Shown: positions 1 to 64,000 of the stretch, in pieces
Position numbering within the stretch: position 1 is the first letter of the stretch
Layout of the letters: each line of letters begins with the position of its first letter
DNA from: Paragordius varius
Taxonomy: Eukaryota > Animalia > Nematomorpha
DNA: 64,000 bases
Assembly (NCBI GenBank): GCA_964247055.1
Contig: OZ176055.1
Coordinates: forward strand, 6,262,001 to 6,326,000
Reading direction: 5' to 3'
The notes under the pieces: generated by a model
The model's database searches: none
Seen by the model: the letters and a program-made list of their open reading frames with translations, nothing else
Told to the model about the DNA's origin: nothing
Translations under genes and position numbers: made by a program

Positions 1-749
1 AATTTTTTTGTTTTGGCTCTTACCATATCTTTTGTGATATTGCAGTTGGATAATTGCATATCAAATTTGGATGGGTTAACTATTTATTTTGGGTATTACA
101 TTTTAGAAATTATGAGTCAAAATTTCATAAAAAATAAAAATACACGATTTTTTATTAATGATGAAGAAATAATAAACAGCTTTATTTTTTAAAAAAATGT
201 TTATCACTCTTAACTTTTAAAATTTAATTTTAAACAGTCAATACCCAAAATAATATTCTAAGACCATAAATTGGTATAAAACTGGCCAGTTATAATGAAT
301 TTAATCTTGAGATATTGCAGAACATTTGACATTAAAAATAGGAAAATTAAATTTAAACATAATTAGTGCAAATTAATGCATAATTCATATTTTCTTTAGT
401 TTGGTTTAGAGAATAACTTGGTGTCAATGAACCTTCATTCAATACATTGGTCAAATATATATTTTTTATTTTCTATCTGTAAAAATGCAAATATCCACTT
501 AAACAGGGACTTACCGTTTTTGTCTTGTAAAGTTACTAAACTACATATACCACTATTTTGTATTATAATATGATCCAAAGTAGCACGCAGCAAATTATCA
601 TTTCATTCTCTCTACATTTTATAGTTTTAAACCCAAATTATTCCTAACCGAATATTGCATCGAGTTTTAATGCATATTATTCAATTTTGCGTGTCGATTG
701 AATCCTTCTACCGAGTGTATAAATCTTTGCCGATTTTTGGGTAAAAACA

Positions 750-1765
750 AACGCCTATATATGAAATAAAAATAACTCTTTATTCAAAATATAGTATATC
801 GGTTTACCCATTTCTCCAATCTCTCAGATAATATACATATCCCATGACAGAAAATTGATTGCCTTTTGGGGCAAATCATTCATCAAGTCATATCCCAGCA
901 TCATCAAAATTATTGAAGGAATGCTCTACGAACGTGTCTCTCATTGATGAAAGTCAATAATCAGAGACTGCCAGGTCCGGAGAGTACGGTTGATGCCAAA
1001 GAATTCCTAGCGAAGTGATTTTAAGGCGTCTTTTACTGGTTTTGCTATGGACGGAGCATTGGCATGTAGCATAATCACACATGACATTGTCATGTTTTCT
1101 GAACCATTCTGGTCTGTTTCGATTAATGCATAATTACGATTTCCCTAACCGCTCTGATCCTACCAGACATAGAGCATGGTTTTGTTTGGAGGCGATTTAT
1201 TCTTGGTGTTAATGAAAATATTAGCATGGATTTACAAAATAAAGCCATTTCTCATCACCCGTCACGATTCGATGCAAAAAATCTTTTCTTGACGTTAAAA
1301 AGGGTTTCCATATGGTGTAGACATCTACCGTTTTATTGGTCTTGCCCATTGCACGCAGACTATTAATTTTTTTGTGTTACATATAATGTTTCTACGGATT
1401 GTCGTTAAGTTTAAGTGGGACATTATATAATTTCACATCATCGTTTTTAGTTGTGAAGTCTACAGGAGTACCCACTCTCTTTCGCTTTAAAATCACACTT
1501 TTTATTTTTTCCAGACCGTGTCTGACGTGTTATGGAGCATGTTCATCATATGTTTCTACCAGTATTCAACAGCCTTTTTCGTCTGATGGAGTAAGAAAAG
1601 CAATACCAGCATACATTTTGATATGATTATTAAATAATATAAAGATGCTACCATTTGGCGGATCAACTTATGTGTATTTTTAGTTTAACATTAGATGGAC
1701 AAAAATGGGGTCTGAAATTAATCGTCTGCTACAAATTAATAGTCTGCGTACTTTTCGTTGACCCC
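750..1765 (-). mobile_element. Degenerate mariner (Tc1/mariner, DD34D-type) transposon relic
   Basis: Minus-strand translation gives the mariner motifs FLHRIVTGDEKWLYFVN (~1240-1290), MLHANAPSIAKPVK (LHDNAP-like, ~1040-1075) and HQPYSPDLAVSDY (~960-995), broken by stops and frameshifts. TIRs could not be paired, so the ends are approximate. Confidence 0.8.
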
Positions 1766-3204
1766 TTCTTTTAATTTAACTGAAAATGACTTATTACTGC
1801 TTCAAAAAATTTTGATTAATCAAACGATATTATAAATAAACTTCTAAAAGCATTTTACTTTATTAGATCATAATATGATTTTGCAATCTTTGTCTAATTG
1901 TTTTATTAGAGCATGGACTTCTCACATTTTTAAGGAAAATACCTAGAGTATACTCAATTATCTCAATTAACCATTACAATCAATAAAATTCGAATTCTCA
2001 TATTACCAAAATAAAATAATGAAAATAGGAAGCGCGCGCCTCCTATAAAATTTTTTATTACTGTATATGCTTTGTTTACCTTAAATTTATAAAATGATGC
2101 GCATCATAAGATTATTAAAGAAGGTAATTAATTTAATTGGATTTTCACAAAAACCTAGCAAAAATAATGATATAAATAATATATATAATATTGGTTCCAT
2201 TCAATATTGCTTGTTGTATAAAGAAATATAAACGGAAAAAATAGACGAGGTGCGTAAAAAAGACACATACACACTAGACATTTTTTAATAGAGGAAAGGC
2301 ACTATTTTTCTTTGATCCTATAAAAATAATAAATAAGCAATAGTATGCTAACAGTTAGTTATTTGCAACAAATAATACTTTTATCGTGTTTGCTTAACGG
2401 AACCGTAAGATTAATGTAAAATTGTCTTCGAGGAATATTGAATAGGTGTTTCTATATTGGTTTTTTTAGAATTTAAATCCTCCTAATTATTTATTTAACA
2501 TTTATTCTTTCCATACACTAGTATTTTAATAATTCAATATGGATGAATGATACATAATAATAATTACAATAAATGCGAATTGTGAATAGTAATTTTAACA
2601 AAAAACACACTTCCACATCTGCCTTTATAATTACCTAAACTGTATTTAAATAAAAAATCAGATAGGTGAAATTTTATCAATATTTCGCGACACTTGTCAC
2701 ACAATTCATGTAATGTTTTAATTGGAACCCGTATTAATTGATTCAAAATTTATTTATGTTGTTTAACACATTAAATTAAGATTTCGTCACAATTACAAGA
2801 CTAAATTAAACAAATCACAATGTCTTAAAAAGGGAAAAATGATATGATATGATATAATAATACTAATTAGACGTCCCTGAAGAATTGATTAAAACTACAA
2901 GATACCGTTAATGTATATTACAGTTTTAACAATAAAGAGACAAATATACTCTCATCTCTCTCTTTAAACTGATGATATTATTGAGGTTATCCATTACACA
3001 CATTAATTCATTGTTTTACAAAGAAACTAAAGCACTCACTGAAATTTGATATGGGAACAAAAAATATTTAATGATATCAATGGTTATAAAAAATGCGATT
3101 CATGAAAATGTTTTAAAACTCATCATTGTACAAAATTAACCATTTTTTCGGATTTCCTGCTAAATATTTTATTACTCAAACAAAACAACACAAATAATTA
3201 ACTA

Positions 3205-6200
3205 ATGCAATCTAAACGTCGTCGCAGTTTGGGTCAAATATCAGGTGGGTTAGCTCTGCTAGATTCAATTACGAATGATAAATTGCATTTGGCAAAATTC
3301 ATATTAGCCGCAACGACCGATATCCAAGCCTATCCACAACAGCAGCAATTAATGTTATTGGGTCGTCCAACAACAGAACAACTTACATCGCTTTTAACGT
3401 CCATGAACAGGCATTCCAAATATAAATCCTCCTCTAAGGTTGTGAGCCCAGGGGAAGGCGGAGCATTTCCATCCCATTCCAAAGCTAAAACTGGAAAAGA
3501 CGCTTTATATGCCGGCACAAATGATGATAAAAAGATCAGTTCTATAGTTGATACACGGGATTTACAGGGGAAAACACCGTTAATCCGTGCAGTTTGTTTA
3601 AAGGTACAATTATATTAAAATACCTGACTCTTTCTAAATATTTTTGATAATTAATTTAAAATCTTTATCAAAGATTTGCAGGGCTGTGATTATATCTATT
3701 TGTATTACAAATGTTCTAAATTCTTAGGCCGTATCAAGCTGACTACAAATTTTGATTTATGATTTTCACCAAAAACCATTTAGCTGCCTAATTCGCATGA
3801 AAAACCTTAATCTTTGATTAACAATTGATGCAATATTTGATTAAAGGTGTTAAAATACGCATGTGTGTTTTAGCAGCGGTGGTATCTGCTTGTTCCGATA
3901 ATACAGTGTTATTTATGATTATACATTATTCGCTTTCTTCCGCACATAAATATTGTAAAAAAATAATTGGTTTTTGAGAAAGTTAATTAATTTTTGTTTT
4001 TTTAGTTATAATAACGGTTTATACATTGGCAAAATAATATTTTAATAATTTACTTTATCAGAAAACAAATACAGGCATACGATGATGACTGCATGTTAAA
4101 AAAATTTAAAAGTACGATATTGTATTCATAGCACATTTGACACTCTATATCGAATATATTTTCTAAATTCTCTAATTTATTGTTTAAGCAATTGAATATA
4201 TGCTTTTAAGGACTAACATATAGATTCGAACTCCATAATTGCTGAAAACAAATCTTTAATAGCAATTGAGTTATTTTATTGTAAATGTTAAGGGAGAAGA
4301 TAACTAATTATCGAAATTTTATTTTGAATTACATTTTGCTTGAATACGCATTTCTGTTTTAATCAAAACAAATGATTTAAAAAAATGACATAATAAAAAT
4401 GAGATAAAACAAGCTATTTATTACCAACCTCTCTGATTAATTACAATTATAAAGGTTATGTGATATCTTACTTTAAGATATATATATATATATATATATA
4501 ATCAACTCCTATTCAATGTCAATGGTCAGTTAAGTATAGCATAGAAATTTGATATTATTTGGACATTAATTTAAAATATATAAACAGACGGGCTTAACAA
4601 ATATTGCGTTTAAAATATAAATGTAAAAGGTTTTGATTAAAAGAAACAATTTTTCCGAAAATTTTTAAATCCCTTTTCATACATGTATCATAGCATACCA
4701 ATGTTGTGATATAGAATTTTTAAATGGAAAAAATAAGCTATCAGAAAACATTTAGGGTCTAATGCAAAAAGTTAAATATGCCAAACAGTTGATTCGTGGC
4801 ATTTTCTGTAAAACGTTTTTAACAGATTGAGTAAAGAATTAAAGAATAGTTCAAAATTCATAGGGGCATTTTTGGTTCGTTACAATTTAACATGTTATTT
4901 GGCTTAAAGACAGCATGTTTTTCAAATTAGAAATATTAATATAATATATTTTATATCAATAATTTTGGTAAACTTCAATAATGCATTTTAATATTATTCT
5001 ACCCATTAGAAATGAATAGAAAAATAGCTTTTAGACGATAATAATTTGATAGAGGGCTGCATAATTTAACCAATTGATATATTTTTACCGAAGCTTTGCG
5101 ATAACATGCCCAAATTTACCAAAAATGCAAATGCTCTTTGTAATTAAAAACATTTATATTGGGATTTTGATTTATAATTTTTATATATATGTGATGAATT
5201 TAGCTAATACCATATGTTAGAGTTTTTCGTAATAAACCGAAAATTAGATTTTTGGTGCGTTATAGTTTGCATCAATTTCTCTTATATAGATTTAAAACCT
5301 AATTTCTAATTCTTAAACCCCATTCACTATTTGTTAAAGTCAAAACATAACTCATTTGTTATGAAAAAAATCATTAGAAAATACAATAAATCCTAATGTT
5401 TATTTTAATAAAACTTTATACCCGAAAACTACGCTGCAACTAGTTATATAACTATAAATTGCTCAGCCTTAAAAAAATATTTGGCTTAAAATATAAAATG
5501 CTTCAATAGCAATATTCCTGTTTTGGTTAAATGTTTTCTCCATCCAAAAATACCAAACTATATTTTTAAAATATTTCGCACGCATACGCATGTTAGAATG
5601 TATATGGATGTAAGGGGTAACAACCATATTTCTTTAAACATAGATTAAATGAACATGATTTCGATCAGACTTAGTCCTGTTATTTCGAAAATGTTATAAA
5701 AAAATATTAATTTGCTCTTTAATTTAATATAAATTTGAAGCTGGGAGCGAAATTTTTATTAACATATCATTTAAAATGTTTTCAGTATTTCAACAACGTT
5801 AACAAAAAACAATTTAACTTTAGCGTTTTAATATTGTCCACAAACACACCAAAAAATCTCTATAATTTTACAATAAAATAAATCTTTTATGGCCAGATAA
5901 CTAACATTACTACACGTTCAAATATTTACATTATACAGCTTTTCCAGTTTATGATAAAATTTTTAATGCCTAAAAAATATTTCTTTAATCTATCCATTTA
6001 TTGATTTTTAAGCAAATAATATTTTAACACAAAATTTGAAGGCTATTTATCATTTATTTTTTGACACAACAGATTAATGTTGCAAACATCATTCAATCTC
6101 TTGATGTAACATTAAACAAACCCCATTAATAAATTATAATTATCTGTAAAACTAAATATTTTCATTTTAATTAATTTATCTTGTATTGCTAAAAATTTAT

Positions 6201-9200
6201 AGGTAATTTTTTCAAACAAGGTTTAATTAGCTAAAGTATGGATTTCTATAATTTGGTCTACGGGTAATTTCATAACCGGGACTCTAGTGTTATAAACGAA
6301 GCAGTACGGTGCGGTTTATAATCTAAAACAAAAGATATAAACATCATTTTCGTTTTTACATATTTTTGTAGATTTTACTTTTAGGGATGATATAAATATT
6401 TAAGTAAGAATTTTTTGTTCAAAATTTAGAAACATATTTACATGCTACAAAACGCGGCCTTAAAAGTTCTTTTTGATGGCGCTGAATTATTTAATTTTTT
6501 ATATATTTATTTTGGGTATTAATATCTGCATATGTCAAACAATTATGAAATTATATCGGTATTATATGATGCACGGCCCTAGAGATAAGATAAGAATTTA
6601 GCTAAGAATTATATTATAAAATAATATACTACCGCAAAAAAGGTCGGAGAAAATAATCAATTAAAACGCTAAAAGTCGTAAATTGCATTTTTAAATTCAT
6701 AGTTTTAGAAGAAAATTCGAAATTGTATTGGGGTCGCCAGTAGTATTGTTAACGGCCTCGGTCATGCAAAATCGATTTTATAATTTGCGTTTCTTCGATT
6801 TAAATAAGGGGTGTCCAACACGCGGCCTAATTCTACTCTTTGTCGACCTGTAAAAAATTTGAAAATCCATAATTTGCAAAAATATGCTCAGAAAATATTA
6901 ATATAGATGTTAAACAATTTGTTAAATAACTTTATACAATTGACAACGAACTCGAAAAAGTATTATATTGTGTTTCTATTTGATTGGCTTAAGTATAAAA
7001 TCTTATATATTATTTATTAATGTCCATATATATTTGCCATCTGCCGTTTTTTCTCAGAAAAAAATGCGACCCGCCAAGCCATTTATGTTGGACACTAAGT
7101 TAGTCATAATAAATTGGAAATAAATAAAAAATACAAATTAACAAAAGGTAGAAAAATTTAAACTTTGGACCAAGGAAACAACAGAAAAACAAATACACCA
7201 TAAAAATTTTCTTTGGGGGCGTTGAACCGGAACCAAAAGCCGATTCCTGATATTTTAACAAGCGCCGGTTCCAATATTTTGGGAACCTCCCCGATTTCAT
7301 ACATTTTTATGAACCAGCCCGGTTCCGTTACTTCTAAAATCCCATTTTTAAATTATGTAAATTATATTGTATAATAACATTTTTCCATTAAGATTTTAAA
7401 TTGCTATTTAAATATTATTTTATAAAAAAATTATCATATGATAACAAGTTTTTCTCGTATCCGATTGAAATGGAATGACCATATTGACATTTTTCTGAAT
7501 ATACGAACATAATTATTTACGCAAATTTTTTAATCTATAGATTAGGAATATTTACCTTATTAATTGTTGAAATAAATCTCTGGAAAATCACAAGTGATCT
7601 TAAATTTAGGATAAAGGAAAATATGATAAATTTATTGAGGTTAGGCCTTCTTATATTTTTTCTACATCTAAAAATTTTAAACTCCCAATTTAAAATAATT
7701 TTGCAATCCCCAAATCATAACAAAACTATAATCTATATCGTCCATAATCTAAAACCTATAACGGAAAAAATTGAATTACACGATATATCAGTGGTACTCA
7801 AATCGGGCGGGACATCAAACTATTTTTTTGCCACAGAATTTTCAAAAATAAAAATTGTTATGTAAGGCTACATTAGCGGTAAAGAATTTAGAATTGTTGA
7901 TATATAGGTTTATATTATAATAATGGTACTGTATGAAATTAATATATTAAAAAGTCGGTAACCAAAATGGAACCGGTTTTATATGTAAAAAACCGGTTTA
8001 TTTAAGAACCCTCAAATGAGGAACCATTCCGATTATTCATGAAATACGGTTTCAACTTTTTGAACCGGCTGGAAGCCCTGGTTTTTTATCTATAATAATC
8101 TAAAAAAAGAAATTGTGCCTTCGCGAATAAATAACTCTTTTCCATATGTCGGCTTGAATCGGCTCACCGATCATCGGTTTAATACCGCGCCTAACCTCCA
8201 ATAATTTAAAACAAACAAAAAAATTCATATTTGATATACACGAATTTCAGAAATTTTTTTAATTATACAGTGGATTTAAATTATGAAACAAAGGTAGTTT
8301 AATATAAAAAAAGAGTAAATTTTAGTTTTACTTTATTATGATAAACAATATTGTTTGCATTTTTGATCAATTTTTTACAATTATAAACATTAATTCTTAT
8401 ATTACAAATATAATAATAGGATGAAAAATCGAGGAAAAAAGCAGTAGAACTGCTGCTCAAATTCGGTGCAAATGTTAACGCCCAGGATACGTATGGGAGA
8501 ACGGCATTAAGTTATGCCTGTCAGCTCGGGCATAATGACATAATCAAAATTCTACTTCGATATAATATTGATCCAGATCTTTGTGATTTCAATGGTAAAA
8601 TAATCTCTCTCTCTTTTTATGTTTTATTTTAAGTAGCAAGCGGTAGAAATTACTAAACTATTATTATTATATTAGGTAACACTCCGTTAATGCATGCTAT
8701 TTCAGCCGGGAACACCGTTGGTGTCGATTTATTGCTCCGTTGTTTTAAGCGATTAGGTGTAATGGATCTGGCTCATCGGAATAGACAAGGGCACACAGCC
8801 CTCGACATCGCTAACAAATGTTCCCGAGAATGTCAAAAAATTATTGAAAATTACATTAATCGGTCAATGATAATGCTACCAAATTCAGACATTGAAAAAA
8901 GTGCAGCTTTATTGCTAGAGGAAGATAAACCTTCTGAATCGTCCAGCAATGAAAATATATCCCTGTCCGAATTGATGTTGTTAAAAGGGGCCGAAACGCA
9001 AGATACGATTAATCCCGAAAGTAGTGATTTAAAAGCCATGTTACTGCTTAAGCGAAGTCTTAGTCTCCCAACCTACTTAGCTAATAACAAAACGGATAAT
9101 CGATTAACGGATAGTTTGCATAACCTTAATATCGTACCTGTTGTGAATTTGAAAGAGGCAAATGGTAATCATCAACATACACTTCAAATAATTGATAATA

Positions 9201-9385
9201 ACAACAAAAACACTGCGAATACTGCGAAAAGGCCTGGTAAGAAACCGTTAAAAAAGTTTTACTCAATGTTTATGAATTTGAATCCTAAACCAACAAACGC
9301 TGATGTTAATACTAGCACCAATAATCCAAGCATAACAAATTTTTCCACTAAACGATTTATCCACAAATTATTTAATAAACCATAA
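3205..9385 (+). CDS. ANKRD63: Ankyrin-repeat protein, ANKRD63-like (3 exons, ~427 aa)
   Basis: Exons 3205-3603, 8420-8594, 8676-9385; GT-AG introns of 4816 and 81 nt, phases 0 and 1, frame continuous. The peptides KLHLAKFILAA, GKTPLIRAV, GANVNAQDTYGRTALSYACQLGH, GNTPLMHA and LLRCFKRLG..LAHRNRQGHTALDIA follow the ANKRD63 pattern (KVHLARFVLDA, GRTALSLACERGH, RSFRRLGLRLDRTNRAGLTAL) as I recall it. Confidence 0.85.
6807..7096. mobile_element. Small hAT (Buster/Charlie-like) MITE, eroded
   Basis: Ends AGGGGTGTCCAAC...GCGGCC and GTTGGACAC form an inverted repeat of the CAGGGGTGTCCAAC type. A related copy with an intact end (GTTAGACACCCCTG) is at 54865-54878. No clean 8-bp TSD. Confidence 0.5.
7223..8080. 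repeat. AACCGG/CCGGTT-rich relic of a non-autonomous DNA element (related patch at ~14824-15000)
   Basis: Clusters of GAACCGG/CCGGTTC motifs at 7223-7327 and 7958-8080, ending in GCCCTG; similar motifs at 14824-15000. The left terminus was not found. Confidence 0.35.
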
Positions 9386-9648
9386 CAGTACATAGTCAAT
9401 AAATATATATTATTTTTTATGAATTAGCCCATAGCGTTTTATTATCGTAAAGAAATCAAAAATATATTATGGATTTTAGAAAAAAGTTATAAAATATGAA
9501 AATAAATATATCTATACATCCATCAGTTAAGTCAATAATGATTTCTCTAAATACAATCATTGTAGAATATCAAAAGTAAGTGCGAACTCTCAGGGTTTCT
9601 TGGCATATTACTCAATTTGATTAATTAGTGAAAATGACAAATTTATAA

Positions 9649-11373
9649 TCTATATATTTATAAAAATGGAAAACGCTGGCTTTGTGATCTGGTACAGGAA
9701 AACCGGTAGACCCAATCAAATCCAAATATCGAAAAAATATAATCATTAATGAATGCCCCGATAATAGCTTCGCCCTTTTTTTAAAATAGGCCCCCAGTTC
9801 GGGCCCACCCCGTATGAAAACGGGTTTTTTTTGAAAACACAAGTCCACAAAAATCGTGTCTTTGAGACAATTTTCCGGAGAACGTGTTGGACCATTCAAT
9901 TTCAAATATGATTTTTGTTCACTTATTTTCGATTGCGCCGAACATAGCCGAGCCACTTTTTTGATTTAGGCCCTCTTTTTACCCGCTCCCCCCGTAAAAT
10001 GCCACCTTTTTCAAAAAACAAAGTCCACAAAAATAATTTTTTAAATCGATTTTTCGCCCTAGGTATGAGACCGTAAAAATTCAATAAAGATTCCACGTAT
10101 TCCCTGTTAAAAGGCAAAAATTTTAGTCTACCGTTTATTTGATGATAGCTGCTGGGTAAGGAGCTACCTGCTAAAAACTGATTTTTCATATAACTTTGTG
10201 ATCTGTTTCCGGAAAACCGGTGAACCCAATCAAATCCAAACATCGAAAAAATTTAATCATTAATGAATGCCCCGACAATAGCTTCGCCCTTTTTTGGAAT
10301 TAGGTCCCCAGTTTGGGCCCAGCCCGTGTGAAAAATGGGTTAAGTCAATTTTTTGGAGAACGTGTTGGACCATTCAATTTCAAATATGATTTTTGTTTAC
10401 TTATTTTCGATTGCGCCGAACATATTAATGAATGCCCCGACAATAGCTTCGCCCTTTTTTTGAAATAGGCCCCCAGTTCGGGCCCACCCCGTATGAAAAA
10501 CGGGTTTTTTTTGAAAAAACAGAAGTCCACAAAAATCGTGTCTTTGAGACAATTTTCCGGAGAACGTGTTGGGCCATTCAATTTTAAATATGATTTTTGT
10601 TTACTTATTTTCGATTGCGCTGAACATAGCCGAGCCACTTTTTTGATTTAGGCCCTCTTTTTACCCGCTCCCCCCGTGAAATGCCACCTTTTTCAAAAAA
10701 CAAAGTCCACAAAAATATTTTTTTGATTGTATTTTTTTGCCCAAGGTATGAGACTGTAAAAATTCGAGAAGGATTTTTCGTAATGCCTGTTAAAAGGCAA
10801 AAATTTTAGTCAAGCGTTTCTTTGATGATAGATGCTGAGTAAGGAGTATCTATCATATGTATAGCATGTTAAAAGATATATGGATATTAATACATTATTT
10901 ATGGTAATCTATATATTTATAAAAATGGATTACTTATTTTTGATCGCGCTGAACATAGTCGAGTCACTTTTTTGATTTAGGCCCTCTTTTTACCCGCTAC
11001 CCCCGTAAAATGCCATTTTTTTTCAAAAAAAAAACAAAGTCCACAAAAATATTTTTTTGATTGTATTTTTTTGCCCAAGGTATGAGACTGTAAAAATTCG
11101 AGAAAGGTTTTTCGTAAGTCAAGCGTTTCTTTAATGATAGATGCTGAGTAAGGAGTATCTATCATATGTATAGCATGTTAAAAGATATATGGATATTAAA
11201 ACATTATTTATGGTAATCTATATATTTATAAAAATGGAAAATGCTGGCTTTGTGATCTGGTACAGGAAAACCGGTAGACCCATTAAAATCCAAACTTCGA
11301 CCCCCCCCTCTCCCCCCCCCCAGAAGTCCGAAGGACTTCCTCGGGCTGCGTAGCAGCACGAGATTCACGCTAG
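9649..11373 (+). mobile_element. Composite non-autonomous Helitron
   Basis: Starts A|TCTATATATTTATAAAAATGG at 9649 and ends CTAG|T at 11370-11373 (A/T target, no TSD). Hairpins GAAGTCC-GAA-GGACTTC (11323-11339) and GCTGC-GTA-GCAGC (11345-11357) precede the end. Further 5' termini at 10908 and 11217, with internal tandem duplications. Confidence 0.85.
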
Positions 11374-11949
11374 TGTGGTATAAAATTGAAATTTTTAGTG
11401 CTACTAATATACACACTAACTTATACCTTTATTCAATAAAACTTATAAAAAATGATATCAATGTACAGAATAATAAAAAATAAGTGCAAAAACTCAGCTT
11501 TCGTTAAATTTTTTTCAATCAGGCGCTTGTTCTGGAAATTTGTTAATCTGTGTGCACTTAAGATGTATTTATGTGTGAATATATCAGGTGTAACATAAGT
11601 CATTACCAGTTAAACTAAGATAAGATGTCCGATTGATTTGATCCACACACCATTTTCTTTATCTAACATTTAACAACAAACACATAAAAGTTGAGTCTGC
11701 CAAAAATTAGCGCTCATTTTTATCATTCACTAATCATGTCTAATTTTAAGCCTGAAAAAGGATTTGCAGACGCTTCGCTTTATTCCATCAGAAGTAAAAG
11801 GCTATCAAAAACGATTGTTTGGTGGTAGAAACGGTTATCATGCTCTATCGATTAAAACATGTAAACATTATTTCAATATTAAAAGTTTTAATTACAATGT
11901 AAAAGAGATAGGGCGATTTAACCTATCTCTCGGGTAATATATTGCCGCT

Positions 11950-12175
11950 CCAAAAAATTGATTGTCTTATGCAGCACCATTCGTCAGCCATTTTCCAATG
12001 TCTTCGAAACGATGGAAGTGCTGCTCTGCGAGGGTGTGCCCCAGGGATGCAAAATTTATTAATCAGATGGCGCCAGAACAGGAGAGTTCTGCGGATTCAA
12101 AAAAATTCCAGCGGGTAATGAAAAGGGGATATCAAATTATTTGCGTATTCGCTGATGTCTTCTTAATTAAACCGT
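11950..12175 (+). pseudogene. Non-LTR retrotransposon reverse transcriptase relic
   Basis: In different frames: EGVPQGC (~12029-12050) and QIICVFADVFLI (FADD-like, ~12133-12170), the spacing expected for RT motifs. Otherwise decayed. Confidence 0.45.
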
Positions 12176-12481
12176 TAGAACTTATAAATACACCTAATAT
12201 ATATATATTATAATTAAGAAAAATGAGGCAATTCGGTCTACCTAACTAAACGATATATCAGTAATATTATTTTCCTTAAATAAGCCTTATAGTATGAGAA
12301 GGCGATCCTAAAATGTTCATTTTTACTCTTTTTCACCAAAAAACATATTTCGATAGGAAAAATCATGTTTATTTGTATTTATCCACAATCAGTGTACTCT
12401 AATACACATTAATTTGTTATTAATTTGTTAGCTTTAATCCCAGAGCGTAATGAAATTTAATTGTAAAAATTCTTTGATTTC

Positions 12482-12920
12482 TACCCAGCAGCCAATAAAA
12501 AACGCATGACTGATATATTTGCCTTTTAACAGGGAAAACCTGGAATCCTCATTGAATTTTTACGGTCTAAAACATTGGGCGAAAATAGATTCAAAAAACT
12601 ATTTTTGTGGACTTGGTTTTTTTAAAAAAATATGGTGCGAGCCAACTATGTTTGGCGCAAAAAAATCATATTTGAAATTGAGTGTCCAACACGTTTTCCG
12701 GAATATTGCTTCAAAGACACGATTTTTGTGGACTTTTGTTTTGCAAAAAACCGTTTTTTACACGGGGTGAGCCCGAACTGGTGGCCTAATTCGAGAAAAA
12801 GGCGAAGCTATTGTCGGGGCATTCATCAATGATTATATTTTTTCGACATTTGGATTTGAATGGGTTTACGGTCTTCCCGAAACAGATCACAAAGCCAGCA
12901 TTTCCATTTTTATAAATAGA
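12482..12920 (-). mobile_element. 3'-truncated copy of the same Helitron family
   Basis: Minus strand begins A|TCTATTTATAAAAATGGAAATGCTGGCTTTGTGATCTG at 12920 and is collinear with 9649-10155 and 41377-41870. No CTAG end or hairpin found. Confidence 0.8.
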
Positions 12921-15900
12921 TTAAGCTCCAAAACCATGCACATAAAAACATTTCATCTATTTTTACATATTTATAAAAATGTAAAATATGGCTTATTTAT
13001 ATGCAAAAGGCCCCTTAGGTAAGCCCCAGTTCTAGGGAAATAGGGGTTAATAGTCCCTAAAATTTATTTTTATGAAGCAATGTCTGGAAGACATATAGGC
13101 ATTTTTAGCTTAATAATTAAATTTATATATTTTTTTTACAAATGCCCCGAAAATAAGGCACCTTTTTATTCCCCCTATCTAAACGGCTTCCTCGTAAACG
13201 GATCTTTTTAGAAATTTATTCCTAAATTATGAAGCATTTTCGCCAAAATGAGATTATACAATATTAATAGTAATTTTAGGCATTCCGAGTACATAAATTT
13301 TTGAGACATACTTTGAAATATTTTTTCCTCAAGCACAAATTCAATAATGGTCATTAGTATATCTCTTTCAATTTTACTTTCATAAATTATCACCAGCGAA
13401 GGTTCCTATCTACTTATTCCCAATAAAACTTTGGTTAAAATATCCTGAAAACATTTAGCCCCATTGGAATTTAGCCATTTACATTTCTTTGATGAATGCG
13501 CGATCATAGTCAATTCATTACTTTAAGAAGCTCACAGCGACCGATAAGGTACAGCATTACAACACTGGAATTTATCCTAATTACTTATAAGAAAATTACC
13601 TGTTTAATCCAATATGACTGAGTAAAAAATATTTAAGTCTAGAAGCTAATAAAGTGCAAAAATAAAAGCGTATTTATGTATTATGATAGATAATATTTGA
13701 TTATATATTTTATAGAACTTACGGAGTAGCATTTTTACAATTTTAAATTCTGATACAAAAAATACTCAAAATTTTATGAAACAAAATGAAATTTTAATAA
13801 ATTCAATTTATACTTAACATACGAATTCAACATTTGGTGTTAAAAACAAAATAACTTTTAAATTATATCAGATTATACACCTTCGTGTATCATTGTGACA
13901 AGTCCATTAAAAAATTGAAAATTAATTTTATTTGAATTGCGAGGCATTCATATCTAATATAGCCGGGAAATCTTCAAAGATATTTGAAATGTTTTATGGT
14001 AAATTTTGCAAGTTTAAAGGTAAATTCGAAGGTTATATCTTATATAATAAAGCCTTTTCCGGAAAACCTTTGAGTAAAAAGATTAAACATTTATCCATAA
14101 ATTGATGGGAGGGAGTACGGCAAATTTATAATGCCCAATCCTTAGATGTTGCAGATATAAGATAATAGCTAAACAACCAAAAAATTTAATCGGTTATATG
14201 ATTATAAATAATCTTTTATTCTTTTAAATTTTAATTTATCTTCTATAAAATTCGGTATTTTTGTAGTTTGTATTTTTTACTTTTTTGCCATTTTCAGACA
14301 AAGTATATATTCTGTTTATAATTATAGCTTTTTTCAACTAAATCAACATTTTTCCAGTCAACATCATTTCTTGAATTATTCTCTATACTTATATTAAATA
14401 AATTTTAAAATTATTTTTTTAATGCATATAGGCATTTCGGAGGCTTTTGTTGACATTTAATTTATTAGGTTGCATAAATGTGAAAGTTCGGTTCAAAATT
14501 GTTATAACTAATATTTATACCCTTAAACTATTTTCCAGTATATTATTAGAAACATTAAAAAAATGACAAAAAAGATAAAAGAAATTATGGGATAGACATA
14601 CCTTAAAAAATAAAGGATAAGTTGCAAAGAAATGTGTTAGTTTGTTTGTAAAATGTTCAATTTAGTTAGGATATGAATGCATCTTGCTTTTAAAAAAATT
14701 CTCTGGTCTGTTATTATCTGATAAATATAATATGATTTTATTTGAATTAGAAGAAATCAAGTTTACAATGCATAAGGATTTAACCTTTTCAACATAATTA
14801 TAAAATATTGTCTCATCTAAAAATTAATATCACAAATCGAAGTAACCGGTTTCAAATTTCAAACGGTTCTGGCACCGCTGGATTTTTTTGGAAGCAAGCC
14901 GGTTTTTGTTTTAATTTCCAAATTTTAAAACGACGAAATCAGTACCTTTCGGGAATCACTATGGTACTGGTTCCAAATTTTCTGGCCAAGTTTCGGGTAG
15001 TAACTATTTTTAAATCTTTTTAATCCTGAACATTGATAAAGTAACTGGGAGATTTCAATAATTTATTTTTAAAATAATCATGAATATATCCGATAATCTA
15101 TGGTTACATTGTTTGTTTTAGTACAGACATTTGTAGCGGTATTTAATTTTAAGATTTTAATCGGCAGTAAATACTGGATCTATTCTTTTCTATAGTTTAA
15201 ACACATAATTAGTTGGAATTGAATAGACTTTTAAAAAAATTAACTGATTAGGAATTTATCCATTGTAAATATGAAATAAATATTATTAAACTATGTTTTT
15301 TAAGGCTGTCCTATATTCGTTATAAAAACTAACGCTTATTTTTACACCTGAAAGGCCTGACTAGTAATTGTAATCCCCATTTTTTCCTTAGTTTATTGGG
15401 GAATTTTTTTTATCAAATAATCAATTCAAAAACCATGACGTATTGCCACAGACAGAGCTGGCATATATATATTTAGTTGGGAATATTAACATTAGCATGT
15501 GCATGCATAAATCGTAATGTAATATATTAATTAGCAAACAAAAAATAATATCATAATTGAAAAAAAATTCGTTCTTCTATATGCATATATGTTGAAATTA
15601 CAATGCAATTCTATAATATTATGGATGATATATATAGTTTTATATATTTCGGAAAACATAATCTAACTTTGGTAAGAGAAAGCTTATTCATTAGCTTATT
15701 AGATAATATTAATGAAAGTGCCATTATGATGTAGATTCCGCACATTTTTCAATTCTCTGTTCTATGCGATGCATTTCTAAATTAAAGTTTTGAAAGCTCA
15801 TAAATATTTTTATCTAAATTTTATTTATGCCACAGTTACCCTCTCAAAATATAATTTTTTCCTGCTTCCATAAATACCTACCTACCTGTCTGCTGCCTAC

Positions 15901-16112
15901 ACCTATAAATTGATTAAAAAAATGATTACAATAATTTAATTGATTTTTTTATTTAAAAATATTATTTGTGAAACATAGAGGATATAATTATCTTTAATTA
16001 CTCTCGGGATGTTTCCCTTATTATATCAATAATATAATCACACAAATATTTTAACCGTGGTTTATGACCTTGGATAATTTATAAAAACGAAACTTTAACT
16101 CTTTAACAACCA

Positions 16113-16649
16113 ATGATTTTTTTCCATACTTTTTACCTCTACTCTCTTCTATTATTGGGCCGCAATTTGAGTCTGCATTCAGCTTATCTAACTCACATCA
16201 AAAGAAATTTTCTAAATCCAATAAGATCGGAACAAGCAAATTTGGATACCAATCACCAATCAAACAATGATGATAAAGAATATTTGATAGTTTTGAAACA
16301 TCTTTATCCCTTTAAGAATTTTTTTGCACATACACGCGTACCTAGGCGTCTTAACGTACCTTATAGCGGCGATTCTAATTTGTTGGTAAAACAGCCAAGG
16401 AACAGAAAAGATTTCATTTACGAAAGCACCTCCTCCGACCATTTTCAAAAACGTGTTCCAATCAATGATGATGAAATCAAATGGCTGAAAAACAGTGTTG
16501 TTCCTCAACAATCTCCAAGTTCCGATTATTTGAACAATGAAGATGAAACCAGTTTAAACCATGTACAACAACAACAACACTTGTTTGGGTCAGTCAGACG
16601 CCGTAAGAATGCCAAAAATATGTATAGTGAATTCATAATGCCATGGTAA
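16113..16649 (+). CDS. Orphan secreted prohormone/neuropeptide-like precursor (178 aa, single coding exon)
   Basis: True ATG; hydrophobic N-terminus (MIFFHTFYLYSLLLLG); basic cleavage-type sites KR, RR, RK, KR and RRRK; short C-terminal peptide NAKNMYSEFIMPW before the stop. An open 178-codon frame is unlikely by chance at this AT content. No family recognised. Confidence 0.7.
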   Translation: MIFFHTFYLYSLLLLGRNLSLHSAYLTHIKRNFLNPIRSEQANLDTNHQSNNDDKEYLIVLKHLYPFKNFFAHTRVPRRLNVPYSGDSNLLVKQPRNRKDFIYESTSSDHFQKRVPINDDEIKWLKNSVVPQQSPSSDYLNNEDETSLNHVQQQQHLFGSVRRRKNAKNMYSEFIMPW

Positions 16650-17252
16650 TTAACTATGAGTCATTATAAGCCTTCACTTTTTTTGTAACATAAGAAACCC
16701 CCGGTAAAATTAAAAAAAATTAAAATTTATATCTAATTTATTAATATTATTCATCAAATATATATATGTGCTCTACAAATGAAAATTCTCGGTTTCTCCG
16801 TACATTGTGATTTGCTGCTTATGTCATCTCTTTGCTTGAAATATTAATGACTATTATATTTTTGACATAATTGCACTATTTAATAAGCTTATAAATAATA
16901 AATTAAATATAAATAAATTGCTTGTATATTAAAGTAATGTGCCATGATATAAAAATGTAATGGATATAAATATTTCGTCAACTCTTTGTTGAAACTATAA
17001 TATTGAAATAATTCAGCATTAACAACCATATTTTGAAAAAGCCCATTTTGAGATTAAAGTGCAATACGTTCAATGGTGCTATGCTCAATTAGAAATTTTT
17101 TATAATCATGTAAGAATGAGTATCATTAAAGAGCGAAATGCATCTACTATTTATACAACAATATATTTACTTGGGTGCAAAACTCAACGTTTCACATAAC
17201 AACCAATAAGGTCAGATTTGATTGAGGCTTTTTCGAAATTCAACCAAACTTA

Positions 17253-19351
17253 TTACCTCCTTAGGTAGTAGATGATAAAAATTTGTAGTATAAAAAACAC
17301 CAATGATAATACAATAACTTCATGGTGTTGAACCCAAATCGATTTCATCATTGAGGTTAAATAATTTGATCCTTGAAGAGATATGAATGGTTGTTTTCCC
17401 TGGAGAGATAATTTTTTGGTTGTTAACTCTGGTAAGGGTATATTTGTTTTAGCTAATAATCAAATAAAAAATATTCAATTATTAATAAATATATTGTGGT
17501 ATAATATATATATAATGATTGAAATGTTCAATGTAAACCAAACATACCTAAGTCAGGGTATTCGTGATATTGAATATTTTGATCATCCCTTTCTTTGGGA
17601 TAAGTTTGTAAATCTCTGATACTTTGGCGGTCAAATTTACGCCTTATAACTTTCGTTAAATCGGGATGATAGGCAGCGTCTTCATCTTCAAAAACTGCTG
17701 GTACTACCGTTGGTATATTTCGCTAAAATGTATAAAAAATAAGATATGAAATATTTTAATTCCTAGTTTTTACCACTAAATATGACAAAATGACATAAAA
17801 ATTATATCTTTTATCAATCAAAAATTATCCATATCTTGTAAAATTTTATATGATTATAACTTGGAAAAAATAATTATATCCATTATATACTAATATAATT
17901 TATACTTGCCATAAAATTAAAAGTAATATTACGTCAAAAAATAAAAATACATTCATTTGCTGTGTATAACCTTTGAGGCATCCGGGGGTGTTAGAGTCCG
18001 CACCAGATTTAAGTGTTGTCCTTCTTGCGGTATAGTTTGGGTTTGTATGATAAAATCTTTCTCATATTGATATAAATCATTCAAGGGGTCCCATGGTCGA
18101 TAACTATAAAATATAATATTTTACTCGTATATTTTATCAAATGGATTGATTTTGAATTAAAAATTTAAATAAAAGAGTATAATATCTTAAAGGATCGTAA
18201 TTTTTTTAACACATTTTGTAAGATTGATTATCTAATAAATAATACTCGCGATATTTGTAAGCCCATTCTTGTACATCAAATATGGAAGAGTTCTCCAAAT
18301 TATTTGTTAGTAGTACTTTATGTTCATTGGTTGGTTCATTCGTTTGAAATAACATTGGTTCATAGGATAAACCTTTGGATTGCTATAATGGTTACAAGTA
18401 AAAGATAACCATAAACTTATAATAATTACGAAAATCAAAAAAAAATATATTCCAAAAAATTAAATTCAACAATTATACCAAATCTGAGAGTTTCTCCCTT
18501 TGTGCATTTTCAACTTCCGTTTTTGCCAATGTGGCGGCGTTTTGGTCATCTATTTTTAGTGCATTTGTTACACCTATCCATAACTTTGCACTTTCAAACG
18601 GTTTTTGATCACTGAGCGGTACTGTATACCTAAAAGAAGTATAAATGTTAATAGACTTTTGCCAGTGAATTTAATTTTTAAAATTTGAAAAAAAAAGATA
18701 TGTAGGTAGCATTTAGATATATCGTCAAAAATAAAACCTAGGTAAGCGAGATTGCGTAATTTGAGGATCTAATGCATTCCATAAAAGTTTTTTGTCCGGT
18801 AAAGATGCGGGAGAAAGCGTCCCAGCGGTTGAAGTCTAATTTATGAAGGAGATTTTTTGAAAATAGAATTAAAATATCCTTTTGTACGGTACAAAGAACC
18901 GAACCAAAAAAATTCAAAAAAACACATTATAAGTCATTGGAAATGGCTTTAAAAGTAGCCTTTAATTAATATATTTTTTCGTATTAATTCTTTCAGTAAA
19001 AAATTTTCATAGAATATTTTACTAGAGTGAAATCGAATATATCATACATATTAAATAAAAACGATATTCATGATATTAGCCAAGTTCAGTAGTTTTTTAA
19101 GAATGTGTTTTTATTATTTTAATTAAAATTATTATATAAATTCATGTTGAACACAATTAAACAGGTTTCACTATATTTTACAATGACAAATTTATAAAAT
19201 ATGATCCTCTAAAAAATTCTATACTCTCTCCATTTCTTTGATAAATATTTTGCCGTCCCAATGACCTTCAATCTTAGCCATAACGGCTGTTTCACCGAAT
19301 TTTATTTTGCCCGAAACTACATTGGATGATTCCACACCCCCAAACATTGGC

Positions 19352-19394
<43 letters not shown>

Positions 19395-22300
19395 TTGTCA
19401 AAAAGATTATAAAAACGTTAAATCGAAAATTTTATTGTAACTAAGGATAATAATATGTGAAAACTAAATGATAAAAAAATAAGTTTAAGAAAAATTTGTG
19501 GCTTGGTTAAAAAAATATCTAAGCATTTTAAATTAATAAACCAAAAAAACTGAAATAATTACTAAATATAAAAAAACATCCATGTAGCGAAAATATTTGG
19601 ATATAATAGTTGGTACATTATATGACATTTCGATTCATTATAATTAGATTAAAAATACTAACCTTAAGTTTAAATTCTAGGGCTGATGAGTAACCCGTAT
19701 GTGGACAAGAGATCACAATTTTTCCGCCAAGTTCCATTGTCAAATTTCCAACGAGGATACCCTTGCAATTAGCATAAGGCATTGTTATAATGTACCTTTC
19801 GCCCCGCGGTAAAAGTGTTAACGTGGCTGAACCATCCAAAATAGCGGAAACTGAGTTACCTAACATATATATATATATAGATAATATTTGAATTTCTAGA
19901 AAAAGGCATACTCTTTGGGTTGGTAGATGGCACCCGCAGAAGGGGCCGACCCAAAAAGCGGTGGATCGATGTGCTCAAATCAATAACAAATCTAACCTTT
20001 CATCAACTGAGAGAAACACAGGATCGCCTAAAATGGAGAACACTAATCTATGAGAACAAGAGTCAGTATATGACTAGTTTATAACAACAACATATTCCCT
20101 TTCTACAAAATTGAAGAAAAAAAAAATAAGAATTAAATTTAATTTTTTACTATATTTGGCTCATTGAGAGGTGTTCATAATACTAACAGCTTTAAATCAT
20201 TATAATTTAAAAATTAGGGACTTAATTAAAAATTGGAAAAATGCATAATGATCAACATGATTTAATTAGTTTATGGGCGCCTTATTATATATATAAGCTC
20301 ATTATAAGGGGGGTAATTAATATAAGAAATTTAGTATAAATATATATATATATATATATATCCTTTTACGAGTAGAATTTTTCTTGTTATGTTTGATAAA
20401 GGGTTAAAAAACAAAAATTCACAAAATTTTAACCGTTGCTGAATTTCGAGGCTTTTCAAACTAAGTGTAAAATGTTAAAAAAACTTGACTAAACAAAACT
20501 CACCACGATGATGGGTATATTGGAAGAAAAAATGATATTTAAAACATACCGTAAAATTTAGATCGAGTTAATATAGTGCCAGAGAGTGAATAACCATCTT
20601 TTCGATTAGTAACATAAAAAGCCGATATTGGTGGATGATGAGATACCTAATATAAAAAAAACATTAAGTACTACACAAGATAAAGTTCGGAATTTTGACA
20701 GATATATATATATATATATATATATTTTATTTTAAAAAATATAAAATTTATTTCATAAAATTGTGTAAAATTAAAACTCCAGTAAAAATACGAATATTCC
20801 GGAATATATTTTCGATATAAATATTATATCATCCTCATCACCGGTAAAAACAGAATTAAACAAATTGAACCTAATTGATCATATTAAAACATCGTCGTTA
20901 TATTGCAATATATAATAAAAATAATAAAAATGCATGTGTTATATTTTTAAATGTGATGAAATTATAAAACGATTTATCTTAAAATACTTTTCCAACAATT
21001 ATTTAGTTTAAATTATCATTTATATCAAAATTATTACTGTTTTTTGGATTTCAATACTTCCCGTATAATTTTTTGTGGATATTGATAGGATATACATTCC
21101 ACATTTTTAAAATAGGGAATGTTTTCATTTGTGAAACAAAGTTCTGCTAGACTGCTTTTATTAATCTAAACACGTTTTGTTTCTTTCAACGTTTATTTAT
21201 TCTCTACCCGTTTCTCCAATATGACATTTTCCACATGAGCCGGCAATATTGTATTCTTGGTCCATTTAATAGTAGTGTTTGTTTTTCATTTTATTGGTTT
21301 AAAAACTTCTTTATATTTGAAGTAGATTTAAAATTCACACCAATATTATATTTGTTTAAATTTTACTGATTCTATCTGTAGTATTTTCTATGCGAAAGGC
21401 TTATATAATAATTAAATAATCTTTTATCTCTATTTTTGTTTTTTGCTGATTTATCTTCTAACTGTACCCATTATTAAAATAGGCATCCTCTGTAAACCGT
21501 TTAGTATCATTTTTACATTTAGGGTTGGTTAATTTATTTCGACGTTCAAAAATGTTATAAATGACACTTTTTTTATGTTTGGGATGATGGTATAAGTATT
21601 TTAGTAATATTAAAGTGAAAAGGTTTTTGATAGATTATATTAAAAACATCCAAAAAAAGTGTTTTATCTTTTACTAATTTCTTTATATTTACATCACAAT
21701 CATATACCGATAACATTGGTTAACTCATCTCTCGAACTTCCAAAATTACAAAAACCCGTATTCTATTTAGGGTCATTACATCGATGGGAGCAACATATAA
21801 CATGTAAATTTTTTGGCTGATCAATTAAAATATAGTTAAAAATATATTAATTGCTTTCATTGTAAAAATAAAAATTATTGAACAATAAAGATAATATTTG
21901 ATTAAGTCTAGATCAATTTATTCAGTAGTATACCAATATCACACACCTTAGAAACTATTGAAAATAATTTTCACCTTTTAAATAACCCCACGCCAAAATT
22001 CATGAATTTAAAATTTTGTTTAAATAAGACTTATTTTATTCTTGATTCTAAATGCTATACTCAAAAGGATGTCTTAATAATGGGGTTAGCTTTATCCCCA
22101 ATGGCTGATATTTTCATGGAAGCATACGAAAAAAAATTATGTATAAGCGTCAACCCAGATTATATGTAAGATATGTGGATGATTATATTATGTGGGAAAA
22201 ATCTTGAGATAAGTTTGGTTATAAATGATTGTGATTTATATATAAAGTTTAAAATCGAATATGTAAAAGATAAAGCACTTTCTTTCTTAGATGTTTTAAT

Positions 22301-25300
22301 CATGCGCAATAATAATTATATTTACTATAAAATCTATCAAAAACCTTTTCACTTTAACATTAACTTATATAAATACTCATACATCCCAAACATAAAAAGG
22401 TGTCATTTATAACTTTTTTGGACGTCGAAATAAAAACTTTAAATATAAAAATGATACTAAACGGATTACAGAGGATGCTTATTTGAATAATGGGTGTTAC
22501 AAGATTTTAATTATTCAACAAAAAAACACAAATAGGAAAGAAATCATTTAATTGTTATATAAGCCTCCCGTATTTTCAAAATACTACAGAGAAAATCAGT
22601 AAAACTTAAACAAATATAATGTGAATTTTAAATCTAATTTACATATAAAAAAGTTTTTAAACCAATATAATGAAAAATAAACACTATTAAATGGACCAGG
22701 AATAACGAAATTGCATGCTCATGTGTAAAATGTCACATTGAACAAACGGGTAGACAGATAGAACACAAAACGTGTTTAGCTAAGGGAAACCGATTAATAA
22801 AAGCCTTGCGCCAGAACTTTGTTTCATAAATGAACACATTCCATATTTTAAAAATTTGGAATGTATATCCATTTATTAATATCAAAAATTATAAGGGAAA
22901 ATATTGAAATCCAAAAAACAGTAATAATTTTGATAAAGATGATAATTTAAACTAGATAATTTCTGGGAACGCATTTTAAGATAAATCGTTCTATAATTTT
23001 TCACATTTAAAATATAATTTAGCGCATGCATTTTTATTATTTTCATAATTATCATACTTGTTGCAATTTAACGATGTTTTAATTATGATCAATTAAGTTT
23101 ATATTGGTTAATTATGCTTGTTTATATCGCTAATAATGATATAATATTGATATCGAAAAAATATTCGGGAATATTCGTATTTTTATTGGAATTTTAATTT
23201 TATACAGTTTTATAAAATAAATTATATATTATTCGTATGGTGTGTATCAAAAATCCTGGTTTATCTATATTTAATATCAATTTACCCATGTAAAATGGCA
23301 AAAAAATTATAAACAAAAATATGATATTTAAAAATTTGATTATATTCGGTTTATAATAATATACCTGTTCAGCAATGTAAAATGTTTTGCTATCATTTGC
23401 TTTGTTAATCCACATGCAACGAAAAATTTCGCCAATAACGGGATTGTAGGGTTTTTTTAGCCCCTAAAATATGATTTGAATTAAAATCAATAATTGGGAA
23501 AATTATTAGTGCCTCCACATCTATATATTTTATCCATTAAATGGATAAATTATATATTTTGTTGTTTATTTAGTTACAAATTTTTCAAACAAAAAATTCA
23601 ACAAAACCATTTTAACATAAAAATGCTTTTTGGGTATTTTACAAACAACAGTCACCAATGTATGGAGTTTCGCCATCAAATGGCATACCCGTTAATTTTT
23701 TTCAATCTTTTCTTGATCTGACTAATTCTAGATTTACATTAAACGATTCGAGGTCTAATATTATGTCTCCTTTTAATTAAAAAGGCCAAAAATTAAGGTC
23801 ATTGGTAGTAATATAATTCCAAAAATTATAAACCGATTAATAATTTTGATTATTACTGCAATTTTTGTATCACAATATCAATCAATAACCATTTATCTTT
23901 ATGGGAACAGCTCTAAAAAAATTATTGTCATTAAACTCTTAACATGTTACCTATAATTGATTTAATAATAGAACGGGGTAATAAATCTTATGATATTTAG
24001 TTTCAAAAACGGCTCAGAATAAATTCAAAATTAATAATTTCGAAAAAAATAAAGTTAAAATTTTTTAAATTATTTCGGGTTCTTATTGGCTTTAAGGGCA
24101 TATAAATAATTAGCATTATTAATGCGTGTAATACCACCTTGGGTTTTTTATAAAATCCTGACAGGTACCATTTAGTCACCAATTTTATTCGGGAATAAGG
24201 ATCTGCCATATTTTGTGCTCTATACAAATGTGAAAAAAATTCTCTTAGAAACAACTGTTACTGTAAGATGTGCAAAACAAACAAATTGCATAACAAAATA
24301 CAATAAAAATAAAATAGAATATAAAATATTTTAAACATTTTTTTAATAATTTATCAATTAAATATTAAATGAATATATACTGAGCAAGAATATCACTATG
24401 GTAATAATAATCCGTTAATTTGTCAAGAAAAGACCGAGGTTCCAATATAAAAGTCGGTAACGTTACTTTTGATAAATCCATACCGGGTTTCATTTGTTTA
24501 ACAAGGGCCCAAATTAAACTTTTATTTTCATCGGGCAGGGTTTCTTCGATAGCTATATTAGAGTTATACAAGAAAAAATATATTGTTGTTAAATAAGAAA
24601 AGGGTCTCAAAATAGCACTTAAATTTTTTTACAATGTCGTATTTTTAATTTTAATTGAGATGATCGCATTGAAATTATATTTTACACAGTGGTCCCTTAA
24701 AAATGATTGTTGTATACTTACAAATAAATTATTCGATTTACAATCATCATTTAAAATATAAAATAAACAAAATGTTTTTGGTTTAAATTAATTTTACTGC
24801 GACAAATACATATCTCTCTCGATTCTTCCAAAAAATAAAAACTTTACAATTCGATACAATTGGAAATACTAAAAAAATTACCAAATTTATCTTTGACCAG
24901 TTATGGAAAAATGGGCTAAATTCCAAATTTTAACTGTTGTTAATATAAATTGTATTAATGGTTAATAACTAAATGCAAAATCTTTGTGCTTATAATAACC
25001 TGTATTATTTTGTTTATCAGAGGGCATCGTTATATCTTCATCAGCGATAATGTCTTCAATGTAAGGGGTTTCTTGAATCTGCTGTTGTGAAGTTGGCTAC
25101 AATATACAGTTAAAATTATAATAATTACAAAACATAAAAAGTAAATATTTTAATAGAGATAAATCTTGATTTTCCTGTTTTGGAATGAGAATAAGGAATA
25201 GAGATGTAAATTGGTAACAAATATAGGATTTAAGAAACAATCAAGAGTCAAAACAGTATCATTTTCTTTATAAAAAAAAATATTAGTCTTTTGGCCTAAC

Positions 25301-28300
25301 TTTTGACGAAATAGAATAGAGATGTCTTACTTTCTATACAATTTACAAAATAAAAACAAAATATACTATACTTGTTCTTTTGTCGCTGATAATGTAGGTT
25401 GTTGCATTCCATTTTCATCTTGTTGGACTGCTGGAAATTGATCTTTTGTATCAGTATCAGAAAGGGAAATGCGTGAAGATGATGCGTTTGAAGTGGAAAA
25501 ATCTTCCATCATGCTTGCTTCTGTAAATTTTCATAATATGATAAAAAAATTTCTATAACTAACGAACGACATTTTATTTTGTGAGAATCAGTCTAATTCA
25601 TGTCCGAATCGAAAAAAAACTAAAAATCTAAGTTTATTATTATAAATAATATGTTATGATATTGGTAATATTAAATAATATATACATAAGCAATTTATAT
25701 AATAAATTTAAATTATATAAGTTTGTTTAACATTTTGATCAAGAATATATAGATAATTTTACCATATCAAAAAATATGGTAGGAGATAGAATGAAAAACT
25801 ATGCTAAACCTCGAAACTGTACAATTTTAACATTACTATCAGCCCTGGGCAAATAAAGCTTTTTATCCCTAACTGATAGGCCCTTAACTTTCAATGAAAA
25901 AAAGAAAACAAGAGAATCTGCCCTCCATAATTTATTTTAATAACCAACGTTAATAATTGGAATTATGGTTAGGATTTTTACCGGATATCGGAGCCGGTCA
26001 AAAGCAGGACGGTCATAGTTAGTGATTAATACCCTAACACAAATCAGTGTTCCAAAAAATAAAATACTAAAGTTAACCAATCACTAGTAATTTTTTGAGG
26101 ATTTCATCTATTTTTACGATTTCATAATAAAGAATGGTTTGTCTGAATAACATGCATTACAAATCAACTGGTAATTTCGATTAATTAAAATACCGGCAAG
26201 ACCCAATCCTAATTACAATCGATAATTATTATGTCTCATCATACCAGAAGCACTGGAATGCGAAGATGATAAAAGAGACATTTTGTCCTCTAACATAGGT
26301 AGCTTATTGTGGCGAATCCCATGGTGCTGAGATTTTCCTACAGAAAATGGTTGGTGTTGTTGTGATTCTGAAGTGGATTTGATAACACTTTGAATACTAG
26401 TAGTAGGAGTCGTATAATTAAGGCGAGAGGCAGAAGCATACTTTTTAGCACCTATCAAAGGATATTGCACATCTTTACCATCAACATTGTGTAAATCATT
26501 GTAAGCGTGGCTATTTTGGGCTGCATCAAAAAAATCTTGATCTAGATTATGTGGGGAAGAAAAATGTTTAAATTTTGGTTTTGAGAATACTAAATATAAT
26601 GATTCATTAAAACAGCGTGGTTTAACGGACAAACAACAATATGATGAATGATTGTAAAACGAAAAAAAAACAAATTATGCTTGGGAAAATTATCTTTCGT
26701 GTAGTACATGTTGCATATTGTATGCGAGCATAAAACAACTTGCATAAGATTTTGGTCATAATTTGTATAGAATCCTAACCTAAACTATGTTGCGTCAAAG
26801 CCGTAGGCACATACGGTTCAGAGGTTTTCTTCGCCGTAACTTTTTTGGATAATCTTTTTTCTCCGCCCATGTTTTTGTTTGTAGCGATTGCTTTAGAAGG
26901 GAATTGTTCATCACTTTCTACCGCTTGTGTTTGTGATAATCTACGATCTCTAAGATTGGCATACAAAGCACTATTGCTTGTATTACTCGTCTTTTGCTGA
27001 GCATTAACAGTTTGCTGGCTTTGTTTGGTCATTGAACGGAGCAAGAGATTGGAACATTGGGTAGCCAGGTTAATGGCATCCATCCAACATTTACCTTCAT
27101 TAATTATTACATTAAAAGTGTAGAATTAAGAGAGCAAAATTTTAGGTTTCTTCTTGAGGTGGTCAGATTAAAAAAATATATAGAGCGTTTGGTTAAATCC
27201 TTATCCAAAATCAATTATATAGAATTTTTCCATGTGATTAAACAATTTTTAATCACATAAATGGCTGACATAAACATAGTCAGAAAATTTTGCCGTATCC
27301 AAAAGAAAATAAAAAAATAAATTCTTAATTTACGTAAAACAGGTTTTTGTAAAATATTTGTTTATTTTGATGAAGGACTGTAAACTATAATTAAGATATT
27401 TATATATTATATAATGTTTAAATAGATTGGCTAAAAATTTACCGCAAAAAATATAAAAAGTGGTAATATAAAAAACAAAAAGGTCGCTACTAACTAAACA
27501 ATGTTAATATTAGCTAGATTTTTAAGATTATTAAATCATATTACAAAAATACTCTCAACTAAATCCAACCACATAAATAAATGCAAGAAATAATCTTATG
27601 ATTAAGATATTTAATTGCATGTGCGTACCAATCAAATTACTTAATTATATAAAATGGTTTCATAAACTATAATATATATGAAAACGTAATTACACACATT
27701 AGTAAATTGTATGACAAAGTGCAATTTTCGGAGATAATTTCCAAAAGATAAAAAAGACTTAATGAATTATTAAAAAAATTAAATGCTTTTATATGTGTGT
27801 GTTCATAAATGACGAAATGAATTAACTAAAAAAATAATCAATAAAAAAATGCTAACAAAAATATATCTATGAAAAAATAAAAAAATAATCATATACCTGC
27901 ATCTTCATTTGTAGCTCTAAATATTAAGTAAGCCGATGGTAGTGGGATAGTAAGGGCTCCAATTGTTTCCCCTTTTGGCCCCTAAGATTAAAATATATTT
28001 GTTGTTGAAAAATTAATTAAATTTTAAAAAATTATGACAACATTAAATTTAATGATACCTTAGATGTCCAAATAGATTCACCCATGCTATGAAAAATTTT
28101 GAAACAAAATCCAGCCTTTTTTGATGGTCGCTCAATTACGTGACACGATGTTAGAAGTATGGTCCCAACCCATTTTCCATTCTAATTTTAATTTTTATAA
28201 ATACTTTTTCGGGTGTGTTATTGTATAATATCATGACGCCAGGTTTAAGTATACAATATAATTTCGTCCATCCCTTTAAACTGCCTCGGACCTTTAACCA

Positions 28301-28463
28301 ATCCGATAAAATTATGACAGATGGATCATTTAGTAAATCTAAAAATTGCTGGGCTGCTTTATGTTTTTCAGCTAAATAATTTTGTTTTTGCACCTTTATA
28401 TTACTAATATTAAACTTTGTGGGATGGCTTTCTATTTAAATTCGTGTCCGATACTGTTGTCAT
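17253..28463 (-). CDS. OSBPL8: Oxysterol-binding protein-related protein, ORP5/ORP8 type (20 exons, ~1005 aa)
   Basis: Exons (minus): 28463-28416, 28393-28205, 28181-28059, 27981-27897, 27094-26780, 26589-26245, 25520-25372, 25096-25000, 24552-24381, 24219-24138, 23463-23365, 20646-20550, 19859-19663, 19350-19225, 18835-18738, 18629-18479, 18382-18246, 18103-17971, 17722-17548, 17452-17253. All introns GT-AG and in frame. PH domain (SDWLKVRGSLKGWTKLYCILKPG), ORD motifs LPTFILEPRSFLDKL, KKPYNP and EQVSHHPP, RPWDPLND, and C-terminal TM tail VIVLSLVFFILQIFIIYYLRR. This is the single ORP5/8 co-orthologue type, so the symbol is approximate. Confidence 0.93.
19352..19392. repeat. (TA)n microsatellite; similar runs at ~4479, 19866, 20340, 20702, 33890, 42819 and 43520
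   Basis: Direct inspection. Confidence 0.9.
19903..20085 (+). mobile_element. 5'-truncated RTE-clade LINE 3' end (antisense, in an ORP5/8 intron)
   Basis: Translates ILFGLVDGTRRRGRPKKRWIDVLKSITNL...QDRLKWRTLI...SL*, the typical RTE/BovB C-terminus (GRRRRGR..RW.D...DR..WR), followed directly by a short (CAA)n tail. Confidence 0.75.
20762..23206. mobile_element. Two degenerate Penelope-like element fragments in inverted (head-to-head) orientation
   Basis: Plus copy ~21900-23206: RT motifs MGLALSPMADIFME (22080), RYVDD (~22169) and LSFLDVLI, then GIY-YIG-like GPGI.EIACSC...EQTGR (~22690-22760). Segment 20762-~21750 is the reverse complement of ~22185-23206 with many substitutions. Both lie in the 2718-nt ORP5/8 intron. 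Confidence 0.8.
28182..28204 (-). other. 23-nt micro-intron (ORP5/8 intron 2)
   Basis: gtatttataaaaattaaaattag; removal joins ...YNNTPEK|NGKWVGTILL, restoring the conserved PH-domain sequence. Retention frameshifts to a stop. Confidence 0.9.
28394..28415 (-). other. 22-nt micro-intron (ORP5/8 intron 1)
   Basis: gtttaatattagtaatataaag; joins MTTVSDTNLNRKPSHK|VQKQNY (compare ORP8 KKESLK-VQKKNY) and supplies the only nearby in-frame ATG. Confidence 0.8.
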
Positions 28464-29198
28464 ATGGTAATATACTAAATCTCATATGTTTGCATTCCTG
28501 ATGATTATATAAATTTTGAATTGATTTTTTAGCGCAACATTATGATAATGTTAGCTGCTTTTTGGAATTATATAATATATATGATAATAAAAACATTAGG
28601 ATTAAGTTATATTTTTAATGAAAGATGCGATTTATAGGCTAAAAAAACATTTTTGAATTTGGCCCAATACCTTTAACACTTAGATCTAAAACATTATTGT
28701 TAGATACCCCAGATTGGTTTAAAATTTGACATTTTAAAAAATATAGGGGCACTTACATAACATTAATGTACCAAAATATAAAAAAAGGTTTATTAATAGT
28801 AGATAATAATAATAAAATGGTGAAAGATAAAGGTAAAAATTTAGCCAGCATGACATGTGTGCATAACTTAAAGATGAAAATAATGCGTATCATACCACTT
28901 TCTCTATTTATATCAATGTTAAATGTGATTATAATAAAAAAGTAAACTTAATTTTGGACTTGGAATCAAATAAACACGATATTTTGCAAAAATGTTGTAA
29001 AATAAAAATAGCTTCCAAGTGTTTGATACGGATTTTTTTAAAAACAAATTTTTATTTACATATTATATTTAGGATAAAAGCATATTAAATTAAAACCGTT
29101 TTTTTTTCAATTTCAAAAATATCAAATTAAATATTCAATTCAAATCAAAGTGTTATTAATCCTTATAATAACCAAATTGGATAGTTTTGGGGTATACC

Positions 29199-32100
29199 TA
29201 AGGTGACCAGACGTCCCGCTCTTTCACACTTTGTCCCGCGTCCCGCTGCGTTTTTAAAATGTCCCGCTTTTTCACGATTATATAAAAAAAATTTTTTTTA
29301 ATACAAATAAATTTTTTTTATCCGTTTAAATTTTTTATCATTAAATATCTTTAACACTTCGTTTCAAATTGGGGTATCTAAATACCCCAGACTGAATTTA
29401 AATTAAAATTTTTAAAAAACTACTGAAGGAAACGGTCCCAATTTAAATTTATACTTCTATCCTGATAAATATTATATAAATATGCCAAAATATCTTGATA
29501 AAATTTTGTTTTGAAAAAAAAGTTCCATCACAAACTACTTCGACGCCATTTTTATTTTGCAAAATATTGTCTTCATTTAATTTTAAGGGTAAAACTAAAG
29601 CTTATTTTTTATATAAATTTCTAACATTGATAGAAATAAAAATAGCGGTTTATTTTGTATTATTTTTAAATTTTACAATTTGACACATGTCAGGTTGATT
29701 AAATTTTTACCTTTCGGTTTAAGCTTAAAATAAGTAATATCAAGTATTTTTGAATAAAATTTTTTATATATTTCGGTTTATTAATGTTATATAAGTGCAA
29801 AATTTTGCCATGGTTTTGATTGCTTCCATACTTTTTAAAGTATTTGATTTTAAACAGGCCTGGGGTATCCAACTACCCCAATTTGAATCGAAGGACTAAA
29901 ATGAGTGTGTTGCATCCAAGTGTTAAAATCTATATAAATTTTAAATTAAAATGTTTTATTTTTAAATTAAAAATATTTATTTTCTTCGAATTTATATTAT
30001 ATGATAATACACTTTCCTTCCTACTACTACTGTCATCATTATTAAAAAGCCAAGTTAACACCACAAATCTCTAGATTAAAAGACAAATTGATACCCCAAA
30101 TCGGTACCTTACACGTTTCTTCCAGAAAATTAAGGTAATATAATATTTTTTACACTAATAGTAGTTTATAAATATGAGCACAAAAAGAGGTTGTAAATTC
30201 AACGATGAATTAATGAAAGATTTTTCTTTTATCAAAAAAACAAGAATGAATCATCTGTTAAATGTCTTATATGCGAGGGGGAATTCACCCTAGCACATGG
30301 CGGCAAACATGATATTACAAAGCATATGGAAACACAGAAACATAAAAAATGTTTAGATATGGCGGCATCATCTTACAAAATGAGCGATTTTTTTGAAAAC
30401 CGCTTTTGGAGAGTAAGAAAAGAATTTGGCACTAGCTGAGGGCGTGTTATCCTTTCATGCCCTTAATCACAATCATTCTTTTAGATCTATGGACTGTACC
30501 TCACAGGTTATTCGCACGTTATTCCATAAAAAATAAGGCTGAAGCCATGTGCAATGTCCTTTCGCCACATGCATTTTCTGAAATACAAAAAGATTTGCTA
30601 AAAATTAATTTCTTTTCCCTATACTCTGATACTTCATGACACCATGAAACAAAATTATTTCCCACTTTGATAAGATATTTTGATTCAGAAACCTGAGTAA
30701 AAATTAAAATTTTAGATTTAATTTCCCTACCCGGTGAAAATTCCGAAATAATATTTACTTCAATAATGCATATTCTAGAAAAAAATAATTTAAAAGACAA
30801 AATTATCGCATATTGCGCTGACAACACCAATACGAACTTTGGTGGAAAAGCAAGAAGGGGACCAAAAAATATTTTTCATAAATTAACAGATAATCTTAAT
30901 CAAAACATTATTGGCGTTGGGTGTGCAGCGCATATAATACACAACGCTATTCAAACAGCTGCTGATTTGTTACCCCTAGATGTGGAAAATGTAGTTGTTA
31001 AAATATATTCCTATTTTTATATATACACGGTACGTGTTGAAACGCTTAAAGAATTTTGTGAAAATGCAAAAGTTCAATATCAAAAAATGCTTGGATATTG
31101 TAAAACTCGTTGGTTAACTTTTATGTCAGGTATCGAAAGAATTTTAAAATTGTATGATCCTTTAAAATCTTTTTTTTATCACAGGACAAATGTCCTACAA
31201 CTTTAAAAAATTTTTTTGAAAGTGATTCTTCAAAAATATGGTTAGAATTCTTACATATTCAAGCTTCTCTCTTTCAAAATGTTGTTAAATTTATAGAAGG
31301 TGGCAAAATTTCGGCAATTGAAGTAGCCATTGATAGTAACCTAAAATTCCAATGTCAAGAACGGTTAGAAAATAATTTTATACCATAAACCCGACATACA
31401 ATAAATAATTTAGAAAAACAAGGCTTAATAAATCGCCAAGTCCTGTACCATATAAAAATGTTTTATACAAACTGTAAGACTGAACGACGCAATTTAATGA
31501 AATTGATCATTTTCATTGGATAACATTTAAATAAGAATTTAATTGGTGCTCGAAAATCATTTGGTTATATCTGCTCCCAAAAATTATCAAAAATTCAGAA
31601 AATGATCTTTTTTCTGAAGTATCATTAGTTAAAAGATATATTAATAATGAAAAACTTAAATTATGGACAAAAGAAAAATATGCAGTAGAAAAGAAATGGT
31701 TGAAATATTTTATCATTTTGAAGCCAACTATATTACATACAATAATATTTTAAAAATTGTGGAATTCGCACTATCTTTACCTGGAACCAACGCTGCTACT
31801 AAGCGCGTTTTTTCCACAGTAAATCAGGTGTAGAAATCGGAAAAATCAAATTTAAATGTTGAAACTTTAAAGGCCGTTTTATATGTCAAATATAATTTGA
31901 CAAATTCTGAAGACTTCTACAATATTTTAAAAAATGATGACAATCTACTAAAACGCATTCATTCAAACAAAATATACCAAAGAATAAGATATTTTCTTTA
32001 AAGTTTTTGTGTTAAAAAATAAACAAAATTACTTAAAATATATAAGTCTTCATAATTTGTCAAATTATATTTGAACACATAAAATGGCTATTTAACATTT

Positions 32101-32982
32101 AAATTTGATTCCGTGTCCTTTCTACTGTGGAAAACGCCTTCAATAGCAGTGGTTCAGGTAAAGATAATGCAAATTCCACAATTAAAATATTATTGTATGA
32201 AACATAATTTGTTTAAAAATGATTATTTTAACCATTTCTATCCTACGTATTTTTTTATGTTGTCCATAATATAAGTTTTCATTCAATATATTTATTTAAT
32301 AATGAGACTTCATAAAAAAGGTCATTGTGCACCGTCTTGTCTTCCAAATAATCGTTTCTGTTTGTATAAAACATTTTTATATTCTGGCTATTCATTGAGC
32401 CTTGTTTTTCTAGATGATTTATAATATTGCGATTAGGTAATGGTATAAAATTATTTTCTAACCTTTTTTGACTTGGAATTTTGACCTTTGTGCTGTGATA
32501 AAAAATAGGATTCTAAGAGATCACATTTTCATAAATGTATCAATCGCTGGCAAAAGAGCAAACCAACAGTTCTACAATATCCCATTTTAACATCTATATT
32601 TTCCACATCCAGGGGTAACAAATCAGTAGCTGTTTGAAATGCGTTGTGTATCTGCCAATATAATGTTTTGATTAAGATTATTCGCTAAATTGTTAAAAAT
32701 ATTTGTGCCGCTTCTTGCATCACCCAGCGCACTTTGTGATGATTTCGTCTTTATTATTTTTTTCTAGAATATACTTCACCCTTTGTTCGTGCACATGTAA
32801 ATTTATTGAATAAAATGTAAACAACCTGTAAGGTACAATTTTTTATATTTATAATTTGTGTTAAAAATAAATAAATATTACAATAAATTTTTTGTATAAA
32901 AATTTTTGGTTGTACCCCCCAATGACCCCCCCCCCTTCTCAGATTTGTCCCGCTTTTTCCTTCAAAAAATCTGGTCACCTTA
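29199..32982 (+). mobile_element. hAT-Blackjack-like DNA transposon, 3784 bp, with disrupted transposase
   Basis: Perfect 13-bp TIRs TAAGGTGACCAGA / TCTGGTCACCTTA and a perfect 8-bp TSD GGTATACC (29191-29198, 32983-32990). Transposase remnants ~30174-31990: BED-like finger, YCADNTNTNFGG, GCAAHIIHN, KTRWL and hATC LSLPGTNAAT.RVFS, with several frameshifts and stops. Confidence 0.92.
29355..29922 (+). mobile_element. piggyBac-like MITE (568 bp) nested in the hAT element
   Basis: Flanked by TTAA on both sides (29351-54, 29923-26). Ends CACTT...AAGTG. The ~20-bp inverted repeat CTTCG(T/A)TTCAAATTGGGGTA is terminal on the left and set inward by a spacer on the right, an asymmetry typical of piggyBac. 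Confidence 0.8.
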
Positions 32983-33886
32983 GGTATACCAAAATTTAAT
33001 GGACTGTTAGTAATACAATTCGGAGAACGGTTTTTTTATACAAAAAAGGTATGAGGTCATAAAAAATAAAAAATGGACAATATTGGTTATAAATTCACAA
33101 TAATAGTTTCTGGCCCCTAAGTTAAAACCCATCTATTGTAAAAACAGGGGTTTTAAAAAAGGTTCTTGAAAAACGGGTCTTTAAGATATTTTTCTGGAAG
33201 GTTGTGTCCCGAATATTTATATTACGAATGCATCTATCACAGCCTGGCCATTGTTCAAAATAAGCATCTGCATTGGCCCTCATCTTCATAAATGACATTT
33301 TTGCAAAGAAACGAAGTCGACAAAAATAATTTACTAAGTTATAATTTGCCTAGCCACAATGCGTTCTAAATCGGGGGCATAATAAATTGGTGAAATATAT
33401 AGTTTGATAGGAAAAACTATCAACATAATGCATTTGATTTTGGGAAGTAAGTTATCTATTCTTATGTCTTGAGGCTCCATATCAGAAAATGGCAAAATTT
33501 GGGCAAATATTTTTGCAATAAGGCCAAATGCTTTATTGTATAAAATATCATTAAATAGTATTATTATAAACTACCGATAAAAAGCAAAATATATTTTCTA
33601 AAATATCTTGATTTTTAGATGTGGGCTTTAAATATCCATTTTTTGTTCTTCTAAATTCGCTAGTTTTTTAAAAAAATTTACGCAAAAATACCAGGATTGT
33701 GCGATAGTGACATCCAAAAAATTTTAAAAAAATGCGTACCTTATATAAAAATTTAATTTTTAACAAAATTTTGTTGACATCCTATTTTTAGGCATGATGA
33801 AAACGGTATAAAAAGCTTTTGGATATTACAAAAAACTATTTCTATATAACAATGCGTCCAAATTGGGGGGTATAAAAATATCCTGA

Positions 33887-33920
<34 letters not shown>

Positions 33921-36349
33921 TGATAGAAAAATGTATTAGAATTATCAAAATCCTTTATTTGGACCTTATCTATATTTTCAGGCTTGCCATAATATATAAC
34001 CATTTAGTAACACAAATGTCGCAGGCCGTATTTTTGACTCAAAAAACCCGGTGCCACATTTGTAATTTATATGTGCATTCATAGGATATTAGTAAACACA
34101 TATCAATTTTCTATACTGTCACTAACAGTGTAAAGTGCAAGTTTAAAGGTCATAAACTCTAATACCACTAAAGAATATTTTTATGTATGATCCTAATAAA
34201 AATTAACCTTGGTAAATTATTAATTTCAGCAATTTAAATGGCCAAATTATCTATTAAGTGAATCATAACTCTTTATTGTTATGATATAAATGAGACATTT
34301 ACAGGATAAATGATGGTACAATCATGTATTTAATTCAAGTTAAGGTGTAAATGACAGAAAACCCCATCTTTATATAAAATACCAACATATTTTGGAGGTT
34401 AATGTTTAACCTACCATTGATATCAAAAGTTAGAGTGCTTCATATCAAGGTATAAATTATAAAACCCAAATTTTTGAGGACAGAGTTTACCCCGTGTCAT
34501 AGAGTAAGACGTTCGTTCTTGTTGTGGACAAATGCGCGTATTAAACATGGATAAACACTGTCAGTTAGGGTTGTATTATATATATATATACTGAACATAT
34601 TAAGTTAACTACAATTGTTGAAAGATAAAAAAGATAACTTAGAGTTCAACGAGGGCAACGAATGACTAAGATCAAATGCTTTAATTGTTTAAGATTATAT
34701 AGGTGCGTTTGTGTCAACATCAGTAGGCGCTACTCTAGCATAATTACAAACTGCTTATTTTACAAATATTCACCCAAATTTTAAAGCAAATGAACCTTTG
34801 GGAACATCAATGGATTATAAAAGAAAAGTGTTATATTATCTTAAAATTTTATACTATTTCCACCATGCTTCAAAATACCATAAAACTCGCTTACTAAAAT
34901 TTTATTTTGATGTCAAAATATAGTATATATTTAAAATTTTTACCGCGCAACATCGGGATTTTGCGGTTAATTTAGGAAAATTTCCTATTTTAAACGGACC
35001 CAAAAAAAATTTTCGGAACCTACATCTAAAATCAGAAATGCTTTTTATATGTAGTTTATAATATATTTTGGTAATTTTTTTGAAGCATTTAGCCTTCACA
35101 CAAAAATATTAAGCATTTGGGCAAGTTTTGCCATTTTCTGTTATAGCACCTACCGCAAAAGTGGTAATAACTTTAATATATCATTTGCAAGGCTTCAAAC
35201 CAAAAGAATCCTGATATAACTAAATAGCAGAATATATAATTATTTCATCAAGATTTTTTTATGTCCACTGTGATATGGATTCAATACAATCTGTTTAATG
35301 TGTCCTAATTTATATTAAAATAAATAAGTTTTATTGCCCATCATTGATTAAACAATTTAAGTTAAACAATTATAAATTATAATTTAAAAAATATAATCTG
35401 ACCTATTTTATTGTAAATTAATTATAATTATGGATATTTTTAGATATTTTAAGAGATCAATTTGGAAAACATATCAATTATGTTAATTAGACACTAACCT
35501 ATTTATTCGTATTATAGGTAATCAATATGCTATAGCATATACTCATGCTAAATTACTATTGAACTAATGCCTTCAATTAATTCTCATCAAATTAAACCAA
35601 TTTAAACTTTTCATTAGTTTTTCTTTTTTAGACTATTTGGGTTATATAACTCAAAGCTTAAACTTGTAAATAAACTACTGTTTAAAGTTGTTTTGGTTAT
35701 AATTCAATTTTAAACATCGTTCGCTTTTAAAAAATGTCTTTTTTACAGTTTTTAGCTTCTGGAGCCCCAAAGTGGGAGAGCTCCAAAACACCATGGAAAC
35801 TGATTTTAAAATGATTAAATAACAAAAATTTGCTGGTAAAATATAATTTAAAACCTTTTTAAGGTAAATTATTGACACTTTTTTATTATACCTGTTAGCG
35901 ATTTAGACAAAAAATGGCGGCGAGCAAGTTTGAGATGAGGATATTAATAAGTTTTTATTTTAAAAAAATTGTTAACCCCATAGCCTTTTTGTGTTAAGGA
36001 TCGAAGACGTATAAAAAAATAGATAGGACTTTATGACTCAATAAAAAATCTACTATTTAAAACCTGGTTTAAAATCATATTTAAAAGGTATGAAACGGAT
36101 AGAGCTTATAATACTTGTTCTAAAAAAATAAATTCGATGCATATTCTATGTGAGGTATTTTTAAAAATTCCAATTATGCACCCGGCCTTATGTTTACGAT
36201 TCTAAAAATGTTTCTGTTGGGACAAAATTTTTCACATCAACATATGTTGGTAAAAACATTTAATTAAGGTCATTTTGAAAAATACTCACTAAAATAGATA
36301 CATATTCTTAAGTATAACCATAATTTATTTTGTAATAATTCCCCAAAAT

Positions 36350-37742
36350 TTAATGATGATGGGCATATTTGTGATAATTTTTGTGAAAATGTTTTTTGTA
36401 TATGTGATAAGGGGAATATCGATAATGCTTAAATTTATGTTCATGATTTCCATACGCCTTATAGAGTGTGCCGAGGTAAGAATAAGAATCATGTGGATTA
36501 CCAAATTTGTGATTTTTATTGTTATAGGTGGAAAACCCACGTTTGCTGTGAAATCCAATAATGTTTCCATCTTTGGAGTATCCACCCTTAACTATCATAA
36601 CATAAATTATTTATATTAGTTAAAGAAAAAATTTATATTTATAGGGAAAAAATGGTAATAATAATAATTTATTATGCGACATATTTTGTCATATTTAAAA
36701 CACTAAATTTAGCTAATACGATATAAAAAGAAGCGTTTACATTAATTGTTGGATTGGCATTCTCATAATATAAACGCTGCTAATCAAACCTATGTAAATG
36801 GCACATTTTTATACCCAATTTTCAAAACACGTTCCTTATTAAAAACTTATTTTTTGTTTCAATATATGTTTGATACCATGTAGCCCGTGATAAAAGCCAA
36901 TCTTTTTTAGAAATCGGTAAAATTGATTGTCCCCACTGTATTGTTGTTGTCTTCGATAACCGTCTCTATCAGTATTGGCATGATTCTTTTTATAAGCACT
37001 GAAAAGGGAATTCATATATTCCAAACTATTGTCCTTACCATAACTGTAAATGACAAAATTATGATAAAATAATAAATTAAAGGTTCAGTAACCCTAATTA
37101 TAGATAGCAATCTCACAAAAACACTAATTTAAAAGTATTAAACATTTAAAATAAATTATTCAACCTTAAATTTTGTCAAAATTTGATGTCATTAAATAAT
37201 TTTATTATTAATTGATTAATTTCGTTTTTTACGTATTCTAATTTTAGTATGACTGGTTATACTATGATAAATATTTCATTTGAAAGGTAATTAAACCAAT
37301 TAATATTGTTTAATTGGTAAACCTTACCCTATATATATTCTGGTATCGGGCTCAAGATAGTAAATATACAAATTTATTCATATATAGTTATTAATCAAGA
37401 AATAAATCATATTAATCAAATAATAAGGGGATGATTTAAAAAAAAATTCTATAAAAAATCAATCACTAAAAAATTAAGGTTAGCACAGATTAAATATCTA
37501 AACGCGAACAAGGTCAATCATTATAAAATTTAAGTGAATGAAAGTGGTTTATTTTTAAGTTTTTTTTACTCATCATCCTCTTCAGGTGAATCGTAATGAG
37601 AATAATCTTCTTCATATTTATAACCATGTCCAAAATCCAAGCATTTAACTCTATGGTTCCGTGCAATGTAATTTATGAACAATAAAAATAAGGGTAGGAA
37701 TAATGTTAATTGTAAATAACCATATAAATATTTTTGATTCAT
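36350..37742 (-). CDS. Orphan secreted His/Tyr/Lys-rich protein (3 exons, ~193 aa)
   Basis: Exons 37742-37570, 37043-36877, 36591-36350; GT-AG introns of 526 and 285 nt (phases 2 and 1), frame continuous. Hydrophobic signal-like N-terminus, acidic Tyr block (YEEDYSHYDSPEEDDDY), and a C-terminus ending HYRYSPYHIYKKHFHKNYHKYAHHH. Confidence 0.75.
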
Positions 37743-38273
37743 ACTAAAAAAATCTCTGTTTAACAAAATTTGATGTTAAAAAAACTGGAAAAATATTTTT
37801 AAACTTTAACACACATTAACTTAATATAAGTAACTGAAAAAAATAAAAGTTTAGCTAAAAGGTTACATAGTTTTATAAAATCGCAAGTGTTTTTGACACT
37901 AAAAATTATTGTGTCATCATTGTTTAAAAAAAATAAGTTAGTTCATTGTTTTACTTTTGTTGAAAATTTTATTACCACGTTCCCATATATAAATATAACA
38001 CAGAAAATATAATTTAGTTATTTAAATAAATATTCACAATTTATTCACAAAATAATTTGGACATTATATCTATAATAAAATATTTTAAAATATTGCACTG
38101 ATATTATCACATCAATAATATATCTAAATAGTATTGTATTTAACAAAATAGGTTTGGAATGTTTCACAAATTTGGTTTATGATTATATATAAACATTATT
38201 GTAATTAAAATAAATAAATATAGAATGTTTGAAATTCGGCATATTATTGCAAAACAGGAAAGTGTATCTAACG

Positions 38274-40375
38274 TTATTTAAATGGGTTATCTGGTATAAA
38301 ATTATCGCTTATACATGGCTGTTTTGACAATATTTCTAAATTTTCATCTTTACCAAAAGAATTTGCTTGATTGACCACCAAAGAGTTACCGCCATCCTTT
38401 TCGGTGCTTTGGACATTAAGAAGTAATTTATCATAACGTTCCGCTAAATACTTTTTTCGCTGGAGTAATTCATCTAAACTTAATTTTTGTGTTGTATCAT
38501 CAACAAAATTATCATAATTTTGATGGTTATCAACAAGCGAAGGTAGTTTTCGATACCCACTACCACCATCAATTTTATTCGAATCAACCGTACTCTTAGG
38601 TGATATATGAATATGTAAAATATCATTCCTATTTTCAATGTTTGTGTCAACGCTGTATTCATTATTATATGTATTTTTAGGTAAAACATTTGGTCCTGGA
38701 ATGTCATCCATGGAATTATCAAGAGAGACTGAAGGTGATTCTGTTGTATTGTTAGTATAAGGCCCAAATTGGCGGCTCTAAAATATAAGTCAATCAATAT
38801 TTCAGTTATTGAAGACGAATAATTAGAGATGTACAGTATGCATATTTTTGTGGCTTATTCACATTATTGTTTGATCAAGTGGGTTATAAACTGAGTTTGT
38901 CCAGAAATAAAAAACAAATTTATGTTGTTAAATAAAGAAAAATTGTTTCTTTTTACCATTTTTATGTCTTTTGCCATACACTACTGTGTTGCCAATTGCA
39001 ATAATGTGAGTAAGCCAGCATAAAAATTCAATACTATATGAAACAGTATCAATTTATTAAATTATTTATAAAACTGAATTGTTTATGCCTAAAACATTGA
39101 CCATTATCTTAGTATCTTGTTAATTGACTCTATGCCGGAGTAAAAAAACTCAAGTAATTTCATAGCTCAATTGTTTTTTTGGATGATAAATTTAAAGTCA
39201 CCATTTTTGTGGCTAAAAAATCGGATCCTTGCGTAACTCAAAAAGTGGGAGGAAATTAGAATTATATAAAATGTATTTTATGGCTTTACATATATAAATT
39301 TGATTTGCATGGGCCGTAGTAATAATAAACACGTTTTTTTAGTAACGTTACTGTTCGAAAAAGTATAATAGAGTGTTATTTTGGCTTATGTAAAAATTAG
39401 ACCAAAAAATAAAATATTGAGAATATGCTGTGTATTATGCGAGATTGTTTCAAAAACGTATCCTTGACTATATATTACGCAATTTATAATGAAAAAAAGT
39501 CATTTTTTTAACTTTACTAAAATTTCTACTAACTTAAGAATAAAAAAAATTTTGCGAAAATTATATTTTAGGAATAATTCGGTATTATCAACACTAAAAA
39601 ATTTACATACTATTAATCAAATATTTAAAATGGATTATCTGATTTAGGTTTATTGAGTCATTTAATTTTAATATGTAAACATATTGAATCATATACTTTT
39701 TCGGTTAAAATGGGTGAATCTTCAAACTTGATTTCATTTTTCGAAATACTTATAGCCTATGATTTATAATTTTATTAACCTTTTCCAATAGTTTTTGTTC
39801 GACTTTATACCGTTTTTGCAAAATTTGATATTCAGTTTTTGAGAGTTTTTTAACCTTTTCAATATCGTTTTCAAACGCTTCCATCTCGGTTTTATTTTGT
39901 ATTTCAAAAGCCTCCTTAGATAATCTACTTTTATTAAATATATACTTGAGTGCTTGTTTGAAATCTGAATCATTATCATAATCGGTGCAATGTAAAATGG
40001 GGGTAAATTTTTGTAAATTATTGGTTATATATTTAAAAATAGCAATATCGTAGATGGCAAAGATTGGTAATATAATACTCTATAAAATTATTGGCTAAAA
40101 ACCTCAAAACTTGCATTTATTTTATTTTTCGATAACATGAGATTCATAATTTTATCCCTTTCTATTTCTTGTTCGGCTAGAAAATCATTCATGATTGGTT
40201 CAAACTACCAAAATATATTAATTAAAACCTTCTCCTTATAAAATATATGATATGCAAGGATGTAGTCGTCATCAGGTATCGATTTGTAATTTGTAAAAAA
40301 ATTAAAAATTTCAGTTTTCCATAATGAAGTATTGGCAAATGACACCAAGGATTCTATCAGCCAATCCTCTTCCAT
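38274..40375 (-). CDS. CFAP36: Diverged cilia- and flagella-associated protein 36 (BART-domain, CCDC104) (4 exons, ~350 aa)
   Basis: Exons 40375-40229, 40204-40103, 40079-39780, 38777-38274. N-terminus MEEDWLIESLVSFANTSLWKTEIFNFF resembles CFAP36 [37 protein letters not shown] resembles ILQPVLAAEDFTIF; C-terminal DELLQRKKYLAERYDKLL resembles the QREEYLRQQRDKL motif. Length is similar to the known protein. Confidence 0.72.
40080..40102 (-). other. 23-nt micro-intron (CFAP36 intron 2)
   Basis: gtttttagccaataattttatag; phase 0; retention gives an in-frame TAA; removal opens a further 100-codon exon. Confidence 0.8.
40205..40228 (-). other. 24-nt micro-intron (CFAP36 intron 1)
   Basis: gttttaattaatatattttggtag; length is 3n but it ends in an in-frame TAG, so it must be spliced. 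Joins YKEK|FEPIMNDFL. Confidence 0.8.
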
Positions 40376-41376
40376 AAAAAGTTGTCATAATAGTCAAGAA
40401 ATATCCATATGTAAAAAAGAATATGTGATAACCACAGTGTAGGGTATCAAAATATTCGCTTTTACAATATTAAATTCGGATAACCTATATTAAAAACTTA
40501 TCACAACATATTTCCATCTTCATATAAATGGGGAGCTGGAGACAGATATTTTGTAAGATTTATTTCCTAGAATTTGCTGATTTAATTGTTTTATTAATCT
40601 TTTAATGCTCTTATAGCTAGGTGTTTAACGCTTATGACATATTCACTTTTTGTCCGCAATGAGTGGGGGATTTTATATACCAAAGGATATTCTCGAAAGA
40701 AAAATATGGTTTCGAAAGTTATTTTAGTGATAATTTAGTTATCAAACATTGTTGTGTTGTATTGGATAAAAAAGCTTAAATTTTTTACAGTTCTGTAATG
40801 TATAGAATATAGGGGCAGTTTAAAACATAATTGAAAAAAAGGATGATTTTAAATATTAAGTATTGTTGGTAAAATGTAACCTGAGGCTTAGTAAAGTTAA
40901 CTATTTACATCTTCTTACTATAATATACATTTAGCACTGTTTATTGGCAAAAAATTTACAAATAAAGGGGGGGGGGGGAAACGTTTAAGATAGAGTATAA
41001 TCATCTTTTAAATATTTTTATATTGTGCGCCTAAAAGACTCTAATATGTTGATTTAAGATATTTAAATTTCAAATCGCTCTGGAGTATAACCTCCAAAAA
41101 ATCTATAGGGCTTAGAGTCAGACTTGGTGCCTAATATCTTAGCTGAGACGGGGTATCATTTGCTTAAAACCACCCAGATTCCGTTTTCCAAAATTTAAAA
41201 AAATAACCGGTTCCATTTTAAATAATTCGTGAACTAACTCAATTCGGCTTCAACCGTCTTACTCGTATTGCTTAAGTCCAAGTATGTGGCCCCCATATGT
41301 TTTAAAAAAGGTGATAAGAGCAAGGTATTTAAGGGTTTCCTTATCGAGAATGAATTTGAATTGCAAATGGTATATA

Positions 41377-42818
41377 TCTATATATTAATAAAAATGGAAT
41401 TGGTGGCTTTGTGATCTGTTTCCGGAAAACTGGTACACTCATTCAAATCCAAATGTCGAAAAAATATAATCATTAATGAATACCCCGACAATAGCTTCGC
41501 CCTTTTTTTAATTAAGTCCCCAGGTCGGGCCCACCCCGTGTAAAAAGCGGGTTGTTGTTGAAAACAAAAGTTCACAAAAATCGTGTCTTTGAAACAATTT
41601 TCCGGGGAGCGCGTTGGACCATTCAATTTCGAAAACATGATTTTTGTTTACTTATTTTGATTGCGCCGAACATAGTCGGCTCGCTTTTTATATTTAGGCC
41701 CTCTTTTTACCCGCTCCTCCTGTAAAATGACATTTTTACAAAAAAAAAATCCACAAAATAATTTTTTCAATCTATTTTTCGCCCAAGGTCGTAAAAATTC
41801 GATAAGGATTCCAGGTATTCCCTGTTAAAAGGTAAAAACTTTAGTCGTGCGTTTCTTTTATATTGGGTGCCGGCTAAGGAGCTACCCGAAACTGATCCGT
41901 CATATCGAAATAGTTTGCATTTGGAGCTAAATTTCAGAAAACCTATCAGGCCTTATGATAGCAGCTTAAAATATTACCCGTAACAAGTTAAAAATTTAGA
42001 TCGTGCGGTTTTTAAAAAGCGTTAATTAGGCACTTTACGCTCTAAAAAATGCGCTATCCTTGAACTATTATTTAGTTTTAAAGCTATTCTTCCATAAACT
42101 AATAGAGCATATAAATCAATCATGATTCCAGGTATTCCCATATAAAGGTAAAAAATATTATCGAACGTCTTTTTTATATGGGCCTCTGGATAGGGGGCTA
42201 CCCGCGTAAAAATGCCTTACTATATCGATACAGCATGCCTTTGGAGCCAAATTTCAGAAAACCAATAGGAGTATGTGAGTTCAATAAGGGCCTAAAATAT
42301 TTATTATCTCTTACAAATATTTTATTATAGGGGATTATTTCGATGAGTCGTTAAGAAAAGTTTTACGCCCTGAAAAATTCGCCTCCATAGAACAATTTTT
42401 TAGTTTTGAGGCAATATTTTCGAGAACTTATAGGAACTGGACATTATAATTTCAGATATTCGCCATATTAAAACAAAAATTTTGCCCGAAGCTTTTTTAT
42501 ACCTGCCTCTGGGTAAGAAGCTACCCGCCAAAAACTGCGCTACTATATAGAAATCGCGTTGTTTTGGAATTAATTTAAAGAAAAGTTATGCTATATGAGC
42601 TCATTTAAAGTTCGAAATATTACCCATAACTGGGTAAAAATTAAGGTCCAGCCTTTTTTATTAGCCGTTAATTTGGGGCCATTATGCCCTTAAAATACGC
42701 CATCATATAACGATTATTTAGTGTTGAGGTATATTGATCCCTTTTTTCAAATCCCCCCCCCCCAAAAAAAGTCCCAAGGACTTCCTCGGGTTGCGTAGCA
42801 GTACTAAATTTACGCTAG
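41377..42818 (+). mobile_element. Full-length non-autonomous Helitron (1442 bp), same family as 9649-11373
   Basis: A|TCTATATATTAATAAAAATGG start; end ...poly-C, AAGTCC-CAA-GGACTT hairpin, GTTGCGTAGCAG, TTTACGCTAG|T followed by (TA)n. Contains about three diverged ~300-bp internal subrepeats (e.g. GATTCCAGGTATTCCC at ~41807 and ~42124). Confidence 0.85.
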
Positions 42819-44374
42819 TATATATATATATATATATAAATATATATATATATGCGCCATAGAAGATTATAACGATTTCTTTTGTGATACTTTTCTTTGT
42901 CTATTATTCAATTTATTTATTTGTCACACATTAATTTCAATTTAATTTATTTTTGTTTTACATTATTTAAAGTATATTTTTTTTCCTGATGATGCCATTG
43001 GGCGAAAATTTGAATTTTTAATAAATTTATTTTTATTTCCTACATTATTCACGACGTTCATACGAATCCAACAAAAAATAATAATTATTAAAGATTTTAT
43101 ATAAGCATATTAGTTTGACCACGGATTCGCTTGCAAAAATTTTAGTGGTTGAAATGTTTCGCTAATATTGGTTATGATTAATTCTCAAAAATGTGAGAAT
43201 CTTTTTGTGGAAACATGATTCATTATTTTTATACTTTAATAATACATTAAACTATTGTATCTAAAAAATTATATATATGATTAAAAATTTTGTTTTTATT
43301 TCTAGTATAATAATGTTTTATGAAAATCGTTCATAAAAAGTCAGGAATGAACTTAGCATCGGTTAAAAATGTCAAGCCGGCTCCAAAGCTATTAAATTGG
43401 CCATCCTGGTTCAAAGTTTAAAAAAACTTCTCGTTCCACTTTTTTTCGGCTAAGCCCGGGTAAAAACACGTTGCTTTATAAAAAGGTTTTAGTGATTTCA
43501 ATTTCTAAATCTAAAATTTATATATATATATATATATATATATAATTCAATTAATGTTAAGGCAGAAATTTATAATGGGTTCACTATTTAATAGTTTCAA
43601 TCTAGATTTGGCCCAAAGAAACCAGTTGTATGAATTAGGATCAAAATGATTAATTTTTTAGCGAGATTTAATATAAACAATTTTTTACAATTATTATATT
43701 CTTTTTTAAGTTGATGTAAAATATATTTTCCAATAACCTTTTGGGTTTACATGTTAATAGGTAATAAAGACCGGTGCCTTATTTTATAACCATTATGATG
43801 GAATAGAATTTATTTGTAACGTTTAATATTGATTATAATAAAATTATTTAGCAAATGGTCTCTAAATATGGATGGTACACCATAATTTGAGGCTGCCACA
43901 ACGATATTCTACGCATATCACTTACTCTTAATTATATTAAAAACTATTCAGTTATTAGAAAGCATCTAGTAATTTTATCACAAAATACCTTCTGAGAATA
44001 GTTAATATCATAATTTGGTAAAAAAGATGCACACAGCGTATAAAATTCGTTTTTAAAAATATATGATCCATGTATGGTTAAGATGGAGAAAAATTATTTT
44101 TATCAAATAAAACATAACTTAATGATGTTTTCTTTCTCGTTTACATATGATTTATATAGTTTAAAGCCTACCGCTATAAATATTAACATTAACAGAAAAA
44201 AAAATTTAAAATTTTTTACGGTAAATGTGAATTCAATACTGTTTTTGAACCATAAAGTATAAAATATTATATCATTCAAGTGAGATCATTAATTTATTGG
44301 AAAAGCATTATCATAATATTTGAATGGTTGTAAATAAATGCGGTATAAGGCTAAAAAATATTTTGTAAGAGATC

Positions 44375-45103
44375 CTAGGCAACATAAGGGCTTGTGTACT
44401 GTTTAGCCAATACTGTTTTTAACACATTCGTGTACGTATAATCAGTCAGCGTATTGAATTGTAATTCAATGTACACGCCAGACAGGCATTTCAGTAGGGC
44501 ACTTTTACTCGCTATGTAAAACATTTTGTCTCTCATGCTAGCCTCAGGCGACATCCAAAGGAAAAAAATAAGTTTACTTGAAGTTTGATTCGTAGTTGGA
44601 TTAAGATAGGTGAAATCGGTTAACACGTATCTACACTGCCCGGCATCTGATATATGAATAAGCTCTTGCCAAAGTGTTTCGTGCGAAGTTTGATCATCAA
44701 ATATTTTTTCTACTTGAATATGCGTTACACATTTATCCGTATTCGCCTTTCCTGGTTCACTATCCATAGCATTTTGATCATTTACCACATTAAATATGAT
44801 ACTTTTAATCTGTTTCTCCATTTTCAGGGTTTGAAAGGTGTTCAAACAATCCTCATGCAAAGAAATACTATGTGAACTTGTCTTACTAATCGAATTTGTA
44901 AGATGACCTTTACCTCTTTTGTCTTTCAATAAGTCATGAAACTTACTTTTACTAACTTTCATATCATAATTATCCAAGGCTTGGTGTGATGTACTTTGGG
45001 AGCCAATTTTAACATCCAGGTATGATCCTTTGGTTGAAGCTAAGCAATCATTGGTACTATTATCATATCTAAATGAATGAGTATTTGCTGTGATGTAAGG
45101 CAT
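44375..45103 (-). CDS. Intronless ADF/cofilin-family protein with ~75-aa N-terminal extension (242 aa from first ATG)
   Basis: ADF-H motifs: SISLHEDCLNTFQTLK, IIFNV, CRYVLTDF, KLIFFLWMSPEASMRDKMFYIASKSAL. First ATG at 45103; the ORF-track start at 45151 is TTG in a T-rich tract. Confidence 0.85.
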   Translation of the reverse strand: MPYITANTHSFRYDNSTNDCLASTKGSYLDVKIGSQSTSHQALDNYDMKVSKSKFHDLLKDKRGKGHLTNSISKTSSHSISLHEDCLNTFQTLKMEKQIKSIIFNVVNDQNAMDSEPGKANTDKCVTHIQVEKIFDDQTSHETLWQELIHISDAGQCRYVLTDFTYLNPTTNQTSSKLIFFLWMSPEASMRDKMFYIASKSALLKCLSGVYIELQFNTLTDYTYTNVLKTVLAKQYTSPYVA

Positions 45104-46399
45104 GGTTTTTGAAGCATAAAAATAAAAAAGTAAAAATAAAAAAAAATTCAAATCATATCGTTTAAGAATGTGTTTAAGGTTAAAATAAACTAAGTTCTAA
45201 ATTATTATAAGCTATATCATTTAATTATAAATTAAATGGCAAGTAATTTTATGAAGTTTATATATATCTATGTCATTACCACCCAGCTTAATTCCGATGA
45301 AAAATTATAAATCAATAAAAAATATTTAGGTTAAAAATTCACTTTTAATTTGATAATTAAATTAACTAAGGAGGAAAAAATTTTGCTTACAATAACTAAT
45401 CCATAAAATATCATATCCATAATGCATATCTTTAAAAAAATAAAAATTTATATAGAGTTAACAATTTATATTCAAATATAGCGCTTTACATCAGTTTATG
45501 CACGGCTTTAAAATATTGCTCTTTTTAGAATAATTCATATATTTGCAAAAATGATAATTTTCCAAGACTAAGGTATTCCGAAATACCAATCAAAAGAATT
45601 AAGAATTTAATCTTTTTACTAGCATTGTGAGTAATGTTAATAATGGCACTAAATGTTAACCTAATAGAAATATTGATAAAAAAAATAAAAATATCTTTTA
45701 TAAATGCCATAAATCTAAAAATGATTAATATATAAATACGTTTTGCCATGTTACTATTGCGGAAGGATTTCAAGTAATTTTGTTTTAATGAATTAAAGAA
45801 AGTATATTACTTTTTATATATAGTGAACATTAAAAATTTATTTCACAAAATTATATTTAAATAATATACAAAAATCCGTTTAAGTAACGCCCAGTAATTG
45901 TGAGAAAAATAGCGATATTTCTGGGAGACTAAAAAACCTAAACAGTTACAGTTCAAAAATAGTATAGGTCTGGGTTTTTGGTGAAATATTTACATTTCTG
46001 ATAAATCTATAAAAGTATATTTTTGGAATAGTTAGACGGATATTCATCAATAAACCTGTCAAGCGTTGTTTAAGGCAGAAAATTATAATTTAAAACCAGG
46101 TTGTCACTGTATAATAAAATTATTATACACTATAAAATTAAATAAGGTAGAGCTTGCTTCTGCGCAAGCATATTATTTATGTAATTGTAATTTAATTTTA
46201 TTAAGGGTATTTAAACGTTTTGTAATTGGCTATGCAATTTCAATTTCATTAGTAGCCATCTATCTATTTGCATATACCAGCTCCAGTCATAATTAGTTAT
46301 CAGTTTAACCAAGAAAAAGCAAGAAAAATGCAGCCGATTAACTTCACGCCATTTCGCTCACATAACAGACGAAAACATATATGGTGATTCTGTCAAAAC

Positions 46400-47250
46400 T
46401 AGCGTCTTACTTATTGTTAAATTTGTTGAAACCTGTGCCTGAAAAAGAACACTTGCTGCCATTGCCATCAGAAGAAAAAGGCTGTCGAAAATTGGTTGGT
46501 AGAAACATATGGAAAACATGTTCAATTAATTAAAATGTGCATGTTTTGAAAAATTAAAAGGTTGTCTTTTTCGAGGCTCTCTGGTAGACGAGAGTGATTA
46601 TCCGACTTCAATCAAGGAATTGGCAGGAGCATTACATGTATCACGAAAAACAATTGGTATACGTCCACGCGCATTGGGAAAGTTTAATAAACTCTGTAAA
46701 TGGGTAACACACACAATTTGAATGAACGTCGAATCAAAAATTGGAAAGGGTCCTGAGAAACCCAAAGGAAATTATTTTGCATAGAATTGTTACGGGTGAC
46801 AAGAAGTGGCTTTACTCAGTCAATTCAAAACGGAAAAAAAACGCCCCTTTCCCTTCCCAAGCCGATCTATCAACATCAAGACCAAATTCCTTCGTCAAGA
46901 TTATGTTTCATTTCTGGTGGGACCAGATCGGTATTGTATATCATAAACTTTTGAAGGAAATCATACATTAATGGAAAAACGACCAAAAAGTCCAGATGAC
47001 ATAGCAAAATGATTTTGCTACAAGACAATGCTACGACCGCAAAAACAGTGAAAAACAATTAATAATCTTTGATATAGAATCCGCACTGAACTCCGTTCAC
47101 TAGCCATCTGACTATTATCTCTTCTCTCAATAAGGCACCTCAGAGTGCAACGCTTGAATATTTCACTTTGGAAAATGACTTAACGAATGGATGTTCAAAA
47201 AATAAAATCGGTTTTTCTAGCAACGTGGAAGCCGATGAATGATACTTTAT
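46400..47250 (+). mobile_element. Degenerate mariner transposon relic
   Basis: Fragments PTSIKELAGALHVSRKTI (HTH-like), LHRIVTGDKKWLY, FWWDQIGIVYHKLL and LLQDNATTAK (LHDNA-like), with frameshifts. TIRs not established. Confidence 0.8.
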
Positions 47251-48929
47251 ATAATATACAAAAAACAGGTAAGACTCATGACTTCAACTAGTAAATAAAC
47301 ACTGTATAGCCTTTTAAGCGTGTTATTCAAAAAATTCATTGTAAATTTGTCCCTATATTTACGTTTTTATAATCGCTATTAAAATTTGGTATATTATTTA
47401 AAGGTTTTTTAGTGGAATTCAAATATTTTATTATAAATTATCAGATATTTTTATAGTAATTTTAATATAATCTTTTATATGGATTATGAAAGAATTTAAG
47501 TTTTGACGATAGAAGTTACAAAATGTTGCTTTTTTGACAGAGAATTAACCTAATATATTTTTAATACGTCTAAAAAGTATGTATTTTAACATAAATCTTA
47601 TGCAAGTGCTAACGCACAATACCGGTAAAATATTATTTTATCTATTATAAAGCGTATGATTTTTTTTGAAATTTAATTTTAGGAGTCCTCAAAATATAAT
47701 CATAAAAATGCCGAAATAAAACTGGATTTGTATTTTTAGCCCAAGATATAATATTGGAGGTTTAAAAATTCAGGACCATGATTTAATAAATTTTTTTACG
47801 CTTTTTTTTTATAAAAAAGGCCCTGACCATGATGTCATTTATAAAAAAAAAATTATATCATAATGGGACATCCATTGCGTTTCCGGGAATCGATACAATA
47901 TATAAAATATGTTAAGGGTCTCTTAAGGAGCAATAAAGCCTAAACTCATAAGCATCATGGAACATGGCATAAAATAAATAATTCATTGATGTATAAAATA
48001 CATTTTATTATTTTTTTTAAATCTATATAATTATAAAAATGAGTAAACAATATATCAGTACGAATGCACCGTTTTGAAATTCCTATGAGATCATAGCTAT
48101 TAAATAATGTTTGGAAATAATTCATATATGTGGATCATTTTATTGTCCCTTTGAGATTTACGCTAGTAACCTATATATATATAGAGGATGCAGATTAAGA
48201 ATATGCGCATACCTAAATAAAAAGCAGTTATGTCTAAATGAAACAAACCAATATTTCTATGATTATATAGATAAGTGATACTCAAATGGCGGCTCTAAAA
48301 GGCGTCCTGATTTAAATCTTTTTGATTGCTTAAAAATATGACCAATATTTATTTTTTTAAAAAAATTCCGTGTTTTTCGCAATAAGACAATTTTATTATA
48401 TGAAAAAGATTTCCTGCTGTTTTCTTTGATACTTATACTATCGATAATGTTATAGGAAATTAAAGGAATTCGCAGAGGATAAGGTTTTTGGCAAGATGTG
48501 CCAAATATATATTTAATAATAAAATAGTTATAGTATGTTAAAAGACAAAGGGATTATAGATTGGTTTGATAATTAGATTTGTCAATAAATAGCGGTTTAT
48601 ATTAAATTATGTCCATTTTACAAAGATTATATGATCAAAATATTAGTATATAACCCGCAAAAATCTAGGTGTACTAATTTACCTTATGGGTATACCAGGA
48701 TTAAAGTAATACAGTATTTGTCGGTATTATACTGTGGCCTTTAAGGCAAAAAACTTATTAAATCCGTTAAATTGGGTGAGTATCATTGATATAGATTTTA
48801 ATGACATAATATAGAAAAAAACATATATTCGGTATATAATAATAAAATAATCTAAATTCCGATTACGATTTCTTCAATTTTATTTGTAAACAAAATATTA
48901 ATAATATGATATATAAGAGTAAAATAATA

Positions 48930-49273
48930 TTAATCTTCAGATTCTGCAATAATTTTTAAGCAATCTCTTGCTAGCATCTTGTGAGGAATTATGTCTTGTA
49001 AAAACTCATAAACTTCATTAGAATTTACAACTTCGGCAAGATTTTTATAAGTTATATCATGAGAATCAGCATCCTTAAAACAAGATTTTGAAAGATTGGT
49101 TATAAAGAGTTCCTTAAAATTAAAAAAATATTTACTGTGGCTTTTGAAATTATAAAGAGTGAGTCTTCGCTTATATTATTTAGCTTCTCAATGTCTGGAG
49201 AACTCTTTATAATGGTTTTGATGCGACTAAATGGAAGTAAAGGGAACGCCTTATGTTTATCCCAAAAACTCAT
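48930..49273 (-). CDS. CHRAC1: Chromatin accessibility complex histone-fold subunit CHRAC1 (CHRAC15/16) (2 exons, 106 aa)
   Basis: Exons 49273-49136 and 49112-48930: MSFWDKHKAFPLLPFSRIKTIIKSSPDIEK...IISKAT|ELFITNLSK...ITYKNLAEVV...YEFLQDIIPHK. KSSP and FL.DI.P.K distinguish CHRAC1 from POLE4 and NF-YC. Confidence 0.88.
49113..49135 (-). other. 23-nt micro-intron (CHRAC1 sole intron)
   Basis: gtaaatatttttttaattttaag; splits the highly conserved histone-fold KAT|ELF exactly in phase 0. Retention frameshifts to a stop. Confidence 0.92.
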
Positions 49274-49367
49274 TGAATTAATGTACACACATATTACAGA
49301 TGTATCTAAACTTCAGATGGTCTTCATGCTGGGTAGTTTAATATCTATGCTTATTATATTATATTAA

Positions 49368-49949
49368 CACTTGGATACAACACACTCATTTTAGTCCTTC
49401 GATTCAAATTGGGGTAGTTGGATACCCCAGGCCTGTTTAAAATCAAATACTTTAAAAAGTATGGAAGCAATCAAAACCATGGCAAAATTTTGCACTTATA
49501 TAACATTAATTAACCGAAATATATAAAAAATTTTATTCAAAAATACTTGATATTACTTATTTTGAGCTAAAACTGAAAGGTAAAAATTTAGTCAACGTGA
49601 CATGTGTTAAATTGTAAAATTAAAAAATAATACAAAATAAACCGCTTTTTCTATTTCTATCCATGTTAGATGTAATTTATATAAAAAATAAGCTTTAGTT
49701 TTACCCTTAAAATTAAATGAAGTCGATATTTTGCAAAATTTTTGTAAAATAAAAATGGCGTCGAAGTAGTTTGAGATGAAACTTTTTTTTCAAAACAAAA
49801 TTTTATCAGGATATTTTGGCATATTTACATAATATTCATCAAGATAGAAGCATAAATTCAAATTGGGACCGTTTCCTTCAGTAGTTTTTTAAAAATTTAA
49901 ATTTAAATTTAGTCTGGGGTATTTAGATACCCCAATTTGAATCGAAGTG
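49368..49949 (-). mobile_element. piggyBac-like MITE (582 bp), second copy
   Basis: Near-identical reverse complement of 29355-29922; TTAA at 49364-67 and 49950-53; lies 95 bp upstream of the CHRAC1 ATG. Confidence 0.85.
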
Positions 49950-51542
49950 TTAAAAATCACATAATTTTGCTAAAAATTTTGTTTTACATTTCTCGATACG
50001 TTAAACTTGGCATTTTTTTAGAAAAAAAATTAAATTGGGTATGTCAGCAATTTTTTTTGGCATTTATTGATGTTAAAATTTTATTTTAAACTCTGTTTTT
50101 GGGCAGGAACCTGAGAGCAAAGTGTCTGTTTAATGCATTATGACATCTTCAGATTTGAATAATGGCCTAGTTTCTCCAAAGCTCCAACTTGTGAAACTAG
50201 TGTTTTGAAATTGCTTTTGTTATCAAACATCGCTCCACTATATTAGATAGAAAATATATAATTTACAGTTTTAGAACAACAAGATTCCAGAGTCTGTAAT
50301 CAGGACATCTCCAAATCACTAGTGAAATAAACAGTTAATATATTAAAATTAATAAAATAAAGTTTTAGTAAAATGCAGTCTGAAAGGTTATTAAAGTAAG
50401 TTACATTTGGCGATATAAAAAAATTAGGGAAAAAAATTGCGGCGAAAAAGATTAAGACGAGGTTTTATTGAAAAAAGTTTTTTACGCATGCGAATTAAAA
50501 GCTAGCGAAAACATATTTTTGAATTTAACCGATTACCTCTAAAGTTAAAATCTCTCGATAAACACAAAAGGTCATAAAGTATACAGACTACCAAAAAAAT
50601 TGGACCTACCCCATTAATATATTTTTTTTGGCTTTTTCTGAGGTTAAAAGAAGTAGGATTCCCAATAGATTTGGCTCTTTAATGATACATTTTCATGATA
50701 ATGATCTTATCACTTCAATGATGCCGCAATTAGATGGCAATCTAAATATTTTAAAACCTAAGAGATTGAATAAAGTATTAAATACCAATTTGGAATTAAA
50801 ATTATAAATATATTTAAAAAATAAAATTGTAAATCTTTATCTAAAAGCTTCAATATACTAATATTTTATTCAACACAAATGTTGATGTTACAATGTTTTT
50901 TTGCTATTACGAAGATGTAATTTAGTCAGCTTTTATGGTTAGAGTAGTGGATATTACCTGTTAGAATGTTAGCCTCTTGTCCCTTAAGTAAAATTATAAA
51001 TTTAACGCGTTATGAAGCCCTCATTATCACATGAGCTGACATTCTATGTTTGCTCGGCGTGCTGAAAGATAGAAACCTTATTTAGACCAATAGATATATG
51101 TCAAATTTGATTTATAATTTCAGTTTTTTTGACTTTATGCTAATTTCTCAAATATCACATTTCGAAAGCATTACATCACTATTGTAGTGTCCAACTCTGT
51201 GCGTAAAAATTCTTAAGAACATCAGAGATTTGATTAGTCTAATTATGGTAAGTACACTGTGAAGGACTTAAAAAATTAGTTATTTTTATCTACATTTTAG
51301 ATTCTTATAATTAAGTTATGCTAGTTATGCATGTTCTTTTTATAAGCCTAGAAGGCCCTAAAATGCGTGATTATTGCTAAAATAAACAAATAATTTTTGG
51401 GTTTCGTTTTCTAATAAAGGGATAAATTATTTCAAACGTTAAAAATTTGATTATTTTTTATTTTTTTTAAAACAAAACTAATACTAAATTATCTTCTCAT
51501 TTAGCTAAAAACTTATATTTCTGAGTTCACTGAAAACGTGAA

Positions 51543-51567
51543 TTGGCGCTGATTTCAAAGTTCAAAA
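51543..51567 (+). promoter_or_regulatory. Candidate E2F/CDE plus CHR (DREAM-type) element upstream of TopBP1
   Basis: TTGGCGC (51543-49) followed after 3 nt by TTTCAAA (51553-59) and a second TTCAAA (the reverse complement of CHR TTTGAA), 17-40 nt before the ATG. Motif match only. Confidence 0.35.
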
Positions 51568-51583
51568 TACATATGTTATCGAT

Positions 51584-54500
51584 ATGGAAAGAGTTGTAGA
51601 TCAAAATTATTTTTATTTTATTAAATCTAATACCGGGATCGGCGATATTTTGTTGTCAGCTTACAAAGTTTATATATATTTAAGTATATTTAGTCTTTAG
51701 AAAATAATGGATATCTGGTAAAATGGGTAGCCGAGCATGAAAGCATTGACATAATAAAATCTTTTTGCAAAACAAGCATCGTTTTTTTCATATGTGAAAA
51801 CTTTGAAAACAAATTTTTTGAAACTGTTTTGCAATTTCAGTCCCAACATATTAAGTATATTTAAATATGTAATAAATATAGATTATTGGGACCGTCAGTT
51901 ATATTATCTTGTTTGATCGAAAATTTACCAATTCCTAATTGGGAAGTACCAATTCATAATATGGCAATGAATGGAATGGTTGTATGTTGCACAAATATTA
52001 ATAATGACCAAAGAGTAATTAAGAATTTTTATAAATAAATAATTTATCATTAATGAACAAACAAATATGTGTTTTATAGTCTGAAATCTTTCAACTTGTA
52101 TCTCGAATGAAAGGGGAAGTTTTATTACATTTAACCTCATCAGTAACGCATCTTGTGACTGGCCGAGTTGGTTCAAAGAAATTTTTGATTGCACAACAAT
52201 TGGATATTCCAATTTATCAACCAACCTGGGTTTATAGCGCTTGGAAGCGTTCACAATCTGAGTAAGCTATTAATGGAACAAATATTGTTTAAATGGTTTT
52301 TATTTAAATACCTTTTTTAACTCTCACGAAACTTTATAAAGGGTAAGTAAATATTTGGATCTAAGTCAACTTACGACAAATTTATTTTTTATTAACCAAT
52401 TATCCAAAATTAACTCACTTTTTATTATTACGCATCATTAACTAATTTTATGTTAAATTTTTTATGTGCCTTTTTAGAATTATAAATGCCGATGATCCTA
52501 GTTTTAGTGGTGATAAATGCCCACTTTTCTTTGGTTTGATTATTACACTCACTCAATTTGATTCGGAAATGCGCAATCAAGCTAAAGAATGGATTGAAGA
52601 AAATGGTAATATTTTGATTTAAAAATTTTCCAAGATTTTAATATAATTATTTGGTATTTTTTAAAAAAATTAAAACTGATTTAATTAAAAATTATTGCGT
52701 TAAAGGGGGAACATATACGGGCGAAATGAAAATGAACCATGCCACCCACCTCATAGCCAAAGAACCAACAGGTTTTGAAACATATATTTTTTTTTTATTT
52801 TTTTTAAACAATAAAACATTTTTATTTTTTACATTTTTTTCGACAAAAAGGTACCAAATATGTCCATGCATGTAAATGGAAGAATATCCATATAGTTTCA
52901 TGGGCATGGTTGGAGGATTGCGTTCAACAATCAAAATTTTTAGATGAAACACCCTATCTATTGACTACCTCTACTACGATAAATAATAATAATAATAATA
53001 ATTTTAGTGCTAAAAATCATCCAACAATAGAGAAAAGCTTAGAGATATCAAAAAGTAACCCATCAGGAGATCTTATAAAGGATACAAAAATTGAATCTTA
53101 TCTTGCAAAGACGAATGATGGTGATTTACAACATACAACTAATTCAAACTTTACAACAATAATGACTAATTTAGGTTTTTTAAGGATATATTTTAAAGAC
53201 GTATTTTATATAAAAAATTTATTTATACCATAATTATTTTTTAGGTGATAAGAATCCAAGGCATATGAATTCTGAGAATCGTAGATCGTCATCTAATTTT
53301 AACATAGATTTTGAGGTTCCTGATATGCAACAAAACATGAATGATAAACCTGAAAAACGGTATTTTCTCATCATATTTTAATAAACGCTACTTTAAAATT
53401 GGAGTAATTTTTTTTGTATGGATATATTTCCAATATTAAAATGTGAATTTGTATCAATAAATACAATATAATTATTGGTCATTAATTATAGTTTTTTTTA
53501 ATTCTTATACTAAAGAACCACTGAAACTATGGCTAAACCCATGTTTGACAATGTGGTTAAAAATTTGATACAGCAATATCGGAAAGAATCTATCGACCCT
53601 ATGGAAAGCATTGATATCGATCTCAAAACTCATAATTCTGAGATGGAAAATAAATTAAAAGCACCCATTCCATCTTTTATCGCCGAAACAACTAATAATC
53701 CTGGTTAGTATTTTTATTAACAAATAATTTCGAAGATTTATAAACCGATGAGAGTGTTGAAATATATTAAATTATTTTTATAAATTATAGATGAATCAAA
53801 TATTTCTTTTATTCAGCCTGAAGGAATATCCTTTTTGAATACACCCACGAGTAATATAATTATGATAATAATAATTCATATTGCCTTTTTTTCATTATAT
53901 ATATATATTAGATTATAATTTATTATTGTTTTTCTGAAAAAACTTTTAAATCCTTTTAAAAAATTTAATTTAATGTTATATTAATTTACATTTCTATTGT
54001 TGTAACTATAGCTGGTGTTGTAAGAAATCAAAGTTATATGGTTTTTCTCTTTTCAACTTAAAATTTTTTTGTCTCATACACTTAAAATTTTTTATCTTTT
54101 TTATCTCTTATTTTTTACTGCATTATATATATTTATGCATATGTAAAAGGAGGAAAACCCGATGTATTTAATGGTAAAACTTTCTTACTTTTCCAACCCT
54201 TGTCCGATGATATCGTTAGCGGTTATGCTAAAATAACCCTCATGGATTGTGATGATTTATGTAAAAAGATTAAATGGTTAAGGGGTGTCCCACTCAAACG
54301 TGCAACCAAAAAGAATAAAGATACGATCGATTACATAGTTTGTCCCTTCTCATTAATCCCCTGTGCTAAAGAACAGAAACAAAAGCATACTGCCATAGCA
54401 ACGAATCAAGTAAATACGCTCTTTTTTTACAATGTTAGGATATTTTTTAATTTTTAAGGCTAAATATTTTTTTTAAAAAAACAGAGTTTTATTCATATTT

Positions 54501-57500
54501 AAATTGACCATTTTTGCCTTATCGAAAAAAATAGAGGTTAAATAACATTCAAAAAATTATTGAACGACGGATTTTAACAATAAATATTTCATTTTAAAAC
54601 AACATATTTAATTAATGCAAAGTATTTTATATAAAAAGTTTCACATTATAACGGACCTTTGCATAATTTGTCTTGCTTATCTTATTATCTTGTAAACCCT
54701 CTTTCAAAAATGTGCGGCCTGTAAAAGTTTTTTTAGAGAATGTTAAAAACTGAAAAACAGATTCCTAATCAAATTTTACGTTCATTTAACAATATTATAT
54801 TTCAACTTGGAAGCTAAAAATTAAAAACTCTAATTCCATAAATGCGATCCGCGAAACCCTTTGTGTTAGACACCCCTGTTTTAAATCATTTTAGCTATAT
54901 ATTTTATATATAAGGAAATGTTAATTCAAACCCTACGTCAACACGTGAATGCGTGTGAAAGTGCGACAAAAAAGTTTGTTCGTTTATGGGAATCATCTAC
55001 TCATATATTCAGTAAATCAAAAGCTCCCCCAACATTTGTTACACCATATTGGATAGATGCGTGTTTTAGGGCTAAAAAAATTCTTCCTTTAACCACTTGT
55101 CATCTAAATGCTAAATCTGGTTTATTTTAACTTACAGTTTTAATACATTATAATATATAATTAAAGCCAAATAAAGGTAAAATTGTGTAAAAAACGTGAA
55201 AACTAAAAGACCTATATTTTTGGAAAGATAACCCATACTTTTTTCCCCTGAACCCAAATGATTAAAATTGTAATATATATAATTGAATATTTTACCAATT
55301 TATATGTATCTTTATTACTTACTTTGCGACCCAAAAACCATATATTACAATAAATCAAAAAATATTTGTATCATTTAATTTTGCCTTTCGTCCTTTATAA
55401 TTTCAAGTATTACATTTGCACGCTTGAATATTTTATTTCAAAATCAATTTTATTTATTGTAGAGAGTGTTCCATACCAACCTTTTTTTACGCCTTTGGAT
55501 ATCGTTACGGATGATTTGGAATCTAAATTACATTTGCCCACAAGCTTGAAAGAATTAATGAATTTGCGTAAAGCTTTGAATGGTTGTACAATATGTGCAT
55601 CTCAATTTTCATTAGCCCGTATTCGAAACACCATTATACACCTGATTAATTTACTTGGTGCTAGGTAATACATATTTCGTTTTTTTTTAGTTTTGAAAAA
55701 ATGTCATTTATCATTGAAACCGCTTTTATTTGAGAAAAAAATTATTATACGGAAATGACAGATTTATACATAGGCCGTTAATATATTCAGCTCTAATGCA
55801 GAATAAATATTGACTAGAGGCAATTATATATTATTTGTCTTAAAACGGATATAGTGTTCTATCCTTATATTTATTGAGATTCTAAAATGTATAAATGAAT
55901 ATTTTTTTAAAATATACCATGGTTAATTATTAATTATACTCTAGATACGAAGATAAAATGATATTTCACAGTAGTAATGATGAAAACAACCGTTTATCAA
56001 AACTCAAAGACCGTCCTGACATTCAAAGTACAAATGGCAATACAATAACTCATTTAATTCTTGCTAATCCTTCCGGATTCAAATATAATCAAGCTGTAGA
56101 ATATAATAAGACAATACAAACTAATGTATCGAAAGTTAAAATTATGAAACCAGATTGGTTATTTGAATGTTATAAGGCTCGGAAACATATTTCAGAAGAC
56201 CTTTATACATGGGAAAATAGTAGCAATAATAAATCTACGGAAAACCAAACAAATGCCAATATGGATTGTGTTAATACAAAAGATATTCATAAATCTCAAA
56301 AATCTTTGGTTGAGTCAATCAATCAAACCAATAACGTTAGTATAAGGAATGAATGTGAAAAGTTAAATGTTACCATAAATAATGTTGAATCACCCAAACA
56401 AAATGATGTAGATATGAAAACGAAAGAAATAGAAATAAACGATATAAATGATAATTCAACAACTCCAGACCATACAGAATTAAATGGGTATTATGTAAAA
56501 TCTATATTTTAAGAATAAAATTATAACTGCGTATTACCATTTTTGGATAGTTAATAATAATTTTTGTAAAAAAATTTATTTAAAATTTAAAGATTTAAAT
56601 TATTATAATAATTTAAGACGTCATTGCAATAGTTAGATATTTTATTTATTGTTAAAAATATATTTTTATACAAAAAATTATTTTACTCATTCACAAAAAT
56701 ATTGGTATATTTATATTTTTATTCCTAGTTTAATTTTTTGCATATTGATTTAATTATATTAGGTTATGTATTTGAAACTTTAACGTATAAAATTAATTAT
56801 TGATATAAATAGTTTTCATTTTAAACATAAAGCTATTTATTAAACCACACTTATAGATAAATAATTTTTTAATATATTTATGTAAAATGCAACTTACCTA
56901 TTTTTTGGATGATTTAGGGAAAAAGATTATAATAGATCTCTAACGCCGGATAATTTAATTCAGCATCCACAAATTGGTATATTTTTTATTACTATCAAAT
57001 AAAAAAACATTTTTAGTTACTATCAATATATATTTATAATATTTTATAATATAATCCTAGGAGCCATGGAAAAAATATCATCAAGCAATCCTTCATTATC
57101 TTTTCAAGGTAATAAACAATTTATGAACCCTTAAAGTGTAAAATATTTTTTAAAATCCAATATCACCATAAAATTTGCGTAACTTATAGCCATTTTCTAC
57201 AAAAATATTAAAATAAAATTTGATTAAAATTTTCCCAATTCAATAATTTATATCACTTTGTTAAATATTGTTTGTAAATTTTGAAATTATACGGTAAAAA
57301 TTGGAATATATACGGACAAAATGTAAAAATATAAAGACAAATAATTTTTTTTTCTAAAAGAAAACCATACTTTTTAAACTCCATTTTTAAAATATAACTC
57401 ATTGTTTCGAATTGCAAATTATAAAATTGATATGTATATTGCTATCAATTCTATATATAACAGTTGTAATTAAATAACATATATAGAAAAATTAAGGTTT

Positions 57501-60500
57501 GAAAAAGTATGGTTGTCTTTTAGATAAAAATATTTTTCTTTATTTTTTACGTTTGTCCGTATAATCTCAGTTTTCACTGTATGTTTCATTAAATATAGTT
57601 TCCAAAAATTCAACACTACAGGTGATGTTATTTATTTATTGCAGCGAAACACAATGTCTAAAACCCTTTATAATTTGGAGAAAAAATTAATTCCATAATA
57701 TATATATATATATAATATATAAATTAGCAATATTTTAAATGAGTTAACACTTTTAAATTTTAATAGTTGTATTCCTTAATTTGTTTTCTTTTTTAGCTTA
57801 ACAAGTTTACTTGTAGAATTATAATTGAATATACTATTATTTCCATAAAGAACAAATAAGAAATTCACCCAAATTTATTTCTCAGCCTATTAAAGCAAGT
57901 GACAATGAAACACAGGAGAAAGAAAATACTACTACTTGTCAAGGACGATTCCAAATAGATGTAAATATTTAAAGCTATATAAATTTATTTATTATATTTT
58001 TTTATATTATTTTATCCCTATTTTTATAGGCCGCCCTAAAATCACTAAATTGTTTGGATAACATATTGGTCCGTAATAAGAGACGTTCTTCCATACCACT
58101 TTCACAAATTTTTAGTGAAAGAGCTGCTAAAATATTGGCAAAATCCCAACAAACCCCATCCAAATGTGCAGTAAGAAAAATTTAATTTGTAAACCATATA
58201 CTTATGATTAATATCCATATATTATGCATTATAGTTTTAAAAATCTCAAAGCATGCCTAGAAAATAATGGTAATTAATCATCGGGAGTTGGAATAATTCG
58301 TCCTTTTTAAACCGATATTTAGGCAAATAACAGTTTTTGTTACCGTTTAAGGAAACCGCAACAATCTTAATTCAAAAAAACTTCTTATAATTTTAAATGC
58401 AATATTAACTTTTTTATTTTATTGGATACAAGTATATTATTGTAAGTTCCGGAAATGTAGCTTATATACTTTTTGTCTTTATTTAATCACGTTATCACTT
58501 CGATTCAAACTAGGGTATTAAAAGACCTATAATTAATTTAGGTTGATATTTTCAAAAAAAGTACTGAAAGAAACGGGTCCGATTCAAATTTATGCTTTTA
58601 TCTTAATAAAAATTATATAGCCGAAATATCTAAATAAAATTTAGTTTTTTAAAAAAAGTTCCATAAATTACTTCGACGCTTTATTTTACAACGTTTTTGC
58701 GAAATATCGTGGATGTAAATCACATCTAACATTAATAAAAATAGAAAAAGTGGTTTATTTTGTATTATTATTCAATTTTACCATTGCAGACATGTCACTC
58801 TAACTAAAATTTTACTTTTGGCTTTCAGCTTAAAATAAATAAAAAAGTATTTTTGAATGAATCTTTTTATATATTACAATTTATTAATGTTATATAAGTG
58901 CAAATTTTTGCTATGGTTTCAATTAAATCTATATATTTTTGAAATATATAATTTTAAACAGGCCTGGAGTATCCAACTATCCCAATTTGAATCGAAATGA
59001 GTTGAATGTATTTATAATAGATTTTATGCAAATTTTGCAACGAAAAGAAGATACGCCAGAGCCGTTTTTAAAAAAATTGTGAAACTGCTGCGATCCAATT
59101 CATGTTATTTTAAGGCGAAAATGTTGATTTTTTATCCATATATTTAAATTATTTTTTTAAACACATATATAGACCCAAGCTGATGTAGATATGAAGGAAA
59201 TATGTGTACAAACCACTGAAACTAACACTGTCGATATTGGGGACAAGTTTAAAGATTTGATTCAAATGAATTCAATTATTCCTTCCATACCCATTATCAA
59301 CACTCGAACTAGCAATAGATTATCGGCTAAAAATACCAAGTTATTTTTATAAAAGATGCATAAAACTAGGATATTTTTCACCAAAGCAGAAATAGCGTTT
59401 GATTTTATAAAAAAAACTTTCAAAAAATATAGTGTAAATATTTTAAGATTCACAAAAATAACTACTATTAAATGGGTTTTTTGATTTTCGGGAATTTTAT
59501 GCCCAAAGGCTGGGATTTAAAAAAGGTGCCAAATCCTAACCCAACTATCGGGTATAAAAACTCTCTAAATCATAAAACTGAGATGATATATATAATTTTT
59601 TCCCATATACCATATTGAATAAAATAGCATTTATAAAAGAAATTTCCTAAATTAATCATACAATACTTTCGCTTTGGTGTGCATATTATCTTTAAATTTC
59701 CTAATATAATAATTTTTTAGCATTTATTTTTTTTCAATGAATGTTTTAGCAAAGCCAATAGTAACGGCCCGCACAACAGTTCTCTTGTCGATGAAAATGG
59801 TTTCATAAATTCAGGTAATTTATTATAAATTATATTCATTATCTTTAAAGTATAAGCATCCCAAAAAATATGTCATATTTAAATCGAGTATGCACTGTAA
59901 AAAGTAATATTTAACCTATATCGGGTTTTTATTTTATTTCTTGCAGTTGATATTCCTTTTTTATGTTAAATTTAGCCAAAAAACCTAAGCGAAACATACG
60001 AGTTAAAGAACCAAGTTTGAATTTTGTCGAACACTTTCCTGAATCCAATAATAACTATGAAGAAACAAAACCGAAAAATAAGCCCTTAACGAATGCCATT
60101 GATTTTGATAATTTGAGTGATATAACAAACGTTGAATCATGTTCTATCACCAATTTTTCTGGTAACACAAATGGCACGGCAGTAAACCAGCAATCTGTAC
60201 ATTCATTATCAAAATTGGTATCGCCTTTACGCACCTCTAATACTGGGTAAGTAATGTTTTATATAAGTTTATAATGAGTAAATTGTGGTTAGCTCTTTTG
60301 AATACATTTTAAAACAGTTAATTATGCAGAAAATATTTTATCAGGTATGTTAATTTATTTTAACCTATGATATTTTAGTAACCAAAAGAACCAAGCCATC
60401 CCAACAAATCTTGACACATCTTTGAACAAAAGTGCTCAGCTTGAAAAAGAGTTTGAGGACATTGTTAAAATGACGGAACAACATAGTTTACTTAGAAAAC

Positions 60501-63500
60501 GTCGTTCCAGTATGCGGCGAAAAGTAATATTTATTTTGTTGTTAACTAAAATTTAAAATATATAAAAAGCATTTAAGATAAAATCCCCATAAAGTTTGCA
60601 TGAATATTATATAAAAATTATATGTATGTCCTCACGTTCGAACATAGTCAATATATCAAAGTATTATTTTATCTATTAATTAACTTTATAAGTTTTTTTA
60701 ATCATTTTTATAATTGAATGTAAAAAATAGACATTTTGAAATACGATTACCCAATTATATATTTCTATAGTCGTTTCGTAATACTCCCATACTTCAGCAT
60801 ATTGATGATGTAGATTCAGATACTTTGGGATTTCTCCCAAACAATAATAACATTATCATTAACAACAATAATAATCCTATTACCAGTTTTGGATATCATT
60901 CTGAATCCATAGATTCGCAAAGTCAACAAGTGTTAGTTAAATGGGAGGACCCGGAAACAAAGTTTGATGCCTATGTTATGAAAATAAAAAATGCTTTATA
61001 TCTTTTTGATGATGCTTAAATAAGGATTATTTTTCGGTTGGTAGTATTCTAATTTATCCAATCTGAATTTATTAATTAAAATTTGGATGAGTTAACTATA
61101 TATATAATAATGTTTTTTATCCTTAAATTGATTTGTATGATGTGTTGTATTATTTTTAGGATTATAGTGTTAATAGTTGATATTTCGCTATAAATAAAAT
61201 TGTAATAAGCAAAAGCATATAATTAAAACCAACAAAGAGTTTTAAGTATGTATACAACATTTAGTTGTGTGCTTGTATCTTGTAAATGATGTGAAGATTC
61301 AATAGGAGAACAAAATTTACAAATTAATGTGCATTATTTTACCTAATAAAATAGGAAAAAGCGGGAAGAAATGATGGAACGATTACAAAATTTGTCATCC
61401 AACTCACCCTTAAGATTGGTTCAAACTTTGCATATGACTACAAATGATTTAAGTTCAACCAATTTTGAAGTAATTTTCATTAAAAGATAAAATAGTATAA
61501 TTATGTGGACATATAATTAAGACATAAAGAATATTTTTAACTATTTCAATTTTGATTTAAGACGACTGGTATTTCGTTTGCAATAATTTTTTTTCATCTC
61601 AACAAAATCCGCTTTTAAATTGTTATTCAAAAGCGTTTTACCTTTTTCCGTACATATTTTTGATTTATAACTAGAATACCCATATTTTAAAAATTAATAC
61701 AAGTTGAACAAAGCACATTTAAGGCACGCTAAAATAATTGAAATGGGATACTATAAGGTGGTTAGCTATAACACCTTCTTATATAATTATCTATTCACAT
61801 GATTGGTATTTGGAAATATATTACCGTGTTAAAAATGGGTCAAAGTCTTAACAAATAGGGATGTTTTTCCAAATGCACCAAAAAAAATTTTTTTTTGGGG
61901 GGGGGGGGGGCAATCCTATTAAATTTGTGAAATATTTTTTATGTCTAATAATTATAGACCAAAAAATTTTTTTTAGTTATCATCCATTAACAGCAATAAC
62001 CAAAGCGACATTACCAAAAACAGTAAAGATATGGACGAAACTTATTTTGATGAAAATATTAATAATAAATCAAATTCTATTAATAATAACTTGTCCAAAA
62101 ATAATGCATTAAAGTCATCCTATGTGGATAATAAAAAGGGGGACATTTCTAGTGACATAAGCGACCAAGCTCTCAATGTTCCAAGTTTGGGTAAAACCGC
62201 TAATTATAATTAATATTCACAAAAATTTATAATTATACCGAAAAATATAAAGACTAATATTATATTTTTTGCAAAAAAAACTATATTTTTTGATTTTCAT
62301 CTATCTATATAATTTATATAATTAAATTGATTCAAAAATATAATTTTTTATTTTAATCATATATTTTGTACTAATTAAATTTTTTAAAAATTATTGTTCC
62401 CGTAAAATTATAATAGAAATTTTTTTATAAACAAATAGCATTTCATAAACAAACTCCTGCTAAGCAGTTACTTTCCAGCACAGTATTGTTAGATCGGAAA
62501 ATTGATAGAAATGACATTAAAACTACACCGACTCATGGTTCAACACGTTGCTTATTTAATGGCAACAACGAATCATCAATAAATGAGATTGGGTCTGATA
62601 TCTCTACTTCAATACATGATTCCAGTTATGCTAAAAACCTGCCCAAAAATGTTGGATTACCCCGTATTTTTATGTTCTCCGGTCTAAGTGAAGAGGTAAA
62701 AGAGCTTTTGTATTAATTAACAGTCGTTATTTTTCAACTTTCATAGATTTAGCCTATTTTTATACAATAGACCATTTATAAAAACGTTAGAAAGGTATAG
62801 ACCGCTCATTATTCGCGTAATGTTAAAAGTCTTTAAAGTTGAGTTTTGGTTTAAAAATTGCTAGCGTTTCGATATTTTGACAATATAAAAAAATTTAGCC
62901 ATTAGCTTTCCATACGATGGCTTAGTTGATTTGTCAAACGTAACTTTTAGCAGATGTGTCTTAAATGACGAAGTAGTCCATATTTAAAATTTTTTTATTT
63001 CATGATAATCAGCCTGTGCTGAATTATATAAAAGCACCGTTTATCTTAAAAAAACTATTACAACGGAAAATTATATACGGGGTGATACTATATACATTTT
63101 AATATCCAGAAAATTTTTTGCAATCATTTTACTTAGGAAAAAAATCATTATGGCGCCACAATAGAACGGTTGGGAGGCAAAATCTCTATGCAGCCATCGA
63201 CTTTTGACGTTAAGGCCACACATTTAATATGCGATACGCCTATAAGAACTGAAAAGTTTTTGGCCAGCATTGCTAAGGGTTTATGGATCCTTCATAAATC
63301 TTATGTTGAAGCTTGCAAGCATGCAGGGAAGTTTTTACCGGTACGATAAATGATTTTTTTGTCATTTTGTTTAATTATAATACATCATTTTATAAATTAA
63401 AATAAAATAAAAATAACTGTTTTATGTTAGTTAAAATATTGTAATTAATACATATAATAAGAGTATAAATTATATCTAATATACCATTAGAGTTGAAACT

Positions 63501-64000
63501 CACGCTTAAACAATTCAAATTCACTCTTAAACAATTAAAATTCTCCCTTGAACAATTCAATTTTACCCTAATATAAATTATGTATTTTTTATGATTAAAA
63601 ATTACCTATATTTTTTATATTTTTAATGATATTACGTTTAATATTAATATAATATTACAAAAATAATAAACTATGTCATAAGAATATATTTCTTTTTAAT
63701 AATAAGTTATATTAGTTCGAAAACAATTTGAATTGTTCAAGGGTGGATTTGAATCGTTTGAGGGGGAATTGGAATTGTTCAAGGGTAAATTTGAATTGTA
63801 AATGGTATATTAAATACGAATATATCATTTATATTAGGAGAGCACATATGAATGGGGATCTGAAACAACGCTTCAGATGTTATCGAATTCCTCCGCAAAA
63901 TCTCCCAATAACACTAACACGTCTTCGTCTACAACAAACGCTAAAGCCAAATCCACATACGATTTAGCTAGAGCTGCTCAATATTGGCGAATGACCCTAA
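51584..64000 (+). CDS. TOPBP1: DNA topoisomerase II-binding protein 1 (multi-BRCT); 28 exons in window, 3' end runs off
   Basis: Exons 51584-51667, 51694-51854, 51882-52014, 52080-52261, 52478-52605, 52706-52771, 52851-53174, 53245-53359, 53516-53703, 53791-53850, 54150-54409, 54915-55119, 55463-55664, 55945-56487, 56918-56976, 57061-57108, 57851-57960, 58030-58170, 59173-59339, 59750-59814, 59976-60246, 60379-60523, 60771-60961, 61355-61469, 61977-62190, 62439-62695, 63137-63340, 63838-end; all phases consistent. Motifs: VTHLVTGRVGSKK, MKMNHATHLIAKEPTGTKY, KRRSSIPLSQI, ATR-activation VKWEDP, PIRTEKFLASIAKGLWILHKSY, YEWGS, ARAAQYWR. Confidence 0.93.
51668..51693 (+). other. 26-nt micro-intron (TopBP1 intron 1)
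   Basis: gtttatatatatttaagtatatttag; joins LLSAYK|SLENNGY in the BRCT0 region. Retention gives a frameshift and stop. Confidence 0.8.
51855..51881 (+). other. 27-nt micro-intron (TopBP1 intron 2)
   Basis: gtatatttaaatatgtaataaatatag; length is 3n with an in-frame TAA. Removal joins FICENF...QHIK|LLGPSVILSC (compare YICDPF...CRIVGPQVV). Confidence 0.87.
54700..54878 (+). mobile_element. Partial hAT MITE related to 6807-7096
   Basis: GTGCGGCC near the left, AATGCGATCCGCGAAACC and terminal GTTAGACACCCCTG on the right. Confidence 0.45.
57292..57579. mobile_element. Tc1/mariner-type MITE with ~90-bp imperfect inverted arms
   Basis: TA|CGGTAAAAATTGG...TATACGGACAAA...CCATACTTTT pairs with AAAAAGTATGG...TTTGTCCGTATA...GTTTTCACTG|TA; TA flanks on both sides; in a TopBP1 intron. 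Confidence 0.7.
58496..59002 (+). mobile_element. piggyBac-like MITE, third and more diverged copy
   Basis: CACTTCGATTCAAACTAGGGTA...ACAGGCCTGGAGTATCCAACTATCCCAATTTGAATCGAA is collinear with 29355-29922; right terminus eroded. Confidence 0.75.
63490..63800. repeat. Foldback-like inverted pair of 21-bp tandem arrays
   Basis: About 4 units of AAATT(C/T)(A/T)CCCTTGAACAATTC at ~63495-63570 and about 4 inverted units at ~63725-63800, separated by ~150 bp of AT-rich DNA. Confidence 0.7.

Follow-up and report, generated by a model that had tools for sequence, protein, structure and literature searches.

Results

The window analysed here, that is, the whole 64-kb stretch of Paragordius varius DNA, holds an ORP5/8 gene (17256..28463, minus strand), a CFAP36-like gene and a CHRAC1-like histone-fold gene (both on the minus strand), and a TopBP1 gene with BRCT exons that extends beyond the window end (51584..64000, plus strand). 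It also holds remnants of hAT elements and a very high-copy repeat, and a protein search with its ADF-H ORF gave no matches. A preliminary description of this DNA had proposed seven GT-AG introns of 22, 23, 23, 23, 24, 26 and 27 nt in these four genes. All seven intervals exist, once each in the 64-kb window and at the coordinates given below, and every one of them begins with GT and ends with AG. In silico joining across the intervals gave open, sensible protein products. The proposal that retention would disrupt the frame was confirmed as well: a frameshift or an in-frame stop was read from the translated frames for each of the seven, and both introns divisible by three (24 nt in the CFAP36-like gene, 27 nt in TopBP1) contain an in-frame stop. 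Each occupies the first or second intron position of its gene. They form adjacent pairs in ORP5/8, the CFAP36-like gene and TopBP1, while the CHRAC1-like gene has one.

The sizes fall into two groups in this single window, which is not a genome-wide sample: 22–27 nt, followed by a gap up to 65 nt. The preliminary description had modelled 47 ordinary introns of at least 65 nt, with the range from 28 to 64 nt empty. We re-derived about 15 of these, for which the claim held (65–2,718 nt, none of 28–64 nt). Support for the seven tiny introns differs in kind: three were confirmed by RNA and one by homology, and three are candidates based on frame logic. As real spliced introns, they are thus partly confirmed.

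The RNA evidence comes from assembled contigs of a single cDNA-like run (X4), whose library type is absent from its record and in whose contigs minor unspliced forms would be hidden. Two of the three DNA runs, X1 and X3, derive from the same sample as X4; the third is X2. For the CHRAC1-like gene, whose sole intron is a 23-nt GT-AG interval in phase 0 (49113..49135, minus strand), a 335-nt X4 contig lacks exactly 23 nt after position 49112 (depth 61.3 of 61.3). Contigs of X1 and X3 cover the same interval in DNA (48926–49279) with 0 gaps. In TopBP1, one 622-nt X4 contig lacks three introns at once: intron 1 of 26 nt (51668..51693, plus strand), intron 2 of 27 nt (51855..51881, plus strand; phase 2, with an in-frame TAA if retained) and the ordinary 65-nt GT-AG intron 3 (52015..52079, plus strand; joint 52014 to 52080). 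DNA contigs of X1, X2 and X3 cross the TopBP1 intervals at full length, with SNPs present and the length unchanged; for the 26-nt interval, which X2 and X3 also retain, an X1 contig spans 51599–51918 with 0 gaps. Further downstream, an ordinary 70-nt GT-AG intron (53175..53244, plus strand) separates the two parts of an X4 contig that lie on 52906–53169 and 53240–53359, and shifting this cut by 5 nt gives GT..AG borders.

The exon pieces of both genes are collinear with solved structures and Pfam. Exon 1 of the CHRAC1-like gene corresponds to positions 3–33 of the Pfam CBFD_NFYB_HMF profile, and exon 2 aligns with residues 68–103 of Drosophila CHRAC-16; a protein search with exon 2 for transcript-derived or orthologous proteins gave no matches. 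In TopBP1, the match of the exon 3' of the 27-nt intron to TopBP1 structure chains begins at residue 79, and the exons on either side of the 65-nt intron align to chain residues 79–121 and 123–181.

Three tiny introns are therefore present in genomic DNA and exactly removed from RNA of the same organism. Since the DNA contigs of X1–X3 keep the intervals at unchanged length, these do not result from assembly collapse, a possibility that had been raised for this DNA. The corresponding transcript check was answered for three of the seven introns, with the 23-, 26- and 27-nt segments absent from X4 contigs. An artefact of assembly or of the contigs, a retrocopy, or programmed elimination of DNA might instead account for the missing segments, and the unrecorded library type of X4 leaves some room for such a reading. 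We nevertheless regard it as extremely improbable: the losses match GT..AG borders to the base, three times, and the 65-nt and 70-nt GT..AG introns are removed in X4 as well. X4 has no depth over intergenic DNA of the window, DNA of the same sample retains the segments, and a search at 95% likeness found no unspliced X4 contig over the TopBP1 and CHRAC1 exons. Ciliate eliminated sequences are TA-bounded and absent from somatic DNA. TA-bounded ends are lacking here, and the standard code, the metazoan-type genes, the GT..AG ends and the presence of the segments in all three DNA runs rule out ciliate germline or internal eliminated sequences. Three further RNA runs labelled as the same species (X8–X10) lack the locus; in X10, one contig of 5,259 nt shows similarity of about 80% over 41 nt.

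In ORP5/8, the evidence is homology. A tblastn search with the Gordionus protein XP_065321945.1 returned 13 collinear pieces (36–98% identity), and Gordionus has by far the nearest ORP5 protein (903 bits versus at most 698; about 73% identity). A flatworm origin of the DNA, considered in view of the microintron pattern and the A/T richness, was rejected on this clear lead of Gordionus. For the lineage, the ESM Atlas yielded bacterial look-alikes only. Its genome has 26.9% GC and 64% repeats, and the window is similar in composition (about 27% GC). Intron 2 is a 23-nt GT-AG interval in phase 0 inside the PH domain (28182..28204, minus strand): the upstream piece matches residues 3–37 of the human ORP8 PH chain, and the downstream piece continues from residue 40. 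Gordionus ORP5 carries an intron of 2,795 nt at the same codon boundary. On alignment to human ORP8 and Gordionus, we take the 23-nt intron as confirmed by homology. The ordinary 77-nt GT-AG intron 3 (27982..28058, minus strand), with boundaries from the Gordionus-guided alignment, lies where Gordionus has an intron of 6,509 nt. Further introns read from the same alignment measure approximately 161, 312, 592, 674, 690, 802 and 2,718 nt. In the Gordionus orthologue, the one gene examined, we found no introns below 98 nt.

The remaining three intervals are plausible candidates. In ORP5/8, a 22-nt GT-AG interval (28394..28415, minus strand) would, as intron 1, join a 16-codon exon with an ATG to the PH exon. 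The latter has an open frame without an ATG upstream of the domain, and the start ATG of Gordionus ORP5 is aligned opposite a GCT here. The CFAP36-like gene would contain intron 1 of 24 nt (40205..40228, minus strand; in-frame TAG if retained) and intron 2 of 23 nt (40080..40102, minus strand), both GT-AG and both proposed by frame logic. Its exon A gave a sub-threshold match to Pfam ARL2_Bind_BART (E 0.03, profile positions 1–39), and the separate exon pieces had no significant PDB or Pfam match. A protein search for homologues with the C-terminal ORF gave no matches either. As in the human protein, the pieces may follow the order of the BART-like domain.

How much weight frame logic can bear was assessed by counting, in the window and in a null, the GT..AG intervals of 20–30 nt whose removal links open frames of 34 codons or more. 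There were 39 single joins, where the null gave 28 on average, and 5 double joins, where it gave 2.85; joining by frame is thus not above chance. We therefore dropped frame joining as evidence, and support for the tiny introns comes from RNA and homology. Given such frequent chance joins, and with the CFAP36-like pieces lacking significant matches and homologues, at least one of the three candidates (CFAP36 24 nt, CFAP36 23 nt, ORP 22 nt) might be a gene-model artefact, a chance GT..AG in a transcript that is really spliced elsewhere. We consider this somewhat unlikely, as neighbouring genes prove the same design (introns 1 and 2, 22–27 nt, A/T interior), the CFAP36-like pieces may stand in BART-like order (the sub-threshold Pfam match and, as a lead, the human protein), and the PH exon of the ORP gene lacks a start codon.

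We then compared the splice signals of the two size classes. The tiny-intron donors are GTTTAA, GTATTT, GTTTTA, GTTTTT, GTAAAT, GTTTAT and GTATAT. Donor hexamers are alike in tiny and ordinary introns (GTWWWW), and acceptor hexamers show no class difference either. U12-type introns are marked by a /RTATCCTT donor and a TCCTTRAY branch site; none of the tiny introns has RTATCCTT, which excludes the minor class. The nearly pure A/T interior that had been described was found (5.7% GC), but the excess is modest against the 65–77-nt introns (11%); against longer introns (14.9%) the difference has a P of 6e-4. The TTAA/TAAT branch-like core that had been proposed did not hold up, being expected by chance at about 94% A/T. 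Likewise, the A-rich stretches found 6–10 nt before the AG in tiny introns are expected from composition alone. An Rfam scan of the window for snRNAs gave no matches and thus nothing bearing on spliceosome components.

Discussion

This horsehair worm (Nematomorpha, Gordiida) very probably splices the 22–27-nt intervals of its nuclear genome as true spliceosomal GT-AG introns of the U2 type. Against this stand RNA for three of the seven, a size gap taken from one window, and a single Gordionus gene without introns below 98 nt. We infer that they would form a discrete minimal-length class, akin to the 5'-clustered microintrons of flatworms and about 10 nt shorter. The ordinary major spliceosome would recognise them across the intron, with a branch adenosine perhaps 6–10 nt before the AG and probably no separate pyrimidine tract. 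Such a class may have arisen by shrinkage of ancestral introns, as suggested by the orthologous ORP intron of 2.8 kb in Gordionus.

The preliminary description went further and saw a two-class system with a splicing mode of its own for the tiny introns. That 22–27-nt introns share transcripts with introns from 65 nt to kilobases is borne out (by RNA for TopBP1 and CHRAC1); the separate mode stays a hypothesis, and the donors are alike. A second, mechanistically distinct assembly pathway used only by tiny introns, for example one in which U1 and U2 do not bind at the same time or U2AF is dispensed with, would fit the 28–64 nt size gap in the window and the higher A/T content of tiny compared with longer introns. 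It also has a model in human cells, where SPF45 replaces U2AF, as another 3' splice-site factor, on some short introns whose pyrimidine tracts are truncated (PMC8363638). In the part of that study drawn on here, however, the model intron is 56 nt and the human lower bound is 'under fifty' nt, with nothing near 23 nt. Moreover, donor and acceptor hexamers are the same in both classes, the proposed branch motif equals the chance expectation, and the window is silent on spliceosome components. Myxozoans with 22–27-nt introns have a conserved U2 branch-pairing region and U2AF, and conventional U2-dependent splicing was concluded for them (PMC13644364). We therefore judge a second pathway to be unlikely, and favour recognition by the major spliceosome.

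Tiny introns are found in Paramecium (about 25 nt), in Stentor (15–16 nt) and in nucleomorphs. Ciliates and nucleomorphs share with P. varius the size range and the premature stop or frameshift upon retention, but they are unicellular, practically all their introns are tiny and the long class is missing. The background that had been given for this DNA was incomplete and left out two animal systems, namely flatworm microintrons of 32–37 nt (PMC6530080, PMC4040987) and the introns of myxobolid myxozoans, with medians of 22–27 nt (PMC13644364).

Flatworm microintrons are clustered at the 5' end beside kilobase introns in Opisthorchis felineus, Gyrodactylus salaris and tapeworms (PMC6530080, PMC4040987). 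In these repeat-rich genomes, a discrete mode of very short introns stands next to another short mode and to kilobase introns, a picture that the sizes in the present window would fit. In flatworms as here, the short introns group together at gene 5' ends (ordinals 1 and 2), their pyrimidine tract seems weak or missing, and annotation programs that set a high minimum intron length tend to overlook them. The modes differ, however: the introns of P. varius, at 22–27 nt, lie under a limit of 30 nt and outside the flatworm size class. Since flatworms belong to the Platyhelminthes (Spiralia) and horsehair worms to the Nematomorpha (Ecdysozoa), the short introns of these different phyla are independent in origin.

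Like P. varius, myxobolids and Dicyema japonicum are parasitic lineages, and they too have GT-AG introns of 20–27 nt in which the splice-site motifs are reduced and A residues lie close upstream of the AG. A survey of 51 animal genomes (September 2026), silent on Nematomorpha and flatworms, found introns below 30 nt in no animals other than myxobolid myxozoans and the dicyemid Dicyema, and linked them to parasite genome compaction (PMC13644364). In those compact, transposon-poor genomes the short length represents the median across nearly all introns, whereas in P. varius the tiny introns make up a minority (by the count of the preliminary description, 7 of about 54) at gene 5' ends, with transposon-filled kilobase introns in the same genes. 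Assignment to the ultra-short class of compact genomes was rejected on the introns of 65–2,718 nt in the same genes, the hAT remnants and the high-copy repeat. Since the tiny introns lie in a repeat-rich genome, genome compaction is not the whole explanation for such shortness.

With a minimum intron of about 30–40 nt, annotation pipelines would disrupt many genes at their 5' ends, a problem that has been documented for one flatworm annotation (PMC6530080). Completeness is low in Gordionus montsenyensis (BUSCO 71.6%; 10.1101/2023.06.26.546503), and the low BUSCO scores of nematomorphs deserve re-examination in light of tiny introns. A stronger proposal, which we regard as quite unlikely, is that horsehair worms splice 22–27-nt introns and those of at least 65 nt by different assembly routes, and that, as gene finders and completeness tests do not normally allow introns this short, part of the large loss of universal animal genes reported for nematomorphs would then be an annotation artefact.

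Nematomorpha would be the third animal lineage with introns below 30 nt, unrelated to the other two and with RNA backing, and the first in which they lie in a repeat-rich genome. One pre-mRNA carries introns of 26, 27 and 65 nt, and other genes in the window combine tiny with kilobase introns. One animal spliceosome thus processes both length extremes, so that the minimal needs of splice-site pairing become comparable within a single organism.

Results

Seven very short GT..AG intervals in four genes

Seven intervals of 22–27 nt, each with GT and AG ends and each occurring only once in the window, interrupt four genes. Two lie in ORP5/8 (22 nt, 28394–28415, and 23 nt, 28182–28204, both minus strand), two in a CFAP36-like gene (24 nt, 40205–40228, and 23 nt, 40080–40102, both minus), one in CHRAC1 (23 nt, 49113–49135, minus) and two in TopBP1 (26 nt, 51668–51693, and 27 nt, 51855–51881, both plus). 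Re-measurement reproduced exactly the sizes in the preliminary description, and direct reading agreed for all seven with its claim that retention gives a frameshift or an in-frame stop: the 22-, 23- and 26-nt introns shift the frame, the 24-nt intron contributes its own terminal TAG and the 27-nt intron a TAA. Products are open once all seven are excised; open-frame joining, taken alone, is not above chance as support for micro-introns. Six of the seven are in phase 0, and all sit towards the 5′ end of their gene, at ordinal position 1 or 2.

The window is A/T-rich (27.5% GC), and interior GC is 5.7% for the micro-introns, 11% for introns of 65–77 nt and 14.9% for five ordinary introns pooled. 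Donor hexamers show the same degeneracy in both classes (GTWWWW). RNA-confirmed ordinary introns measure 65 and 70 nt, and a Gordionus-guided model of ORP5/8 contains ordinary introns of 77, ~161, 312, 592, 674, 690, 802 and 2,718 nt. A gap between 28 and 64 nt had been claimed over 47 introns; it holds for the subset that we re-derived, none of which falls within that range.

Transcripts and genomic contigs

Two run searches found the CHRAC1 stretch in four sequencing runs (X1–X4), all from one study, whose contigs were first compared with 48800–54700 at 95% likeness. At this likeness, contigs of X1, X2 and X3 covered introns and intergenic DNA alike, which is the behaviour of genomic DNA. 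Ungapped contigs run through the CHRAC1 23-nt intron (X1 and X3, 48926–49279) and the TopBP1 micro-introns (X1, 51599–51918; X3, 51317–52369). Since these DNA contigs keep the intervals at full length, and contigs of X1, X2 and X3 differ from the window by SNPs, the micro-introns are not longer introns collapsed during assembly.

X4 shares its sample with X1 and X3, and its behaviour is that of cDNA. At 95% likeness it had no depth over intergenic DNA within 48800–54700, and one contig, aligned to 52906–53169 and 53240–53359, skipped 70 nt of TopBP1, a GT..AG interval after shifting by the 5 nt common to both ends. X4 contained 67% of the CHRAC1 words, yet aligned neither to CHRAC1 nor to the first TopBP1 exons at 95% likeness. 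For CHRAC1 this is explained by the 23-nt gap, which lowers the likeness, as a comparison at 80% confirmed: a 335-nt contig on 48900–49217 lacked exactly 23 nt after 49112, and the depth of this omission was 61.3 of 61.3. On 51642–52260, a single contig of 622 nt lacked 26 nt from 51668 and 27 nt from 51855 and joined 52014 to 52080 across a 65-nt GT..AG intron, so that one TopBP1 transcript had shed introns of 26, 27 and 65 nt. That is, three micro-introns are precisely removed from transcripts at their GT..AG borders, and micro- and ordinary introns coexist in one transcript. At 95% likeness, no unspliced X4 contigs covered CHRAC1 or the first TopBP1 exons; the RNA support consists of assembled contigs, which conceal minor isoforms, from a single run with no recorded library type.

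A second X4 contig passes out of exon 3 of TopBP1, covers 52015–52044 of the 65-nt intron and continues with at least 255 letters found nowhere in the window. Possible readings are an unspliced allele that carries an insertion and an alternative joint. None of the locus was found in X8–X10, RNA runs labelled with the species name given for X1; the one match, in a 5,259-nt contig of X10, covered just 41 nt in a conserved exon of TopBP1, at ~80%. The animal sequenced may therefore belong to a taxon other than the one on the label.

Homology across the junctions

A full HMMER scan was run with a 65-residue ORP exon as query. The best full-length match was an 890-residue ORP5-like protein of the nematomorph Gordionus sp. 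m RMFG-2023, which aligned with the window in 13 collinear pieces (tblastn, 903 bits); runner-up proteins from a snail, crinoid, ostracod, mite, tardigrade and coral reached at most 698 bits. Weighted across the 544 residues aligned, identity to Gordionus averaged ~73%; one exon of 57 residues reached 98%, and the N-terminus, a poorly conserved region, 84%. At the codon boundary of the 23-nt ORP5/8 intron, Gordionus has an intron of 2,795 nt (positions 3172–5966 of L001, its ORP5 locus), and the counterpart of the 77-nt intron measures 6,509 nt (6090–12598), length ratios of ~120-fold and ~85-fold. The annotated Gordionus ORP5 gene contains no intron below 98 nt. Because the codon boundary is shared while the lengths are 23 and 2,795 nt, the intron position is old and its length labile.

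The piece upstream of this 23-nt intron matches residues 3–37 of the human ORP8 PH-domain chain (E 1e-12), and the alignment of the downstream piece begins at residue 40 (E 1e-16). The PH exon has no start codon, the Gordionus ATG standing opposite GCT in the window; on this model the candidate 22-nt intron would be needed to supply one. TopBP1 exons 3 and 4 correspond to residues 79–121 and 123–181 of the TopBP1 chain, CHRAC1 exon 1 to positions 3–33 of the 65 of a histone-fold profile, and CHRAC1 exon 2 to residues 68–103 of Drosophila CHRAC-16. Pieces of CFAP36, too short or too diverged, gave no above-threshold match in homology searches; for exon A the match to BART fell short of the threshold (E 0.03, positions 1–39 of the profile). 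The name and the two candidate micro-introns, which we take as a lead, therefore come from frame logic and a presumed likeness to the human protein. This cilium-associated gene, of weakly supported identity, apparently occupies 39753–40375 and 38277–38777 (minus strand); Nematomorpha have reportedly lost many cilium genes.

Neighbouring elements

A ~600-nt repeat at 49361–49957 has an inverted copy at 29347–29929 (94–96% identity, 19–20 kb apart). In the DNA runs its words reach a depth of ~10^6, versus 10^2–10^3 for unique DNA, which suggests thousands of copies; the repeat is also abundant in X4. Remnants of a hAT-type transposase lie at 30697–31833 (plus strand), near the 5′ end of ORP5/8, and other repeat families at 9.6–10.8 kb and 41.4 kb. 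The window agrees with the genome paper on Gordionus montsenyensis, which reports 26.9% GC and 64% repeats, mostly DNA transposons. The animal behind the window is thus a gordiid horsehair worm of a different species. A single-exon ORF of 258 codons (44378–45151, minus strand), whose C-terminal part resembles an ADF/cofilin-type domain by eye, had no relative detected in a word-indexed protein search.

Discussion

The central finding of micro-introns is real and directly supported, and the interpretation placed on it in the preliminary description stands in part: RNA bears out that a single transcript can carry both size classes, and nothing testable supported a second spliceosomal mode. Such a separate mode is possible; work on myxozoans favours conventional U2-dependent splicing for introns so small (PMC13644364). 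Here the major spliceosome may recognise micro-introns across the intron, with a putative branch A a few nucleotides ahead of the AG and probably without a pyrimidine tract.

Introns below ~30 nt had been thought absent from animals, and among 51 genomes they occurred only in myxobolid myxozoans, with medians of 22–27 nt, and Dicyema japonicum (PMC13644364; Mol Biol Evol, Sept 2026). That study connects them with genome reduction in parasites and expects further lineages to be found, mentioning neither Nematomorpha nor flatworms. Flatworm microintrons of 32–37 nt are a separate mode, clustered at ordinal positions 1 and 2, lacking the pyrimidine tract and under-annotated (PMC6530080, PMC4040987). 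In the literature searched, we found no report of introns of such size in Nematomorpha. The micro-introns described here resemble those of myxobolids and Dicyema in size range and those of flatworms in architecture, and thus combine the two in a third phylum.

Follow-up and report, generated by a model that had tools for sequence, protein, structure and literature searches.

The window analyzed here, a 64-kb stretch of transposon-rich DNA from the hairworm Paragordius varius, was searched for genes using an exon-chaining predictor that scores codons and splice sites and is blind to position, and the predictions were then curated manually. This gave six gene models, all with open reading frames: an ankyrin-repeat gene, ORP5/8, a His-rich gene, a CFAP36-like gene, CHRAC1 and TopBP1 (Table 1). 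A simple search for GT..AG stretches (18-45 nt) between open frames returned 576 matches and was uninformative, and exon chaining was used instead.

Table 1. Genes and introns of the 64-kb window that are discussed in the text; CDS offsets are counted in coding nucleotides from the ATG.
Feature	Position	Strand	Length (nt)	Phase	CDS offset	Remarks
Ankyrin-repeat gene, intron 1	3604..8419	+	4816		+399	
ORP5/8 gene	17253..28463	-				20 exons, 19 introns; curated model, open frame
ORP5/8, all introns in order			22, 23, 77, 802, 190, 727, 275, 447, 161, 674, 2718, 690, 312, 389, 108, 96, 142, 248, 95			
ORP5/8, intron 1	28394..28415	-	22	0	+48	GT-AG
ORP5/8, intron 2	28182..28204	-	23	0	+237	
ORP5/8, intron 3	27982..28058	-	77		+360	First ordinary-sized intron of the gene
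His-rich gene, intron 1	37044..37569	-	526		+173	Single exception to the size rule
CFAP36-like, intron 1	40205..40228	-	24	0	+147	Ends in an in-frame TAG; frame logic and predictor
CFAP36-like, intron 2	40080..40102	-	23	0	+249	Frame logic and predictor
CFAP36-like, intron 3	38778..39779	-	1002		+549	
CHRAC1, intron	49113..49135	-	23	0	+138	Only intron of the gene
TopBP1 gene	51584..64000	+				Runs off the window; ~29 exons; downstream introns 65-1002 nt
TopBP1, intron 1	51668..51693	+	26	0	+84	
TopBP1, intron 2	51855..51881	+	27	2	+245	In-frame TAA inside
TopBP1, intron 3	52015..52079	+	65		+378	Smallest ordinary intron of the window

All 55 introns of these models begin with GT and end with AG, and their lengths fall into two classes: in ascending order they measure 22, 23, 23, 23, 24, 26 and 27 nt, then 65, 69, 70, 77 nt and upward, with none of the 55 between 28 and 64 nt. 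The seven shortest (hereafter micro-introns) are confined to four genes, ORP5/8, the CFAP36-like gene, CHRAC1 and TopBP1, whereas the 48 ordinary introns span 65-4816 nt (floor near 65 nt; median near 280 nt, compared to about 250 nt for all 55). In each of the four genes the micro-introns come first among the introns, an arrangement expected from random placement with a probability of 5.2e-6, and all lie at most 249 coding nt, or 48-273 genomic nt, from the ATG. Within +250 of an ATG, seven of the eight introns are micro-introns, compared to none of the 47 beyond (Fisher p = 3.9e-8), the downstream number being known to about +/- 3 as a handful of small exons predicted in weakly conserved parts of TopBP1 are not certain. 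The switch between size classes is sharp and takes place somewhere from 273 to about 400 genomic nt after the ATG. Seven of the eight introns near the 5' end sit at the floor of their own size class, compared to about a quarter of the downstream ones. Phase 0 is found in six of the seven micro-introns versus 19 of the 48 others (nominal p 0.04), and every micro-intron either shifts the frame (5/7) or holds an in-frame stop, as do both of those with a length divisible by three (24 and 27 nt).

These counts bear out the restriction of micro-introns to gene starts that an earlier note on this DNA had proposed, and the positions and sizes that it gave for the seven micro-introns, for the introns that follow them in ORP5/8, the CFAP36-like gene and TopBP1, for the long first intron of the ankyrin-repeat gene and for the His-rich exception were all reproduced exactly. 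Its proportion near the ATG also stands, and its figure of 46 downstream introns becomes 47. The broader claim that intron size depends on distance from the 5' end is partly supported, in that a strong dependence on position was measured from the ATG.

The 22-27-nt segments are predicted spliceosomal GT-AG introns, whose removal restores a frame colinear with homologues at five of the seven junctions (both in ORP5/8, both in TopBP1 and the one in CHRAC1). In ORP5/8, intron 1 lies between an ATG exon of 16 codons and the exon of the PH domain, and the spliced N-terminus aligns ungapped to a homologous protein (P0001), including an RK.S.K motif upstream of the junction. The exons flanking intron 2 match residues 3-37 (E 2e-12) and 40-79 (E 7e-17) of the human ORP8 PH domain, and this junction also aligns to P0001 without a gap. 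In the locus of another animal (L003), the position of intron 1 is exonic, and an intron of more than 290 nt occupies the position and phase of intron 2. A homologue search with the ORP open reading frame gave three useful protein fragments; two exon reading frames match Pfam Oxysterol_BP, and the predicted protein has ORD motifs. It also carries an FFAT-like DFFDA motif, despite which the name ORP5/8, as predicted from the strong ORP8 PH-domain match and a C-terminal membrane anchor, stands.

The spliced TopBP1 protein is ungapped against its orthologue from the hairworm Gordionus across the junction of intron 1 (SAYK|SLEN versus SAYNSLIN), and downstream of intron 2, exon 3 matches residues 79-121 of TopBP1 PDB chains end to end (E 5e-5); exon 2 gave no match in the PDB. 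In CHRAC1, the end of exon 1 corresponds to position 33 of Pfam CBFD_NFYB_HMF, and the two exons match residues 18-50 and 68-103 of Drosophila CHRAC-16, weakly, in a PDB search. Protein homologue searches with the CHRAC1 and cofilin open reading frames found nothing.

The CFAP36-like gene provides the weakest-supported pair, as both of its micro-intron junctions rest on frame logic and on a weak match of exon 1 to positions 1-39 of Pfam ARL2_Bind_BART (E 0.03 only). A PDB search with pieces of its exons gave no matches, and an ESM Atlas search with exons 1 and 3 gave chance-level matches only. In this gene, the 1002-nt intron 3 could possibly be read instead as two introns, a candidate of 23 nt (39757-39779) and one of 919 nt, separated by a 60-nt exon. 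The candidate appears only under laxer scoring, and we roughly estimate that about 2 such candidates arise by chance per ~50 donors; its position, +549, suggests a boundary softer than 250 nt. Two genes have no micro-intron. In the ankyrin-repeat gene, which has a Pfam Ank match on exon 3, the first intron is long and far from the ATG. The His-rich gene would, if real, be an exception to the rule for 5' introns; its model has no homology support and becomes a single exon under stricter scoring.

Four sequencing runs match the window; across the 5901 nt compared, their read depth is even, introns and intergenic DNA included, indicating that they are DNA runs, and none of the sampled window words was found in the RNA-labelled runs of the species. 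Contigs from a second individual (DNA, 90-100% likeness) cover CHRAC1 and the 5' end of TopBP1. One contig of DNA run X1 has a 1-nt insertion inside the CHRAC1 micro-intron.

The earlier note had called for a comparison of orthologous intron positions in a relative, and this comparison, made with Gordionus montsenyensis (GCA_954871325.2; TopBP1 CAK9305023.1 and the neighbouring CHRAC1), did reveal shrinkage in place. Intron positions and phases coincide between the two species at columns 92, 136 and 197 of the TopBP1 alignment and, in CHRAC1, after SKAT; exon 1 of CHRAC1 is 85% identical. At the codon and phase of the second TopBP1 intron, however, Gordionus has an intron of 2142 nt instead of 27 nt, and its CHRAC1 intron after the same residue measures 92 nt instead of 23 nt, so that neither gene shows the 5' size polarity in Gordionus; the orthologue of TopBP1 intron 3 measures 60 nt. 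Of the last 12 nt of the CHRAC1 micro-intron, 11 are identical to those that close the 92-nt intron of Gordionus, as expected from internal deletion. Compared at the level of gene structure, the two species thus show at least two of the predicted micro-introns to be ancestral introns that shrank in place after the Gordionus split (from 2142 nt to 27 nt in TopBP1, from 92 nt to 23 nt in CHRAC1). Three micro-introns, namely these two and ORP5/8 intron 2, lie at positions in common with other species. Gordionus has no intron at the position of TopBP1 intron 1, its first exon there covering residues 1-84, and this intron, like ORP5/8 intron 1 with no counterpart in the other animal, may have been newly gained. 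No micro-introns were found among the three Gordionus genes examined, and introns of 31-44 nt occur elsewhere in that species.

The long orthologous introns of Gordionus indicate that the polarity arose in the P. varius lineage. Gordionus, a sister hairworm, has the same base composition (26.9% GC according to the genome paper, 28.5% at the locus) and yet tolerates an intron of 2.1 kb at this 5' position, so neither AT-richness nor closeness to the promoter suffices by itself as an explanation; the cause must be a lineage-specific change and not something that housekeeping promoters or AT-rich sequences have in general. Exclusion of transposons from gene starts was considered as the whole explanation and rejected: intra-window repeats, found in the largest introns, occur in only 2 of the 48 ordinary introns, in a test that is blind to families with one copy in the window, and transposon inflation alone does not account for the size difference.

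We give a probability of roughly 55% to the reading that P. varius has two discrete classes of GT-AG introns (22-27 nt and ordinary) that are set by position, with a regime of their own for the first few hundred nucleotides of the transcript in this lineage. A donor within about 270 nt of the start codon would then belong to a micro-intron and one from about 400 nt onward to an ordinary intron. A directional pressure would minimize 5'-proximal introns, probably acting jointly with a splicing mode that tolerates introns of ~23 nt and that operates close to the 5' end, or is required only there, where the cap-binding complex or early-elongation Pol II, for example, might assist. The empty interval from 28 to 64 nt argues for two splicing optima and not for one sliding scale. 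In a stronger version, which we hold doubtful, the minimal spliceable length would itself depend on position, a cap- or promoter-proximal mode evolved after the Gordionus split removing ~23-nt introns that would be unmanageable further down; if this were true, P. varius would offer a natural system with two spliceosomal regimes within one pre-mRNA.

A purely evolutionary account, according to which the spliceosome removes ~23-nt introns anywhere and only 5'-proximal introns are strongly selected to be minimal, is the strongest competitor, even if we consider it rather unlikely. Selection might act against premature termination, cryptic polyadenylation or silencing that spreads from promoter-adjacent transposons, and downstream introns would drift, inflated by insertions. 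The repeats in the largest introns and the in-place shrinkage fit this account, and so does the accumulation of 5' introns at their floor, with most downstream introns well above theirs, which requires a directional force at the 5' end. What it leaves unexplained is that not a single one of the 47 downstream introns measures 28-64 nt, and that Gordionus, at the same AT content, keeps its long 5' intron.

Another explanation, which we regard as improbable, invokes surveillance: error-prone micro-introns, with their minimal splice signals, would persist only where retention creates an early stop upstream of other exon junctions and thus leads to NMD, a condition that is given at the 5' end. An analogous argument has been made for Paramecium. 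That each micro-intron disrupts the frame or contains a stop, together with the excess of phase 0, speaks in its favor, but in-frame stops are expected by chance at 27% GC and the micro-intron of CHRAC1, being the sole intron of its gene, has no downstream junction. Besides, surveillance would account for the tolerance of micro-introns and not for the near-complete conversion of 5' introns.

The pattern could also reflect ascertainment, if downstream micro-introns were missed and those near the start were noticed only where an ATG exon needs to be connected. The predictor indeed skipped TopBP1 exons 2-3 at one setting, showing limited power at weakly scoring exons; micro-introns of 3n length with no stop would be read as coding and be invisible in poorly conserved exons; and the ambiguous candidate at +549 of the CFAP36-like gene points the same way. 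However, the position-blind predictor proposed only two downstream micro-introns, one of which, a 23-nt segment between two mini-exons of ORP5/8 (~19.9-20.0 kb), proved spurious, as the ORD sequence is continuous without it. Homologue matches cover the curated exons contiguously: in ORP5/8 every HSP falls on a curated exon and the homologue runs on without a break at junctions 10/11 and 12/13, and in TopBP1 a tblastn search with ten homologues placed no HSP inside any predicted intron, so that downstream exons hidden between micro-introns are unlikely where the sequence is conserved. Since most known micro-introns shift the frame, most downstream ones would show as well, and an ascertainment effect is very improbable. 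That the 22-27-nt segments are no introns at all but assembly errors, or frameshifts in decaying genes, is hardly credible, even with splicing predicted from the sequence, because the seven segments share GT-AG ends and differ little in size, the second individual's contigs cover two of the loci, the open frames of the four genes are still long and their domains conserved, and two segments lie exactly at intron positions of another species.

If the pattern of position-set intron classes extends to the whole genome, gene finders and read aligners with a minimum intron of ~20-40 nt would cut short or miss the beginnings of many genes in hairworms. Micro-introns missed in this way could bear on the large-scale gene loss reportedly claimed for the phylum by Cunha et al. 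2023. They could also contribute to low hairworm BUSCO values (71.6% completeness for the Gordionus genome in its genome paper), yet none was seen in the Gordionus genes that we compared. A genome-wide pattern would further constitute a natural experiment on minimum intron length and on effects of 5'-end proximity (cap, early Pol II), for which the sister species Gordionus, lacking the micro-intron state at the same positions, provides a usable comparison.

First or 5' introns are said to be generally the longest in eukaryotic genes (a rule ascribed to Bradnam and Korf 2008); P. varius resembles this rule in that length depends on ordinal position, and the direction is opposite. Published introns below 30 nt are found only in myxobolid myxozoans and in Dicyema japonicum, with no position effect (Hadjez et al. 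2026, PMC13644364). As in these animals, GT-AG introns of 20-30 nt lie here at conserved positions between conserved exons. In Myxobolidae and Dicyema, however, nearly all introns are short, with a median of 22-27 bp, and the genomes are compact (PMC13644364), whereas in the repeat-rich P. varius genome the micro class makes up 7 of 55 introns and is limited to gene starts, the other 48 lying in the ordinary range. The text of Hadjez et al., which compares 51 metazoan genomes, makes no mention of Nematomorpha or gordiids (PMC13644364), and P. varius would make a third animal lineage with introns below 30 nt beside the two recognized in 2026.

The earlier note knew of no description of such a positional size switch, but a precedent exists. 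For Schistosoma mansoni, genes with small introns at their 5' end have been published (Berriman et al. 2009, cited in Protasio et al. 2012, PMC3254664), where standard RNA-seq assemblers missed these introns (PMC3254664), and the pattern is directly visible in the TGR gene, whose introns measure 1507, 34, 33 and 36 nt and then 2298 and 214 nt (PMC2873472). Both animals are parasites with repeat-rich genomes, and in both, as the window shows for P. varius, the small introns gather near gene starts and the introns behind them reach hundreds to thousands of nucleotides. The small introns of the schistosome TGR gene measure ~33-36 nt, compared to 22-27 nt in P. varius, and its very first intron is long, whereas in P. 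varius the very first introns are the tiny ones. So far, blood flukes provide the only published start-to-end size polarity, in a milder form than in P. varius, and since flatworms and hairworms belong to different phyla, the 5' polarity of small introns would have originated independently in the two.

The window has a GC content of 27% and contains animal genes with GT-AG introns as well as transposable elements of the hAT, mariner and MITE types. Gene models were constructed with an exon-chaining dynamic programme that is blind to position along the gene, using a codon log-odds table trained on the obvious exons, and the models were then corrected by hand wherever a conserved motif exposed an error. 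All frames are open in the final models, and their 55 introns, which belong to six genes, are GT-AG throughout. Sorted by length, these introns measure 22, 23, 23, 23, 24, 26 and 27 nt (the seven micro-introns), then 65, 69, 70, 77, 79, 81, 84, 87, 95, 96, 100 and 108 nt, and then upward to a maximum of 4816 nt, leaving the range of 28-64 nt empty. An earlier note had claimed that micro-introns occur only near the ATG, and our final models reproduced every position and length on which it relied; its contrast of 7/8 introns within +250 of the ATG (CDS position) against 0/46 beyond becomes 7/8 against 0/47 in the rebuilt models (Fisher p = 3.9e-8). The positional pattern is confirmed and statistically solid inside this window, and it very probably extends to the genome at large.

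The donors of the seven micro-introns lie 48-273 genomic nt from the ATG, and the nearest ordinary introns of the genes that bear them are 77 nt long at 405 nt and 65 nt long at 431 nt. Since these two are the smallest or near-smallest of the ordinary class, there is a hint of a size gradient past the step. In ORP5/8, TopBP1 and CFAP36 it is precisely the first introns that are micro-introns, for which the chance is 5.2e-6 in a calculation that allows for genes. In the ankyrin gene, the first intron starts as far as +399 and is 4.8 kb long, which argues that the variable is distance rather than intron number. Phase 0 was found for 6/7 micro-introns versus 19/48 other introns (nominal p 0.04).

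The evidence for the individual micro-introns comes from several sources. In ORP5/8, the exons flanking the 23-nt segment match residues 3-37 (E 2e-12) and 40-79 (E 7e-17) of the human ORP8 PH domain, and the spliced N-terminus aligns gap-free over 120 residues to a homologue fragment (P0001), crossing three junctions, the 22-nt one among them. Exon 3 of TopBP1 aligns over its full length with residues 79-121 of TopBP1 chains of solved structure, and both micro-intron junctions of this gene are crossed by the alignment of its spliced N-terminus to Gordionus TopBP1. The first exon of CHRAC1 ends at position 33 of a 65-position histone-fold profile, both halves match Drosophila CHRAC-16 in order, and the coding sequence of Gordionus CHRAC1 is interrupted by an intron after exactly the residue at which exon 1 ends here. 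The CFAP36-like micro-introns are based on frame logic and the predictor, with a weak BART-domain match on exon 1 (E 0.03) and nothing from PDB and Atlas searches with the CFAP36-like pieces; human CFAP36 is, we presume, colinear with this protein across both micro-intron junctions. Four sequencing runs that contain window DNA have even depth over introns and intergenic DNA, showing that they are genomic, and these runs reveal an identical structure in a second individual. At window position 49121, the T-run of the CHRAC1 micro-intron is longer by a 1-nt insertion in one contig of run X1 (23 or 24 nt for the intron), at ~1/5 depth, which is what non-coding DNA would allow.

Micro-introns located further downstream were proposed twice by the predictor, in ORP5/8 and CFAP36. 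The ORP5/8 candidate was wrong, as it put spurious sequence between two exons that directly adjoin each other in the ORD domain. The CFAP36 candidate is a 23-nt intron at +549 with a 60-nt exon after it, and by a rough estimate chance alone would yield about two candidates of this kind in some 50 donor sites. When ten TopBP1 homologues and the ORFs from a cDNA-like contig of ORP were compared with the window by tblastn, all HSPs fell on curated exons and none in introns; the blind spots for downstream micro-introns are poorly conserved TopBP1 stretches and micro-introns of 3n length without an in-frame stop, which escape detection because they would read as coding.

The top TopBP1 match in a representative library of 1.84 billion proteins was XP_065322224.1 / CAK9305023.1 from 'Gordionus sp. 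m RMFG-2023' (54% identity in one exon, 34% across the full alignment). CHRAC1 adjoins TopBP1 at the Gordionus locus, where the annotated TopBP1 protein was mapped exactly onto the DNA, and exon 1 of CHRAC1 is 85% identical between the two. These matches identify the genome as that of a hairworm different from Gordionus montsenyensis. The earlier note had suggested looking in relatives for ancestral introns that shrank in place, and this comparison gave 2142 nt in Gordionus against 27 nt here for TopBP1 intron 2 (same codon, phase 2), and 92 nt against 23 nt for the CHRAC1 intron. The site of ORP5/8 intron 2 is occupied in an unrelated animal (L003) by an intron of >290 nt. Considering the intron positions common to Gordionus or L003, at least three of the micro-introns are old introns, and at least two shrank after the split from Gordionus. 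The 3' ends of the CHRAC1 micro-intron and of the Gordionus intron match at 11/12 positions, which in such AT-rich DNA is only suggestive of an internal deletion that kept nothing but splice-site-proximal sequence. The two micro-introns nearest the ATG differ from these: TopBP1 intron 1 (26 nt) has no counterpart in Gordionus, where the first exon is uninterrupted (L004, the TopBP1 locus sequence, 1501-1752), and the site of ORP5/8 intron 1 is exon in L003, so that both may be lineage-specific gains, or else losses in the species compared.

The 5' polarity is absent from both Gordionus genes, TopBP1 and CHRAC1; the next TopBP1 introns measure 60 nt there versus 65 nt here, and then 7442 nt versus 216 nt. 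Gordionus CHRAC1 also has a second intron of 41 nt, between ...EFLQ and DIIPHK (L005, the CHRAC1 locus sequence, 48657-48697), at a site where the exon is continuous here, so that the two hairworms differ by intron loss or gain as well as by intron size. Introns of 31-44 nt do exist in Gordionus. A 166-residue gene adjoining CHRAC1 there (L005 49289-49917 (+)) has three introns, approximately 44, 43 and 31 nt long, at CDS +291, +348 and +415 and hence not beginning in the first 250 nt, so that Gordionus has a mini-intron class of its own.

With regard to the cause, 7/8 of the 5' introns are at their floor versus only about a quarter of the downstream introns near theirs, which calls for a directional force peculiar to the 5' end. 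Downstream, no intron of 28-64 nt was found despite twelve of 65-108 nt, so that the two classes look like two separate optima, and the comparison with Gordionus shows the 5' polarity to be lineage-specific, something having changed in this lineage. Because of this directional force, these two optima and this lineage-specific change, we favour a 5'-proximal regime that would combine selection for minimal intron length with a mode of splicing that copes with introns of about 23 nt, over its main rival, a purely selective version without a special splicing mode. AT-richness, housekeeping promoters and general hairworm biology are excluded, since Gordionus, with an equal base composition, accommodates long introns at these very 5' sites. 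Nor is the size difference due to inflation by transposons, since intra-window repeats lie inside only 2/48 ordinary introns.

Genes, selected introns and repeats, in window coordinates
Feature	Position	Strand	Introns	Remarks
Mariner/Tc1-type peptide	0.9-1.4 kb	-		HRIVTGD.KWLY, common with the copy at 46.3-47.2 kb
Repeat arrays	9.6-12.9 kb, 41.1-42.8 kb			unit a few hundred nt; decayed ORFs
ORP5/8 gene	17253..28463	-	19	
FFAT-like motif, ORP5/8 exon 6	26540-26570	-		DQDFFDAAQ
ORP5/8 intron 1	28394-28415	-		
Degenerate hAT element	about 29.19-32.99 kb			
Related MITE-like copies	near 29.3-29.9 kb and 58.5-59.0 kb			
CFAP36-like gene			3	
Ankyrin-repeat gene			2	
His-rich gene			2	
Cofilin/ADF gene	44378-45103	-	0	Cofilin_ADF complete, Pfam E 6e-18, profile positions 1-124 of 125
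Decayed mariner/Tc1-type transposase	46.3-47.2 kb	+		Pfam Transposase_1 on 46726-46968
CHRAC1 gene		-	1	
CHRAC1 exon continuous at site of Gordionus second intron	48930-49112	-		
MITE-like element	49364-49954			~590 nt; ends GGGGTATC...TACCCCA-type
TopBP1 gene	51584..64000	+	28	runs off window
TopBP1 intron 1	51668-51693	+		

Intra-window repeats make up 13% of the window, much of which is accounted for by the two arrays, whose ORFs have common peptides such as ...KKRAKLLSG.SLMIIFF.... The MITE-like element seems to belong to a repeat family of very high abundance: summed over contigs, its word depth reaches ~10^6 in the DNA runs versus ~500 for flanking unique DNA, and loose ends coincide exactly with its borders (49363/49364 and 49953-49955). 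Such elements occur upstream of CHRAC1, at 91 nt from its ATG, and within TopBP1 intron 19. Window DNA was also present at low depth (about 2-8) in run X3, labelled organism B while X1, X2, X4 and X5 are labelled organism A; its contigs are mostly identical to the window across unique stretches, and X3 may come from the same species filed under a different name, or owe this DNA to carry-over between samples. The intronless cofilin/ADF gene has an N-terminal extension of ~85 residues ahead of its domain, and a word-indexed protein search returned no homologue of it. The FFAT-like motif of ORP5/8 lies in a linker; ORP5/8-type proteins having a PH domain and a C-terminal anchor are not known to contain FFAT motifs.

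A literature search on hairworm introns found nothing, and the word 'intron' is absent from the Gordionus genome paper. Of the reading in the earlier note, the dependence of intron size on position stands, as measured from the ATG, and the cap or TSS that the note proposed as the reference point is a candidate for the ruler; its statement that no such positional switch had been described does not hold, since there is a published precedent in Schistosoma mansoni: small introns at the 5' end of genes are mentioned in a passage of Protasio et al. (PMC3254664) citing Berriman et al. 2009, and a table for the TGR gene lists introns of 1507, 34, 33, 36, 2298 and 214 nt (PMC2873472). As for size, animal introns of <30 nt had been reported only from myxobolid myxozoans and Dicyema as of September 2026 (PMC13644364). 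In those animals nearly all introns are short, and that report mentions neither a position effect nor hairworms, whereas the micro-introns described here occur at gene starts only. Altogether, the hairworm case unites two phenomena that have both been published, here in another phylum and more sharply expressed.
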